This document shows, piece by piece, positions 1 to 64,000 of a stretch of DNA of 64,000 nt. Origin of the DNA: Thermodesulfobacteriota bacterium. GTDB lineage: Bacteria > Desulfobacterota_D > UBA1144 > Nemesobacterales > UBA2774. The translations under genes were made by a program, and so were the position numbers. The notes under the pieces are model-generated. The model was not told the DNA's origin. It searched no databases and saw nothing but the letters and a program-made list of their open reading frames with translations. Each line of letters begins with the position of its first letter. Position 1 is the stretch's first letter. The stretch is taken from positions 1 to 64,000 of the forward strand of contig OY729416.1 of NCBI GenBank assembly GCA_963422265.1, written 5' to 3'.

Positions 1-200
1 ATGTTCCTTGTTCCCCTGGTTGATGGGACTGCCGAGGAGAACTTGTTGAAGGGTGATCGCCCAAAGGCGCGGAGGCAATGGGTAACCACAAGGGTTACCC
101 CTACGAAATGATGGAAAAGCGCTCTCACCCTGTGTCCATCTCCCTGGTTCGACAGGTTCAGGATACCGCAACCGAGGGAGAGGCGGGAAGGACGGGGGAG

Positions 201-229
201 TTGACTTGCTCGCCGTTTTCTGATATCGT
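201..229 (+). promoter_or_regulatory. Putative sigma70 promoter
   Basis: TTGACT (201-206), 17 nt spacer, TATCGT, upstream of gene 292. Confidence 0.4.
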
Positions 230-291
230 GAAACCTAGTGGGGACGTCCATTTTATCAATAAAAAGTCGGTGTTAAGAGAGGCTAGATAAT

Positions 292-571
292 ATGAGGATT
301 TTCGCCATTGTATTGAGCAGAAGTAACTCAGAAGTGTCTGAGCGTATCAAGCGGAATTATCCAGATAGCTATCAAATATCTGATACCACCTTTCTAGTTT
401 CAAAAAATACCCTTGCGAAGACTATTGCCGAAGCGGTTGGAATCAAGGGGGGAGAACCGTATAGAGACTTCTAGTGGCGTTGTTTTCAGGTTGAATGGCG
501 CTTATGCTGGCTATGCCTCGCGCTCCTTATGGGATTGGTTACAGCAAAAAGAGGAGGAGAATGACGGCTAA
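292..571 (+). pseudogene. Small hypothetical protein split by a frameshift in a G6 run (447-452)
   Basis: ORF 292-474 stops early. Removing one G gives ...GIKGENRIETSSGVVFRLNGAYAGYASRSLWDWLQQKEEENDG*, ending at TAA 569-571 and overlapping the next start. Could be a real frameshift or a homopolymer error. Confidence 0.6.
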
Positions 572-803
572 TCATCTTCACTCGGTAGATAATCAATCGG
601 AGCCTGCGGCTCCAGCAAGTTCAAGTGGTGGGGGAGGTGGCATAGGCGTTGAGCACCGATTGGCTCGTCTGGAAGCACGAGTTGAGTATCTGACGACTAA
701 AGAAGACATTCAAAAAGTAAAAGTGTGGGTGTTGGTTGGGGTGCTTGGGGGCATGGGAATAGCGGCTACTTTAGCAGTAGGGATTTTGAAGCTTTTTTTC
801 TGA
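561..803 (+). CDS. Small coiled-coil protein with C-terminal transmembrane anchor (DUF1640-like)
   Basis: GAGGAGG SD at 551-557 before ATG 561 (in frame with ORF 495-803); RLARLEARVEYLTTKEDI motif followed by a hydrophobic helix. Confidence 0.6.
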   Translation: MTANHLHSVDNQSEPAAPASSSGGGGGIGVEHRLARLEARVEYLTTKEDIQKVKVWVLVGVLGGMGIAATLAVGILKLFF

Positions 804-1005
804 GGAGAAGTAGGGAAGTGAGTATAATAGCAAGGGAGTCTGAATTGTTCCCTGCCCTTCAACAGGTTCAGGATACTACTCGGATGCAGGGGCATGGACT
901 TTTGGGATTAAATGATGGGCTGTAATTAAAAGGATATAAGGACAAATTCTCCTTGATCCCCCTTTTCTAAAGGGGGAGTATATAGGGAATGACGGGGTGG
1001 CGTAT

Positions 1006-1701
1006 TTATTGCGCGTCTTCTAAATGCTCAAGCCCATCTTTCGCGGCGTCTTGCTGGGCTTGCTTTTTGCTCTGTCCCTCACCCCTGCCTAGACGCTTCC
1101 TTCCTAGCTTTACCTCTACGTGATAATGCTTGTCGTGCGGGGGTCCCTCTTCAAGAACCACTTTATATCTTGGGGATTTTTTGTGTTGTTTCTGGGCGAT
1201 TTCCTGAAGTTGCGTCTTATAATCCTTAAATATCTCTTGCTCGCCGTCAAGATAGTCCTTAATAATCTTGGAAATAACCTTGCTTACCTTGCGATAACCG
1301 CCGTCAATAAACACGGCTCCTATGACGGCTTCAAAGGCTCCGGCTAGGTTTGATTGCCTACCTCTGCCCCCGGTGCTTTCCTCACCTTTACCTAGCAGTA
1401 TATGTTCATCAATCTTGAGCTCTCTGGCGAAATGGGCGAAGTTGGTGGTGCTGACAAGGGCACTTCTTATCTTAGATAGTTTGCCTTCGGAGTGCTCGGG
1501 GAATCTGTGGTATAAAATCCTGGCGACTATGAAACCTAGAATAGCGTCGCCGAGAAACTCAAGCCTCTCGTTGCTTTCAACCCTTTTGTTGGTGAGCCCG
1601 CGAACCCTATCCATTTTTTCGTGCGCATACGAGTCATGAGTGAGGGCGGTCTCAAGAAGCCGGGGGTCTTTGAACTTATACTTGAGCTTCTTTTCAATCA
1701 T
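1006..1701 (-). CDS. rnc: Ribonuclease III
   Basis: NERLEFLGDA signature plus C-terminal dsRBD (DYKTQLQE...KKQAQQDAA). Confidence 0.97.
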   Translation of the reverse strand: MIEKKLKYKFKDPRLLETALTHDSYAHEKMDRVRGLTNKRVESNERLEFLGDAILGFIVARILYHRFPEHSEGKLSKIRSALVSTTNFAHFARELKIDEHILLGKGEESTGGRGRQSNLAGAFEAVIGAVFIDGGYRKVSKVISKIIKDYLDGEQEIFKDYKTQLQEIAQKQHKKSPRYKVVLEEGPPHDKHYHVEVKLGRKRLGRGEGQSKKQAQQDAAKDGLEHLEDAQ

Positions 1702-1790
1702 TTGTTATAGATTCATTTCAGCGCAAGTTTCGCATATCCGTGTTCACACTTTATGAAAATACAAAATATCATTAACGAGGACGAAAATCA

Positions 1791-2099
1791 ATGCAAAAGC
1801 GTTTTAACGAGGGGATATTTAGGATTAGACATTTTCTGCCCACTGACCTAAGGGAGGAAATCAGCGCCGAAAAGGTCGGCGAGCTTTTAAACCTGTTGTC
1901 TGAGACCGAGAGGGAAGTGTTAGAAAAGCGTTTTGGATTGGATGATGGGAAACAGCGGGCACAGGCGCGCGGTGCCGTCCATTCTTTTGCCCAAATTGGC
2001 GCCTCTATGGGGTTCAGCAGGCAGCGTGCTTATCAGTTGTGTAGCCGAGCAATTCATAAAATTATTCTGCACGTAAAAAAACCTCTTGACATATCCTGA
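1791..2099 (+). CDS. Stand-alone sigma-70 region 4 HTH protein (putative regulator of the virion operon)
   Basis: LSETEREVLEKRFGL...SFAQIGASMGFSRQRAYQL matches the sigma r4 pattern; 102 aa, no region 2. Confidence 0.75.
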   Translation: MQKRFNEGIFRIRHFLPTDLREEISAEKVGELLNLLSETEREVLEKRFGLDDGKQRAQARGAVHSFAQIGASMGFSRQRAYQLCSRAIHKIILHVKKPLDIS

Positions 2100-2114
2100 T
2101 TAGTGTGCTACTTT
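2086..2114 (+). promoter_or_regulatory. Putative sigma70 promoter upstream of the portal gene
   Basis: Perfect TTGACA (2086-2091), 17-nt spacer, TG-n extended -10 and TACTTT (2109-2114). Confidence 0.55.
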
Positions 2115-2216
2115 ACATTTTAACGGCGTAGCTTTATTCAACTTATGAATAAAGGGCATATAGCGCTAAACTTCCATTCATCAATAAACCCATAGTCGGT
2201 AAACCATAAAGAAAAT

Positions 2217-3644
2217 ATGAGGCATTTGCTAGAACGTATTGCGCGTCTCTTCGCGGACGGGAAGGGTGCGTCCTCGCAGGAGCCTCGTTCTATAATGGAG
2301 GTTGCCGACCTATCTACGCAGGAGGGATCAGGGTGGAACGCGCACGGCGGACGCCAAGCTGATATAGATACAGGCATTGCCCTAGAGTCAGACGAGGCTT
2401 ATCTATCGCGACTGCGCGAATCTGCCAATCGGGCATATAGGCGTAATCCACACGCTCATGGCATAGTTGAAAATCTGACGAATTTTATTGTGGGTAAGGG
2501 CGCCGAGCTTGTTCTCTCAGCAACTTTGTCGGATGCCGAGCAAGCGCAGGTCAGGGAAGAATGGGGCAGGTTCAAGCGTGCCAACAAATGGCGCAGGGCG
2601 CAGCAGGAAATTGTCAGGCGGGCTATTAGGGACGGTGAGTGTTTTTTAAGATTCACAATAGATCGTGGCGATTGTCTTTCTTTTCACTTCCTTGAACCGG
2701 ATTGGATAACCTCGCTAAGCCCCGATATTTCACACGGCATTGAAACCGATCCCAATGACGTCGGTCAAGTAAAGTCCTACAGGCTTGTGCCTCCGCTTTC
2801 CTGCTCAAATAATGCCTCAGCAAATTTGCCACTAGCTCAAGCAGGCTCTTTTCCCAATGCCTCGACCCAGCGCGAAGTTGTCCTCTCGCCTAAAGAGGTT
2901 CAGCACATCAGGTTGAACGTTGATTCTAACGTCAAGCGTGGCCGCTCTTACCTAGAGCCAGTTCTAAGGGATTTAGAGGATTTGGCGCAATTTCGCAGAT
3001 ACCGTACGACGCTGAACAAGGCGCGCACGGCGGTTGTAATGGTGCGCAAGGTGGCGGGAGCTGGATCTCAAGGGCGCCGCCTCTCCGCCCAAGCTGGTAT
3101 GGAACCACAGCGGGCGCCGGGCATACCAGGAACAACGGGGAGGAGCTTAAAGCCTCCTAAAGCCGGCACCGTTTATACAATAGACAAAGAGTCGGAGGTG
3201 GAATTCAAGTCACCCAATCTTGGCGCAAGCGAAGCGGCACATGATGGGCGAATGCTGACGCTTGCAATCGCCGCCGGTGTGGGGTTGCCAGAATTCGTTC
3301 TCTCGGCTGACGCTTCTAATAACAACTTTGCTTCGGTTAAGCAGGCGACCCTGACCCTTATCAAGCTGACTGAGGATATGCATGCGTTCTTTGGAGAGGA
3401 GTTCTGTGAAATCTTTGACAGAGTAATAGCCCAAGCCAAGCTACAGGGACGCCTTAGGCAAGATTTGGACGTGTCGTGTGATTTTGAGTTTCCAGCCTTT
3501 GACATCCGCGATCTCAGCCAAGACGCACATACCTTCGCAATCCTTAGGGCGGAGGGCGTGGTCTCGAAAGCCTCTATGGCTGCGCGGTTCGGATACGACT
3601 ATGAGGAGGAAATAAAGAAGATGAAGAGGGAGGAAACGCTATGA
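2217..3644 (+). CDS. Phage portal protein (lambda-family-like)
   Basis: LRESANRAYRRNPHAHGIV, RRAIRDGECF, KRGRSYL and IAAGVGLPEFVLSADASNNNFAS motifs; first gene of the head module. Confidence 0.85.
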   Translation: MRHLLERIARLFADGKGASSQEPRSIMEVADLSTQEGSGWNAHGGRQADIDTGIALESDEAYLSRLRESANRAYRRNPHAHGIVENLTNFIVGKGAELVLSATLSDAEQAQVREEWGRFKRANKWRRAQQEIVRRAIRDGECFLRFTIDRGDCLSFHFLEPDWITSLSPDISHGIETDPNDVGQVKSYRLVPPLSCSNNASANLPLAQAGSFPNASTQREVVLSPKEVQHIRLNVDSNVKRGRSYLEPVLRDLEDLAQFRRYRTTLNKARTAVVMVRKVAGAGSQGRRLSAQAGMEPQRAPGIPGTTGRSLKPPKAGTVYTIDKESEVEFKSPNLGASEAAHDGRMLTLAIAAGVGLPEFVLSADASNNNFASVKQATLTLIKLTEDMHAFFGEEFCEIFDRVIAQAKLQGRLRQDLDVSCDFEFPAFDIRDLSQDAHTFAILRAEGVVSKASMAARFGYDYEEEIKKMKREETL

Positions 3645-4774
3645 AGCGGATAAGAGAGAACCGCCTAAGGGGCGAGATATTCGAAGAAGCCAAGTTTGAC
3701 GATGAAAATCTGATTATCCGAAATGCCTCTTTGCTGGGAGCAGAGAGCTTAAACGGCTATGCCTACACGGAAAGGGCGCTTGAAGATGCGGCTAGGATGC
3801 TTGAAGGCGCCCCTCAGTTTCTTGATCACGGATCGATGCTGAATACGGGAAGGGGCGTTATGGATTCGTTCTCGCGGGTGCGTAGCGTCCGCTACGATAG
3901 GCGGGCGCATAAGTTGTTTGGGGATATGGAGCTTGTAGATACCCCATTGATTCGCAACGAGGTATTTCCAAGAATGAAACAGTTCGCGGATAGGTTTGGC
4001 AACTCTATCGTCGCCGAGGGAGAGTTTGAAAGGATGGAAGACGGAAGTTTCGTTACGAGCCTGACCGCTGTGCATTCCTGTGACTTAGTATCTGACCCTG
4101 CGACTACCAAGGGGTTGTTTGAGCAGATAGCACCCAAGGACGAAAGAGCATGTAGCCCTGTTCGAAGATCAGGAGCTTGGAATTATGATAACAAACGTGT
4201 CCCCAACGCCGATCGGGGAAAGGAGGAAGAAAAGATGAAGATAGAAGACGTTAGGAGTAGTTATATACCCGATGCTGATCGGGGGGCTGATCGGGGGGCT
4301 GATCGGGGGAAAGAGCAATTAAGTGATGATACTGGGCAGTCCCTGAACTTGCCTCAGGTTCAGAGTGATGGTATTGCCAAATATCCGCCTGAGGAGCTTG
4401 CGAACGTAGCAGTTTCAGAGGAGATTGAGGCTATGAAGGCTGAGAATTCCAGGCTTAGAAAGGAGAAGAATAGGCTTGAGGAAGAAAAAAGTCTGGCTGA
4501 GAAGAAGACGTTTCTTGAAAGGGAGATTAGCAGAGCAGACCTGCCTGAATCCATCATAACGGAGAGTTGGAGGAAAATGTTATTGGAAAAAAGGCAGGAC
4601 GAGATTAAACGGGCTATCTCCGAGATAGCAGAAGCTATTAAGCCCATTATCGGACTTGCTCGGAAAAACGTGCGGAGCTTTGAATCGCTTAATTTCGAGA
4701 AATCGCTTATGGATGGGTCGGATGCGCGCTTGGACGTGCACATAGGGGATTTTTACAAGAGAGTCTTTAGGTGA
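3641..4774 (+). CDS. Prohead protease / scaffold fusion
   Basis: ATGA overlap with portal; SLNGYAY, FLDH, V.SCDLVSDPATTKGLFE protease-like N-terminus; coiled-coil C-terminus. Confidence 0.75.
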   Translation: MKRIRENRLRGEIFEEAKFDDENLIIRNASLLGAESLNGYAYTERALEDAARMLEGAPQFLDHGSMLNTGRGVMDSFSRVRSVRYDRRAHKLFGDMELVDTPLIRNEVFPRMKQFADRFGNSIVAEGEFERMEDGSFVTSLTAVHSCDLVSDPATTKGLFEQIAPKDERACSPVRRSGAWNYDNKRVPNADRGKEEEKMKIEDVRSSYIPDADRGADRGADRGKEQLSDDTGQSLNLPQVQSDGIAKYPPEELANVAVSEEIEAMKAENSRLRKEKNRLEEEKSLAEKKTFLEREISRADLPESIITESWRKMLLEKRQDEIKRAISEIAEAIKPIIGLARKNVRSFESLNFEKSLMDGSDARLDVHIGDFYKRVFR

Positions 4775-4784
4775 TGTGTGACGA

Positions 4785-5890
4785 TCGTCATTCCTGCATA
4801 AGCATGTCCCTGCATGTATTAAGCAGGGACAGGAATCTAGTGGGGAATGGGAGGCAAGGGATTTTGTTCCCCGACCCTCCCTGGTTGGTGAGCCTGCCGA
4901 AGGGCGATGTCCTGAACTTGTTGAAGGGGGGATGATTGATCTTCCTTGATGTTCTATCAAATCCCCCTGTGTCCCCCTTTTCTAAAGGGGGAGAAGAAGA
5001 GGATGGGTAACCACAAGGGTTATCCCTACGAGATGATGGAGAGGGTGGGAATCCAGAGGGTATGGGGAGATAAGGGAGGGTCGATCTTCCCTGATGTTCT
5101 ATCAAATCCCCCTATATCCCCCTTTTCTAAAGGGGGAATGTGTGAGGAATGTATTCGTTCCTAGATGTCCTATCAAATCTCCCTCTCCCAGAGGGAAAGG
5201 GGGAAAAGACAAGATTTCTCGGTTGTGTTTTGTCATTAGGCAAGCTCAGGAGTTAGAAGGGATATTTCCCTCCTTTCGTAAAGGAGGGTTAGGGTGGATT
5301 TTGTTTTTGTTTGTAGGGGTGGTGCTAGCGATGTCCTGAACTTGTTGAAGAGGGGGGATGATTGATCTTCCCTGATGTTCTATCAAATCCCCCTGTATCC
5401 CCCTTTTCTAAAGGGGGAGAAGAAGAGGATGGGTAACCACAAGGGTTATCCCTACGAGATGATGGAGAGGGTGGGAATCCAGAGGGTATGGGGAGATAAG
5501 GGAGGGTCGATCTTCCCTGATGTTCTATCAAATCCCCCTATATCCCCCTTTTCTAAAGGGGGAATGTGTGAGGAATGTGTTCGTTCCTAGATGTCCTATC
5601 AAATCTCCCTCTCCCAGAGGGAAAGGGGGAAAAGACAAGATTTCTCGGTTGTGTTTTGTCATTAGGCAAGCTCAGGAGTTAGAAGGGATATTTCCCTCCT
5701 TTCGTAAAGGAGGGTTAGGGTGGATTTTCTTTTTGTTTGTAGGGGCGGTGCTAGCGATGTCCTGAACTTGTTGGAGGGGGGATGATTGATCTTCCTTGAT
5801 GTTCTATCAAATCCCCCTGTGTCCCCCTTTTCTAAAGGGGGAGAAGAAGAGGATGGGTAACTACAAGGGTTATCCCTACGAGATGATATA
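4785..5890. repeat. Mosaic palindromic repeat block containing about 2.3 tandem copies of a ~425-bp unit
   Basis: Unit starts GCGATGTCCTGAACTTGTTG at 4904, 5328 and 5754; near-identical copies built of several hairpin families. Confidence 0.95.
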
Positions 5891-5904
5891 AGGAGGAAAC
5901 GTAA

Positions 5905-6378
5905 ATGAGTGAGATGAGATACAGGAGAGATGCGGGAGAGGCGAGCGTAGCGGTCAATTCCGAGACTATAATAGAAATAGGAGATTTGATCTGGTTGGAT
6001 ACAGATGACACCAAGCCAGCATCTAATTTCTCATGGACAACAGACGCGGCTACGACGCAAGCAAATTTTAAGGAGAAATTCCTCGGCGTAGCGATGCAAG
6101 CAAGCAGGGACGGTGATACCAACCCTATTCGGTTCATTTATGATGGCGTTTTTGAGATGGATGCCTCTTCGGCTAGCTATGAACTCGGTTCTATGGTAGC
6201 CCCAGCTAAGTCTAGTGGAGAAAAGCTGCTCAATCAGCAGGTTGCCGCTTCGTCAGCGGCTGCGGGGGCAATCGGTATTGTGCACAAGGCGGCTCCGAGT
6301 AGTTCTACGAGGGTACTGGTTCGAATACGCTCGCAGGTTATGGATGGTATAAGGATTGGGGAAGACGCTACCAGTTAG
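5905..6378 (+). CDS. Head decoration / capsid cement protein (DUF2190-like)
   Basis: AGGAGG SD; IEIGDLIW, FLGVAMQ and GVFEM motifs; immediately upstream of the capsid gene. Confidence 0.7.
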   Translation: MSEMRYRRDAGEASVAVNSETIIEIGDLIWLDTDDTKPASNFSWTTDAATTQANFKEKFLGVAMQASRDGDTNPIRFIYDGVFEMDASSASYELGSMVAPAKSSGEKLLNQQVAASSAAAGAIGIVHKAAPSSSTRVLVRIRSQVMDGIRIGEDATS

Positions 6379-6416
6379 ATGGACATATGACAAACAGAAA
6401 GTAGGAGGAGAGATAA

Positions 6417-7610
6417 ATGAAGGTAAATGAGATAAGGAATTTGCTTAGGCAGCTAAGTGTAGGTAGCGATAAGATCACCTATGAAGCTAAGAAGGCTTTT
6501 GTGGAGAATTATCAAGAGCCTTTGTTAAAAGGGCAGAGGCTGCCTAATGGCGAGTTAGTAAAGACTAGATCCGAAGAGTGGTCTATACGCGGTTTGTGGG
6601 AGGCTCTGGTCGGACCTGTTGACGAGACCTTGCCCATAGATCGCTATTTTTCAGAAACTACTCACAGGCAGTATTTCGAGGCGGCTTTGGACTCTACCAT
6701 GTTTCCAAAAGCTATGGGCAACCTGATGATAAACAAGGTTATAGAGGGTTATAGCTCGCCTATGTTTATTGGGGATCAACTGGTTGAAAATATGCCCTCG
6801 AACCTCAAGTCGGAAACAATTGTCGGTTTTACAGGCTCGCAGGAGCTCAAGGAGGTAGCCGAAGGAGGGCAGTATGAAGAATCCAGCATAAGCGAGAAAT
6901 ACGTTACGACCGAGACGTCTAAGAAGGGGCGTATTATCTCACTTACGGAAGAGGACATCAGGTTTGACCGCACGGGTCAGATTCTTATGCGCGCCAGAAT
7001 GCTAGGCGAGGAAGCGGGGAGAGACAAAGAGGAGACTATACTTAGGGGCGTTACAGGCGTGAATACCAAAGTCTATAAGCCCAATGGAACTGCGAAAAGC
7101 CTTTACTCGTCTGGACACAAGAATCTAAAGGAAAGCAACGGTTTAACTGATTGGACGCAGATTGACGCTGCGCTCCTTCAACACGTCGAGATCAAGGACA
7201 ACAGGCAGGGCGGAAAAGGCAAGCCTGTTATGTGGATGCCCAGCATTATTCTCACAGGTCCAGCCAACGCTACGACAGCTAAGAGAATTGTGGGGGCTAC
7301 CGAGATCAGATCGCACGACGGCTCGGCTTCAAAAAATCCCTCTGATGGCAACACCGTTGTTTCGGCTAATCCATTTGGAAACTTCACCGTGCTGTCTAGC
7401 TCGCTATGGCCTGCGGCTTCTACCGACTGGTTCATTGGCGATTTTCGCAGGCAGTTTATATGGCAGGAGATTTGGCCTATCAGGGTATTTTCCCAAGGAG
7501 CTAACGCTGAGTCGGCATTTGAGGCGGACGTGATTAGCAGGTTTAAGGTGAGCTACTACGGTGGAATAGCTGCTGTTGATCATAGATACGTAATTAAGAA
7601 TACGGCTTAA
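6417..7610 (+). CDS. Major capsid protein (HK97 fold, Mu gpT-like)
   Basis: 397 aa; LKEVAEGGQYEE, KKGRIISLTEEDIRFDRTGQI, DWFIGDFRRQF and YYGGIAAVDHRY; position in operon. Confidence 0.85.
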   Translation: MKVNEIRNLLRQLSVGSDKITYEAKKAFVENYQEPLLKGQRLPNGELVKTRSEEWSIRGLWEALVGPVDETLPIDRYFSETTHRQYFEAALDSTMFPKAMGNLMINKVIEGYSSPMFIGDQLVENMPSNLKSETIVGFTGSQELKEVAEGGQYEESSISEKYVTTETSKKGRIISLTEEDIRFDRTGQILMRARMLGEEAGRDKEETILRGVTGVNTKVYKPNGTAKSLYSSGHKNLKESNGLTDWTQIDAALLQHVEIKDNRQGGKGKPVMWMPSIILTGPANATTAKRIVGATEIRSHDGSASKNPSDGNTVVSANPFGNFTVLSSSLWPAASTDWFIGDFRRQFIWQEIWPIRVFSQGANAESAFEADVISRFKVSYYGGIAAVDHRYVIKNTA

Positions 7611-7617
7611 ATTAAAA

Positions 7618-7974
7618 ATGGCAGAAATCTATACTTATGATGAAGCCTTCCCAACGGATAAGGATAAGGTGCGCGCTCTTATCCCCGACAAAGCTGATCC
7701 TCAAAATAAGATGCTGTCTGATCAGCAAATAGCTCTCGCTATAGAAATGCACGACGACAATCTCAGGCTGGCAACCGCTGAATGCTGTGAGATGATTGCG
7801 TCTAAGCTTGCGCCTGACGCCGTCTCTTATTCCATCGGTGGAGTTGGAGGAGACGTGAACGCTTCGCTAGGTCCGGGCTACTTTCTGAGACGAGCGAAGC
7901 AATTGAGAGAGGACGAAGTGAAACACGTCCCTTTCTTCAGTGAAGGTGCTTTTGATTATTGTGCCGATCATTAG
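7618..7974 (+). CDS. Head-tail adaptor (connector) protein
   Basis: DKVRALIPD...LSDQQI...ATAECCEMIASK pattern, size and position after capsid. Confidence 0.65.
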   Translation: MAEIYTYDEAFPTDKDKVRALIPDKADPQNKMLSDQQIALAIEMHDDNLRLATAECCEMIASKLAPDAVSYSIGGVGGDVNASLGPGYFLRRAKQLREDEVKHVPFFSEGAFDYCADH

Positions 7975-8004
7975 TAGGGAGAGGTTTGTGTTTCCCCCTG
8001 TCTA

Positions 8005-8688
8005 TCAAATCCCCCTGTATCCCCCTTTTCTAAAGGGGGAGTATGTAAGGAAGGGGTTGCGTTCCCTGATGTTTTATCAAATCCCCCTGTATCCCCCTTT
8101 TCTAAAGGGGGAGTGTGCAAGGAAGGGGTTATGTTCCCCGATGCCCTATCAAATCCCCCTATGTCCCCCTTTTCTAAAGGGGGAATATGTGAGGAAGGGG
8201 TTGCGTTCCCCGATTCCCCGTCAAATCCCCCTGTATCCCCCTTTTCTAAAGGGGGAATGTGTGAGGAAGGGGTTGCGTTCCCTGATGTTTTATCAAATCC
8301 CCCTGTATCCCCCTTTTCTAAAGGGGGAATGTGTGAGGAAGGGGTTGCGTTCCCCGATGCCCTATCAAATCCCCCTGTATCCCCCTTTTCTAAAGGGGGA
8401 GAAGGCAAGGAAGGGGTTGCGTTCCCCGATGCCCTATCAAATCCCCCTATATCCCCCTTTTCTAAAGGGGGAGTGTACAAGGAAGGGGTTATGTTCCCCG
8501 ATGCCCTATCAAATCCCCCTATGTCCCCCTTTTCTAAAGGGGGAATATGTGAGGAAGGGGTTACGTTCCCTGATGTTCTGTCAAATCCCCCTGTATCCCC
8601 CTTTTCTAAAGGGGGAGTATGTAAGGAAGGGGTTGCGTTCCCCGATGTTCTGTCAAATCCCCCTGTATCCCCCTTTTCTAAAGGGGAA
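8005..8688. repeat. Tandem array of 10 units with exact 72-bp period
   Basis: TCAAATCCCCCT...CCCCCTTTTCTAAAGGGGGA starts at 8005, 8077, 8149, 8221, 8293, 8365, 8437, 8509, 8581 and 8653; the intervening 36-nt halves are similar to one another. Confidence 0.97.
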
Positions 8689-8751
8689 AACAAAGGAACT
8701 GGATTCCAGCTCGGGGGCGGGAATGACGGGTCGAGGCAGGGAGGATTTTCA

Positions 8752-9093
8752 TTGAACCTTCAGGAAACAGCTATTAATACGTCTCTCACTCTACTTGATT
8801 ACGGCTATATAGGCGTATTTATCCTGCTGGTCTGCATCGGCATAGGGCTTTTATATTGGATTTCCCGAAAGGATATGATCCGAATGTCCGAGATACATCG
8901 TCAGGACAGACAAGACTGGTGGGAAGCTATGAAAGAAGCCCATATTCAATTTGCCGATGTGCTGGATAAGCGGACGGAAAAGTTTGCTGAGTCGATTGAG
9001 AAACAAACCCAAGCCATTAATAGACAAGTCGAGGCTACTAATAATCTGGCTTCCGAGATGTATAAGGCTATCGCTTTTAGAAATAAAAAGTAG
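8752..9093 (+). CDS. Holin-like membrane protein (single TM plus coiled coil, BhlA/UviB-like architecture)
   Basis: GGAGG SD before TTG 8752, in frame with ORF 8113-9093 whose upstream part is repeat-derived; TM GYIGVFILLVCIGIGLLYWI followed by heptads. Confidence 0.55.
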   Translation: MNLQETAINTSLTLLDYGYIGVFILLVCIGIGLLYWISRKDMIRMSEIHRQDRQDWWEAMKEAHIQFADVLDKRTEKFAESIEKQTQAINRQVEATNNLASEMYKAIAFRNKK

Positions 9094-9104
9094 GGCAATG
9101 CGGT

Positions 9105-9593
9105 ATGAGCAAGGCGAAAGATATATTGGACGGCGTTGTGTTTGTGCTCCAGCCCACGAAGGACGGGATTATTAGGACGGTGGACTCTGAATATGCGTCT
9201 TTGCACGAACTGATCAGAGAAGCAAGAAACAGCCCCGAGCATTTTCCAAAGGCGGTAATATCATTCGGGGAACAAGAGAAACCCGCTCCAAGTTCGTTAC
9301 AGGTAGTAGGCGAGGTGGATAGGTTTTTGCTGCCGATTGTAGTGGATATTTACGTAATTAGACTAAAGGGGCGCTTGTTGACCGATACTGACAATGCGCT
9401 GGCGGAGGTAAGGAATACGATAGAGGCGACTCCACGCTGGACGGATAATAACTACCCGACTCAGTTTCCGCTAAAGTCAGTTAAGCGGGTGGTGACGCCT
9501 GACGCCACAAGGGTGACAAACCCATATATTACCTTTGGCGCCGCAAGCGTGAACTTTGACGTGCTTTACTGGTATGAAAGGGGGAGAGTATGA
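9105..9593 (+). CDS. Tail terminator / tail completion protein
   Basis: FPKAVIS motif, alternating beta pattern ending FDVLYWY, size and position. Confidence 0.55.
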   Translation: MSKAKDILDGVVFVLQPTKDGIIRTVDSEYASLHELIREARNSPEHFPKAVISFGEQEKPAPSSLQVVGEVDRFLLPIVVDIYVIRLKGRLLTDTDNALAEVRNTIEATPRWTDNNYPTQFPLKSVKRVVTPDATRVTNPYITFGAASVNFDVLYWYERGRV

Positions 9594-9785
9594 GGATGTA
9601 TGAACTGTGATTCTTAGGATGGAGTGAGGGGCTGTGATGGAAAGGATAAAGGACAAATCCCCCTGTATCCCCCTTTTCTAAAGGGGGATAGATAAGGGAG
9701 AAGCCCTCACTCTGTGTCCCTCTCCCAGGGGGAGGAGACAGAGGAAGGACGAGAAGACATAAAAGACAAGAGGAGGATATAGAAG

Positions 9786-10334
9786 ATGGGATTTGAATTA
9801 AAGGAATTGAGTGCGGAAGTATCCGAAGAGGTAACGATTTTTCCTTACAAGGATATATCCGAAGAGGAATGGGGGACGTATATCAATAAGGAGAATAAGC
9901 GCGTGCCTATAGATAAGCGGTGGCGGAAGGTAGGGTTTGTATATCCATATCCTACTACTGGGCGATTGAGGAAGTTGCGGACGATGCAGTCCTCTTGGAA
10001 TGAGAAGGGGGGCATTGTGCTTGGGGATCCGATGAAAACGGCTAAGTACGTGTCTCACAATCTGATCAAAAAGGTTGTTGTTGAAGAAGCAGGGGGAGAG
10101 ACAAAGGGATACGCTATGGACGAGGGGCATAAGGAATGGTTGTATGGGGAGTTGCGGAAGTCGGAGTTTTTGTTTGCGGGTTCTTTTTCACAGTATTTGA
10201 ATGAGGGTAAGGTGCTAGAGGAGGAGGAAGAGGAGGAAGAGTCGGTTTTTTTGAGGTGCTCAGGGGATACTACGGCAAGCGAGAAGCAGGGGTTGTCGTC
10301 AACGTTGAGGGAGAAGAACGGCGATACGCGGTAG
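9786..10334 (+). CDS. Tail assembly chaperone (G-like)
   Basis: GAGGAGG SD; acidic run before a slippery T TTT TTG site; lies upstream of the tape measure. Confidence 0.6.
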   Translation: MGFELKELSAEVSEEVTIFPYKDISEEEWGTYINKENKRVPIDKRWRKVGFVYPYPTTGRLRKLRTMQSSWNEKGGIVLGDPMKTAKYVSHNLIKKVVVEEAGGETKGYAMDEGHKEWLYGELRKSEFLFAGSFSQYLNEGKVLEEEEEEEESVFLRCSGDTTASEKQGLSSTLREKNGDTR

Positions 10335-10780
10335 AGGGGCTGAGGCGAGCGATTGAGAGGCTGGAGAGACGGACACAGTCTCTATCAAATCCCCCTATAT
10401 CCCCCTTTTCTAAAGGGGGAGAAGAAAGGGAAAAGGATCCTCTCTCTGATTCGGCAAGCTCATTAACTGAGGGAGAGGCGGAGCTTGAGGCACTAGTTGA
10501 GGCGGAGCGGGAGTTGGAGTCGCCGCTAGCAACGTTGCCGTATCATCGGCAGGAGTGGATCAAGGTATGGCAGTTGTGTCAGACGCAGCGATACGGGCAG
10601 GGTATGACAATGGGGACGTTGATTCATTCAGAGATATGGAACAATCTGCGTATGTTGGGATACGAGGGGCATGAGAAGGAGCGGGCATTTAGGGTTACGC
10701 TTGGAATAGATGAGGTGTTTAGAGAGTATGCGGAGAGGGAAGAGAAGAGGAAGGAAGATCAAACAAAACAGGACAGGTAG
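10247..10780 (+). CDS. Tail assembly chaperone -1 frameshift extension (GT-like)
   Basis: The -1 frame is open from the T7 run (10246-10252) to TAG 10780; WQLCQTQR...GM motif typical of second TAC domains. Confidence 0.6.
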   Translation, partial: FFEVLRGYYGKREAGVVVNVEGEERRYAVEGLRRAIERLERRTQSLSNPPISPFSKGGEEREKDPLSDSASSLTEGEAELEALVEAERELESPLATLPYHRQEWIKVWQLCQTQRYGQGMTMGTLIHSEIWNNLRMLGYEGHEKERAFRVTLGIDEVFREYAEREEKRKEDQTKQDR

Positions 10781-11131
10781 CTACTGGCTAAAGGGGGTAT
10801 TGAGCAAGGTAAGGTCAATGTTTAAGTTCAGGTTATTCCAGCCTCTTTTTCTCATTTCCACATTGACGAGGTTATTTATTTTCGTAGATGCATCGGGGCT
10901 AGCATTTCCAAGCGCCCGTAGCGTTTCGCGTGGAAGGTTTTGGGGGTTCAGAATGTCTTGCACATTTTCTACAATCGCTTCGTATTCCCCGCGCGTAAAC
11001 CCCTTGGGGGTCTCCCAGACAAAGTTTTTGAGCACACGAATCGGTGGCTTGGGAGTCCTTTCTTTACAGAACAAGCTGAAAAGTAGGTACACCAAAATCG
11101 CTAGAATAAATCCGGAGCCGCTTAAATCCAT
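10781..11131 (-). CDS. Counter-oriented hypothetical membrane-anchored protein (moron-like)
   Basis: 116-aa ORF with N-terminal hydrophobic helix; fills the gap between TAC and tape measure. Confidence 0.55.
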   Translation of the reverse strand: MDLSGSGFILAILVYLLFSLFCKERTPKPPIRVLKNFVWETPKGFTRGEYEAIVENVQDILNPQNLPRETLRALGNASPDASTKINNLVNVEMRKRGWNNLNLNIDLTLLNTPFSQ

Positions 11132-11178
11132 AGCTCAAGTCTTCCATAAAACGATAAAGAAAGCAACGGGGGTGGCAC

Positions 11179-14100
11179 ATGTCTTTTGATCTCCGGGGTT
11201 TGACTATGCAGGTATCGGTGGATAAGGCTGGGTTGAAGCAGGCTGAGCGGGCGGTAGTTCGTATAGGCAAGTCCGCTAATGATATGGGTAAGGCATTTGC
11301 GCGTGAGAACCGTAAAATTCAGCGACAAGTTGGGCTAACTACTCACGAAATGCGCGGACTGGGGAACGAGGTAAAGCGGACGAGCAGTGCTATGGGCAGG
11401 CTAGGAGAATCACTCGGGTCGCCGTTCAAGTATGGTTTGCCTCAGATGCAGGCGTATAGCGCTGCGCTACGCGGGCTGTCCAGTGCAGTGCGCGGGGCGG
11501 TTGGGGGAGCGGTGCAGTTTGAGAAGAGCATGAGCAAGATTACTGGGCTCGTTGGCGTAGCGCGGGAGCAGGTACAGGCTTGGGAGGGTGAACTAGAGAG
11601 GATGTCGGTTTCCTCAGGACAGTCCCTAGCAAAGGTGTCCGAAGGGCTTTTCTTCGTAACCTCGGCGGGTTTGCGCGGGGCGACCGCGATAGAGACGCTG
11701 GAGGCAGCTACGAAGGCGGCGGCTGTGGGGCTTGGTGACGTGGGAACGATCGCAAACGCAACTACTAGTGCGGTGAACGCTTATGGTGCAGAGGCGCTTA
11801 GCGGGTCACGGGCTACGGACGTCTTGGTGGCGACTGTGCGAGAGGGTAAATTGCAGGCTGATGAGCTGGCGGGCTCGATCGGGACGGTGATACCTATCGC
11901 ATCGAAGATGAACATAGAATTCCATGAGGTAGGTGCGGCTATGGCGCTGATGAGCAGGACGGGGACGGACGCGGCGACTGGGACGACCCAATTACGTCAG
12001 ATATTGAACTCGCTAATAAGCCCCAGCGCAGAGGCGGAGAAGGCTATGAAGGGTCTGGGCGTTTCGGCACAGGGATTGCGAGAAACCTTTGGTGGCGGGC
12101 TTCTGGATGGATTGCTAGAGCTCAAACGGCTTACTGAAGAATACGGTGAGGAGACGCTAGCCGAGCTGTTCCCTAATATCCAGGCGTTATCGGGTTTATT
12201 TGATCTACTCGGAGGAGACATTGAGGAGACCAAGCGTCTTTTTGGAAGCGTTCGCGACTCCGCGGGAGACACATCTCGCGCTTTCAAAAACATGGAGGGA
12301 GACGTCGGACTTCTGTGGGATCAATTAGATCAGCACCTGAACGTGGCGCTGACTAATCTAGGAAAAACAATCCTGCCTGTGTTGAACAAGGGACTAGAGG
12401 GGATGATCTCCTTTTTTGATGGGAAGCCCGACGAACGGGCAGCCGATTTTGCGGCGTCTCTCGCTTTTTTGGGCTCGCAGGCGTCTAAAGCCAATCCTGA
12501 GATTGCTGAGTTCAATCGTATAGCGTCTGAGTCCACACTCCCGCAAGGGCTCAAAGACCTTTGGGCAGTGGTGGCTACGCCTCCGGACACGTCAGCGTGG
12601 GTGCAAGCGGCAGAAAAGCTTGCGGACGCTAGAAAGAAAATGCGGGAGGAGATAGAAAAAATACGCTCTTTGAAGCAGATTGCGGAAGACCCGAGCGCAA
12701 CAATGGTCGGGGGAGATGTCGCTCTAAGCGAGCCGGCACCCGCAGCTTCTCCGACCTCTCCTAATATCCCATCGGCACCGTCTATCAGCCCAGCGGAGTT
12801 GGAGCGAATCGCGGAGCTGAACGCCAGCCTGAGCGAGCAGAAAATACACCTAGAAGAACAATTCAGGGCGTTGAGCATGTCGGCGGCGGAGCTCATAGAG
12901 TTTGAGCGCACGTCCAATATTGCGAAGGGGGCGAGTGAGGAACTGGCAAATGCGGTAGCTAAGCAGAAGCTAGCGATGCTGGGGGCAAAAGAAGAGGCGG
13001 CTGAGCTGAAGGGCGTCCTGTCTGAGCTAGAAAAAATACAAAAAGCAAACGAGCGGGCGAATGCCGATGCCGACCCGGTGGGGAGGCTGAAGAAGCAGGA
13101 GCAGGCGGAGAGGTTGGCTTTGCGTAAGGCATTGAATGCTGGGTTGATTTCCCGTGAGGAATGGGTGAAACAGCTATCGTGGGTGGAGAAGCGCTATGCG
13201 GATATGATAAAGGACGCAACGGACAAAGGGATGAAAGACTCTGCGCGGGACTCTCGCGTGCAGCGCGTTCTATCGGATGGATTTGCGGAGAGTATGCGAG
13301 GGGCTTTTATGCGCATAGGTAAGGACGGGGGGATAAAGAAGACAATCTTGGGGTTATTCGGCGGGATAGGGCAAGCTATGCGGTCTGGGATGTTGGATCA
13401 GGTTAGCATTGGGGCGAGTGGATATTTTGAGAGGTTTTCAAAGAGCGCCGAAACGGGATTTAACGATAGTTTCAAGCATCTTAAAACCCTCTTTAAGAAG
13501 GATATAGCTCCAATGTTTAAGGATGCGTTCAAGGGCTTTGGCGACAAGTTTAAGGGTGTAGGCAAGTTTTTCCAGCGCGTGCCTGTAGCGTCTATCGCAA
13601 CATCTGCTATGGGCGTATATCAAGGGATAAAGTCAGGGAATAAGCTAGGAAGCGCTCTAAGTGGTATGGGTCTCGGGGCGTCGATTGGGACGGCGATAGT
13701 TCCTGGGATAGGGACAGCGATCGGGGCGGTTGTAGGCGCAGTAGGTGGGTTCGTAGCGAGTCTATTTGGCGGAAAGAAAAAGAAGGAGAAGCAGATCGCC
13801 TTTCATATAGAAGAGATGGTAAGTGGACGTCTAACGCAGGCGGGGGATATGATAGACAAGGGACTGTCCGATGCGGTCTATGCTTGGGATCCTAAGCGGG
13901 CGAGTGGATGGGGAGAAGGTGGGAAGCACGCACGAGCTACAGAGAAGACGTTGCGTAACACGTGGACTGCGGTAATAGAGGAAATTGAAGCTATAATGAC
14001 TGCCCTTCCTGTAGATGTATTCTCCCGTGTGGGAGACGTTAGAAGAGCAACGCTGACTCGCACTGGGAGACTTCCTGGGGATGAAGGGCAGAGGGAGTCG

Positions 14101-16863
14101 GAAAGGACTATGTTGAGCTTTGATAGGGACAATAAGGATTGGAAAAAGATAATGGCGGATTGGGAACGCTTTCTTAAGGGATATTCGGGGAATATCCTTA
14201 CGTCTCTTGAGAACTACTGGGTGGACTCACTAACAGCGATGGGGTTTGGGGTTGCGAAGAGTCTTGCTAGCCAAATTGTAGGGGGTTTGGGTTTTGAGAG
14301 AGTAGATAAGAGCGTTTATACGCGAAAAAACGAAGCGAAAACGAAGGGTCTTGCTAGCCAATTTGGACTCTCTGGCACGCAGGCTTGGGTAAATGAGCAA
14401 TTAGCATCTATTGACGCTCTTGAGGGAGAGGCGAGGGCGGCGGAGGCTAAGAAGTTCTTAGAGAATGTAAATACCGTAGTAGAGGCTTTCAATATACTAG
14501 AGGGGAATACGGGGATTAAGGGGGCAATTGCGCAGATAACTAACCTTACTGCGAGTATAGGCGGTATGGCTACCCTGCAAGGCGGTTTCCCCGTGCTAAA
14601 AGAGATACACGATAGGATGAGGGAGTTATTTGAATTAGGTGACCATAAGAACCTTAGGAAGCTAATAGAACTCAGGAAGGCATTACTAGACGTTCAGAGC
14701 CAGATGATTGGCACGGTGTCGTCTATGTTGACCACGATGTCATCAATAAGCGATAGGCTAGTAGAGCTGGGCTCATCGCCTATAGACACGAGGCAGTATG
14801 CGATGCAGTTGCTTGAGCATATACAGGGGGTGCTCAATCAGCCAGAACTAGACCCTGACAAAAGAATACAATTCCTAGAGCAATTCAAGCAGGTTCTGGA
14901 CTTTATGTATCAGGAAGAGCGGAAGATAATAGAGGCGAGGAAGGAAGAGCTTGAAGGGTTCAGAGACGTGCTTGAAAGCATACAAGACGTATCTGACTCG
15001 CTGAAGAATACGAAGCTCAAGATACAAACGGACTTTGAGGGGGTGCGGACGAAGCCGGAGCAGATTGGTCTTATAAAGGCGCAGATTAAGTTTCTGGAAG
15101 ATAATCTGCCGAGTTTAGACACGGAGCATCAAAAGGAGAAGGGGAAAGAATTGGAGAGCTTGTATCAGCGTTTGTATCAAAGGACGTTAGAGGCGTTCGG
15201 GACTCAAAGCTCTGAGCTTTATACGACTTATGAGCAAGTGATGAAGGGGCTGTCTGGATTATCTGACTACTTTAACGTAGAGGATGAGTTGCTACGTGTA
15301 ACTAAACTGATTGAAGAGCATACTAGGAACACGGGAATAAATACGCTACAGACTAAGAGCCAGATGATTGAGGCGGTAGCTGCATCTGGATTAACGAAGG
15401 ATAAGGTGGTTGAAGTAACGAAGGCAGTGCAAGCGTTAGACTTCTCTACCATAGACATAAAGTCAGCTCAGTTCACGAACTTACTAAATAAGATTGGTTT
15501 AACCACCGCTGAGGTGACGAAGGTGATGACTGCCGTTAATGCTGTAGCTGCTCAAGAGAGACTCACCACTGCAGAGGTGGTAAAGGCAGTCAGTGCGGCA
15601 GGGCTAACTAAGCAAGCGATAGACGCAGTAAAGAGTGTGATTGCGACGCCAGCCATAAACAGTAGGCGGACACAAGGTGAACTAGAGTGGTTCGCAAATG
15701 TATTCAAGAGAAGCATCCCCAAGTTTTGGGATAAGTATATACAAGCACATTTCATAGAATATAAGAGACAAGGCGGAAGCTTGGCAGATATGCTGACGTT
15801 TATACACGGAACGCCAGCACCTGCTGGTTTAGATGATGCGACCTGGGGACAAAGACAATCAAGATATGACAAATGGCTACGAACTAATTGGCTAGACTTA
15901 CTATCTATGAGTTACCAGCCTCCACTTGCTTACGACTCAGATTGGAAGATATGGAATCCCGCTCCGGGGGGTATGACAGATGCGCAACTTACGCAGTTGT
16001 TAGAAGCTGCAGGCTTAACCACGGCGCAGATAAAGGCGGTAAAGTCCGCGGTAGATAGCAGTAAAACATCTATAAAGGGAGTGTTGACAGAGAACAAAGA
16101 TTTAATAGATGATGTAAAGACAGAGACAAAGGGAACTAAGGAGGCCTCTTTAAGTATTCAGAATAATACGTTTCAAGGACAACAAGATTTACTACGTCTT
16201 TACAAAGACTTCGGTCAAAAGTATTTCCTAACCGTAGTAACCGCAATAGATGCTATGCATAAGACGCTAGCCAGTGTAGGAGACAAGCTAGTTCCTCCCC
16301 CTACCCCGATTCCTAAACCTGTAGAGCGACCTACTGCAGATGATAATGCAGCATTAAAAAATGCGTTAATAGCGGGCAGTAGATCAGGAGATTGGTATGT
16401 TAATACGATAAAACCTGCACTAGCTCTATTCAAAAGAATTGGTGGGACAATGCAACAAGCAATAGATATTGTAAATTCTGTGCCACGTCCCACAGGAACT
16501 AAATGGGCTGATGACTGGTTTCACCGTCTAGGTTCGCAGGCTAGTATGCGTGCGTTTGTTACTAGGAATTGGGATAGTTTTCATACAGGCGGTTTAGTGC
16601 CTAAGACGGGGACGTATCAGCTTTTGAGTGGGGAGCGGGTACTGAATACGGAGCAGGCGCGGAGATATGGCGGCGCAGACGCGGAAGCGGGGAGCGTGAA
16701 CGTGGGAGGGATACAGGTAACTATTCACGCTGAGGGGGCGCAGAGTGAACCGCAGGCAGTTGCCGATAGCATAGAGGATATGTTGGTGCGGACGTTCGAG
16801 GACAGTGGACGCGTAAGGAAGGCGGTAAGGAGAACGATGCAAGGGGAGTTTGTGAGGCAGTGA
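11179..16863 (+). CDS. Phage tail tape measure protein (TP901-family core)
   Basis: 1894 aa; FEKSMSKI, FFVTSAG, DVLVATVREGKLQADELAGSIG and AATGTTQLRQIL motifs; Gly-zipper TM segment; C-terminal FHTGGLV...GERVLN. Confidence 0.93.
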   Translation: MSFDLRGLTMQVSVDKAGLKQAERAVVRIGKSANDMGKAFARENRKIQRQVGLTTHEMRGLGNEVKRTSSAMGRLGESLGSPFKYGLPQMQAYSAALRGLSSAVRGAVGGAVQFEKSMSKITGLVGVAREQVQAWEGELERMSVSSGQSLAKVSEGLFFVTSAGLRGATAIETLEAATKAAAVGLGDVGTIANATTSAVNAYGAEALSGSRATDVLVATVREGKLQADELAGSIGTVIPIASKMNIEFHEVGAAMALMSRTGTDAATGTTQLRQILNSLISPSAEAEKAMKGLGVSAQGLRETFGGGLLDGLLELKRLTEEYGEETLAELFPNIQALSGLFDLLGGDIEETKRLFGSVRDSAGDTSRAFKNMEGDVGLLWDQLDQHLNVALTNLGKTILPVLNKGLEGMISFFDGKPDERAADFAASLAFLGSQASKANPEIAEFNRIASESTLPQGLKDLWAVVATPPDTSAWVQAAEKLADARKKMREEIEKIRSLKQIAEDPSATMVGGDVALSEPAPAASPTSPNIPSAPSISPAELERIAELNASLSEQKIHLEEQFRALSMSAAELIEFERTSNIAKGASEELANAVAKQKLAMLGAKEEAAELKGVLSELEKIQKANERANADADPVGRLKKQEQAERLALRKALNAGLISREEWVKQLSWVEKRYADMIKDATDKGMKDSARDSRVQRVLSDGFAESMRGAFMRIGKDGGIKKTILGLFGGIGQAMRSGMLDQVSIGASGYFERFSKSAETGFNDSFKHLKTLFKKDIAPMFKDAFKGFGDKFKGVGKFFQRVPVASIATSAMGVYQGIKSGNKLGSALSGMGLGASIGTAIVPGIGTAIGAVVGAVGGFVASLFGGKKKKEKQIAFHIEEMVSGRLTQAGDMIDKGLSDAVYAWDPKRASGWGEGGKHARATEKTLRNTWTAVIEEIEAIMTALPVDVFSRVGDVRRATLTRTGRLPGDEGQRESERTMLSFDRDNKDWKKIMADWERFLKGYSGNILTSLENYWVDSLTAMGFGVAKSLASQIVGGLGFERVDKSVYTRKNEAKTKGLASQFGLSGTQAWVNEQLASIDALEGEARAAEAKKFLENVNTVVEAFNILEGNTGIKGAIAQITNLTASIGGMATLQGGFPVLKEIHDRMRELFELGDHKNLRKLIELRKALLDVQSQMIGTVSSMLTTMSSISDRLVELGSSPIDTRQYAMQLLEHIQGVLNQPELDPDKRIQFLEQFKQVLDFMYQEERKIIEARKEELEGFRDVLESIQDVSDSLKNTKLKIQTDFEGVRTKPEQIGLIKAQIKFLEDNLPSLDTEHQKEKGKELESLYQRLYQRTLEAFGTQSSELYTTYEQVMKGLSGLSDYFNVEDELLRVTKLIEEHTRNTGINTLQTKSQMIEAVAASGLTKDKVVEVTKAVQALDFSTIDIKSAQFTNLLNKIGLTTAEVTKVMTAVNAVAAQERLTTAEVVKAVSAAGLTKQAIDAVKSVIATPAINSRRTQGELEWFANVFKRSIPKFWDKYIQAHFIEYKRQGGSLADMLTFIHGTPAPAGLDDATWGQRQSRYDKWLRTNWLDLLSMSYQPPLAYDSDWKIWNPAPGGMTDAQLTQLLEAAGLTTAQIKAVKSAVDSSKTSIKGVLTENKDLIDDVKTETKGTKEASLSIQNNTFQGQQDLLRLYKDFGQKYFLTVVTAIDAMHKTLASVGDKLVPPPTPIPKPVERPTADDNAALKNALIAGSRSGDWYVNTIKPALALFKRIGGTMQQAIDIVNSVPRPTGTKWADDWFHRLGSQASMRAFVTRNWDSFHTGGLVPKTGTYQLLSGERVLNTEQARRYGGADAEAGSVNVGGIQVTIHAEGAQSEPQAVADSIEDMLVRTFEDSGRVRKAVRRTMQGEFVRQ

Positions 16864-16954
16864 AGTGTCTGAACTGTGATTAGATCAAATCCCCCTGTAT
16901 CCCCCTTTGCTAAAGGGGGAGAAGATAAGGGATAGGCTTGGAGGGAAGGTAGAA

Positions 16955-17824
16955 ATGGCGCAGGTAAAGATAGCAAGAAGATTTATTCAGAACGTCAGCA
17001 TGTTTTTTGAAGCGACGCTGGACGGCTATCCATTCTCTAATGCCCTTGATATAACAGACCCAAACAAACAGGCGAGGTTGTGGAGTGATGACGCATCAAC
17101 CCTCGCCTCTTGCACAATCAAACTACCTGACGCCGTTACGCTTGATGATAACGAAGCAGCTCACTTCTATTTTGACCACTGTAATTTTAGACGAGTAGGA
17201 CTCAGCAGGCGTGGAACTAACATCGTTGGCTCGCCAATGAGACATGAATGGATGATTAGCGCCAACGTTGACCCTGCCGTTAATCCAAACATATACAGAG
17301 ACCCGGTTCAAGGCGTTTATAGGGGAGTTGTAACCCTGCCTAGGACTAATCAGGAATACTTTAGCATTGGAATCCACATGCCGAACAATACGAGCTATCC
17401 GCAGTCTCCTGTGGACGGAGAAAGCTACTACCGCATAGGGTCACTGGCAATTATTAGGGATAACGACTTAATAGAGGTGGATGCGCAGTTAACGTATCCG
17501 TATCGCGTTAAGCTCCCCGATACGAACGTTGTGGAGACGCGTTTTGCTGATGGTGGTGTAAGACGAACCAAGATAGCGTCCATTACTCCGATGCGTTTTA
17601 GTCTTGGGGTAAATACTGGTGTGGAGCAGAACATCGCAGGGAACGGGGTAGAACAGTTGTTTGATTTGTTCAGGGACCCTACGGATATACTATACATAGA
17701 CTTGGGAATGGAGCCGTGGCAGAAGTATTTGGTGCGGCGGGTTGGGGAGTTACGGGCAGAGGTAGTATCGCCTAGGACGGGGACTGTGGACTTTGGGGAG
17801 ATGACCTTTGAGGTGGTGATATGA
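16955..17824 (+). CDS. Putative distal tail protein
   Basis: Follows the TMP; ATG 16955 after GGAGG-like SD (track start lies in a repeat); ends MTFEVVI as Dit-like proteins often do. Confidence 0.5.
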   Translation: MAQVKIARRFIQNVSMFFEATLDGYPFSNALDITDPNKQARLWSDDASTLASCTIKLPDAVTLDDNEAAHFYFDHCNFRRVGLSRRGTNIVGSPMRHEWMISANVDPAVNPNIYRDPVQGVYRGVVTLPRTNQEYFSIGIHMPNNTSYPQSPVDGESYYRIGSLAIIRDNDLIEVDAQLTYPYRVKLPDTNVVETRFADGGVRRTKIASITPMRFSLGVNTGVEQNIAGNGVEQLFDLFRDPTDILYIDLGMEPWQKYLVRRVGELRAEVVSPRTGTVDFGEMTFEVVI

Positions 17825-17960
17825 TGCTTTGCGCCCTCATCCTGTGTCCATCTCCCAGGGGGAGAGGGGGTCTGAACTGTGATTTGTGGGATGGAGTGAG
17901 GGACTGTGATGGAAAGGATAAGGAACAAATCCCCCTATATCCCCCTTTGCTAAAGGGGGA

Positions 17961-20024
17961 TTGTGTAGGGAGAATGAGAGGAGAAACGGGTTGTTATACT
18001 TGTGGGCGAATAGGCATATAGTGTGGGGAGACCACACGGGACTTCCAGTTGCTTGCGTAAAAATTGACAAGGCAAGCGCCCCTGAAAGCCCAGCGCTGGG
18101 AGAAATATATGAGAGGCGACTTGTTACCCTCCCTCAAATCCCAGAGCCTTCTACAGAGCACAGGGACGGCATAGTTGGGACTGGGAGCGTTACGCTCAGT
18201 GTTGATAATTCAGATGGTCTGCTCAATGGTAGAGACATTACGGGATGGAACGTCTCTATATCCTTGTTGGATGGTAAAGGAGTCTTAACCGCAAGGTTTG
18301 AGGGACGGATAGATGAATGGACTCTGGGTGGGATAAAGTGTGAACTTACGGTCAAGAGCCATGAGGCTATTGCACTGTCGGCTGAGCTTCCAAAACGGAC
18401 GTTGAATGATGTGATTGAAGCTGAAAAAAGCGCTGGACGAACAGACGGACTTATAAGCGAGAACCTGAGCAAGCCAATACCGATTGTTTTTGGTAGGGTG
18501 GTTAAGATGCCTCTATTGCTTATCCGCTCTGATGACGTGAACAGGGAATATCATTACATAGTTGGTGAGGGGCAAGGGCTGAACGGTAAGAGCTTTAAGG
18601 GCGTCTATACTGTGTATAGGGATAAGCTGGCACTTGATTCTATTGAGGGAGTAGTAGGGGGCGGCGCACGGAACGCCTCTCTCACTTTAGAGGACGGAGA
18701 TAGGCGGACTGAGGAATGGTATAAAAACTGGTGGGTTGAAATCACCTTGGGGACGGGAGCGGGACAGATACGAAGGGTAGAGTCATACAATTCCGCATCA
18801 AACGAGGTGGCTGTGGCTGATGAATGGAATCCTGCTCCTGACGCTGCGAGTGAATACAGGCTGAGGGAATGGCGGTTTTACGATGGGGGTCAGACGAATT
18901 ACTATCCCGGCTATGCGTGGATACGGCTCAAGAAGCGATTTGGGGATAAAGGGGTGCAGTTTTACGCTGACGTAAGTGGCTTGCAGGACGAGGTGAACCC
19001 GATGAACGCCGTTAAAAGTATTCTGCAAAGTAGCACATGGGGGTTGGGGGAGAAGGCAGTGTTTCATGAGGATGGGGTGCGGTCGTCTCCGTTAAGGTGT
19101 GAGGGGGCGCTCGTTACCAAGACGTCGGCTAGGGACGTAATTAGCGAGATACTTAGGATGGGGGGGATGATGATTATGCGCAACGCTGGACGCCTTAGCA
19201 TCGTGGGTGATGAAGACAGGGGTGTGGGAATGGGGGAGAGTTTGGAGATAAGCGATCTTGTGGAGAGAAGCCCTCAAGTCAAATACGCTAGGATAGAAGA
19301 CAGGGTTAGGAGTCTTAAAATCAGGTATAGAAAGGATCACTCGGAGAACGATGCGTATTGCTGCGAGTTGACACGGCAATCTAGCCCCGAAGGGGTGGAT
19401 GAAACACTTGATGCGAGATGGATATATGAGCACGAGACGGCGGATAGGGTATTGGACTATATGCGCAAGAAGATAGCCTTAGCGAGCAGGAAATTGGCGG
19501 TTGCTATTGGGAAGGAACAATCTGAGGGGGAGGTAGGGAGCGTTTGGAAAATCTCTATACCGCATCTAGGGATAGAGGAAGAGGCATGGGAAGTGACGGA
19601 CTCTACTCACGTACTGGCGGGGGAGAGGACAGTATCGTTTATTCCGTATTCTGACGCTCCGTATAATTACGAGCCTATTACGGATGAGGGAGGGACGTTG
19701 CCTGATGACGTGGACAGCGTTGAGCCAGACTATGAGAACACACCGCCCGACCCGGTAGCGAACTTAACCGTCTCTATCATTGCCAACTACGCTAATCTGC
19801 AGTGGAACTCGCCCGAAGATAACTACGGCGGGGTGGTGGTGAGTGTGAAGGAGAGTGATGAGGACGTATCGGAGTATCGTGAGGAGGTTACCGTGAAGGG
19901 AAACTCGGCGAGGGTGCGTGGGCTGACGTCGGGGAAGAGCTACGACTTTATGGTTATATCACTTAACCAAACAGGAGAGATTAAAGGACTGCCTGTGTTT
20001 AGAATGGGTAATACTGTTGGTTAA
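17961..20024 (+). CDS. Tail tip / baseplate hub protein with C-terminal FN3 domain
   Basis: LSVDNSDG, FEGRIDEW, KPIPIVFGRV and TLGTGAGQIRRV motifs; C-terminal PPDPVANL...W...GLTSGKSYDF FN3; alternative start TTG 17991 with GAGGAG SD. Confidence 0.75.
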   Translation: MCRENERRNGLLYLWANRHIVWGDHTGLPVACVKIDKASAPESPALGEIYERRLVTLPQIPEPSTEHRDGIVGTGSVTLSVDNSDGLLNGRDITGWNVSISLLDGKGVLTARFEGRIDEWTLGGIKCELTVKSHEAIALSAELPKRTLNDVIEAEKSAGRTDGLISENLSKPIPIVFGRVVKMPLLLIRSDDVNREYHYIVGEGQGLNGKSFKGVYTVYRDKLALDSIEGVVGGGARNASLTLEDGDRRTEEWYKNWWVEITLGTGAGQIRRVESYNSASNEVAVADEWNPAPDAASEYRLREWRFYDGGQTNYYPGYAWIRLKKRFGDKGVQFYADVSGLQDEVNPMNAVKSILQSSTWGLGEKAVFHEDGVRSSPLRCEGALVTKTSARDVISEILRMGGMMIMRNAGRLSIVGDEDRGVGMGESLEISDLVERSPQVKYARIEDRVRSLKIRYRKDHSENDAYCCELTRQSSPEGVDETLDARWIYEHETADRVLDYMRKKIALASRKLAVAIGKEQSEGEVGSVWKISIPHLGIEEEAWEVTDSTHVLAGERTVSFIPYSDAPYNYEPITDEGGTLPDDVDSVEPDYENTPPDPVANLTVSIIANYANLQWNSPEDNYGGVVVSVKESDEDVSEYREEVTVKGNSARVRGLTSGKSYDFMVISLNQTGEIKGLPVFRMGNTVG

Positions 20025-20173
20025 TCATACCTTTAGCCCCATTTAATCCCGCTTAAAAAACCTTTTAAGCAACGGATAAATAGCCACATTACAAGTTAAG
20101 CTGACTACTTAAGTTTGACCAAGTTAGGGCAACGAGGCATCACAACCCCGTGCCAAACCATGTTGTCGGTTAT
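19983..20173. repeat. Segment duplicated at 26883-27028
   Basis: Near-identical 3' end of the hub gene plus downstream DNA; the second copy lacks about 46 nt. Confidence 0.92.
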
Positions 20174-20174
20174 A

Positions 20175-20258
20175 ATAAGCTTGGAGGGGGAGCGTAGAGA
20201 GGTTTCTAGTGGAGTTGTGGATCACGGGATACTATTATGGTGGAAGCTGTTATTGTAG
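20175..20258 (+). repeat. Orphan copy of the last 84 nt of the autotransporter gene (25126-25209)
   Basis: ATAAGCTTGGAGGGGGAGCG...CTGTTATTGTAG identical except for one base. Confidence 0.95.
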
Positions 20259-20321
20259 GTAGAGGGGAGAAGAAAATCTGAACTGTCGCTATATCCCCCT
20301 TTAGAAAAGGGGGATTGTGTG

Positions 20322-20594
20322 TGGTTCTCCTACCTGGTCGCAAATTGCTACTGACTCACCTACAGGTAATTTTCTGCGGCATGGACGGGAACGCCTGCCA
20401 TGAGAATCTCCCCATTCTCATTACGCGAAGTTAAAGTTAAGATTTAATAGCTGTGCAGTGCGTTTTGCATCTTCATAAAAGAGTTCAAAGAAGTCACCCA
20501 TACGGTAAAACAACAAGATATCCGGATATTCCGCCTTAATACGTAAATACTGCTGCATCATAGGGGTATGTTTTGTGGAGGAGCGTGCGATCAT
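20322..20594 (-). pseudogene. mutS: 5' fragment of DNA mismatch repair protein MutS (domain I), frameshifted
   Basis: Manual translation: [42 protein letters not shown] / [25 protein letters not shown] / GESVAICDQVGEP, then truncated by a repeat. Confidence 0.9.
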
Positions 20595-21029
20595 AGTAGA
20601 GACTTAGCCCATATATTGTATTGTACTGTATCACTTGCGGACGTCAGCAAATGGTCGATGAAATAGATATTGTAGACAGCTTCAGGCACTGTGGTTTGTA
20701 TTTTACATAGCTTGCTGGATTTAACTGGATATCGTTGCATTTGTGTTTCTGAAAGCACGTATTGTAGAAACAACGACCATTAATATTGGAATCACATAAC
20801 GCGGTAGGAACAAGCCTCCGCACCTGTCCACATAAATGCTGAATATACATAGCTGGACAGCATAGGCAGGAAAATCAAACCTTGAATTTTTTGTTCCTGC
20901 TCTTTACTAATTCCTAATTCTTGATTATCCTGCTCGTTCGTATTTTCATTCTTTATTATGTTGGTGTGCGTATTAAGACTGGTGTAAGATAAATATGCCA
21001 TGTAGTGAACAATCTCACGGAGGGAAGCA

Positions 21030-21888
21030 ATGAACCAACCACGAAACTTCTTTAATACATTGAACCACATCCCCGGTCTGCGGGCTCTCACCGCACCCTT
21101 TATTACCCCCCCCCCCCCCCGAAATTCCTGTTCCTTACGGTACTCGCCGCTACCCTGGGACTGATCTTCTGTACCATCTATGTTCCCATAGCCACTGCGA
21201 ACTCTACAGTGACACCACCGGCGGCCCTTGCCGGGATCAAAGTGATTCCGCGCAGTGGCAAAGTCAAGTTCCGCTGGATCTTCCCAACAACCCCGCCATC
21301 GAAAGCTATCAATATAAACAATGGACTGGCAATAACGAACCCACCAGTCCTGACGTCTGGAAATACTTTGCACCAAGTGGAGACAGTCCGAATACGCGGA
21401 GCCGCTCGTTATGGAACCTGACCAACGGCACCGAGTATAAATTTCGCATTCGGGCGGTGGCCACCGGCAATGTTACAGGGGCGCCCTCCGACGTCATTAC
21501 CGTGACCCCGACGGCCACGCCTCCCCCGTCTCCCGCAAGGCCTGCTAACGTCAACGCGGTACCCGGCTACAGACAAATAGTGTTAAGTTGGAATAAGTCC
21601 AATAATGCTGCCATTACCAAGTATCAGATCCGGCAGCAGGACATAGAGATTGCACGCGACGGGAGAAAAACCAAAGGGAAATGGAGTCCTTGGAGCGACA
21701 TCCCGGGCAGTGGCAAAGACACCGAAGGCTATACAGTGACCGGTTTAACCACCGGCGTGAAGTACAACTTCCGCATTCGGGCAAACCCAACAACCCTGCC
21801 ATCACCGGCTACCAATATAAATACTGGTGGCCCGTAACTGGTACTATGGGAAGGCGTCCCAACCTGTCGTCGGTAGGGTGCCAAGCTG
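21030..21888 (+). pseudogene. Broken 5' part (signal peptide plus FN3 repeats) of the downstream autotransporter
   Basis: GGAGGG SD and ATG 21030; C15 tract at 21106-21120 puts signal peptide KFLFLTVLAATLGLIFCTIYVPIATA out of frame; further frameshift near 21276 and internal deletions near 21785-21885. Confidence 0.8.
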
Positions 21889-24800
21889 GTGCAGGCAGCG
21901 CCTACTAAAATCAGTGCGCATGCCAGGTACAAACAAGTCGAGCTGATCTGGCGTAATCCGAATCTGGATGATCAGCGGGACACCACCATCACCAAATACC
22001 AGATCAAATACTGGAGTGGCAACAGCGAGACCGGCGACTGGAGCGACATATCGGCCACCATCAACACCACCCACGTCTACTACCTCGTCACCGGGCTCAC
22101 CAACAACACCACCTACAACTTCCGCATTCGTGGGTTTACTGACGGTGTTAAAGCGACCGAGTCCAACCTCGTTCAAGCGACACCGGTGGCGGGTCCGCCG
22201 AGAACCCCGTCCCGCCCTCAAGCAGTGGCCGGCGACAGCGAAGTCACATTAACCTGGGATAACCCCAACAACCGCGACATCACCAAATACCAGATCAAGC
22301 AATGGACCGGCGGTGGCGAGCGCGGCAGCTGGAGTGGTTGGAGCGACATCCCGGGCAGCGACAAAGACACCACCGACTACACCGTGCCCGGGCTCACCAA
22401 CGGAGTTAAATACAGCTTCCGCATTCGCGCCATGGCCGGCAGCGTTACCGGCTCACAATCTCCCTACACCGCCGTAGTAATACCGGCCGTGCCTGTAGTC
22501 GTGCCTGGTAGCATCACCGTAGCCGTACGCGACAGCGTCGGCGACAGCATCGCTATATCCGTGGGTATCATCCATACGGGCACCAGAACCGTTGACAGCG
22601 TCGTCCCCACCACCGAAGACGGCGGCAGTTACAGCTTCACCGTCGTACTCGACACCCAGCCCTCGGCGGCCGTCAGCATCGCCGTATCCAGTTCCGACAC
22701 CACCGAAGGTACGGTTGACAAGAACAGCTTAGTCTTCACCACCACCAACTGGAATATCCCACAGATGGTCACCGTAACCGGTCAGGCAGACGCCCTTACC
22801 GATGGCGACCAGGACTACACCATCATACTGGCCGCGGCCGTCAGCACCGATACCAACTACCACGGCATTGACCCGATTGACATAGCCATTACTAACAACG
22901 ACACCGTCACTGCCACATCGGCATCTCACAGAGAAGCTCGGGCGGTTACCATGGGTGGTTTCACCGTCATTGGTGCAGACCCGGGCAGTCTTGGCGTAGA
23001 GGGCGACAAAATCAATGCCCGGGTAATTGGCACCGGTATACAACTGGAACTGCCGTCTGATCACCGCGTGACCCGTGCCACCTCTCCAAGCGGACGCGTG
23101 AGCAGCTACCCCCCACCACAGGCTGGTGTGAGCTTTGGAGCGGAGGCGGCCTACGTGGACGTTGACATAGACACGCCACTGCCATCTGGACACGGCGTGA
23201 CGACGATCGAGTTTTCAACGGCGGCGCCCACTGTTACTGAGCCGGCGGGCGTGAACTTTGGGGACGACCCGTCTTACGTGGATATAGATTTGGACGAGGA
23301 GCTCTTGTCATCAAGAGCCATCGTGTGTCTGGAGGAGCCCGAAGAGCTGTCAGGTAATCTATCTGTATATCATCTTGCCGATGTAGAAGGTGCGGTGTGG
23401 AGGAAGCTGCCGTCGCCCGCGCCTGAATTGGTGCCCAGCGGTTATGTATGCGGTGAAACGAGTAGTTTTTCTACTTTTGTAGCGGGTTCGCAAAAGCCGA
23501 CTTTCGGTTCAGAATCCATTGAGGACTACGTCTGGACGGTTGGTATGGAAGTTGATGTTGTTCTACCTGAGGCTACTGGTGGTGACGGTGCTATTACCTA
23601 CAGTCTGGTTCCTGAACTACCAAGCGGGATCGAGTTCGATAAAGAGGATCTCACCATCACCGGCACGCCAACTGAGGCATTTGCTATGACTAAGTTTACC
23701 TACAAAGCTACAGACAAATTTGGAGCTAGTGAGACGTTGACGTTTACCATAACAGTGGAGGAAGCTGCGGTTAAGGAACGTGCCCGAATTCTTTCAGTAG
23801 TTCTAGCTTCTTTTGGGCGGACTGCGGCAACAGAAGCGGTGGACGTAATTGGTGAACGTTTTGTTTCTTCTTCTTTGGCAGGTAGTCCTAAATTGACATT
23901 GGGTGGGTCTTCTATGACATCGTTTGACTCTAGTTCTGTGGCAGGAGCTCTGGATGGGGTTCTGGGGTTGAGTGGTGGTTCTGATAGTGAATTGCTTGAG
24001 GGTTTAGATCGTGAGCCGATTGAATTACGGCGAGTTTCTGGGAGGGATTTGTTTGCGCAGAGCGAGTTTTCTATTCCTTTGGCAAGTGGGGATGGAGAAG
24101 GGGTCATGAGAGGCTGGACGTTATGGGGTAAAGGTGCAGGGAGCAGATTTTCCAGCCGGCTAGATGGAGGTGACATTGAGACCGACGGTGAACTATACAC
24201 GGGCTACATGGGACTGGACTACCGTTTTGGTAATAAAGGTTTGGCGGGAGTAGCGATATCTCGTAGTGTTGGAGAGGTGGACTATGAGGTGAGTAGTATA
24301 AGAGGAGATGTGGATATGGGGTTGACGAGCGTTCTTCCTTATGCTCACTACGCTGTTCGTCCTGGTCTGAGTTTGTGGGGTTTGGTAGGGGGTGGAATAG
24401 GTGAGGTAGAGTTGAAAGATGCAGCAGGAGAAGTGGAGACGGACGTAACGATGCTAATGGCAGCGATAGGCGGGCGTCAGGAGCTGGCTAGTTGGGGAGA
24501 TATAGATTTTGGGTTAAAGAGTGATGGTTTTGCAGTGCAGTTAAAGACAGAGGGGGTGGAAGGTCTTTCTGAGGTTAGTGGAGTAGCGCGTCGTTTACGA
24601 TTAGGTTTAGAGATGAGCCGGGATGTGTATGTATCAGAAGATTCTTTGTTGCTGCCAAGAGTGGAGATAGGGGGGCGCTGGGACGGCGGAGATGCGGATA
24701 GTGGAGTAGGTATGGAGGTAGGGGGTGGAGTAGAGTATGTTGATAGGGGTTTGGGATTGAGCGTGGAGGTTCGAGGGAGGTATTTGTTGTTTCATGAGGA

Positions 24801-25209
24801 GTCTGAGTTTGAGGATTGGGGAGGTAGTTTTTCATTGCGGATGGGTGAAGGGGTTCGGGGGCGTGGATTATGGTTGATGTTTGAGCCTGAGTGGGGAGAG
24901 GTAGCGAGTGGAGTAGAGCGAATGTGGCGAGGTGAGGTAGAGAGTGGGTTAGGAGTAGGGAAGCGGGGTTTATCTCCTGGGCGTGTGAAGTTTGATGTTG
25001 GATATGGTATGGAGACGCGAGGTAGTGGGTGGCTTGTAACGCCGTATAGTGGCGTATCTATTATGGGGGAGGAGGAGCGCGAGTATAGGTTGGGTGGCAA
25101 GGTAGGTGTAGGGGAGTGGATGGATATAAGCTTGGAGGGGGAGCGTAGAGAGGTTTCTAGTGGAGTTGTGGATCACGGAATACTATTATGGTGGAAGCTG
25201 TTATTGTAG
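21889..25209 (+). CDS. FN3 / Calx-beta-like / putative Ig domain autotransporter (N-terminally truncated)
   Basis: Two FN3 repeats, TTEDGG...FTTTNWNIPQ domain, LPEATGGDGAITYSL Ig motif and C-terminal barrel with WTLWGKG, GLDYR and GGRWDGGDA. Confidence 0.8.
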   Translation: MQAAPTKISAHARYKQVELIWRNPNLDDQRDTTITKYQIKYWSGNSETGDWSDISATINTTHVYYLVTGLTNNTTYNFRIRGFTDGVKATESNLVQATPVAGPPRTPSRPQAVAGDSEVTLTWDNPNNRDITKYQIKQWTGGGERGSWSGWSDIPGSDKDTTDYTVPGLTNGVKYSFRIRAMAGSVTGSQSPYTAVVIPAVPVVVPGSITVAVRDSVGDSIAISVGIIHTGTRTVDSVVPTTEDGGSYSFTVVLDTQPSAAVSIAVSSSDTTEGTVDKNSLVFTTTNWNIPQMVTVTGQADALTDGDQDYTIILAAAVSTDTNYHGIDPIDIAITNNDTVTATSASHREARAVTMGGFTVIGADPGSLGVEGDKINARVIGTGIQLELPSDHRVTRATSPSGRVSSYPPPQAGVSFGAEAAYVDVDIDTPLPSGHGVTTIEFSTAAPTVTEPAGVNFGDDPSYVDIDLDEELLSSRAIVCLEEPEELSGNLSVYHLADVEGAVWRKLPSPAPELVPSGYVCGETSSFSTFVAGSQKPTFGSESIEDYVWTVGMEVDVVLPEATGGDGAITYSLVPELPSGIEFDKEDLTITGTPTEAFAMTKFTYKATDKFGASETLTFTITVEEAAVKERARILSVVLASFGRTAATEAVDVIGERFVSSSLAGSPKLTLGGSSMTSFDSSSVAGALDGVLGLSGGSDSELLEGLDREPIELRRVSGRDLFAQSEFSIPLASGDGEGVMRGWTLWGKGAGSRFSSRLDGGDIETDGELYTGYMGLDYRFGNKGLAGVAISRSVGEVDYEVSSIRGDVDMGLTSVLPYAHYAVRPGLSLWGLVGGGIGEVELKDAAGEVETDVTMLMAAIGGRQELASWGDIDFGLKSDGFAVQLKTEGVEGLSEVSGVARRLRLGLEMSRDVYVSEDSLLLPRVEIGGRWDGGDADSGVGMEVGGGVEYVDRGLGLSVEVRGRYLLFHEESEFEDWGGSFSLRMGEGVRGRGLWLMFEPEWGEVASGVERMWRGEVESGLGVGKRGLSPGRVKFDVGYGMETRGSGWLVTPYSGVSIMGEEEREYRLGGKVGVGEWMDISLEGERREVSSGVVDHGILLWWKLLL

Positions 25210-25804
25210 GGGGGAGAAGAAAGTCTGAACTGTAATTTTTAGGATTGAGTGATGTGCTATGATTAAAAGAATAAAGGTTAAATCCCCCGCTATATCCCCC
25301 CTTTACAAAAGGGGGGGGGTGTGTAGGGAATGAACTCTCGTGTCCCCCGATGCTCTATCTGGATTCCTAGTTGAGCTGGTAATGACGTGAGGGAGTGGGG
25401 TTCTATTGACGGGGTGTTAAAAGCTGTTAGAACTAGCTATTCTCTTTCATTTTCCATCTTTTTTCTGTTACTTTCTCGGCACTTTTCTTTAACTTTTCTA
25501 TTCATTTTCTATCCTTTTTATCTCTTTTCTTTAACGTGGTAACCACGTCCTAGAGAAAACAGGGAGAGAGTTGTTCTCGTGATTTATGTTCTTTTAGGTG
25601 GTGAATACTGACCTCTTGCCGGCATAATACCAATCTAACATTCTACTGCTTCTCCTAGTCCCTAGCCTCCGTACAGTCTTCAATTTTCTTCTCTTTCACA
25701 ATGTTTCTCAACACCGAGATTGTGGAGTATTCGTCAATTTTATCAAATAGAAATTATTTTCCTTACATGCCTTAGTTGCAGTATTAATAAATATAAGATA
25801 CATA

Positions 25805-26149
25805 TCAATGTCCATGAACGTACTCTTCATATCCTCTGAATAGTTCATTCTTTACTCTTTGGGCGTATTCTAGTCTAGATTTCTGCATCCAGTTCCACAT
25901 TTCATCATCGTATTTAGAATCTCTTTTACCTTCGTACCTTTTTTCTATATTTCTACGTTCACTTTCTAATTTCCGACGGTGTTTTTCAAGAGATTGATTG
26001 AGTGTAGGTTCCACTCTTCTTGCCCTTTGATAATCAACTCTGTCATATGTGGGTGGGGAGGGACTATTACTGCTCCCTTCACCATCACTTCCACCACCGC
26101 AACCACTACAGATAAATAACAACAGCGTCAAAATGGTTAATCTCTTCAT
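25805..26149 (-). CDS. Hypothetical lipoprotein
   Basis: MKRLTILTLLLFICSG-C lipobox followed by a Gly/Ser linker. Confidence 0.65.
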   Translation of the reverse strand: MKRLTILTLLLFICSGCGGGSDGEGSSNSPSPPTYDRVDYQRARRVEPTLNQSLEKHRRKLESERRNIEKRYEGKRDSKYDDEMWNWMQKSRLEYAQRVKNELFRGYEEYVHGH

Positions 26150-26749
26150 TTCTCTTGTTTATAAGACTCACCAACTTATTCTTCAGTTTCTCTTTGTCTT
26201 CTTCACTTAAAGACTTTGTGAGATTGGAAGAGAGGGCTTCTTCTATATATCTCTATAGCCAATTTTATGACCTCAGGGTTAAGCATAAGAGAAAGAAAAC
26301 TTGGCAAGCTCATAACACACCTCCTTTAATTTTCTTTAATTTTGATTTTTGCAATCAGACACACATTTCTATCAAGGAACAAAAGCCCCGTTTTGTAACG
26401 TTTTTTGTATGCTTGCAATAACTCCTGTCGGGCTTGTATCTCTTCGATTAGACCCTGAAATGAATTCAGGGTGACGAATGTATCTCTTCTCGGCTAGACT
26501 TGGCCCTTCAGCAAGTTCAGGACATCACTCTGCTCGGAATGATAAAGAGGGAGGCTTCCCATTCCCTAATGGCAGGCGGGGAAGTGGGAGATATTTCAAA
26601 AAATGAATGAATAACGTGAATGTTTCTCCAGAAGATGTCGGGAAATTAAAAAGAAAACTTTTTATTAGAAAATGGTGAAGCTTTTGTGGTTTAAGGAGAG
26701 TGCAGTCTAACCTACTGAAAACATTAGATATTCGGGGTGGGGGTGGGGG

Positions 26750-26924
26750 TGGGGGTAGTTTTTCTATTTATTCCCATACCTGAACTCGTTTTAGAATCGT
26801 GGACACTCATCCCGATGATATATATAGGCTCTGACATTACGCCCGACTATGCTAATATGTCCCCGATTAAACGGGAGAGAGCAAAGGACTACCTATGTTT
26901 AGAATGGGAAATACTGTTGGTTAA
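26750..26924 (+). pseudogene. Degenerate second copy of the 3' end of the tail-tip gene
   Basis: Fragments FLFIP, THPDDI, SDITPDYANMSP and KGLPMFRMGNTVG* parallel VSFIP, TLPDDV, SVEPDYENTPP and KGLPVFRMGNTVG* of 17961-20024. Confidence 0.65.
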
Positions 26925-27096
26925 TCATACCTTTAGCCCCATTTAATCCCGCTGCTGACTACTTAAGTTTGACCAAGTTAGGGCAACGAGGCATCACAAC
27001 CCCGTGCCAAACCATCTTGGCGGTTATAGCTCCCCCTTTAGAAAAGGGGGAATACAGGGGGATTTGATCTTTATCCTCCCAATCATTGCCCCTCAT

Positions 27097-27825
27097 CTAA
27101 TTCTGATAGCAACTCTCTCTTGTATTCGTATCCTTATCTATCAAAACCATTTTGCGAGCATCAAGGGATAGTATCTCCGCTTCCCAGTTGTCTACTCCTT
27201 CCTTCCGAAAATCAACAGAGAGATTACAACTGTTTAGTGTATAGTCTCCACTCAAGTATCTGTCAGCAGAGGAGCCTTGAATGTATCCCGAAAAAGTTCT
27301 CTCGTCTCCATCCTGTTTCTTAGGATTATAAAAATAGAGTCCTAGAAATTTATTGTCTTTACATTCCCAATACCTAAAATAACTCCCGTGTAAGTCTTCC
27401 ACGTCTATGGGCCTACCATCACAGTCGCCGTAAGAGTGAGTAGGATATAAGGGAAGTTCATCGGGAATCTTATTACCTAGCCTAGTGTCACTAGGGCACG
27501 TTTTGGTGGGGCATGTAGGACATGGCTTTTCCGCCTCTGCCTTCCATTTTGCCACCTCCGCTCTTAGTCTAGCAATCTCATCGGCATTATGATCACTTGG
27601 TTCCACCACCTGAGTGGGCTTGTGAGTATTATTATCCTCGATGCCATCTGAACTACTCCTCCCACCTCCTCCACAACCACCGACAATCATAAAACTAACC
27701 AATACCAGTACTAACGCGCTTAATAAGCTAAATTTCAGGGGGGGCAAGGGGGTAGAAGAGACAGTTACTTTATGGTCAACAAAGCTATGTTTCATAGCAG
27801 TTTTCTCCTTAACAACAGGGTTCAC
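27097..27825 (-). CDS. Hypothetical lipoprotein, Cys-rich, with beta-rich C-terminal domain
   Basis: Hydrophobic stretch ending IVGG-C GGGG; short coiled coil; CPTCP motif; start uncertain. Confidence 0.65.
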   Translation of the reverse strand: MNPVVKEKTAMKHSFVDHKVTVSSTPLPPLKFSLLSALVLVLVSFMIVGGCGGGGRSSSDGIEDNNTHKPTQVVEPSDHNADEIARLRAEVAKWKAEAEKPCPTCPTKTCPSDTRLGNKIPDELPLYPTHSYGDCDGRPIDVEDLHGSYFRYWECKDNKFLGLYFYNPKKQDGDERTFSGYIQGSSADRYLSGDYTLNSCNLSVDFRKEGVDNWEAEILSLDARKMVLIDKDTNTRESCYQN

Positions 27826-27904
27826 CTAATATCAAGACTAAACGAAATTAACACACAATATGTCTGCGAGTCAAGAGTTGTTTTTGATAGTCCACAGAAC
27901 TTAA

Positions 27905-28210
27905 CGATGATTCCTGCTCTGGGGCGGGAATCCGTCCCCCGTTCCCCAATACTCTGTCAAATCCCCCTGTATCCCCCTTTGTCTAAAGGGGGAGAAAAAA
28001 TGAGTGTCCATGCAGGTCTAGCAAAGAGGGCAAAGTCTCTTGTCAAGCTCTGAGGTTAGTAAAGGATAATCCCCTCCTTTTGTAAAGGAGGGATAGGGTG
28101 GATTTTCTTTTTGTTTGTAGGGGCGACTCTTGTGGTCGCCCAAAGGTGTGAAGGCAAGGTAACCACAAGGGTTACCCCTACGAAAAGATGGAAGGGGTGG
28201 GAATGGTGGA
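27905..28210. repeat. Mosaic palindromic repeats including a GTAG...CTAC inverted REP doublet (28117-28181)
   Basis: GTAGGGGCGACTCTTGTGGTCGCCC ... GGTAACCACAAGGGTTACCCCTAC. Confidence 0.85.
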
Positions 28211-28226
28211 AGTAGGAGAAATCTAT

Positions 28227-29372
28227 TTAGACCTTTACTCTGAACCTTTTAGGGTACTTGGTAAGATTAACGCATCCATTATCTTCAACCAAGACTACGT
28301 CCTCAATCCGCACGCCGCCGAGCTTTTCATAGTAAAGTCCAGGCTCTACAGTTACCACGTTGCCCGTTTGGAGTGTCTCGTCCGTCGAGCCTAGTCTGGG
28401 AGGCTCATGGATTTCAAGACCTAGCCCATGGCCGGTCGAGTGTATGAATCCCTGCGCTCTTCCGTTGGCGTTTTCGGTTGTAAAGCCGTGGCTATCAAAA
28501 TAATCCATCACGGCGCCGTGTATGTCGCTTGCCTTAACACCGTCCTTAATCAGTCCGATAGCTAGTTTTTGCCCCCTAAGCACCGTATTATACATCTTTA
28601 TCAATTCCTTTGATGGCTCACCCCTGATAATGGTCCTAGTCATATCTCCAAAATATCCCGTGTCCTGCGATCTAGGGAATATATCAATAACTACTGGCTT
28701 GTCGGCGTAAATAACTCCCTTGCCGCTGTGGTGAGGCATAGAAGAATGTCCTCCGCACGAGACGATAGTATGAGAAGCGATAAACCCCGCTTTGGAAAGC
28801 TCGGCGCTTATTTCACCCTTTACCATTTCAGACGTTAGCGCCTGACCATTGACGTATAGCTTGTTCTTTTTTATTTGAGATGAGGCAATTAGCCTTATGG
28901 CAACGTCCATAGACCTTGCGGTTTTACGTAGGGCGTCCTTTATAAAGCTGACTTCCTCGTCGTTTTTCTTTAGTCTTTCCTGAAAAAGCGGCTCTTTGCT
29001 CTTAGGCGTGATTGTGTAACCTAGTTTTCTAAGTTCGTCGGCGTATTTTATAGGGAAACTGCCCGGGACGATCGCTTTCTTTATCTCCCTTTCGCTAAGC
29101 GCTAAGTCCACTACATCAACCAAACCGAGGCGTTTACGTCCTTTAGATACGAGCCTTTTATAATAATCGGTTAGTGAAAGCACAGTGTCAACGGAGGCTT
29201 CACTCTTACCCCTATCCAGCTCAAGGTCGCTTAAGATAAGTATCTTCTCCCCATTATGTTCTATGTATATGATGGGGTCGGGCGCAAAAAACTTCGTTCT
29301 ATAGTAAAGATCGGCGCTGTTTTCACTCGTGTCAATTATCAGAAGGGTTTCCGTTTTCATTTTTCTTACCAT
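28227..29372 (-). CDS. Xaa-Pro aminopeptidase (M24 family)
   Basis: GYFGDMTRT, HSTGHGLGLEIHE, VVTVEPGLY and GGVRIEDVV. Confidence 0.93.
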   Translation of the reverse strand: MVRKMKTETLLIIDTSENSADLYYRTKFFAPDPIIYIEHNGEKILILSDLELDRGKSEASVDTVLSLTDYYKRLVSKGRKRLGLVDVVDLALSEREIKKAIVPGSFPIKYADELRKLGYTITPKSKEPLFQERLKKNDEEVSFIKDALRKTARSMDVAIRLIASSQIKKNKLYVNGQALTSEMVKGEISAELSKAGFIASHTIVSCGGHSSMPHHSGKGVIYADKPVVIDIFPRSQDTGYFGDMTRTIIRGEPSKELIKMYNTVLRGQKLAIGLIKDGVKASDIHGAVMDYFDSHGFTTENANGRAQGFIHSTGHGLGLEIHEPPRLGSTDETLQTGNVVTVEPGLYYEKLGGVRIEDVVLVEDNGCVNLTKYPKRFRVKV

Positions 29373-29477
29373 CTTTTTTGAGTCTTACTGTGCACTTGTC
29401 GGACGCCGTGCCTAGAACACTATACATAAAAGTAGATTGAAGTATCAAGGGGTGGTGGGATGGTGGATCTTTTTACT

Positions 29478-30130
29478 TGTAGGGGCGCGACCCTAGCGAT
29501 GTCCTGAGCCTGTTGAAGGGTGGTCGCCTTAAGGCGTGGTGGAGATGGGTAACCACAAGGGTTACCCCTACGAAAAGATGGGAGGGGTGGGAATGACGAG
29601 GGTATGTGTGAGTATAAGGGATGATTGATCTTCCCTGATGTTCTATCAAATCCCCCTTAATCCCCCTTTAGTAAAGGGGGAAAAGTGTGGGATATTCCCC
29701 TCCTGTTTATAAAGGAGGGATAGGTGGTTACTTTTTGTTTGTAGAGGTGGCTATTGTGGTCGCCCTGAGGTGTGGTGGAGATGTGTAACCACAAGAGTTA
29801 CCCCTACGAAAAGATGGTAGGGGTGAGAATGACGAGGGTATGTGTGAGTATAAGTGATGATTGATCTTCCCTGATGTTCTATCAAATCCCCCTTAATCCC
29901 TTAGAAAAGGGGGAATGTGTGAGGAAGGGGTTACCCCTACGAAAAGATGGGAGGGGTTACGAGGGTATGTGTGAGTATAAGTGATGATTGATCTTCCCTG
30001 ATGTTCTATCAAATCCCCCTTAATCCCCCTTTAGAAAAGGGGGAATGTGTGAGGAAGGGGTTACCCCTACGAAAAGATGGGAGGGGTGGATACGAAGGAA
30101 CTGGATTCCCAATCAAGTTGGGAATGACGG
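29478..30130. repeat. Mosaic palindromic repeat block
   Basis: Multiple copies of GGTTACCCCTACGAAAAGATGG and TTCCCTGATGTTCTATCAAATCCCCC modules. Confidence 0.93.
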
Positions 30131-30235
30131 GGGAGTTGACCTGCCCGCAGTTTTCAGGTTCAATGGGGTTTATGCTGGACATGCTCGCGCTCGTTGTGAG
30201 ATTGGTTACAGAGTAAAAAGAGGAGGAGCTTGGTT

Positions 30236-31075
30236 ATGGGTAGTCAGAGGATTATCTTCAGTATAGAGGGTCCCAAGGAAAATAATAGTCACTTGGAATT
30301 ATCAGTTTTTACAGAGAAAATCGGACATTTTCTCGCTCTGTTGAATGAAAATGCAAGAGAAAGCAGTGAAGAAGGGGTTGAGTTTCACATTACTCACCTC
30401 TCCCATTCCAGCCCCGCGACAATAGAATGCGAGACAGTAACAAGGGAAATAGGGGATGCAGGTGCAAAAGAATGTATTGACACTAGCGCCTTTGAAACAC
30501 TTGATAAAAATCTTAATTATATAAAAGAGGGGAACACCAACAAGCTTTCTCCCCCTGTTTTATCCACTATGGAGAGACTATCAAAATTCAACCCTACAAA
30601 AGTCGCGCGAGCTGAGTTACAACTTGTTAGAGGTGATGGAAGGGGTAAAACTGTTTATAGATTAGATGATAGATTCAAGGAGCAATTAAGCAATGCCCTA
30701 TATAAGGAGGAAAGAGTTATTAGCACGATTGATGGGAAACTTGAGCAAATTAATATCCATAATAGAGCAAATACGTTCAGAATTTACCCTTCCTTACCAC
30801 CTGCCTCTCGCATCAGTTGCGAATTTCCGCAGGAGTTATTAGAGAAAGTGCAAAGTTCTTTAGGATATTTTGTTTCTGTTTCTGGTGAATGTCTTTATCA
30901 TCCTGATGCGGTGTTTCCTTACAAAATAATAGTTCAGGAAATGGCGGTATTGCCTCCGACTGAAGAACTTCCACATATGAAAGACCTTTTTGGTCTTGCC
31001 TCTGGTTGCACTAATGGCAAGAGTTCTGAGCAGTTTATAAGGGAGATGCGCGATAAGTGGAGCAGGGACGCTTAG
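30236..31075 (+). CDS. Hypothetical protein, putative partner/antitoxin of the PIN protein
   Basis: GAGGAGG SD; ends with TNGKSSEQFIREMRDKW, a tail typical of genes coupled to PIN toxins; overlaps the next start. Confidence 0.65.
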   Translation: MGSQRIIFSIEGPKENNSHLELSVFTEKIGHFLALLNENARESSEEGVEFHITHLSHSSPATIECETVTREIGDAGAKECIDTSAFETLDKNLNYIKEGNTNKLSPPVLSTMERLSKFNPTKVARAELQLVRGDGRGKTVYRLDDRFKEQLSNALYKEERVISTIDGKLEQINIHNRANTFRIYPSLPPASRISCEFPQELLEKVQSSLGYFVSVSGECLYHPDAVFPYKIIVQEMAVLPPTEELPHMKDLFGLASGCTNGKSSEQFIREMRDKWSRDA

Positions 31076-31548
31076 TGAAAAAAGGATTAATCTACTGGGA
31101 CTCATCGGTTTTAATTAGTTATATTAGAGGAGACGAAGAAGAGAACAGGAATCGGGATATGAATTCCGTTGTGGAGATCATTGAAAAGGGGTTCTACAAA
31201 TTGGTAGTTTCTACCTTGCTATACGTGGAAATTCTTGAGAGCAAAATGCCAGGGGACTCTATTAAACGGTTTGAAAAATTTATGCAAAACAGAGAAAAGA
31301 TAGAGGTGGTTGCAGTTGATATTCGCGTTGCCAAGAAAGCACAGGTAATACGCAATAGCACAAAGATAAAAACGCCTGACGCTATTCACTTAGCTACGGC
31401 AATTGTCAGCGGAGCGAAGCTATTTCATACCTTTGATAAAGAACTGCTTCAGCTAAGTGGTAAGGGTGTTGTGGAAAGTATTCCCATAACGGCTTGCTAC
31501 ATATCTGGAATAAATCGTGACCTCTTTAACCACTCTAATAATCCATAA
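31075..31548 (+). CDS. PIN-domain (VapC-like) ribonuclease
   Basis: YWDSSVLI, STLLYVE, KTPDAIHLATA and FHTFD motifs; GTG 31075 overlaps the upstream stop. Confidence 0.88.
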   Translation: MKKGLIYWDSSVLISYIRGDEEENRNRDMNSVVEIIEKGFYKLVVSTLLYVEILESKMPGDSIKRFEKFMQNREKIEVVAVDIRVAKKAQVIRNSTKIKTPDAIHLATAIVSGAKLFHTFDKELLQLSGKGVVESIPITACYISGINRDLFNHSNNP

Positions 31549-31624
31549 ACAAAAAAGACCTGAGTTTTTTCAAGTTCAAGGCTCTTTATGAAATCTCGCT
31601 GGGTTAGCTATGAGGTAGATAAGG

Positions 31625-32572
31625 TGAGGGTAACCACAAGGATTACCCCTACGAAAAGATGGGAGGGGTGGGAATGACGAGGGTATGTGTGAGTATAAGG
31701 GATGATTGATCTTCCCTTATGCTCTATCAAATCCCCCTTAATCCCCCTTTAGTAAAGGGGGAAAAGATAAGATTTTTCGGTTGTATTTTTCCCTTAGGTA
31801 GGTTCAGGGATTAGGCTTTTGTAAAGGAGGGATAGGGTGGATTTTTTTTTGTTTGTAGAAGGGAGGTGTGGTGGAATTAACCCCTTTTGTAAAGGAGGGA
31901 TAGGGTGGATTTTCTTTTTGTTTGTAGGGGTGGCTATTGTGGTTGCCCTGAGGTGTGGTGGAGATGGATAACCACAAGGGTTATCCCTACGAAAAGATGG
32001 GAGGGGTGGGAATGACGAGGGTATGTGTGAGTATAAGGGATGATTGATCTTCCCTGATGTTCTATAAAATCCCCTTGTATCCCCCTTTTCTAAAGGGGGA
32101 AAAGACAAGATTTCTCGGTTGTATTTTTCCCTTAGGTAGGTTCAGGGATTAGGCAAGGGAATTCCCCTCCTTTTGTAAAGGAGGGATAGTGTGGATTTTC
32201 TTTTTGTTTGTAGGGGTGGCTATTGTGGTCGCCCTGAGGTGTGGTGGAGATGTGATAACCACAAGAGTTACCCCTACGAAAAGATGGGAGGGGTGGGAAT
32301 GACGAGGGTATATGTGAGTATAAGGGATGGTTGATCTTCCCTGATGCTCTATCAAATCCCCCTTAATCCCCCTTTTCTAAAGGGGGAAAAGATAAGATTT
32401 TTCGGTTGTATTTTTCCCTTAGGTAGGTTCAGGGATTAGGCAAGGATATTCCCCTCCTTTTATAAAGGAGGGATAGTGTGGATTTACTTTTTGTTTGTAG
32501 AGGTGGCTATTGTGGTCGCCCTGAGGTGTGGTGGAGATGGATAACCACAAGGGTTACCCCTACGAAAAGATG
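31625..32572. repeat. Tandem mosaic repeat block (about 3 units of roughly 285-340 bp)
   Basis: AACCACAAG...CCCTACGAAAAGATG recurs near 31630, 31970, 32256 and 32540. Confidence 0.93.
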
Positions 32573-32606
32573 AGGTAGGGGTAGGTTACCATGAGCGTTC
32601 CCAACT

Positions 32607-33605
32607 TTACATCAAATAGCTTTGGAGCAATAAAGCTAGTCCTAGGAAAGTAAATATGCTTACTACTTGGGTTATGGTGGTTACGATTATGGCGGAGGAC
32701 AGAGCTGGATCCATGCCCAAGCTCTTCATAATTATCGGGATCAGGGCGCCCGTTGGTCCTGCCGTTATCAGCGTTATAGTCATAGCGCAGCCTATAACCA
32801 ACCCAAGGTAAGGATTCCCCTGCCATAGCCAAGAGGCGGCTCCAATTACTATGCCCAGTATAACCCCGCTTATAAGCGCTAGCTTGGTTTCTTTAAGTAT
32901 TAGCTTAAAAGCGTTTTCCTTTGAGACTTCTCTCATCGTCAGACCCCTCATAGTTACGGCGAGAGATTGAGACGCCGAGTTGGCGGCTTGGTCAGTAATC
33001 ACTGGTATAAATATCGCAAGCGCCGTTATTTTAGCGATTAAACCCTCAAACATAGAGACGACTATTCCTGCAAGGAAAGCGGCAAGCAGATTTACGTGTA
33101 GCCACGGAAGTCGTTTGCTAAGAGAGAACTTTACGGAGGAGAATGCCCTTTCAGAAGCGCCTACGCCAAACATCTTTTGAATACCTTCAGAGACCCTTTT
33201 AGTCTCTTCGTCCATCAACTGATGCGTAGTTATTATTCCCAACAGGTGATTCTCATCGTCAACGACGGGTGCGGCGAAGTATCCCGTGTTTGACAATTGC
33301 TCTGCTACCCGATTCCTATCGGCAAACGCGTTTATTGAAAAGACGTTTTTAATCATTATTTCGTTCAGCGTTGCTTCAGGGTCAGCCAGAATCAGGTCTC
33401 TCATATTTAACACGCCTACTAGGTGATTTTCTGAGTCAATTACATAGACGTATGAAGTGGGATTCTGGGCGTGGGTAATCCACCTGAGCTTTTCAATGGT
33501 TTCCATAACCCTGAGCTCTTTGTGAAAGCAAATCGCGTTAGGGCTCATTATCCCGCCGGCACTTCCCTCGGGATAAGCGGTAGTTTTATTTGGTTCTTCC
33601 GTCAT
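32607..33605 (-). CDS. MgtE-family transporter (CBS pair plus TM domain, no N domain)
   Basis: SAGGIM, YVYVID CBS motifs, KRLPWL and DPALSSA; atypical TM5 (see findings). Confidence 0.85.
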   Translation of the reverse strand: MTEEPNKTTAYPEGSAGGIMSPNAICFHKELRVMETIEKLRWITHAQNPTSYVYVIDSENHLVGVLNMRDLILADPEATLNEIMIKNVFSINAFADRNRVAEQLSNTGYFAAPVVDDENHLLGIITTHQLMDEETKRVSEGIQKMFGVGASERAFSSVKFSLSKRLPWLHVNLLAAFLAGIVVSMFEGLIAKITALAIFIPVITDQAANSASQSLAVTMRGLTMREVSKENAFKLILKETKLALISGVILGIVIGAASWLWQGNPYLGLVIGCAMTITLITAGPTGALIPIIMKSLGMDPALSSAIIVTTITQVVSIFTFLGLALLLQSYLM

Positions 33606-33718
33606 GTCGTAGGGTTGGCTCTTCCTCTCTGCTCCGCCATAGCGTTTGTAGGCGTTTGGCTAGGGACGGACGGCTGCGCTAGGACATGCTAGCGCGACCG
33701 TTGCTAAACTAATGACAA

Positions 33719-33793
33719 TGGCTGGGCCGGGAGGGCTCGAACCTCCACAGCAGGCTCCAAAGGCCTGAGTCCTACCAATTAGACGACGGCCCA
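33719..33793 (-). tRNA. tRNA-Gln (UUG)
   Basis: Reverse complement TGGGCCGTCGTCTAATTGGTAGGAC...CAGGC CTTTGGA GCCTG...GGTTCGAGCCC...CCCAGCCA; 75 nt with encoded CCA. Confidence 0.95.
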
Positions 33794-34055
33794 ACGTTTT
33801 AAGGCAATGTCTAGTTGTTGGTTAGCTAATAACTCATGTACGAAAGCATCCGCGGGAACATAGAAATAACAATGCCATGATGTTACCAAGATTTTGTTTG
33901 CTAAGCAAGAGCCGTTCCTTCCATGTCTTTGGTAGCTTCCCATGTCTTTGGCAGCTTCAATGGACAGGGGGGGTAGAGTTAAACCCCATGCGATGCCAAT
34001 CTGAGCGACGCCAATCTGACGCCGAGCAAGGAAAGGGGGAAAAAGAATGAAGCGT

Positions 34056-35030
34056 CTAGCCTATAAGGAGGTTGCCGTCTTTCATTATTAGGCGATCGTC
34101 AACCGTTACCGTGGGCGACGTTACGACCCCATCTAGGTGGCTTGCGACCCTTACTGTCCCGCCCATGCTTTTGTTATCTCCGAACGCAACGTGGATAGTT
34201 CCTATAGCCTTCTCATCTTCAAGAACGTTTCCCGTTATAATGGCTTTGTCGTGGGTTCCTATGCCGAGCTCCGCAAGGTTAAAGGCGAGTTTGCCAAAGG
34301 GCTGCATTATGGAGTAGAGCTTTTGCGCTCCTTTGCCCCCCGTAATGTCGGTGGCGTATCCATCCTCGACCTTTACCCTTATTACCTCATCCTCGAGCTT
34401 GCCTACGCCAGCCATTGATCCATCGAATACAACGACCCCGTTTGATGCGCCCTCAATAGGTGCCAAGTAAGCCTCTCCCGCGGGGAGATTGCTAAAGTCG
34501 CCCGGGTTGTGGTTCAGCCCCGTGTCAGGAAGTCCATCCCTTCCTTCTATCGTTATATCTAGGTCTGTCCCGCTTTTGGTTGTGATTTTGACCTTTGAGC
34601 CTTTGGTTATGATTTCCGCTATCCTGACGCTTCTTTCAGCTATCAGCTCGTAGTCGGCGTTTAACGTCCTTATCATCACGTCGCGCGTAATGCCCGGAAG
34701 GGTAGCAATTCTTACGCCAATTCTGCTCGCCTCTCTACGTGAATCGGTATGGCTCAACGATTTTGAAGTCGGGATTAGGATTACGTCAACCGATTTCATT
34801 AAGTCCGCTATAGGTTTTGGGGGCTCTTCTCCGTGTGATTCTCTGGGGATTATTTCGGCTACAATCGCTTCAGCTCCCAACTCTTTAGCCGCTTGCCATA
34901 GGGCATAACCGATTTCCCTTGCGGGTTCGTCAGTTATTACGAGCGTCTTCTCTCCCCTTTTTACCGCCATGCAGTCTCGGACGGCGATCAGCGCCGAGTT
35001 TCTAAACTCGTCCATATTGTAAGCCTCCAA
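34056..35030 (-). CDS. Aminopeptidase (M29 / thermophilic metalloprotease family)
   Basis: NLPAGEAY, AELGIG, LEDEK, HVAFGDN and HLDGV. Confidence 0.9.
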   Translation of the reverse strand: MEAYNMDEFRNSALIAVRDCMAVKRGEKTLVITDEPAREIGYALWQAAKELGAEAIVAEIIPRESHGEEPPKPIADLMKSVDVILIPTSKSLSHTDSRREASRIGVRIATLPGITRDVMIRTLNADYELIAERSVRIAEIITKGSKVKITTKSGTDLDITIEGRDGLPDTGLNHNPGDFSNLPAGEAYLAPIEGASNGVVVFDGSMAGVGKLEDEVIRVKVEDGYATDITGGKGAQKLYSIMQPFGKLAFNLAELGIGTHDKAIITGNVLEDEKAIGTIHVAFGDNKSMGGTVRVASHLDGVVTSPTVTVDDRLIMKDGNLLIG

Positions 35031-35086
35031 TAGATAAAATCGTATTTCTTAAAGGCTGGATTTCTTGGCTTGGCGTAATCAATCCC

Positions 35087-36064
35087 TTATTCTATCAAGT
35101 CTAATTCTTTTACGCGTCTCACCCTTTCAGCCCTAATTTCTTTTCTTGCCTGCGCTTTCTTCCACAGTCTAATCTCTTCCGGGGTCTCAGGATTAAATTC
35201 AGGCACGGGCTTGGGTCTTCCATCATTTCCCACGTGAACGAAGCTTAGGAAGGCGGTGCACGTGTGTTTCTGCTCGCCAGTCATAACGTTCTCTGACAGC
35301 ACCTTGATTCCTACCTCGAGCGAAGTGCGTCCTACGTATGTAATTCCTGCCTTGAATATGATAATGTCTCCTACTTTAATGGGGGAATAAAAGTAAAGAT
35401 TGTCAAGGGAGCCTGTAACCATTATCCCTTTTACGAACCTCATGGCTAATATAGCGGCTGTCTCATCTATATCTAGCATAAGCTTGCCCACAGACATAAA
35501 ATTTCCATAAAAGCTGTCCTCGGGCATCACAACCTTAGTGGTTTCAAGTCGCTTTCGGACTATTTCAGTTTCATCGATTGTGCTCCTTGCCTGCTCATTC
35601 CTCTTGCTTATTTCAGGCAACCTGCTTTCCCTTCTCTTTTGCGCCTGAGCGTAAATAGACGCCTCGTCCCCGTCAAAAGGGGTTATATTCTCGGTGATGT
35701 TTCTTGTGTCTCCGTCTTTGTTCACAGCGACGAACGCCATGTGAGAATAGGTCGCCAGCTTTCTTTCACCTGTCTCAGGGTTTTCTGAATAGGCGGTTAC
35801 GCCTATCTCCATGGAGCTTGAGCCTATGTATTCTATCCAACCATCTAGCGTGACGATTTCTCCCACCTTGACGGGATTTAGAAAATCAATGCTGTCGGTA
35901 GCACCCAAAACGGTGATGCCTTTGGCGGTTCGTGAGGAGTTGATGCTGCCCGCTAGCATAATCCAGTCCATCAACCTGCCTCCGTGGAGCGTCCCGTGCG
36001 TGTTAGCGTGTTCAGGAAAAACGAATTGAACCATCCTATTCCTGGTTTCTTTTATCGACGGCAT
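35087..36064 (-). CDS. Acyl-CoA thioesterase, double hotdog fold
   Basis: VFPEHAN.HGTLHGG in the first domain and a duplicated second domain (VGRTSLEVG). Confidence 0.9.
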   Translation of the reverse strand: MPSIKETRNRMVQFVFPEHANTHGTLHGGRLMDWIMLAGSINSSRTAKGITVLGATDSIDFLNPVKVGEIVTLDGWIEYIGSSSMEIGVTAYSENPETGERKLATYSHMAFVAVNKDGDTRNITENITPFDGDEASIYAQAQKRRESRLPEISKRNEQARSTIDETEIVRKRLETTKVVMPEDSFYGNFMSVGKLMLDIDETAAILAMRFVKGIMVTGSLDNLYFYSPIKVGDIIIFKAGITYVGRTSLEVGIKVLSENVMTGEQKHTCTAFLSFVHVGNDGRPKPVPEFNPETPEEIRLWKKAQARKEIRAERVRRVKELDLIE

Positions 36065-36172
36065 ACTATTTCTCGTAAGGGTTAATAATACTAAGAGTCA
36101 ATACTATCAGTGATAATTTACACTAGAGATTGAATAAAGGATACAGATTAAGCTGTAGATAGATAATCAAAG

Positions 36173-36727
36173 TCAAATGAGAGACAATAAATCGCCTATG
36201 TCAAATACGCGGTAGAACTGGATGCCCATCCCACGAAGCCTTGTTTCCGCCCCCTCTTTTCTATCTACTATGGCAAGCAGTTTCTCAACCTGAGCGCCGC
36301 GGTCTCGCACGGCTTCGATGGCTTTGATAACTGATCCCCCAGTTGTTACAACGTCTTCCACTATTGCGACCTTATCCCCGCGTTGCAAGTCGCCCTCTAT
36401 CAGCCTTCCCGTTCCGTGCCCCTTTTCACTCTTGCGGACTAAAAACCCCTTCATTGGATAGTCCTGCTCGTAGCTTGTGGAGAGGACGGCACCCACTATG
36501 GGGTCAGCTCCTATCGTAGGTCCACCCACGGCATTAATAGAAGAATCTTTTTTGATTTCCTCAAGGAATACCTTGCCTATTAGATTAACCCCTTCGGAGT
36601 CGAGAGTCGTGAGTCTAGCATCTATGTAATAATCACTTCTCTCACCAGAAGCTAGGGTAAAGTTGCCCCTTAGGATAGATTTCTCCTGCAAAATCTTCTT
36701 TAGCCTTTCTCTGTAGCTTAGAGACAT
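36173..36727 (-). CDS. pyrE: Orotate phosphoribosyltransferase
   Basis: FTLASG, YYIDAR, VRKSEKGHG and VEDVVTTGGS. Confidence 0.95.
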   Translation of the reverse strand: MSLSYRERLKKILQEKSILRGNFTLASGERSDYYIDARLTTLDSEGVNLIGKVFLEEIKKDSSINAVGGPTIGADPIVGAVLSTSYEQDYPMKGFLVRKSEKGHGTGRLIEGDLQRGDKVAIVEDVVTTGGSVIKAIEAVRDRGAQVEKLLAIVDRKEGAETRLRGMGIQFYRVFDIGDLLSLI

Positions 36728-37064
36728 TATGGGGGGAGAATTTACCCTCGCCTGCGCGTCGCTGTCAATAAAGTTCCTTGCCTCCGCTCACTGGTATTTG
36801 ATGCAGCAGTATGATGATATTTGTTCGGAGCAGGCAAGTTCATAATGGCGGTTATACGACTTCTTAACTCTATTTCCTATATGCAAATGAGGTGCGTAGA
36901 GGACGCGACGATATATCTCCACATATATTTTCTAAGTGGGGATTCGGGAGCATGCCTGACACGTGGACAAGCGTATGATACTATTCCCCCTAGTATTCTC
37001 CTTCATATTTGGATGTTTTATCGCTTCCCGTTAATTGCCTAGAAATGACTAGAAAAACCCGGAA

Positions 37065-38144
37065 ATGACTAGAAAAACAATGACTAGAGAAAAGGTAAAT
37101 TTTAAGGAGATATTCGATTCGTTACCTGAATCTATAGTAATACTGGATAAGAATTTTTACGTTCAAGATATGAACGACAATGCCGAGTCTAAATTCAGAA
37201 TATCACGAAAAAAGGCGCAGGGAAAGCCTTCGAGTGTCTTCATGCCCGAAGGGGTCGAGCGCGTAGCTAGAAGGGCGCTTGAAGAGGGTAGAACAGTGTT
37301 TGGAGACGCAATGCAGCCGCTTCTAAGAGATGGCAACAAAATCTCCATCCAGCCCGTAGCGTCACCCCTGTTTACAAAGCATGGCAGAATAAAAGGCGCC
37401 CTTGTAGAAATAAAAGACCTTACTGCAAGCAAGTTTCTAAATACCAAAAACGCGCAGGAGGTATCGGCTTCAGAGTTGGGTGACTTAGTGCAGGGGCTTG
37501 CGCATGAGCTAAAGAACCCTCTTAGCGGAATAAGAGGAGCCGCTCAACTGCTCGTCAATGACGCGGGCGACAAGGAGACTGTGAAGTGCGCTGAAATAAT
37601 AACTAAAGAAGTGGATAGGCTTCGGTCTCTTCTTGACACGCTAAGGCAGCTAGAACCCTTTGCCGAAGGGACGCTGGAGCCCATAGACGTCCACGAAATA
37701 CTTATGGAGATCGTATATCTCGAGCAGCAGACGGCATCAGCCTCCCACGTTACTTATAAACAAAACTACGACGTTACGCTACCCCCTATTCACGGCGATA
37801 TGAATTCGCTAAAGCAGGTTTTTTTGAACCTTATTAAAAATGCCTGCCAGTCAATTGACGGCGAGGGAATGATAGAGATTTCTACAAGGTGGCTTACCGA
37901 GCACAAGCTAAAAGGTCAGAACTCATTGGTAGTGGAGATAAAGGATACTGGCAGGGGAATACTCGATAGCTCCCTGGACAAAATCTTTAGTCCCTTTTAT
38001 ACTACTAAGAAAGAAGGGTCGGGCTTTGGCTTGTTCCTCGCTTATCAGGTCGTAGCCAAGCACCGCGGGGCTATTCTAGTGGAGAGTGAGATGGGTAAAG
38101 GGACGACGTTCAAGGTCTATCTGCCTATAACGAGCACAGTTTGA
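37065..38144 (+). CDS. PAS-domain sensor histidine kinase, NtrB-like
   Basis: GLAHELKNPLSGIRGAAQLL H-box, YDVTLP, QVFLNLIKNA, DTGRG and FYTTKKEGSGFGL; start ambiguous because of a tandem ATGACTAGA repeat. Confidence 0.88.
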   Translation: MTRKTMTREKVNFKEIFDSLPESIVILDKNFYVQDMNDNAESKFRISRKKAQGKPSSVFMPEGVERVARRALEEGRTVFGDAMQPLLRDGNKISIQPVASPLFTKHGRIKGALVEIKDLTASKFLNTKNAQEVSASELGDLVQGLAHELKNPLSGIRGAAQLLVNDAGDKETVKCAEIITKEVDRLRSLLDTLRQLEPFAEGTLEPIDVHEILMEIVYLEQQTASASHVTYKQNYDVTLPPIHGDMNSLKQVFLNLIKNACQSIDGEGMIEISTRWLTEHKLKGQNSLVVEIKDTGRGILDSSLDKIFSPFYTTKKEGSGFGLFLAYQVVAKHRGAILVESEMGKGTTFKVYLPITSTV

Positions 38145-38385
38145 AAGCACGTTCCTGTATGTATTAAGCGAGGGCAGGGGTGTCCAGGGGGTATGTGTAA
38201 AGGGAAGTCTGAATTGTTCCCTGCTTTTGTGGTTGCCCTGAGGTATGGTGGAGATGGGTAACCACAAGGGTTACCCCTACAGGTGATGGAAAGGCGGGAA
38301 TGATGGAGAAGCACTCTCGCCCTGTATCCCTCTCCCTACTGGGAGAGGGGAATATAAAGAAACTTGATTGGGAAGGGTTACCCCT
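38142..38385. repeat. Mosaic repeat boundary, duplicated at 42545-42790 and partly at 46086-46280
   Basis: TGAAAGCACGT(T/A)CCTGTATGTATTAAGC starts all three copies. Confidence 0.9.
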
Positions 38386-41300
38386 AAAACAAGGGGCTGT
38401 TGCTTGAACCTACCCTCAACCTACTACAAATACGAACTGCGGGGATGAGTGCTACTAACAGCAATAGAAGAGCTAAAACCCCAGCGCCTTCACCCTTTCC
38501 TTCTGCACCAATAAGAGAGCAGCCCCTGCCTCCTCCGCAACTTTCAGAATCACATCCCTCACAGTCTCCCCCTTCATTCTCTTCTATACTCGTATCCATG
38601 CCCTCTACGTTGACGGTTGAACATCCATCGTTGTATATGCCTCCCCCTGAAGATGCAAAGTTATTAGTTATAGTCGTAGATGACAGAGTTACTATTCCCC
38701 CCTCCACGTTCTTTATCGCTCCGCCGTTCTCCGACGCTTTGTTATCTCTCAACGTAACGCCCTTTAGCTCTAGCTCACCTCTATTCAGTATAGCTCCGCC
38801 CCCACCTTCTACACACCCGCCTCTGATTGTCGCATTTTCAATATATAGGATACCACCCTCGGCTACTGAAAATATACGGAACTTCTTTGCACTATCATCA
38901 TCGCAGCCTAAATCTGCGTCCCGCTCTATTATGGCTCCATTGCCCTCTATCTTTATTTTCACTCCATTTGGTATTTCTAGCAACGCGCTCTTACCTTCTT
39001 CCTTTTCTCCTCTCCCGATACTGCTGAGGGCAGAGTCGGACGTTGGGTCAAATAAAGTCGTCTCTGCCTTGCTGAACTTATACGTTCTCCCTTTTTCTAA
39101 CACAATTTTTTGTGATGTAGAAGTCGTGTCCTTATTATCATAATCATCACCGCCCTGTTTTACTGCAGAACCTTCAGCGTCATTAAACTCAATTATGTTG
39201 TGAGGATCCTCAGGTGTTGCTATGACTGGGTCAGACGGTGTTCCTACAATGTTGCCAGCAATCGCGCGGATTTGGAAGTGATGTTCGACTTCGTTGGTCA
39301 GCCCACTCACGGTGTAAGAATCCGTGAATTGTCCACTGTTCGGAATGTCAGTCCAGTCTGAGGATTTGCTAGTGTCAGTGGGGACCCACCACTTGAACTG
39401 ATACTTCGTGATGTCGGAGTTAAGAGGATCATTCCATGACAAGTTCACCTCACCATCTCCCACTGTTGTCGTAAGGTTTGCAGGAGCACCTGGGGCTTCA
39501 ATAGTATCGGTGTCATTAAACTCAATTCTGTTGTGAGGATCCTCAGGTGTTGCTGTGACTGGGTCGGTCTGTGCTCCTAGAACGTTGCCAGCAATCGCGC
39601 GGATGCGGAAGTAATGTTCGACTTCGTTGGTCAGCCCACTCACGGTGTAAGAATCCGTGAATTGTCCACTGTTCGGAATGTCAGTCCAGACCCTGTATTT
39701 GCTAGTGTCAGTGGGGACCCACCACTTGAACTGATACTTCGTGATGTCGGAGTTAAGAGGATCATCCCATGACAAGTTCACCTCACCATCGCCCACTGTT
39801 GCCGTAAGTGCTTGGGGCTTTTCTGGAGCTTCAATAGTATCGGTGTTGTGAGGATCCTCAGGTGTCGCTGTGACTCGCAGGGATGAATCTCCTACAATAT
39901 CGCCGACTATAGCGCGGATGTAGAGATTATGGCTTACGCCGTTGGTCAGCCCTATCACCGTGTAAGAAGTCGTGTCCTTATCACTGTTTGGAATGTCAGT
40001 CCAGACCATGTATTTGTTATTATAGCCCCACCACCTTACCTGATACTTCGTGATGTTAGTGTTATTAGGCTTATCCCATGACAACGTTACCTGTGATATT
40101 CCTGCTGTCGCTTTAACTCCCTGAGGCGCGCCCGGGGCTAGCTCTGGCACTCCCGTTGTTGGCATTACCGTGATGCGCGAGGACGAATCTCCTACAATAT
40201 CGCCGACTATAGCGCGGATGTAGAGATTATGGCTTACGCCGTTGGTCAGCCCTATCACGGTGTAAGAAGTCGTGTCCTTATCACTGTTTGGAATGTCAGT
40301 CCAGTCTTTGTATTTGTTATTATAGCCCCACCACCTTACCTCATACTTCGTGATGTTAGGGTTGCTAGGATTGCTCCATGATAGCTCCACCTTGCCGTCC
40401 CCCGGTATCCCTGTAAGATTTGAGGGCCTGCCCGGACCCGGTATCCCCGTAATAACAACGGATGGCTTTCCTTCAACATTGCCAGCCATTGCGCGGACCT
40501 GGAAGCGATAGAGGGTGCGGTTGCGTAGAAATCGCTCCGTGTAATCGGTCGTGTCCTTATCACTCCCCGGCATGTTAGTCCAGTCCTTGTATGCGCCGCT
40601 AATTGGAGTCCACCGCTTGACCTGATACTCGGTGATGTTAGGGTTATTAGGATTATCCCATGACAACGTTACCTGTGATATTCCTGGTGTCGCTGTAACT
40701 CCCTGAGGCGCGCCCGGGGCTAGCTCTGGCACTCCCGTTGTTGGCATTACCGTGATGCGCGAGGACTCCTCTCCTACAACCTCGCCGACTATAGCGCGGA
40801 TGTAGAAGTCATGGCTTACGCCGTTGGTCAGCCCACTCACCGTGTAATCGGTCGTGTCCTTATCACTCCCCGGAATGTCAGTCCAGGCTTTGTCTTTGCC
40901 ATTATGTCCCCACCACTTGAACTGATACTTCGTAATGTTGGGGTTATTAGGATTGCTCCATGATAGCTCCACCTGTCCGTCCCCCGGTGTCCCCGTAAGA
41001 TGTGCAGGACTGCCCGGGGCCCGATCCCCCGGTGTCACCGTAAGATTTGCAGGACTGCTCGGGACCTGATCCCCCGGTGTCACCGTAATGATAGCGGATT
41101 CCTGTCCCGGAATGTTGCCAACGACTGCACGAACTTGGAAGCGATAGAGGGTGCCGTTGCGTAGAAATCGCTCCGTGTAAAGGACCGTGTCTGCTCCACT
41201 GTTTGGCATTTTGGTCCAGGCCTTGTATGCTTGGTTATATGGAGTCCACCGCTTGACCTGATACTCGGTGATGTTAGGGTTATTAGGATTATCCCATTTC

Positions 41301-42343
41301 AACGTTACCTGTGATATGCCTGCTGTCGCTGTAAATCCCTGAGGCGCGGGGGTTGGCCCTGGCGTGGGTGTTTCTGCTGGAGTCGCCGTGACGCGCGAGG
41401 ACTCCTCTCCTATAACATCGCCGTCTACTATAACGCGGATGTAGAAGCTATACCTTACGTCGTTGGGCAGATACTTCACCGTGTAATCGGTCGTGTCCTT
41501 ATTACTCCCCGGAATGTCAGTCCAGATTTTGTATTTGCCATTATCGCCCCACCATCTGACCTGATACTTCGTGATGCGGGGGTTATTAGGATTATCCCAG
41601 TTCAACTTTACATTTGACATGTCTGCTGTTGCTGTAACTCCTTGAGGCGCGCCCGGACTTGTTGTTGGTATTGTTGGCGTCGCCGTGACGCGCGAGGACT
41701 CCTCTCCTATTCCTATAGCATCGCCTTCTACTATAGCACGGATGTAGAAGCTATACCTTACGCCGTTGATCAGTCCCCTCACAGTGTAAGAGGTTGTGTC
41801 CTTATCACTCCCCGGAATTTTAGTCCAGACCCTGTATTCGCCATTATCGCCCCACAACCTGATCTGATAGCTCGTGATGTCGGAGTCATTAGGATTATCC
41901 CAGTTCAACTTTACCTGTGATCTTTCCGCTGTCGCTGTAACTCCCTGAGGCGCGACCGGGGCTGTTGGCGTCGCCGTGACGCGCGAGGACGACTCTCCTA
42001 TAGCATAGCCGTCTGCTATAGCGCGGATGTAGAAGCTATGCCTTACGCCGCTGATCAGCCCCCTCACAGTGTAAGAGGTTGTGTCCTTATCACTCCCCGG
42101 AATTTTAGTCCAGACCCTGTATTTGCCATTATCGCCCCACCACCTGATCTGATAGCTCGTGATGTCGTAGTTATTAGGATTATCCCAGTTCAACGTTACC
42201 TGTGATCTTCCCGCTGTCGCTGTAACTCCCTGAGGCGCGACCGGGATTGTCTCCTGCGCCCTAGAGTGAGTTGATAAGCCAATTGTGAGTGAAAGAACCC
42301 CTAATAGGATGGGGAAAGATATACTAGATACTTGGATATTCAT
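38384..42343 (-). CDS. Surface protein: signal peptide, 10 FN3 repeats, GGAI beta-helix and GlyGly/Cys-type C-terminal anchor
   Basis: Ten W..P.N..IT.Y / W..IP.S / GL.NG repeats; GGAILN, GGAIKN, GGGIYN; GGGRGCSL, TM helix and basic tail. Confidence 0.9.
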   Translation of the reverse strand: MNIQVSSISFPILLGVLSLTIGLSTHSRAQETIPVAPQGVTATAGRSQVTLNWDNPNNYDITSYQIRWWGDNGKYRVWTKIPGSDKDTTSYTVRGLISGVRHSFYIRAIADGYAIGESSSRVTATPTAPVAPQGVTATAERSQVKLNWDNPNDSDITSYQIRLWGDNGEYRVWTKIPGSDKDTTSYTVRGLINGVRYSFYIRAIVEGDAIGIGEESSRVTATPTIPTTSPGAPQGVTATADMSNVKLNWDNPNNPRITKYQVRWWGDNGKYKIWTDIPGSNKDTTDYTVKYLPNDVRYSFYIRVIVDGDVIGEESSRVTATPAETPTPGPTPAPQGFTATAGISQVTLKWDNPNNPNITEYQVKRWTPYNQAYKAWTKMPNSGADTVLYTERFLRNGTLYRFQVRAVVGNIPGQESAIITVTPGDQVPSSPANLTVTPGDRAPGSPAHLTGTPGDGQVELSWSNPNNPNITKYQFKWWGHNGKDKAWTDIPGSDKDTTDYTVSGLTNGVSHDFYIRAIVGEVVGEESSRITVMPTTGVPELAPGAPQGVTATPGISQVTLSWDNPNNPNITEYQVKRWTPISGAYKDWTNMPGSDKDTTDYTERFLRNRTLYRFQVRAMAGNVEGKPSVVITGIPGPGRPSNLTGIPGDGKVELSWSNPSNPNITKYEVRWWGYNNKYKDWTDIPNSDKDTTSYTVIGLTNGVSHNLYIRAIVGDIVGDSSSRITVMPTTGVPELAPGAPQGVKATAGISQVTLSWDKPNNTNITKYQVRWWGYNNKYMVWTDIPNSDKDTTSYTVIGLTNGVSHNLYIRAIVGDIVGDSSLRVTATPEDPHNTDTIEAPEKPQALTATVGDGEVNLSWDDPLNSDITKYQFKWWVPTDTSKYRVWTDIPNSGQFTDSYTVSGLTNEVEHYFRIRAIAGNVLGAQTDPVTATPEDPHNRIEFNDTDTIEAPGAPANLTTTVGDGEVNLSWNDPLNSDITKYQFKWWVPTDTSKSSDWTDIPNSGQFTDSYTVSGLTNEVEHHFQIRAIAGNIVGTPSDPVIATPEDPHNIIEFNDAEGSAVKQGGDDYDNKDTTSTSQKIVLEKGRTYKFSKAETTLFDPTSDSALSSIGRGEKEEGKSALLEIPNGVKIKIEGNGAIIERDADLGCDDDSAKKFRIFSVAEGGILYIENATIRGGCVEGGGGAILNRGELELKGVTLRDNKASENGGAIKNVEGGIVTLSSTTITNNFASSGGGIYNDGCSTVNVEGMDTSIEENEGGDCEGCDSESCGGGRGCSLIGAEGKGEGAGVLALLLLLVALIPAVRICSRLRVGSSNSPLF

Positions 42344-42786
42344 TGCTTGTCTCCCTAATATGTATATAAGTACTTCTACACAATAAATATGGGACGATCA
42401 AGTAGTTTTTCCCTTTAACTTTATAAATAGCTACAGATTTTCTTCCAACAGTCTGTTCCACGCTTTGGAAATTAAAGATGAATATCACCAATGAAATGGT
42501 CGGTAGTGACGAGTTGAGTGATATGTCTAAATCGTCATTTCTGTGAAAGCACGTACCTGTATGTATTAAGCGAGGGCAGGGGTGTCCAGGGGGTATGTGT
42601 AAAGGGAAGTCTGAATTGTTCCCTGCTTTTGTGGTTGCCCTGAGGTATGGTGGAGATGGGTAACCACAAGGGTTACCCCTACAGGTGATGGAAAGGGTGG
42701 GAATGATGGAGAAGCACCCTCACCCTGTATCCCTCTCCCAGTAGGGAGAGGGGAATATAAAGAAACTTGATTGGGAAGGGTTACCC

Positions 42787-45700
42787 CTACAACAAGGGGC
42801 TGCTGCTTGAACCTACCCTCAACCTACTACAAATACGAACTGCGGGGATGAGTGCTACTAACAGCAATAGAAGAGCTAAAACCCCAGCGCCTTCACCCTT
42901 TCCTTCTGCACCAATAAGAGAGCATCCCCTGCCTCCTCCGCAACTTTCAGAATCACATCCCTCACAGTCTCCCCCTCCATTCTCTTCTATACTCGTATCC
43001 ATGTCCTCTACGTTGACGGTTGAACATCCATCGTTGTATATGCCTCCCCCTGAAGATGCAAAGTTGTTAGTTATAGTCGTAGATGACAGAGTTACTATTC
43101 CCCCCTCCACGTTCTTTATCGCTCCGCCGTTCTCCGACGCTTTGTTATCTCTCAACGTAACGCCCTTTAGCTCTAGCTCACCTCTATTCAGTATAGCTCC
43201 GCCCCCACCTTCTACACACCCGCCTCTGATTGTCGCATTTTCAATATATAGGATACCACCCTCGGCTACTGAAAATATACGGAACTTCTTTGCACTATCA
43301 TCATCGCAGCCTAAATCTGCGTCCCGCTCTATTATGGCTCCATTGCCCTCTATCTTTATTTTCACTCCATTTGGTATTTCTAGCAACGCGCTCTTACCTT
43401 CTTCCTTTTCTCCTCTCCCGATACTGCTGAGGGCAGAGTCGGACGTTGGGTCAAATAAAGTCGTCTCTGCCTTGCTGAACTTATACGTTCTCCCTTCTTC
43501 TAACACAATTTTTTGTGATGTAGAAGTCGTGTCCTTATTATCATAATCATCACCGCCCTGTTTTACTGCAGAACCTTCAGCGTCATTAAACTCAATTATG
43601 TTGTGAGGATCCTCAGGTGTTGCTATGACTGGGTCAGACGGTGTTCCTACAATGTTGCCAGCAATCGCGCGGATTTGGAAGTGATGTTCGACTTCGTTGG
43701 TCAGCCCACTCACGGTGTAAGAAGTCGTGAATTGTTCATTGCTCGGAATGTCAGTCCAGTCTGAGGATTTGCTAGCGTCAGTGGGGACCCACCACTTGAA
43801 CTGATACTTCGTGATGTCGGAGTTAAGAGGATCATTCCATGACAAGGTCACCTCACCATCGCCCACTGTTGTCGTAAGTCCTTGGGGCTTTTCTGGAGCT
43901 TCAATAGTATCGGTGTCAATAAACTCAATTATGTTGTGAGGATCCTCAGGTGTTGCTGTGACTGGGTCGGTCTGTGTTCCTAGAAGGTTGCCAGCAATCG
44001 CGCGGATGCGGAAGTAATGTTCGACTTCGTTGGTCAGCCCTATCACCGTGTGAGAAGTCGTGAATTGTCCACTGTTCGGAATGTCAGTCCAGACCCTGTA
44101 TTTGCTAGTGTCAGTGGGGACCCACCACTTGAACTGATACTTCGTGATGTCAGAGTTAAGAGGATCATCCCATGACAAGGTTACCTCACCATCGCCCACT
44201 GTTGCCGTAAGTGCTTGGGGCTTTTCTGGAGCTTCAATAGTATCGGTGTTGTGAGGATCCTCAGGTGTCGCTGTGACTCGCAGGGATGAATCTCCTACAA
44301 CCTCGCCGACTATAGCGCGGATGTAGAGATTATGCCTTACGCCGTTGGTCAGCCCACTCACCGTGTAAGCGGTCGTGTCCTTATCACTGTTTGGAATGTC
44401 AGTCCAGACCATGTATTTGTTATTATAGCCCCACCACCTTACCTCATACTTCGTGATGTCGGGGTTACTAGGCTTATCCCATGACAACGTTACCTCACTA
44501 TTGCCCGGCGTTGCCGTAAGGTTTGCAGGAGCACCTGGGGCTAGCTCTGGCGCTCCCGTTGTTGGCATTACCGTGATGCGCCGGGACGAATCTCCTACAA
44601 CCTCGCCGACTATAGCGCGGATGTAGAGATTATGGCTTACGCCGTTGGTCAGCCCACTCACCGTGTAAGAAGTCGTGTCCTTATCACTCCCCGGAATTTC
44701 AGTCCAGACCATGTATTTGTTATTATAGCCCCACCACCTTACCTCATACTTCGTGATGTCGGGGTTACTAGGCTTATCCCATGATAGCTCCACCTTGCCG
44801 TCCCCCGGTATCCCCGTAAGATTTGAGGGCCTGCTCGGGACCTGATCCCCCGGTGTCACCGTAAGATTTGCAGGACTGCTCGGGACCTGATCCCCCGGTA
44901 TCCCCGTAACGATAGCGGATTCCTGTCCCGGAATGTTGCCAACGACTGCACGAACTTGGAAGCGATAGAGGGTACCGTTGTCTAGAAATCGCTCCGTGTA
45001 AAGGACCGTGTCTGCTCCACTGTTTGGCATGTTGGTCCAGGTCTTGTATGCGTGGTTATATGGAGTCCACCGCTTGACCTGATACTTCGTGATGTCGGGG
45101 TTATTAGGATTACTCCATTTCAACGTTACCTGTGATTCTCCTGGTGTTGCTGTAACTCCCTGAGGCGCGGGGATTGGCCCTGGCACGGGTGTTGTTGCTG
45201 GCGTCGCCGTGACGCGCGAGGACTCCTCTCCTATAGCATAGCCGTTTACTATAACGCGGATGTAGAAGCTATACCTTACGTCGTTGGGCAGATACCTCAC
45301 CGTGTGAGACGTCGTGAATTGTCCACTGTTCGGAATGTCAGTCCAGGTTTTGTATTTGCCATTATCACCCCACCATCTGACCTGATACTTCATGATGCGG
45401 GGGTTATTAGGATTAGCCCAGTTCAACGTTACCTGTGATATGTTTACTGTCGCTGTAACTCCTTGAGGCGCGCCCGGAATTGTTGTTGTTGTTGGTGTTG
45501 TTGGCGTCGCCGTGACGCGCGAGGACTCCTCTCCTATAGCATCGCCGACTATAGCGCGGATGTAGAAGCTATGCTTTTTGCCGTTGATCAGCCCACTCAC
45601 CGTGTAATCGGTTGTGTCCTTATGACTCCCAGGAATGTCAGTCCAGACTCTGTATTCACCATTATCATTGCCCCACCACCTTACCTGATACTTCGTGATG

Positions 45701-45879
45701 TCGGAGTTATTAGGATTAGCCCAGTTCAACGTTACCTGTGATCTTCCCGCTGCCGCTCTAACTTCCTGAGGCGCGCCCGGGACTGTCTCCTGCGCCCTAG
45801 AGTGAGTTGATAAGCCAATTGTGAGTGAAAGAATCCCTAATAGGATGGAGAAAGACATACTAGATACTTGGATATTCAT
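42787..45879 (-). CDS. Tandem paralog of the above with 7 FN3 repeats
   Basis: Near-identical signal peptide, upstream region and C-terminal ~480 aa; different N-terminal repeat number. Confidence 0.9.
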   Translation of the reverse strand: MNIQVSSMSFSILLGILSLTIGLSTHSRAQETVPGAPQEVRAAAGRSQVTLNWANPNNSDITKYQVRWWGNDNGEYRVWTDIPGSHKDTTDYTVSGLINGKKHSFYIRAIVGDAIGEESSRVTATPTTPTTTTIPGAPQGVTATVNISQVTLNWANPNNPRIMKYQVRWWGDNGKYKTWTDIPNSGQFTTSHTVRYLPNDVRYSFYIRVIVNGYAIGEESSRVTATPATTPVPGPIPAPQGVTATPGESQVTLKWSNPNNPDITKYQVKRWTPYNHAYKTWTNMPNSGADTVLYTERFLDNGTLYRFQVRAVVGNIPGQESAIVTGIPGDQVPSSPANLTVTPGDQVPSRPSNLTGIPGDGKVELSWDKPSNPDITKYEVRWWGYNNKYMVWTEIPGSDKDTTSYTVSGLTNGVSHNLYIRAIVGEVVGDSSRRITVMPTTGAPELAPGAPANLTATPGNSEVTLSWDKPSNPDITKYEVRWWGYNNKYMVWTDIPNSDKDTTAYTVSGLTNGVRHNLYIRAIVGEVVGDSSLRVTATPEDPHNTDTIEAPEKPQALTATVGDGEVTLSWDDPLNSDITKYQFKWWVPTDTSKYRVWTDIPNSGQFTTSHTVIGLTNEVEHYFRIRAIAGNLLGTQTDPVTATPEDPHNIIEFIDTDTIEAPEKPQGLTTTVGDGEVTLSWNDPLNSDITKYQFKWWVPTDASKSSDWTDIPSNEQFTTSYTVSGLTNEVEHHFQIRAIAGNIVGTPSDPVIATPEDPHNIIEFNDAEGSAVKQGGDDYDNKDTTSTSQKIVLEEGRTYKFSKAETTLFDPTSDSALSSIGRGEKEEGKSALLEIPNGVKIKIEGNGAIIERDADLGCDDDSAKKFRIFSVAEGGILYIENATIRGGCVEGGGGAILNRGELELKGVTLRDNKASENGGAIKNVEGGIVTLSSTTITNNFASSGGGIYNDGCSTVNVEDMDTSIEENGGGDCEGCDSESCGGGRGCSLIGAEGKGEGAGVLALLLLLVALIPAVRICSRLRVGSSSSPLL

Positions 45880-46281
45880 TTCTTGTCTCCTTAATATGTA
45901 TATATAGTTAAGTACTTCTACACAATAAATATGGGATGATCAAGTAGTTTTCCCCTTTAACTTTATAAATAGCTACAGATTTTCTTCCAACAGTCTGTTC
46001 CACGCTTTGGAAATTAAAGATGAATATCACCAATGAAGTGGTCGGTAGTGACGAGTTGAGTGATATGTCTAAATCGTCATTTCTGTGAAAGCACGTTCCT
46101 GTATGTATTAAGCAAGGGCAGGAATCCAGAGGGGATGGAGAGAGGAAAGGAAGTGATTATCGTTCCCCGACCCTCTTTCTGGATTCCCGCCCGGTGACGG
46201 GAATGACGGGGGGGGGGGTAGGGTAGGGGCGACACTTGTGGTCACCCTGAGCTGTGGTTGTTATGTGGGTACCCCTACACG

Positions 46282-47025
46282 TCATTTGTCGTGCGCAAAA
46301 TGCAGCCCGCATTCCTTGTTGGCTTCCTTTTCCCACCACCAGCGACCCGACCTCGGATCCTGTCCGGGCTCAACTGCCCGCGTGCATGGGGCACACCCGA
46401 TGCTGGGGTAACCAAGGTCGTGAAGTTTATTGTAAGGCACCTTGTTTTTCCTTACATAATCCCATATCTGCTCGGAAGACCAATCGACAATTGGGTTTAT
46501 CTTTAGTATTCCGCCGTGGAGCTCGTCCATCTCGAATTTCATTGCACTTGTTCTGTTCTCGGTCTGATCCCTTCTTATTGAGGTAATCCATGCGTCTAGC
46601 CCTACAAGGTATCTATTGAGGGGCTTTACCTTACGAACTTCGCAGCACAAGATTCTATTTTGTCTGCCCTTGTAAAAGAGGTTGATTCCGTGGTCGTTTA
46701 CCATCCTTTCAACTTCGTTCTTGTTCGGAAATAGGATTTCTATCCTAGTGTCGTAGGCACTACGAATACGGTCCATCACGTCGTAAGTTTCTTGATTTAG
46801 CCTTCCTGTGTCGAGCGTAAAGATGGGTATAGCATCCGTAGGTGCTTGGTCGGGATCGGGGTTGCGGCGAACGTTCATAAGCATATCTATAAGGACTACT
46901 CCCTGTGACTGAAAGCTGGTCGCGAGTGCGACCCTCAGCCGCAGTGGCGAACGCGCTTTGTCGTAAGCCCACCTAAGAATCTCCTCGGGACCGCTCTTTT
47001 CAAACCTACTGTTTAACTCATTCAC
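46282..47025 (-). CDS. cysH: Adenylylsulfate/phosphoadenylylsulfate reductase (4Fe-4S APS-reductase type)
   Basis: FTLDTG, CCEVRKV, GYPSIGCAPCT, RSGRWWWE and ECGLH. Confidence 0.93.
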   Translation of the reverse strand: MNELNSRFEKSGPEEILRWAYDKARSPLRLRVALATSFQSQGVVLIDMLMNVRRNPDPDQAPTDAIPIFTLDTGRLNQETYDVMDRIRSAYDTRIEILFPNKNEVERMVNDHGINLFYKGRQNRILCCEVRKVKPLNRYLVGLDAWITSIRRDQTENRTSAMKFEMDELHGGILKINPIVDWSSEQIWDYVRKNKVPYNKLHDLGYPSIGCAPCTRAVEPGQDPRSGRWWWEKEANKECGLHFAHDK

Positions 47026-47242
47026 CTGCGCGGCGGAAAATTTCGGTCTAGTTTCGTTGACGTTCAGTGATTCTTGATCATCGTTGCTTGAAAGATTAAT
47101 TGTTTGGTGCCTCCTTCTTAATTAGATGGAAACTCGCTCTTAATGTTATCTCCTTGTCGGGGGCTTGGGAGAGATGCCCTCAATCATTCCCGCCCCCTCG
47201 CTTAATAAACCTGCACCTACGCGTCTGCAGCATGCGAATAAA

Positions 47243-48256
47243 TTAAAAGCCTACGCTCTTACTTATAATCGCACCTACGTTGTAATCAAAATATAGAGAC
47301 GACAAACCATACCCCATAGCCACGGCTATGAAAGGTATTACGATCCAGAAGAACGCTATACGCACAACATGGCGATTGCGCGCCGTTGCCGCAAATCCAT
47401 TCTGAGCGCATGAGAACCCTATTATGCCAGAGGTAACTATTTCTGCTATTGAAACGGGAATGCCTGAGAAAGAGGCGACGAGGATAAGAGCAGCCCCCGT
47501 AAATTCAACCGAGACGGCTCTTATAATGCAAATCTCAGTGATCTCCTTGCCCACCGTCTCAAGCACCCTGCCCCCGAACAGCAGCGCCCCTACGCCCATA
47601 GCCAACCCGGCTAAGACAGCTCCGTCAAAAGAGCTAATGAGCCCAAGACCAACAATCGGTCCAATGGCGTTCGCTGAATTATTAGCCCCTGCCGAGAAGG
47701 CGAGAAAAGAGCCAGAGATGGTAATCATAACAATTAATATCCTATTGATGCTGGCTTCCTGATAACGGTCCGAGAGAAACTTGAGCGTCTTGAAATACAA
47801 GAATCTAGCGACGAGATAATTGATTACCCAGGCGAGGGCTGGCGCCGCAACCCACCAGATGATTATTTCAGTAAACTTCCCCGTGTTCAACGATCCCGCG
47901 TAAAGCCCTACGCCCGCTATGGCGCAGACTATGGCGTGCGTAGTGGCTATTGGCACACGCGCCACGTTCGCCCACGATACGAAAATTATCGCTATTACGA
48001 AAATAATTAAAACCAAGCCTACGTGAGACGATAGTATTTCACTCGGAACAAGTCCCTTGCCAAGGGTGCGCACTACGGGGGCGCCTGCTATTATTGCCCC
48101 CAGCAAAGCGAAAACGGCTATTATTACCGTAGCTTGACGTTTGGTTCGGACACCGGCTCCATAGGCGGTAGCCATTGAGGCGGCTGAATTATTAGCCCCT
48201 ATGTTAAGGGCGAGAAACGCTGCGAGCGCTATTGAAATTGGAAGTATAAGTTCCAA
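47243..48256 (-). CDS. PiT-family anion permease (possibly CysP-like sulfate permease)
   Basis: Two GANN signature repeats, GGRVLETVGKEI; lies upstream of cysH. Confidence 0.85.
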   Translation of the reverse strand: MELILPISIALAAFLALNIGANNSAASMATAYGAGVRTKRQATVIIAVFALLGAIIAGAPVVRTLGKGLVPSEILSSHVGLVLIIFVIAIIFVSWANVARVPIATTHAIVCAIAGVGLYAGSLNTGKFTEIIIWWVAAPALAWVINYLVARFLYFKTLKFLSDRYQEASINRILIVMITISGSFLAFSAGANNSANAIGPIVGLGLISSFDGAVLAGLAMGVGALLFGGRVLETVGKEITEICIIRAVSVEFTGAALILVASFSGIPVSIAEIVTSGIIGFSCAQNGFAATARNRHVVRIAFFWIVIPFIAVAMGYGLSSLYFDYNVGAIISKSVGF

Positions 48257-48268
48257 GTCTTAATCTCC

Positions 48269-48700
48269 TCACTGCAACTTTCTATCTTCCACGTCCTCCG
48301 TAGCCTCGAATGGAATCGGAGAGGCTTGGTGTATGACCATAAGCCATCCCGACTCAGTGCGCTCAAATATGTTAGTTGATATAGAGACGTTCATCATCAT
48401 AGGCTCCCTTTTTATGTAAATAATCTCCTGAACGCAGGTTACCCATGCGGAGTCGCCTACTATATCAACTGTTAGATTATGGAGCCTTACGTCCAACGTA
48501 TCCTTTGGGTCAAATACATTTTCCCAGCTTTGCATAATAGCGTCCCAGCCCTCAAGCATAATCCATCCCGGGTGAGTGCATCCGGCTCTCTTATTCTGGA
48601 CGAATACTGTTCGCATTAGCTCAATATCTCTACTGCCCAAGGCTTCGTAAAACCTGTTATTAACTTCTAAAATCTGTTTTTCATCTGAGTTCATAGTCAC
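48269..48700 (-). CDS. SnoaL/NTF2-like protein
   Basis: NNRFYEAL, C.HPGW..L.GW, TNIFER and W.MVIHQAS. Confidence 0.85.
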   Translation of the reverse strand: MTMNSDEKQILEVNNRFYEALGSRDIELMRTVFVQNKRAGCTHPGWIMLEGWDAIMQSWENVFDPKDTLDVRLHNLTVDIVGDSAWVTCVQEIIYIKREPMMMNVSISTNIFERTESGWLMVIHQASPIPFEATEDVEDRKLQ

Positions 48701-48795
48701 TTTAATTCTTCCTGTTGCTTATTGTCAAAATGGCGCAGACGGCAATAGCGGGTTTTAGAGCCAGTCGCCCAAAGTGCGACGGCTTATCATACTTC

Positions 48796-50442
48796 TCACC
48801 TGAAAACTTCTATCACACGGTTAAGTGAACTCAATATATCGCCCTTGACGCGAGATACATCGTTATAGATAGCCAGAGCCATTATACAAATTAGAATTGC
48901 GAATCCTATACGCTGACTCGTGTTGAGTATCCTTGCACTAAGGGGTTTTCGCCTAATCGCTTCTATTGTCAGATAGACGACGTGCCCGCCATCTAGCATA
49001 GGTATGGGAAAAAGGTTTATTATTGCGAGATTGATGCTTATAAAGCAGGTAAACTGGAGAAGCATGGCAATTCCACTCTCAGCTGCCGAGCCCGACACCT
49101 TTGCTATCAGTATCGGCCCAGCGAGGCTTTTACCTGCCGCGCCAAGCGCAATTTTTCCTGTAATCAGTTTATAGAGGAATCCGAATAAAAGAGTCGTCAC
49201 TTCTATTATCATGCCGAGCGCCCCCTTTACCCCGTTCACGATAGACTCGAAAAAGCCGTATTTCTTAAGCGTTTCTTCTTTGTAAACCTGTATTCCTATC
49301 GCTCCTTTGCCCCCTTCTCCGCGAGGCTCAGGGGTTATCTGCACGTCAAACGTTTCAATTCCCCGCCCAGAAGCCTGCCCCCCACTGGATTGGGGGTCGG
49401 TGATATGCTCTCTCTCTATTCCCATGATCAACTGATTGCTGGCGTTGCGTCTGATTACCGAAGACATGTGGCTCCAGTCGGAAATCGGCTCTCCGTCTAT
49501 CGCCACTATTCTATCTCCTCTTTTAATTCCGGCTTTGTCCGCCGGCGTGTCGGTTATAACCCCTCCGACCCTGGCTTCAGTTGCCTCTCCGAATCCTGCG
49601 ACTACAATTCCTTCAGGTGAAGCCGCCGCTTTGAGCTCCAGCCTTTGGGTTTCACCTTCTCTCTCTATTAACACGCTGACGATCGCGTCTATATTGGTCT
49701 GTAACTCCAAATTCACTTCTTTCCACGTAGAGACTTCCCTGCCGTCAATCTCAAGCACCTTGTCTCCCTTTAGAAAGCCAGCCTTATCGGCGGATGACTT
49801 AGGGGTTATGTATCCGATTACCGGTGATTGCTCAAGATAAGCGGGCACTGCGATGCCTAACATGAAAACGATCGGCAGGAAAACAAATGGCAAGAGAAAG
49901 TTCATAAAAGGACCCGCCAATACTATCAAAAACCTTTTTATAATAGACTGATTAGAGAAACTTCTTGGATATTCTATTTCTGAGTAGTTTTGCGCTCCGT
50001 TGAGATTCAGAGGTAAGGTGCTTAGGGTGAACCGCTTGCCGTCTCTATCAATTGTGAATTTGCATTTACTTTCTGGCTCCTTGTCCAGAATGGCTTTTAC
50101 ATTACTCCACTTGTCAATGTGTTCTATCTCTACGTCTTCTATGTTGACAATTCTGTCGCCTGAGCGGAATCCAACCTTTTCTGCGTTTGATCCGGGTTCT
50201 ACCGAATCTACGATAACTCCTCCCTCGCCCCCCTCGCCATACATTTTTACGTATCCCCCCAGCGGTAACATACAGATAATGTATTCCGTCTCGCCTCTGG
50301 TGATCCCCAGTAGCTTTTTCCCAAAGCCGAGTGAGAACTTTTCTACCCTCACACCACTCCATTTCGCTACTAGGAAGTGTCCTAACTCGTGTACAAATAC
50401 TAAAATTGCTATGACAAAAATAAATGCTATTATCGCGGTCAC
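48796..50442 (-). CDS. rseP: RIP metalloprotease RseP with multiple PDZ domains
   Basis: HELGH, LPLGGYVKM, AGPFMN and NLFPIPMLDGGH; downstream of dxr. Confidence 0.93.
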   Translation of the reverse strand: MTAIIAFIFVIAILVFVHELGHFLVAKWSGVRVEKFSLGFGKKLLGITRGETEYIICMLPLGGYVKMYGEGGEGGVIVDSVEPGSNAEKVGFRSGDRIVNIEDVEIEHIDKWSNVKAILDKEPESKCKFTIDRDGKRFTLSTLPLNLNGAQNYSEIEYPRSFSNQSIIKRFLIVLAGPFMNFLLPFVFLPIVFMLGIAVPAYLEQSPVIGYITPKSSADKAGFLKGDKVLEIDGREVSTWKEVNLELQTNIDAIVSVLIEREGETQRLELKAAASPEGIVVAGFGEATEARVGGVITDTPADKAGIKRGDRIVAIDGEPISDWSHMSSVIRRNASNQLIMGIEREHITDPQSSGGQASGRGIETFDVQITPEPRGEGGKGAIGIQVYKEETLKKYGFFESIVNGVKGALGMIIEVTTLLFGFLYKLITGKIALGAAGKSLAGPILIAKVSGSAAESGIAMLLQFTCFISINLAIINLFPIPMLDGGHVVYLTIEAIRRKPLSARILNTSQRIGFAILICIMALAIYNDVSRVKGDILSSLNRVIEVFR

Positions 50443-50460
50443 TTAACTCCTCCTACAATA

Positions 50461-51663
50461 CTAACGATCTAAGAGTGACAATGTTTTTTTTCTCGCCCAC
50501 TCGTCGCTTTCTAACACTTCTTCGAGCTCGGAGGCAGGTCCAGCTCTGTGTGAATTCATAACCTTTCTTACAATACGCGCAATATCAGTGAAACCGATCC
50601 GTTCCGATAAGAACGCCTCTACCGCGACCTCGTTCGCCCCGTTTATTACGGACGGCACGTCGCCTCCTTGTTGTAAAGCGTCCAAGGCTATTGATAGGCA
50701 GGGGTATCTTTCATAATCCACCCCCATAAAGCTAAGCTCACCAAAGCCGTTAGGGCAAGCCCCAAAGCTAATATGAGCGTCTTCCTCCGCGTCAATTTTA
50801 TGGCTTAGCGATATCCTATCAGGGTAGGAGAGCGCATAGGCAATCGGTATTTTCATATCGGGCTCGCTCATTTGCGAGATGACCGACCCATCTATGTATT
50901 CTACCATAGAGTGCACTATGCTCTGAGGGTGAATCCATACCGATATGTTTTTGGGGGCAAATCCGAAAAGCCAACTTGCCTCGATTACCTCAAAGCCTTT
51001 ATTCATTAACGTAGCTGAATCTATGGAGATTTTTCTCCCCATTTTCCACGTCGGATGATTTAAGGCGAGCGCAACCGATACCCTATCCAATTCTTTCTTA
51101 GGGGTGTTTAGAAACGGTCCCCCCGAAGCCGTTAGTATAAGTCTTTGGACGTCTTTTAACCCTTCTTTGAGTATGCGCGAGGACGGTGGCCGCCCACGTG
51201 CGAGAACCTGAAAGACCGCGCTGTGCTCGCTATCAACCGGTAGCAGGGAGGCTTCGCTCTTTCTTGCCTCTCTTGTTATGATTTCCCCTGCTATAACAAG
51301 AGACTCTTTATTCGCTAAAGCTACGTCTTTCCCTGCTTTTACGGCGGATAGTGTGGGCTTGAGACCCGCTGCGCCGACCATAGCCGACACGACCAAATCC
51401 GCCTCGTCCAAAGCAGCTATCGTGCTCGCCCCCTTCTCTCCGTATAAAACCTCGATCCCTTTATGAGAGAGCTCTCTGGCTGATTCTCCGTTGGTGACGG
51501 ATACTACTTTGGGTCTAAACTTCGCGATCTGTTCTTCAAGTAGTCTAACGTTCTTGCCAGCGGCGAGTCCTACTACGCAAAAGCGCTCTGGGAATCGTGA
51601 GACAACTTCGAGCGTCTGTCTTCCTATTGAGCCCGTTGAGCCGAGTATGGAAATTCTCTTCAA
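50461..51663 (-). CDS. dxr: 1-deoxy-D-xylulose 5-phosphate reductoisomerase
   Basis: LGSTGSIG, ALANKESL, PVDSEH, LTASGGPF and IDSATLMNKGFEVIEA. Confidence 0.97.
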   Translation of the reverse strand: MKRISILGSTGSIGRQTLEVVSRFPERFCVVGLAAGKNVRLLEEQIAKFRPKVVSVTNGESARELSHKGIEVLYGEKGASTIAALDEADLVVSAMVGAAGLKPTLSAVKAGKDVALANKESLVIAGEIITREARKSEASLLPVDSEHSAVFQVLARGRPPSSRILKEGLKDVQRLILTASGGPFLNTPKKELDRVSVALALNHPTWKMGRKISIDSATLMNKGFEVIEASWLFGFAPKNISVWIHPQSIVHSMVEYIDGSVISQMSEPDMKIPIAYALSYPDRISLSHKIDAEEDAHISFGACPNGFGELSFMGVDYERYPCLSIALDALQQGGDVPSVINGANEVAVEAFLSERIGFTDIARIVRKVMNSHRAGPASELEEVLESDEWARKKTLSLLDR

Positions 51664-52424
51664 AATTTTATCCGAACTTTTCTCGCCTGCTCGCCTATGA
51701 GTCCGAATCTCCTCTCTCGCCTCTGATAGTTGAGTATGGCTTTAACAAGGTGTCTTTTTCTAAAGTCAGGCCAGAGAGTCCTAGTTACGTATATCTCTGC
51801 ATAGGCGATCTGCCATAGCAGAAAGTTAGAGAGCCTCATTTCGCCGCTAGTTCGTATCAGCAGGTCTAGCTCCGGCAGATCGTGTGCATATAGAAAGCGG
51901 GAAAAGGTAGCCTGATCAATGTCTTCGATATTTATCTTATCATCAGTGGCTATTTGCTTAGCCGCGTCTATTATTTCTTCCCTCCCGCCATAGCTAAGCG
52001 CCAGGGTTAGGTTCATGAGCTGGCAATGCCCCGTCTCTTTTATAGTATCGGTAAGTGCTTTATGCACGTCCGGGGGGAGCTCGTGCGTCCTCCCTATCGC
52101 ATTTAGCCTTATATCGTTTTTTATAAGCGAGTCGCGTTCATTCAGCAGGTATTGTTTTAACATCTCCATTAGGAATCTGACTTCGTCTGCGGGTCTCTTC
52201 CAGTTTTGGACCGAAAACACATACAGGGTTAGGTTCCTAACGCCAAGTTCCTCACAAGCCCGCGCTACCGCCCGCGCCGATTTTATCCCCTCTTCGTATC
52301 CCCTTATGCGTTCCACGTTTTTCTTCTCCGCCCACCTGCCGTTTCCATCCATTATGATCGCTATATGATTGGGTAGCCTATCTTTATCTATTAGAGATTC
52401 AAGCTTTGTTTTCATGTTTTTCAT
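51660..52424 (-). CDS. uppS: Undecaprenyl diphosphate synthase (isoprenyl transferase)
   Basis: HIAIIMDGNGRWA, LSYGGREEI and IRTSGEMRLSNFLLWQ. Confidence 0.96.
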   Translation of the reverse strand: MKNMKTKLESLIDKDRLPNHIAIIMDGNGRWAEKKNVERIRGYEEGIKSARAVARACEELGVRNLTLYVFSVQNWKRPADEVRFLMEMLKQYLLNERDSLIKNDIRLNAIGRTHELPPDVHKALTDTIKETGHCQLMNLTLALSYGGREEIIDAAKQIATDDKINIEDIDQATFSRFLYAHDLPELDLLIRTSGEMRLSNFLLWQIAYAEIYVTRTLWPDFRKRHLVKAILNYQRRERRFGLIGEQARKVRIKF

Positions 52425-52443
52425 CTGTCAGCGGGCGCTATAA

Positions 52444-52668
52444 TCACTTTTCATATATTGGCTTTACGGTATAAGATAAAGGCGTGGTGATGAAGATGAT
52501 AATAGCAAGCACGGTCATTATAACTAAGAAGGTGGCGCAATAGACTAAAATTGAAGCTGGTATAAAAGCCAGTCTATAGAGAAAAAACCAGTCTTTCGAC
52601 GTTTGCATTACGATAGATCCGTAGCTTTCAACAAACCTGCTTAGTACAGTGAAAATCATATTGAACAT
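52444..52668 (-). CDS. Small hypothetical membrane protein
   Basis: 74-aa hydrophobic ORF with GGGGTGG SD-like sequence, co-oriented with uppS. Confidence 0.45.
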   Translation of the reverse strand: MFNMIFTVLSRFVESYGSIVMQTSKDWFFLYRLAFIPASILVYCATFLVIMTVLAIIIFITTPLSYTVKPIYEK

Positions 52669-52956
52669 TGAGCCACCCCCTTTAACATACTAACATTTAA
52701 CATATACAATTGTTTAAGTAGGGGCAAGAGATGGGGCTTATACGTCTATTTCGTAATTGTTCAAGCCACGCCGCCCCAGCACCGATTGCGTAAAGCGAGA
52801 CGGGGTGAAGGCTCAGATTGCACGGGGTGAAGGATCAGATTGCATTGTATAAAGGAAGTAAAGAGGGTTGGATAATGGCAAGCTATAGAATTGGCTTGGT
52901 GATATGGAAATGAGGAAGTAGCTTATTCTTTAACTAAATAACATTAAAGAGAGGAT

Positions 52957-54777
52957 ATGAAAATGGCTAATGCTGTGGGGAACGCGGACGTCGGATTAGA
53001 CGGGACAAGTTGGGATCTTAGCGATCTTTATTCAAGCCTTCAAGATCACAAAATAGAAGAGGATATTGACCATCTATTTAGGAAGGCAGAGAGCTTTGAG
53101 AAAAAATACAGGGGTAAGATAAATTCGCCGTCCCTAACCCCTAACACCCTCCTTAAAGCCGTCACGGAGCTTGAATCAATAAGCGAGCGGATCGGCAAAT
53201 TGCTGTCTTACGCCTACCTAGTCTTCGCAGCCGATACGAGCAAGCCTGAGCACGGGGGGTTTCTCCAAAAAGTTCAGGAGAAAACGACTGAGGTGAGAAA
53301 GCTCCTTATATTCTTTGAGCTTGAGTGGATAGCCTTAAACAGTGACAAGGTTAACAAGCTTCTTAGGGACGAGGTGCTATCGCATTACGCCCATTTCCTA
53401 GAGAAACAGAGAAAGTATAAGCCCCACAGGTTGAGTGAGCTAGAGGAGAAGGTATGCGACGAAAAGGACAACACGGGAGCGAGGGCTTTTAAGAGGCTAT
53501 TCGATGAAGCGCTAAGCAATATACGCTTTAAGGTGAGGCTACACGGCAAGATTGCTTCGCTTTCTGAAACTGAAACCCTCGCGCTTTTATACGATCCCGA
53601 TCGGCGGAAAAGAAAAGCCGCGGCAAGGGGTCTTACCAAGGGGCTCAAAGAAAACGCGCACGTGCTCACATTTATTTTTAACACCCTGGTTCACGACCAT
53701 TCCATAAGCGACCGACTGCGATCATTCGCTTATCCAATGGCTTCGCGCCATCTGGATAACGAGATAGATAAACAGACCGTCGAGTCGCTTATGAAGTCCT
53801 GTGAGAGAAACTACGATATGGTGGATTCATATTATAAGCTCAAGAAAAATCTGCTCGGCATAAGAAATTTTTATGACTATGATCGTTACGCCCCAATCCT
53901 CTCGGACTCTAACAAAATCCCGTATAACGAGAGTAGGAGAATCATACTCACCTCATTTAACAAGTTTTCTCCAAAGATGTCCACAATCGCCGAAAGGTTT
54001 TTCGAAAAGCGCTGGATTGATTCCGAGCGAAGGGATGGGAAACGGGGCGGGGCGTTCAGCCACGGGACGGTGCCGAGCGCACATCCCTACGTGCTTACAA
54101 ACTACACTGGCAGAATGAGGGACGTAATGACGCTAGCTCACGAGTTGGGACACGGCGTTCATCAATACCTCTCAGGGGAGCAGGGCTATTTTCAGTCCGA
54201 TACACCGCTTACGACCGCGGAGACTGCGAGCGTGTTTGCCGAGATGCTGGTATTTCACGCTTTAATGGAGGGTGAAACGAGCCCGCAAGCTAGGCTTTCC
54301 ATTATATGCGGCAAACTCGAAGATATATTTGCCACAGTTTTCCGTCAGGTTGTGCTCACACGGTTTGAAGAACGTATGCACGAGGCCAGAAGGAGCAAGG
54401 GAGAGCTTGCTATCGAGGCGATAAACGAAATATGGATAGAGGCTAATAAGCCTATGTTTGGAGATTCCGTTCAAATGACGGAAGATTACTCTTACTGGTG
54501 GATGTATATACCGCATTTTATTCATTCGCCGTTTTACTGCTACGCTTATTCCTTTGGAGAGCTTTTGGCTTTGGCTCTTTACGGTAGATACGTAAGCGAG
54601 GGCGACGCGTTCGTTCCGCGTTACATACAGCTTCTTTCCTCGGGCGGGAGTAGGTCACCAGATGAGCTGCTTAGACTCGTTGAGGTGAATATAAAAGATC
54701 CTAACTTTTGGCAGGGTGGGCTTAACCTGCTGGGTGAGATGGTGGCAGAAGCTATAGAATTAGCAGCGACTGTCTAA
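52957..54777 (+). CDS. pepF: Oligoendopeptidase F (M3B family)
   Basis: WDLSDLY, GKRGGAF, TLAHELGHGVH, AETASVFAE and HFIHSPFYCYAY. Confidence 0.93.
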   Translation: MKMANAVGNADVGLDGTSWDLSDLYSSLQDHKIEEDIDHLFRKAESFEKKYRGKINSPSLTPNTLLKAVTELESISERIGKLLSYAYLVFAADTSKPEHGGFLQKVQEKTTEVRKLLIFFELEWIALNSDKVNKLLRDEVLSHYAHFLEKQRKYKPHRLSELEEKVCDEKDNTGARAFKRLFDEALSNIRFKVRLHGKIASLSETETLALLYDPDRRKRKAAARGLTKGLKENAHVLTFIFNTLVHDHSISDRLRSFAYPMASRHLDNEIDKQTVESLMKSCERNYDMVDSYYKLKKNLLGIRNFYDYDRYAPILSDSNKIPYNESRRIILTSFNKFSPKMSTIAERFFEKRWIDSERRDGKRGGAFSHGTVPSAHPYVLTNYTGRMRDVMTLAHELGHGVHQYLSGEQGYFQSDTPLTTAETASVFAEMLVFHALMEGETSPQARLSIICGKLEDIFATVFRQVVLTRFEERMHEARRSKGELAIEAINEIWIEANKPMFGDSVQMTEDYSYWWMYIPHFIHSPFYCYAYSFGELLALALYGRYVSEGDAFVPRYIQLLSSGGSRSPDELLRLVEVNIKDPNFWQGGLNLLGEMVAEAIELAATV

Positions 54778-55215
54778 AGTTGCGCAGGCGCCTTCCCCTG
54801 CTTTGAGGCTTAAAGGGGCGGGGATTGTCTTGCTATGAGGTTGACTATATATTTATTTCTCCTCATCAGTTGGCGCCAGAGGTCGTAGAGGGCGCTAAAA
54901 TCTTTATCTTTTGTCCGCACAACGTCTGTCTGTAAATGGGATTCAGAGAGAATAAACAAGTAGCAGCGAGGTAGTAAAGAGAAGGGGGTAACAAGAAGAG
55001 TAATGGGACTGATTGACAACGTTAGAAAGAAACGGGATTCGTGGATAAGCAGGTTTGAAGAGCATCGTCAGGATGAGGAATATGATGCGCATAATCTGGA
55101 TACCGCTGGGGAAGAAGAACGGATTTTAGGAAACAGAAGAAAGGTCGGCGTGTTTCCGAAAGTTCAACAAGGTAAAGATGTCAAGAAAAAGTAGCTGGTA
55201 GTGGTTTTATTAGAC

Positions 55216-55244
55216 TTGACAAGCTGCGGATTATGTTTCATCTT
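55216..55244 (+). promoter_or_regulatory. Putative promoter of the rpsU-dnaG-rpoD operon
   Basis: TTGACA at 55216-55221, weak -10 (CATCTT) at 17 nt. Confidence 0.35.
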
Positions 55245-55382
55245 GCTCTTGGCACGCTCGCTTTGCGTGCACTAGGTTGAACGGCGTTATTATAGGCATT
55301 AGAATAATAATTTAGGATAATAGCGGTAGCGTTAAAATAATAACGGTATTAAACATTATTAAAACAAAAGGAGGTTTTGTTA

Positions 55383-55574
55383 ATGCCCGGAATTGTTGTA
55401 GGAAACAACGAGAGCATAGATAGCGCGCTTAAAAGATTTAAGAAACAGGTTGAGAAAGGGGGAGTAATTGCCGAGATTAGAAAGAGAGAGTTTTACGAAA
55501 AACCGAGTGAAAAGAAGAAGAAAAAGCTCTTTGCCGCGAAAAAGCGCGTTGTGAGACACGGCGGTAGAAGTTGA
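55383..55574 (+). CDS. rpsU: 30S ribosomal protein S21
   Basis: [24 protein letters not shown]...REFYEKPS. Confidence 0.96.
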
Positions 55575-55601
55575 CAATTATGAATTAAGTAAAAATGATA
55601 G

Positions 55602-57419
55602 ATGGACAGGTTTAACAATGAGGATGTTGTTAAAGAAGTAAAAAGGAGGTTGAGTATTATAGACCTCGTACAAAGCTATACATCTATCCAAAAAAAGGGA
55701 AAGAGCTACTTAGGGATTTGTCCATTCCATGATGATAGCAACCCTTCTATGAATGTCGATGAGGAAAAGGGTTTGTTTCACTGTTTTAGCTGTGGGGCTG
55801 GTGGTGACCTCATAGGTTTTTACATGAGATATAACCACCTTTCCTTTCCCGAAGCGTTATCCGAGCTTGCTAAGAAAGCCAATGTCGAAATAAAAACGCG
55901 CCGTTCCCCAATCCGCAATTTTAAGTCAGTAATATCTCAAAACAGTAGATTATATAAGGTTAATTCTATAGCTTCCAAATTTTACCAAGACGTCCTGTTG
56001 AATAGTCCAGAAGCTAAGCTGGCAAGAGGCTACCTTGAAAAAAGAAATATACGGTCTGAGATTATAAAGGAGTTTGCCCTGGGTTATGCCCCCAAGGGTT
56101 GGGACGGGCTGGCTAACCTTTTTGTCAAGCGCAAGGTTCCATTGGACGTTGCTGAGAGAACAGGTCTGATTGTTAAAAGGAATAATGCCGAGGGGTATTA
56201 TGACAGGTTTAGAAATAGGATAATGTTTCCGATTATGGACGTTGATCAAAGGGTGATAGGTTTTGGAGGAAGAGTTTTAGACCAAGGGGCTGACGGGAAC
56301 GTGTCTAAGTATATTAATTCTCCTGAATCTGAGATTTACCATAAGAGAAGCAATTTTTATGGGCTTAATAAATCTAAAGACTATATTAGAAAGCAGAGAG
56401 AAGCCATAGTCGTTGAGGGATATACTGACTTTCTGTCCCTTTATTCCCGAGGTATTAAACACGTAGTAGCTACGTTGGGGACCGCCCTTACGGGCGAGCA
56501 CGTTTCTATTCTAAAGCGCTACGCCGACAAGGTTATCTTGGTATTCGATGGAGATAGCTCCGGAACCAAGGCCGCCGTTAGATCTCTTGAACTTTTTTTG
56601 GAGCGCGAGGTTACGCCTTACATCGCGCTCATTCCCGATGGTGGAGACCCGGATTCATTCATTTCATCTCAGGGAGAAGAGGAGTTCCAGCATCTAATAC
56701 GAAATTCAACGAACCTAATTAATTTCGTCGTGGATGCGACTGCAAGGAAGTTTGCGAGTGGCGGCATTACTTTACGTCAAAGCGTAATGGAGGTTACGGC
56801 TTTGTTGGCTAAGCTTAAAAACCCGGTGGAAAGAAGCGCTTCCGTCAAAAGGATAGCCGAGAGACTTGGCGTTAGGGAAAGTGGGATTTTGTCTATGGTC
56901 AAGGCGGATAGAAGTCGCGGTAGCATATACGGGGGAGCGCGGGCGGGCGGCGAAACCGGTAAAAGGGCTTCCGCAGCTAACGATAGAGAGATGCTTGTCT
57001 TAAAGCTACTGCTTCATTTTCCTCACCTTTCGGCTTTAGTCAATAAAGAGGATTGGCGTGATTTTATCTCGAGCCGTGAGATAAAATCAATATTAGAAGA
57101 ATTTATTGAAAACGGTTTGAGCGACGCGTCATCTCTTCTCGCTAGGTTTAATAACAGCTCGTCCCAAGAGATTATTTCCGAAGCGTTGATGTCTCCCTCA
57201 CTCGGCGTGTTTGATAAAGAGACAGCGTATAAAATGTTGCTCGGATGTATTAATAAGTTAAAGTCGAGCAGGACTCAAGAGAAGCTCAAAGTCCTACGAT
57301 TGGAAATGCAGGAGGCGGTCAAGAACAAAGACTTTTCTTCTCAAAAACGTCTTTTAATAGAGTATAGCAATATGATTAAGCTAAATAATAGGGGCTATGG
57401 AGAACCTGATGGGCAATAG
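55602..57419 (+). CDS. dnaG: DNA primase
   Basis: CPFHDD...CFSC zinc finger, [25 protein letters not shown] and FDGD TOPRIM. Confidence 0.97.
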
Positions 57420-58998
57420 CAAGAAAGACCGATTAGGAATGGAGGCAGTCAGAGGGACGAGGCTTTACGATTCTACTGGTCAAGGTTATTCAGAGGGATG
57501 TGAGATAGGAGAGAAAGGCTTATGTTCGCGGGACGTCAATAAGCGCTTGGGCGATGAAAACGGCGACGAGAATGGCGGCGGCGTAGGCAGACTGAGATTT
57601 AATGACGTTGGCGAGAACGTGGATGAACATGACTTAATACGCTCCTACCTACATGAAATAGCCGAACATTCCCTTCTTACCAGGGAGCAGGAAATAAGAA
57701 TTGCAAGGGAAATAGAGGTGGGCAGGAAAATAGTTGCAAGGGGTGTGCTGGGTTCTTCCGTAATCCTAAAAGAGATTCTTGCCTTGAGTGAAGAGCTTCA
57801 CAAAGGGAGTCTTAACGTTGAGGATACGAGTGATTCTTCTAGGGAGACTGGGATGCCCACTTGCGCCGTGCAGGTGGAGGACGAAGAGGAACGTCTGAGA
57901 ATAAGGAACTGCGTAAACGCTATAAATGAGCTTCGTATGGACAACGATCAAGCCTGCTTGCAATTGATTAAGGCTTCGTGGAGAAAGAGGAAAATCCTTT
58001 CTGAAAGGATCAGAAACAATGATTCCGCGATGTTTATGTGCCTTAGGGCAATTAATTTAAACGCTAGGCAAATGGAGAGGGTTCTGTCAGCCGCTGGAAG
58101 CTATGTGAACGGAGTGCAAGTGGGTTTATATCACTTGCCGGAATACGAAAAGAAAGCAAGCGACTCTAGCCATAAAGAGAAAAGGGCGGCGCGGTTCACT
58201 GACTTAACTATGCGAAACCTCAAGAAATCGCTTAGAAAGATAGAAAAGGGCAAGCGATTATTTGATAGGGCGAGTAAGAAGCTAATAGAATCCAACCTCC
58301 GCCTGGTTGTTAGTATCGCGCGCAACTATCTTAACCGAGGTCTCCCTTTTCTCGACCTGATACAAGAGGGCAACATGGGTCTTATGAGGGCAGTCGAGAA
58401 ATTCGACTACAAGAGGGGTTATAAATTTTCTACTTATGCTACCTGGTGGATAAAACAGGGGATTACAAGACCTCTTGCAGATCGGGCGAGAATAATAAGA
58501 GTGCCAGCCCACATGAACGATATTCTTAACCGTATAGCGAAGGCGACAAGGCAACTAGTGCAGGAGTTGGGGCGTGAGCCGCTTCCCGAAGAGATAGCCG
58601 AGAAAACGCACATGCCGGTTGACAAGATCACTGACGCACTCAAAGTCTCAAAGGATCCGGTCTCACTAGACGCTCCGATTGGAGATAAGGATGATAGCAT
58701 CCTGATTGATTTGATAGAAGATTCAAGCACCGCTTCGCCTGCTGAAACTTTGGAGATGAAAGAGCTCAGACAAATAATAAGCAATGTCCTTTCTTCGACT
58801 CTTAACAACAGAGAGGAAAGCATTGTCCGGATGAGATTTGGTATTGATGACAAGAAGGAATACACCCTTGAGGAAGTCGGGCACCAGTTTAACGTAACTA
58901 GGGAAAGGATTAGACAGATTGAAATTAAAGCGATGAAAAAATTAAAGCGAGCTGGGAAGAAGACCTATCCGATTAAAATCTACGCGGAAGAGGCGTAG
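57397..58998 (+). CDS. rpoD: RpoD-family sigma-70 factor
   Basis: Region 1.2 (RSYLHEI, LLTREQE), [36 protein letters not shown] and TRERIRQIE; third gene of the rpsU-dnaG operon. Confidence 0.88.
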
Positions 58999-59029
58999 GG
59001 AAGCGATGCCCAAATATTTATAGTGATTT

Positions 59030-59709
59030 GATATTCATTTGTAGGTCTTTTAAGGTTTCAAAAACCATTATTCCATGACTAGTCTTGTCGCTTTCAAAAA
59101 GTGAATATCCTGTTTTGCTATTCGTTTTCAAGACAATTTTCTTCTTATAATTGTTTCTTTGGCAGGCGTTATAAAGTTTCATTTTTGTTTCCCCTTAAAA
59201 ATCCATCTATTCCTTTGTTTCTTTGCACGGGAACGGCATTTAATTCGCTTAAAATTTCTAGGACGTCGTTGGATTGGTTTCTATATGAGTCTTTACTATT
59301 GGCAATTCGTTCTATGATATCCATCGGTTGTCGCGTCTCTCCATTTAATTTCGTTAATTTCGTACGCTTCGGGTTCTACTAAGCAATCTATCTCAAAAGT
59401 CTTCGGTTTGTTCCCTTGAACATTTGGAATCCGAATTTTTCTTTGAGCGTGCTCAAATTTGTCCTCAAAGCAGAGTATTGCCGCTTCTTCTAAAAAAGAA
59501 CCATCATATTTATAGAGAAAACATCCTTTGTTTTGGTAAAGACCTATTAGTTCACCCTCTTCGTTAGTTGTATCTAGCACTCTGTATATTAGGTAGTGAG
59601 ACCTGTCATCCTTTCTCATTTCTTTAGAATGAACGTCGATTCTTTGTTTTAAGTTTGATGCGTATTTCTCTGACAAGGTCTTCAATTTATCGTATATAGA
59701 AAGATTCAT
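59030..59709 (-). pseudogene. Decayed type II restriction-modification remnant (ApaLI-like endonuclease 5' part, possible methyltransferase tail)
   Basis: SHYLIYRVL, YQNKG.FLYKY.GSFLEEA, PKTFEIDCLV and EIKWRDATTDG, then abrupt end; downstream frame reads AVPVQRNKGIDGFL with stops; AT-rich. Confidence 0.65.
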
Positions 59710-59825
59710 ATTATTCTCTTGACTTAGTTCAATATTCTTCAGGGCAAAAAATGTTATGTTATTAAATCATATTTTTGATCGAAGGTCTTGACTAAGTTTT
59801 ATCTTCATGTAAGTTACATATCAGA

Positions 59826-59945
59826 ATCTGGGTGATTATGCTAAAGAGGAAACACCCGGTCCCATACCGAACCCGGAAGTTAAGCTCTTTGAGGCCGATG
59901 CTACTGCCCCCGTAGGGGGGTGGGAAAGTAGGAAGTTGCCCTGAT
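59826..59945 (+). rRNA. rrf: 5S rRNA (stand-alone)
   Basis: ACACCCGGTCCCATACCGAACCCGGAAGTTAAG and GGGAAAGTAGG conserved blocks; termini pair; about 120 nt. Confidence 0.95.
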
Positions 59946-60011
59946 TCTTTTTTCTCTCAACATGTAACTGCCTGCTGTAGATATTGCAGCCCCCTAGCGA
60001 TGAGGGCGTCC

Positions 60012-60647
60012 ATGGTGGATAACAATAGGGTGGATAACAATAGGGCGGACCAGAATAGAATAGCCGTATTCGCGTCAGGGAACGGCACAAACCTTCAGGC
60101 GATAATAGACGCTAAAATTTCTTCTCTCCATATAGCGCTTGTTTTTTGCAACAATTCCAGCGCCTATGCCATAGAAAGGGCTAAGAAGCATAAACTCCCT
60201 TTCATAGTTATTGATCATAAAGATTATAAAACTAGAGAGAGCTACGAAGAGGAAATAATAAAATCCCTTGAGCCCTTTAGAATAGATTACGTGGTTCTGG
60301 CAGGTTTTATGAGGGTGCTTTCTCCTTTATTCGTAAGGGCTTATAAGAATAGGATTATCAACGTGCATCCGGCACTTTTGCCGTCTTTCCCCGGTATGCA
60401 CGCGGTAAGGCAGGCTCTGGAATACGGCGTTAAATACACCGGCGTTACGGTTCATCTTGTTGACGAAGGTGTTGACACGGGTCCTATCATTTTACAATCG
60501 GTCGTTGAGGTAACGGATAGCGATACAGAGCTTACGCTTGCGGAGAAAATACACAAAGCGGAGCACAAAATATACCCGGAAGCCATCAAGCTTATTTGCG
60601 AGGAAAGAATTATAATTCAGGGTAGAAGGATCATCAAGAAATCTTAG
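60012..60647 (+). CDS. purN: Phosphoribosylglycinamide formyltransferase
   Basis: [30 protein letters not shown] and [13 protein letters not shown]; start uncertain because of a 15-nt tandem repeat. Confidence 0.96.
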
Positions 60648-61663
60648 ATATCCCTGCCCACGGCTTTAGCCACTGGCGATGCCTTGTCCATTAATGCCTG
60701 AAACTTGCTAGGTTTGAGCGATTGTCCGCCATCGCTGATAGCTGCTTGGGGATTGTTGTGAACCTCTATCAACAAGCCGTCGGCGCCAGCCGCGATAGAT
60801 GCGAGAGCCATCGGCGTTACATACTGCCAGTAACCTGTGCCATGGCTGGGGTCGGCGATGACGGGGAGATGCGTTTTTTCTTTTAGAACGGGTATCGCGT
60901 TTAAGTCAAACGTATTTCTGGTAGCCGTTTCAAATGTTCTTATGCCTCTTTCACAGAGCATTACGTTATCGTTCCCCTCGGATAGGATATATTCGGCGCA
61001 CATTAGAAACTCTTTGATGCTAGTTGACATTCCCCGTTTTAGGAGGGTTGGCTTTCCCGTCCTGCCTACTTGTCTTAAGAGAGCGTAGTTTTGGGAGTTT
61101 CTTGCCCCGATTTGAAGAACGTCCGCGTAATCTACCACTGCGTCAAGGTCATGCGGGTCCAGTATTTCGGTTACGATGGGAAGTCCCGTAGCTTCTTTTG
61201 CCTTGGCGAGCAGCTTGAGTCCCTCAATCCCCATTCCTTGGAAGCTATAGGGAGAGGTCCTAGGCTTATACGCCCCACCCCTTAGCATTGACGCCCCTGA
61301 TCTTTTAATAGATAGAGCTATCTCCATTAGTTGCTCTTCAGTCTCAACGGAGCAGGGTCCCGCTATTACGGGGATTTTATTATTTCCTACTAATACGTCA
61401 TCAACCTTAAACTCGGTGTTTTCCGGTTTGAATTCTCTGCTCGCAATCTTGTGCGCTGGGAGTATGGGCACCACTTTCTCTACGCCCCCGAGTATGCTTA
61501 AAGCCTCAACGTCTTCTGGTTTTCCCCTTTCGTCTCCAACGGCGCCGATCACAGTTCTCAATACGCCTTCAATTGTGTGCGGTTGATAGCCGAGCTCTTT
61601 CATTACCTCTTTGGCTTTATCTATTTGTTCTAGAGACGCCCCATTTTTCATTACGATAATCAT
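60644..61663 (-). CDS. aroF: DAHP synthase (type I-beta with N-terminal regulatory domain)
   Basis: [43 protein letters not shown] and DPSHGTG. Confidence 0.95.
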
Positions 61664-61769
61664 CTGTCAGATTCCTCTATATTTTCTATAAGGCTTAAAC
61701 AATTAACGATACATGAGAAGCCAACGTTGTCAACAACTTGTGGGTGCATATTAAGCTCCCGCCCCTTCC

Positions 61770-61885
61770 GTCATTGTAGGGTTAATCCTTGTAGTTACCC
61801 TGTCAAAACATAGTTATCCTCGCCTCCGCGTCTTAGGGCGACCCCCCTTCAACAGGTTCAGGACATCGCTAGGGTCGCCCCTACA
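61770..61885. repeat. GTAG...CTAC inverted REP doublet with inserted CCTTCAACAGGTTCAGGAC hairpin
   Basis: GTAGGGTTAATCCTTGTAGTTACCC ... GGGTCGCCCCTAC. Confidence 0.75.
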
Positions 61886-62054
61886 GACAAAGAGACTGCT
61901 GAACCAATATTACAATTTCTACTTGCACCCACAGTAATTGGGGTGACGCTTAGGAATCTCAACGTCATCGCCATCTTTACGGTTCTTGAACTTAGTTCTC
62001 ATCGTGATATATTTTCCACTCTAGAGTTCGGTGGATTAGATACCTAAATAAAAC

Positions 62055-62129
62055 GGCGGCGTAGCTCAGGGGTAGAGCGGGGCTCTCATAAGGCCTGTGT
62101 CGGTGGTTCGATCCCACCCGTCGCCACCA
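62055..62129 (+). tRNA. tRNA with CAT anticodon (probably elongator Met; Ile2 not excluded)
   Basis: GGCGGCGTAGCTCAGGGGTAGAGC...CTCATAA...GGTTCGATCCC...CGTCGCCACCA; G1-C72 pair argues against initiator. Confidence 0.92.
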
Positions 62130-62147
62130 GTTAAAGTTAGATTGCAT

Positions 62148-63374
62148 TCATCCGCAATGCCCACGAATTTGCCCTTCTTTGAGCAAACTAATCAGTTTCC
62201 ATCCATCGTGGATGTAAATCCCTGACTCGGCGGCGGATTTCTCGCTATACGTAAGGGAGTCGTTTTTTACGCTCTCGTCCAAAGAGCTGTAAATAGCGAA
62301 TGGGACGGGCTCATTAACGTGGGTTCGGACGTCTATCGGAGTAGGATGGTCTGAAGTAACGAGGATTTTATAATCCCCGAATCTCCCCATGCTCTCAAGG
62401 ACGTGCTTTACTACCCTACCGTCAAAATCCTCAATTGCCTGAATTTTAAGGTTGGCGTCTCCTACGTGCCCCGTTTCATCGGTTGATTCAATATGAATCA
62501 TCGTAATATCCACCTCATTTAGAGAGTCAAGCGCATACTCGACCTTGCCTTCATAGTTAGTATCCAGATAGCCCGTTGCTCCCGGAACGTCTATAACGCT
62601 TAGCCCCGCATAGCGACCTATTCCCTTAACGAGATCAACGGCGGATACCACTGACCCGCTCATTCCATACAACTCTTCAAACGATGGCATACTAGGCGCA
62701 ACGCCCTGACCCCACAACCATATGCTCGTAGCGGGACTCTTCCCTTCCTCCAATCTCCTCTTGTTCACGGGGTGCCCTTCAAGAATTTCTCTTGATTTCT
62801 CAATTAGCCCGTTTAGCCTTTGCGCCCCTTCTCCAGTGGGAAGGTATGGGTTTATCTCTTTTCCCGATATATCGTGGGGTGGGGTCGTCTTTATGCTTTT
62901 ATTACCCCCAGACCAGATTACAAGGTGCCTGTAGCTTACGCCAGGGTGGAATTTCAGGTCCTGCTCTTCAAGCTCTTTTTTTAAATCCAAAAGCAGCTCT
63001 CGCGCCTCCCCAGTTGTTATATGTCCCGCGCTGTAATCCTGCATTATCTCCTTGCCATCTTGGTAAGACAGGGTTACCAAATTGCACCTAAGAGCGACGT
63101 CGTCCCAATTCAAATCAACCCTCATGCTCGCCGCTTCGAGGGGAGACCTGCCAGTGTAATAGAGCATAGGGTCGTAGCCGAGTACCGCTAGGTTACCCAC
63201 GTCGCTACCCGGGGGCAGGGGTTCGGGAATCGTTTTAGCGGTGCCGAATCTTATAGCTGATCTGGCTATCCTATCCAAATTGGGCGTATTAGCAGCTTCA
63301 AGGGGCGTCTTGCCTCTTAGCTCGTCAAGTGGATGGTCTGGCATCCCGTCGCCTTGTAGTATTACGTATTTCAT
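62148..63374 (-). CDS. apgM: Cofactor-independent phosphoglycerate mutase (ApgM family)
   Basis: GDGMPD, KTPLEAA.TPNLD, PGSDVGNL, YTGRSPLEAA, DETGH and SDHPTP. Confidence 0.92.
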   Translation of the reverse strand: MKYVILQGDGMPDHPLDELRGKTPLEAANTPNLDRIARSAIRFGTAKTIPEPLPPGSDVGNLAVLGYDPMLYYTGRSPLEAASMRVDLNWDDVALRCNLVTLSYQDGKEIMQDYSAGHITTGEARELLLDLKKELEEQDLKFHPGVSYRHLVIWSGGNKSIKTTPPHDISGKEINPYLPTGEGAQRLNGLIEKSREILEGHPVNKRRLEEGKSPATSIWLWGQGVAPSMPSFEELYGMSGSVVSAVDLVKGIGRYAGLSVIDVPGATGYLDTNYEGKVEYALDSLNEVDITMIHIESTDETGHVGDANLKIQAIEDFDGRVVKHVLESMGRFGDYKILVTSDHPTPIDVRTHVNEPVPFAIYSSLDESVKNDSLTYSEKSAAESGIYIHDGWKLISLLKEGQIRGHCG

Positions 63375-63460
63375 AGCGTAAAGATGTTAAACGCCCTTCG
63401 GCAATAATCAAGCTCCGTCATGATAGAAACGCAGAGACTATGGAAGTCGCTAATTATTTA

Positions 63461-64000
63461 TTAATTCGTAACAACGAATATCGCCCTGTCTTCTTTTCTA
63501 ACGGTTACCTCAACGCCATACGCCACGCTCAGATTTTTTTCGTTGATGACTTGATCCGTCTCACCTTTGGCAAATACTCTACCGTCTTTGAGCATTATAA
63601 CTTCGTCAAAATAAAAGAGGTCCGAGAACACGTCGTGAGTGGCGGCTATGATAGCCATATTGCTCCGCTCTTTTAGCCTGCTAAGCGTTTTCATCACCTT
63701 ATCCCTGTACCTCAAGTCTAGGAAAGTAGCCGGCTCATCGAGAATCATCACGTCAGGCTCCTGCGCTAAGGCTCGTGCTAGAGAGACAAGCTGCCTTTCC
63801 CCTCCCGAAACTCCATTTATAGCCCTGTCCTTCAAATGAATTATGCCAACTGCTTCCATTACACTATTGGCTACCGCTATATCTTCCTCTCTCTCAAATT
63901 CAAACCTGCCTACGTAGGGCGCCCTACCCATGAGAACAACTTCTGAAACCGTAAAATGAAAGGCGAAAGCCGGATTCTGCGGTATATAGGCGACTCTTTT
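63461..64000 (-). CDS. ABC transporter ATP-binding subunit (Fe-siderophore/cobalamin type), 5'-truncated by window edge
   Basis: VSGGERQ signature, MILDEPATFLD Walker B and ATHD; frame continues to the window end. Confidence 0.9.
   Translation of the reverse strand, partial: KRVAYIPQNPAFAFHFTVSEVVLMGRAPYVGRFEFEREEDIAVANSVMEAVGIIHLKDRAINGVSGGERQLVSLARALAQEPDVMILDEPATFLDLRYRDKVMKTLSRLKERSNMAIIAATHDVFSDLFYFDEVIMLKDGRVFAKGETDQVINEKNLSVAYGVEVTVRKEDRAIFVVTN

Follow-up and report, generated by a model that had tools for sequence, protein, structure and literature searches.

A probable rearranged and defective siphovirus prophage with constrained structural genes in a repeat-rich part of a bacterial chromosome

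Results

A siphovirus-type head-tail cluster adjoins rnc

The window analysed here comprises the first 64,000 positions of one 1.78-Mb contig, and that single contig is the genome. At positions 1791–20024, on the plus strand, profile searches identified 18 kb of phage head-tail genes in phage order, and all listed structural ORFs are open, the 5.7-kb tape measure gene included, as the preliminary description of this DNA had stated. The left junction is formed by the native host gene rnc (RNase III; 1006–1701, minus strand; PF14622, E 2e-35, plus dsrm), which lies outside the phage, is single copy in the genome and is 68–74% identical in 14/14 family relatives; a distance of 89 bp separates its start codon from the cluster, also as first described. 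The closest phage is an uncultured siphovirus, the linear IMG/VR contig IMGVR_UViG_3300015615_000131 (33,205 bp, CheckV 79%; hereafter the UViG), with which the cluster is collinear over 11 genes (small HTH, portal, protease, decoration, capsid, connector, terminator, chaperone and its −1 extension, tape measure, distal tail, J-like). Protein identities are 29–63%, with the capsid at 57% and the tape measure giving only a partial match of about 25%.

The structural block opens with a small HTH protein resembling sigma-70 region 4 (1791–2099; PF04545, E 1e-7), whose UViG homologue is placed between TerL and the portal gene; the coordinates of this and the following genes are on the plus strand. 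A portal protein of the lambda family (2217–3644; PF05136, E 9e-27; phrog_21, E 1e-34), 52% identical to the UViG portal, is followed by a prohead protease/scaffold candidate (3641–4774), which has only a weak profile match (phrog_15531, E 0.001) and 40% identity with the UViG gene at the same position. Then come a head decoration (cement) protein (5905–6378; PF09956, E 6e-6; phrog_122) and the major capsid protein (6417–7610; PF25209, E 1.4e-21), for which 122 relatives were found, the best non-self one being 59% identical. A small conserved phage protein (7618–7974; phrog_1732, E 1e-9), 63% identical to the UViG gene 3′ of the capsid gene, is a putative head-tail connector by virtue of its position.

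Beyond the connector position lies the end part of an ORF (8740–9093) without a Pfam family, whose translation combines a hydrophobic segment with a charged, helical one; it occupies the position of the HK97-gp10-like gene of the UViG, to whose 172-aa product it bears no similarity. The next ORF (9105–9593) was considered as the tail tube and rejected: a profile search matched it with T5 p142 and with the terminator of DT57C (E 0.001), and its AF2 model (pLDDT 86.5) gave T5 p142, the P74-26 neck and lambda gpU as top Foldseek matches, indicating a tail terminator. A G-like tail assembly chaperone (9786–10334), 39% identical to the UViG gene preceding the tape measure, matches TAC families in the Atlas at 0.89–0.90, a lead only. 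The G frame contains a T run (T TTT TTG) followed by a −1 frame extension, the T part (run and extension together 10247–10780), whose −1 ORF (10256–10780) is open and reads in frame through a repeat copy at 10381–10450; similarity to the UViG picks up again 3′ of the repeat, at residues 72–165. In the interval before the tape measure, a doubtful orphan ORF (10710–11189) yielded a low-confidence all-helix model (pLDDT 57), with no family match, no relatives and low Atlas recognition. The tape measure protein (1894 aa; 11179–16863; PF10145, E 9e-23; phrog_991, E 7e-54) is followed by a putative distal tail protein (16907–17824), so assigned from its position, which found no family match in profile searches and is 31% identical to the UViG gene 3′ of its tape measure. 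The last gene encodes a J-like tail tip/host specificity protein (17961–20024; PF13550, E 2e-5, plus fn3), 43% identical over residues 325–1000 of the 1253-aa UViG protein.

Host-lineage palindromic repeats occupy the gaps

Palindromic repeats occupy the six gaps in which they had initially been noticed, together with the seventh site inside the chaperone extension. A copy of family D2 lies past the 3′ end of rnc (938–1007), and the gap after the protease candidate holds 2.6 copies of a higher-order unit of ~426 bp with five palindrome cores (4785–5890; families D2–D6). A tandem array of about ten 72-bp units (8001–8733; D1/D2, spacing 72) precedes the ORF part at 8740–9093; further copies fill the terminator-chaperone gap (9592–9740; D7/D8/D2), the gap that follows the tape measure gene (16881–16950; D2) and the gap between the two tail-tip genes (17833–17990; D2/D7/D8), where the repeat overlaps the listed TTG start of the J-like ORF. 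All of these are on the plus strand, and one beyond the cluster end has the opposite orientation (20289–20324, minus strand; D3, loop AGA). That these repeats lie in frame inside coding regions, a point made in the preliminary description, is weak evidence, since three reading frames through the 72-bp unit, two forward and one reverse, are free of stops (ORFs 7940–8755 and 8113–9093 on the plus strand, 7971–8693 on the minus strand).

The palindrome core is not a chance pattern, with 127 copies genome-wide at ≤1 mismatch versus 0 for a reversed control pattern. It occurs in 7/24 family relatives (1–10 copies each) and in none of the loci fetched from other organisms, the UViG included, in agreement with the earlier assignment of the repeat to the host lineage. 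Its copies are not spread genome-wide: 121 of 144 regex matches fall in about 1.65 Mb–50 kb, across the contig ends, and 10-kb bins narrow most of them to about 1.66 Mb–33 kb. The presence of a host-lineage repeat at seven sites supports the view that the cluster has long been resident in this lineage.

Genes missing relative to the closest phage

The UViG has several features that the cluster lacks. Its TerL (Terminase_6N/6C) stands two genes ahead of the portal, and it further encodes Mu-F-like and HK97-gp10-like proteins. Its terminator and chaperone homologues are 7.4 kb apart, an interval that includes a tube gene (PF18906, E 4e-19), and at the place of the cluster's 17833–17990 repeat it has a Gp80-like fibre gene plus 324 extra N-terminal J-like residues. 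At the place of the tube gene the cluster has only repeat, the terminator-chaperone gap being 192 bp long and mostly repeat, and no HK97-gp10-like gene was found in the cluster. Relative to the UViG, the tail-tube and HK97-gp10-like genes are thus absent exactly at repeat sites, which suggests recombination between repeats as the cause of the deletions; and, contrary to what had been supposed, the head-tail genes are not intact, because the tail-tube gene is absent. The basis for calling genes missing is a single related phage, 31–63% identical at the protein level, which may by nature have a different gene set.

Genome-wide searches for a tail tube found none, whether with the PF18906 model, with the full set of 48 UViG ORFs in tblastn, or with the plus-strand ORFs of other fetched loci as queries. 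With the queries used, no other phage structural genes turned up elsewhere in the genome, and no lysozyme, amidase_2 or resolvase family genes were found genome-wide. Tyrosine integrases are present only at 492, 624 and 1166 kb, none of them within the element or nearby.

Early genes lie across the contig ends, beyond native host genes

According to the preliminary description, both flanks lacked a recognisable repressor, replication gene and terminase. This is contradicted by the last 12 kb of the contig, which hold all three; their apparent absence is an artefact of a window that opens at contig base 1. Across the contig ends, they lie 5–12 kb upstream of the cluster, with the repressor and initiator at 9–12 kb. 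Within locus L001 (contig positions 1,763,596–1,783,595), we identified a CI-like repressor (8361–9167, minus strand; HTH_3, E 8e-12; Peptidase_S24, E 3e-10), a DnaD-like helicase loader/replication initiator (10171–11343; phrog_1701, E 1e-24) and a TerL in two overlapping ORFs (12106–12954 and 12935–13732; phrog_38, E 1e-22 and 2e-10). The two ORFs match phrog_38 at 276–471 and 484–638, and the whole TerL of locus L104 matches 266–635 in one stretch, with Walker motifs that align with those of the first ORF. A 389,999-bp contig of a second independent assembly contains the same 265-aa TerL C-terminal ORF (263/265 residues identical), and TerL is split in both assemblies; in the genome analysed here it is 8 kb from the head genes. 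Of the three genes whose genome-wide search had been proposed as a check on the initial reading (TerL, tail tube and endolysin), TerL was recovered in split form and the other two were not found with the models and queries used. Three Pfam terminase models missed the TerL that PHROGs detected, and a highly divergent tube or lysin might escape detection in the same way.

One gene of the early half is UViG-like (L001:11582–12157, 33% identical), and the terminase is of a different type from that of the UViG. The complementary content of the early and late halves and this shared gene suggest that the two were once one phage.

The early half adjoins the 3′ side of a tRNA-Ala(GGC) (L001:15850–15925), which follows TerL after a 2-kb repeat array and which stands by hom in relatives too. 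The tRNA-Ala-hom-ntrC-rnc series is an ancestral host block, now located between the early genes and the structural genes, so that the interval from the terminase to the portal gene contains the 2-kb array as well as ancestral host genes spanning about 6 kb. A distance of a few kb on one contig separates hom from rnc in 13 relatives of the family, and two of the relatives (G002, G006) have the order tRNA-Ala, hom, histidine kinase, ntrC, rnc and further genes; here the histidine kinase is at 37065–38144, and the genes that come after rnc in those two are at 65–69 kb, inverted. Compared with relatives, gene order is scrambled in a zone of ~155 kb around the cluster, the zone to which 121 of the 144 repeat copies belong.

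These arrangements bear on whether the element might still be an active temperate phage of unusual layout, with tube, lysis and integration genes too divergent for detection and two terminase ORFs that cooperate. The recognised structural ORFs are all open in two assemblies, and the terminase missed by Pfam demonstrates that family searches have blind spots, both of which are in keeping with activity; however, terminase and portal gene are separated by ancestral host genes and a repeat array, the terminator-chaperone gap leaves no room for a tube gene, the sole unassigned ORF near the tape measure is the low-confidence all-helix model, and the element contains no integrase. We regard continued activity as quite unlikely. 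Judged from its sequence, the defective element is predicted to be unable, as it stands, to act as a phage or gene transfer agent (GTA), because it has no nearby integrase, its terminase is split and distant, and no tube, HK97-gp10-like or endolysin gene was found.

Structural genes are constrained among strains

In runs X1 and X5, which come from two further studies, contigs span the rnc-portal junction. In both, unique pieces of the cluster are covered about as deeply as the rnc piece; equal depth would speak against an excised, active form, contig depth being a rough guide. Conspecific strains have the same layout with open ORFs, and in the second assembly the ten structural counterparts looked up are all open (10/10), including a tape measure of 1946 aa. 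The strain contigs break at the same places, indicating that repeat positions are shared and that the compared copies come from one colonised ancestor.

Among the differences listed (40 of 453 strain differences, which supplied 20 phage-gene SNPs), 14/20 phage-gene SNPs are synonymous versus 28.6% expected (p 1.5e-4), much like those of rnc (11/15, likewise among the differences listed). In run X8 the tail half is 95–97% identical, and the five listed coding indel events (+3, +3, a −1/+1 pair, +3, −3) all keep the frame; its head genes are without cover at 90% likeness, with tail genes present, a lead only. Open ORFs in several strains together with mostly synonymous differences imply that the structural genes are still constrained, in keeping with the purifying selection that had been proposed.

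The differences are unevenly distributed. Run X1 has 0–1 differences in several 1–4-kb pieces, with clusters of 6 in 890 bases at 9744–10633 and 4 within 270 bases at 19109–19379; in the tape measure of the second assembly, about 840 nearly unchanged residues stand beside 300 with 178 changes, the changes being concentrated in residues 1500–1800; and in X5 rnc and the HTH gene are far more divergent than the portal gene. Patchiness like that of phage mosaics, as in the tape measure and in X5, would also be expected of a still-active phage. The X1 clusters, the tape measure and the X8 lead further accord with a neutral remnant, in which synonymous-rich differences were imported by recombination with related active phages and not selected in place. 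Such a remnant we consider unlikely, given that the shared repeat positions derive the compared copies from one colonised ancestor and that no active relative was found above 57% capsid identity.

The capsid was found in 0/40 relatives of other genera (24 from its family and 16 from its order). The synteny across relatives that had been expected of a host-maintained cluster was not seen among these 40, and the cluster is kept in place only among near-identical strains.

Discussion

Taken together, our data make it probable that the cluster is the late half of a siphovirus prophage that has become rearranged and defective and in which the structural genes remain under constraint. A temperate siphovirus that combined a head module of the lambda type with a tail resembling that of T5 would have integrated as a prophage, likely at the tRNA-Ala site, and would then have been broken up and partly deleted within a repeat-rich, heavily rearranged part of the chromosome, which would have left the early half by tRNA-Ala, across the native tRNA-Ala-hom-ntrC-rnc block from the structural genes. 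Host palindromic repeats would have spread into the intergenic gaps of the prophage, and recombination between them may have produced both the deletions and the splitting. The constraint may stem from residual use to the host, or from variation imported by recombination with related active phages. Some observations fit a defective prophage less well: the 14 synonymous versus 6 nonsynonymous listed SNPs (20 positions) are unlike a freely decaying remnant, the X8 indels keep the frame and the ten second-assembly counterparts are open, the missing-gene calls depend on one relative and could overlook divergent genes, and the two halves, joined here by their content, include a terminase of a type unlike that of the UViG.

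The same constraint, the rnc junction shared with contigs from two further studies, the ten open counterparts and the residence time implied by colonisation with host-lineage repeats would suit a particle maintained by the host, whether GTA-like, DNA-free or tail-less, whose missing parts are dispensable or supplied elsewhere. We nevertheless judge this very unlikely: there is no tube gene, lysozyme or amidase_2, the terminase is split in both assemblies, no other structural genes were found elsewhere with the queries used, the capsid was found in none of the 40 relatives of other genera, and a CI-type repressor and replication initiator are kept, as in an ordinary temperate prophage. The GTA-like reading put forward initially is rejected on these grounds. 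A related proposal, that a reduced-genome, host-associated Dadabacteria-like bacterium still uses a tube-less, terminase-impaired virion set under purifying selection, seems rather improbable; the set may then serve as head-like or tail-tip assemblies at the cell surface or in host contact, or be completed by a co-resident phage, and, if true, this would amount to a phage-derived system that has been domesticated in a way distinct from GTAs and tailocins.

On the reading as a defective prophage, the locus corrects an attractive GTA interpretation, the seemingly absent genes sitting beyond an arbitrary contig start, and offers a well-resolved case of prophage dismantling in a shrinking, repeat-ridden genome, with deletions at repeat copies, native genes inside the element and structural genes still constrained. 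Constraint in an uncultured lineage without described phages is, by itself, no sign of a new kind of particle.

Comparison with known systems

The likeness to clusters in Planctomycetota suggested in the preliminary description proved correct for the head module only. In a collection of species genomes, 123 stretches encode a capsid relative at about 36–44% identity, and 78 of the best 80 are planctomycetes by entry name, with Thalassoglobus, Maioricimonas and Alienimonas counted as such. The protease candidate was matched in 67 of these best 80 loci, the decoration protein in 61 and the portal in 28, whereas none of the window's tail genes match them; one locus that was checked has a PF03354 TerL beside the portal gene.

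The cluster of RcGTA in Rhodobacter capsulatus includes both terminase genes, small and large, each of them whole, and all the tail genes. It has neither a phage repressor nor genes for replication, and a large clade shares it at a conserved position. Since RcGTA itself has terminase genes, a lack of packaging genes would have been no sign of a GTA. Our cluster resembles RcGTA and the alphaproteobacterial GTA family in being a chromosomal head-tail cluster without an adjoining integrase, but differs in its split TerL, absent tube, CI-type repressor and initiator, and a capsid found in 0/40 relatives. F-type tailocins, which likewise keep siphovirus-type tail genes in the chromosome, have no head genes and require a tube; with portal, decoration and capsid genes present and no tube gene found, this assignment was rejected.

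The closest parallels are the cryptic lambdoid prophages Rac, DLP12 and Qin of enterobacteria, which also retain a partial gene set after deletion and rearrangement, beside a tRNA gene, have no working integration or packaging set, are absent from the more distant relatives sampled and show mostly synonymous change in their leftover genes. Here, in contrast, nearly the whole virion module survives, native host genes split the element, and a host palindromic repeat fills the gaps and has expanded into tandem arrays. The features shared with cryptic prophages also recall the pattern of 'pervasive domestication of defective prophages' reportedly described by Bobay et al. 2014. With the gene order and lineage of a known kind of phage, essential functions lost or broken, and patchily distributed DNA at a tRNA site, the element is of a kind already known, a defective prophage, and no new particle type is indicated.

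Gene content of the head-tail cluster

Phage genes in phage order run along the + strand from 1791 to 20024. The series opens with a small HTH protein (PF04545), which begins 89 bp from the start of rnc (1006–1701, − strand), and continues with a portal of the lambda family (PF05136, E 9e-27), a protease/scaffold candidate with a weak match only (phrog_15531, E 0.001), a decoration protein (PF09956) and the major capsid protein (PF25209, E 1.4e-21). Several small ORFs separate the capsid gene from a tape measure of 1894 aa (PF10145; phrog_991, E 7e-54), which is followed by a tail protein of 305 aa and a J-like protein (PF13550 and fn3). The closest relative that we found is an uncultured siphovirus contig of 33,205 bases from IMG/VR (IMGVR_UViG_3300015615_000131), with 57% identity in the capsid and synteny from the HTH gene through the J-like gene. 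GC3 is 0.47–0.59 in the cluster genes versus a host mean of 0.44; as two native genes also lie above that mean (rnc 0.53, hom 0.49), composition is uninformative on the age of the cluster. Rfam searches of the window and of L001, the last 20 kb of the contig (bases 1,763,596–1,783,595), returned 5S rRNA and tRNAs only.

The small ORFs between capsid and tape measure were analysed individually. A homologous-protein search with ORF 9105–9593 returned its own protein alone; a profile of 17 relatives matched the T5 p142 and DT57C terminators in the PDB (E 0.001), and the AlphaFold model (pLDDT 86.5) gave T5 p142, the P74-26 neck and lambda gpU as top Foldseek matches, which identifies this ORF as a tail terminator. 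ORF 9786–10334 is the tail assembly chaperone, with 39% identity to the gene preceding the tape measure in the closest phage and, as a lead, Atlas assignments to TAC families (0.89–0.90). Within its frame lies a T TTT TTG run (10247–10253), after which the −1 frame is open to 10780; chaperone frameshifting reportedly uses this kind of arrangement. A palindromic repeat at 10381–10450 is read through in the −1 frame, and likeness to the closest phage returns past it. ORF 10710–11189 is an orphan: its own protein alone was returned by the homologous-protein search, its single-sequence model is poor and all-helix (pLDDT 57, pTM 0.25), and Atlas gave no usable lead. The part of ORF 8113–9093 that lies past a repeat array comprises a hydrophobic segment together with a helical, charged one and has no family match.

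Downstream of the cluster, the translation of the − strand at about 20400–20590 looks by eye like a MutS N-terminus, in agreement with the preliminary description. An adhesin-like gene at 21889–25209 encodes fn3, He_PIG and partial autotransporter barrel domains, and a run of 15 C (21106–21120) lies in its broken 5′ part.

Early genes across the contig ends

The preliminary description had proposed a GTA-like, host-maintained virion operon, in part because neither flank seemed to carry a repressor, a replication gene or a terminase. That premise fails, because the window starts at base 1 of the contig and the early genes lie in its last 20 kb. The source genome, G000, is a single contig of 1,783,595 bases (99.4% complete), and across the contig ends we found all three functions: a CI-type repressor on the − strand (L001:8361–9167; HTH_3 E 8e-12, Peptidase_S24 E 3e-10), a DnaD-like helicase loader (L001:10171–11343; phrog_1701 E 1e-24) and a large terminase divided between two overlapping ORFs (L001:12106–12954 and 12935–13732; phrog_38). 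A further gene (L001:11582–12157) shares 33% identity with one that the closest phage carries ahead of its terminase genes.

The terminase ORFs align to phrog_38 positions 276–471 (E 1e-22) and 484–638 (E 2e-10), unlike an intact terminase of this family, which gives one continuous match; Walker motifs are present in the first ORF. A contig of 389,999 bp in a second assembly carries the 265-aa C-terminal ORF too, with 263 of 265 residues identical. As the second assembly carries the same ORF, assembly error is ruled out as the cause and the split is real. Whole-genome searches with three Pfam terminase models (PF03354, PF05876, PF03237) gave no match, so that absence judged by Pfam only is unsafe here, the terminase having been found later by PHROGs; an HMM of six planctomycete TerLs and tblastn of 23 candidate ORFs likewise found no terminase, missing the one detected by PHROGs, and none of these searches is counted towards an absence. 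Past the terminase come, in order, a repeat array (2 kb, 19 cores), tRNA-Ala(GGC), hom, an ntrC-type activator, small ORFs and rnc.

Rearrangement around rnc

About 6 kb of ancestral chromosome separates the early half from the late half, and the host genes within it are native. The rnc gene was present in 14 of 14 family relatives searched (68–74% identity), with hom a few kb off on the same contig in 13, and the source genome has one copy each of rnc, hom and the ntrC pieces. Two same-family relatives, G002 and G006, carry tRNA-Ala, hom, a PAS histidine kinase, ntrC and rnc in that order. In the source genome, hom (homoserine dehydrogenase) is in two frames (292 and 141 aa versus 433–451 aa in relatives) and the ntrC-type sigma-54 activator in three pieces (both in L001:16188–18987, G000 1,779,783–1,782,582); the PAS histidine kinase partner of ntrC is intact and has moved to 37065–38144 in the window.

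The genes that follow rnc in G002 and G006 lie inverted at 65–69 kb in G000, and other neighbours of rnc in those relatives are found at 1.70–1.72 Mb and 84–90 kb. Comparison of window coordinates 1,700–69,400 with G006 and G002 places the ancestral rnc neighbours 63.5 kb away, in inverted orientation. Because the ancestral gene order of the relatives continues past rnc elsewhere, the point where rnc meets the HTH gene is a rearrangement break rather than an attachment site. One or more inversions with a breakpoint between these two genes are implied, and the area around rnc has undergone several rounds of reshuffling.

The early half lies directly against tRNA-Ala, on its 3′ side. Placing the late half at the same tRNA would give the order repressor, replication, terminase, portal and onward to tail tip and att, and because this restored order is the usual one for a prophage, we infer that a single prophage may have integrated at tRNA-Ala and been broken up later.

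Genes missing relative to the closest phage

The closest phage carries a Terminase_6N/6C TerL two genes ahead of its portal, and a Mu-F-like gene. Between connector and terminator it has an HK97-gp10-like gene (weak, E 0.002) where the window has a 72-bp tandem array, and between terminator and chaperone a 7.4-kb block ending in a PF18906 tube gene (E 4e-19), in place of which the two ORFs of the window are 192 bp apart, with repeat making up most of the gap. It also encodes a Gp80-like fibre and 324 extra N-terminal residues on its J-like protein; the corresponding place in the window is repeat, within which the J-like ORF has its listed TTG start. The phage compared here is a distant relative: natural differences in gene content are possible, and these searches can miss divergent genes. 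No tail tube homolog was found in the genome with PF18906, or by tblastn using either all 48 ORFs of the closest phage or, from the other loci fetched, the ORFs on the + strand. The genome search found no resolvase, phage lysozyme or amidase_2 family genes, and tyrosine recombinases only at 492, 624 and 1166 kb. One of these, a 384-aa integrase (G000 623,413–625,058; L116:9904–11058), has no tRNA within 10 kb; two repeat cores lie just ahead of it, far from the main repeat zone.

Palindromic repeats

Repeat copies are built on CCCCCTTTnnnAAAGGGGG. They occupy all six intergenic gaps in which the preliminary description had placed them, as well as the seventh site at 10381–10450, and include a 72-bp tandem array (8001–8733) and a higher-order repeat of ~426 bp (4785–5890). 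Across the contig ends, 121 of 144 regex matches fall between about 1.65 Mb and 50 kb; in 10-kb bins, most lie from about 1.66 Mb to 33 kb, a zone of ~155 kb containing many tandem arrays of 70–72-bp period (for example 1,737,237–1,738,295 and L001:13776–15696). ORFs of at least 150 aa cover 63% of the DNA in this zone versus 84% elsewhere. Forward copies outnumber reverse ones by 101 to 26. All copies within the cluster are oriented with the genes, and orientation is mixed past 20 kb.

With at most one mismatch, the repeat core occurs 127 times in G000 versus 0–10 times in 24 family relatives, seven of which carry it, and it is absent from every fetched locus of another organism. This distribution marks it as a host-lineage element that expanded in G000 and colonised the cluster after the latter's arrival. 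No REP-associated transposase (Y1_Tnp) was found.

Variation between strains

Eleven run rows from eight studies contain at least part of the stretch. Contigs from runs X1 and X5, of two studies, bridge rnc and the portal, with breaks at the repeat sites predicted by the window layout, and the many contig joints and loose ends in the runs fall in repeat copies. In the second assembly, open counterparts exist for the HTH protein, portal (479 aa), decoration protein, capsid, connector, terminator, chaperone, tape measure (there 1946 aa) and the tail protein of 305 aa (there 322 aa), at 96–99% identity except for the tape measure (91.6%), in which 178 of the differing positions lie in residues 1600–1800. 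Run X8 matches the tail half at 95–97% identity; the five coding indel events among those listed all keep the frame, and the start of the J-like ORF, which derives from a repeat, carries an insertion of 2 bases. At 90% likeness X8 has no cover over 1551–4805 and 6108–7409, and cover in X6 is thin.

Among 40 listed of 453 differences, phage genes contain 20 SNPs (14 synonymous, 6 nonsynonymous), versus an expected synonymous share of 28.6% under the observed mutation spectrum (p 1.5e-4); rnc has 11 synonymous and 4 nonsynonymous SNPs. Such constraint on the structural genes goes against simple decay and appears real on the small sample available. It could stem either from some use that the host makes of these genes or from an import of variation out of active relatives. 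In runs X5 and X1 (900–20400), X5 differs from the window strain by ~2% in rnc and the HTH gene versus about 0.3–0.5% from the portal onward (15 differences in the 696 bases of rnc, five listed over the length of the portal). These uneven differences point to recombination, with a boundary that seems to lie near 2270.

Distribution and comparison with known systems

Among 41 genomes the capsid was found in G000 only; searches of 24 same-family and 16 same-order relatives, all 40 from other genera, did not find it. Its best non-self match in a large protein collection has 59% identity, and 123 stretches of a species-genome collection encode capsid relatives. By title, 78 of the best 80 of these are planctomycetes. 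The protease occurs in 67 of these 80 loci, decoration in 61 and portal in 28, and none matches the tail genes of the window. The likeness to a Planctomycetota cluster proposed in the preliminary description is borne out for the head module.

Among 39 planctomycete loci with full flanks (from L003–L082), protease and capsid occur in all 39, and about a dozen more families follow 3′ of the capsid in the same order in 14–24 loci. This gene set would represent a prophage lineage of very wide distribution or else a system retained by those bacteria. Among the titles listed on gene transfer agents and Planctomycetes, none deals with these loci, and among the titles listed on that subject and on Dadabacteria prophages none describes an element of the present kind.

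The element has ordinary temperate-phage features, namely a repressor, a replication initiator, a terminase and a tRNA site, and it lacks what a phage or a gene transfer agent needs: a whole terminase beside the head genes, a tube and lysis genes. On these grounds, and given that searches of 40 other-genus relatives did not find it, we consider it a probable rearranged defective prophage. Purifying selection on defective prophages is reportedly a known pattern, and the constraint seen here fits it.
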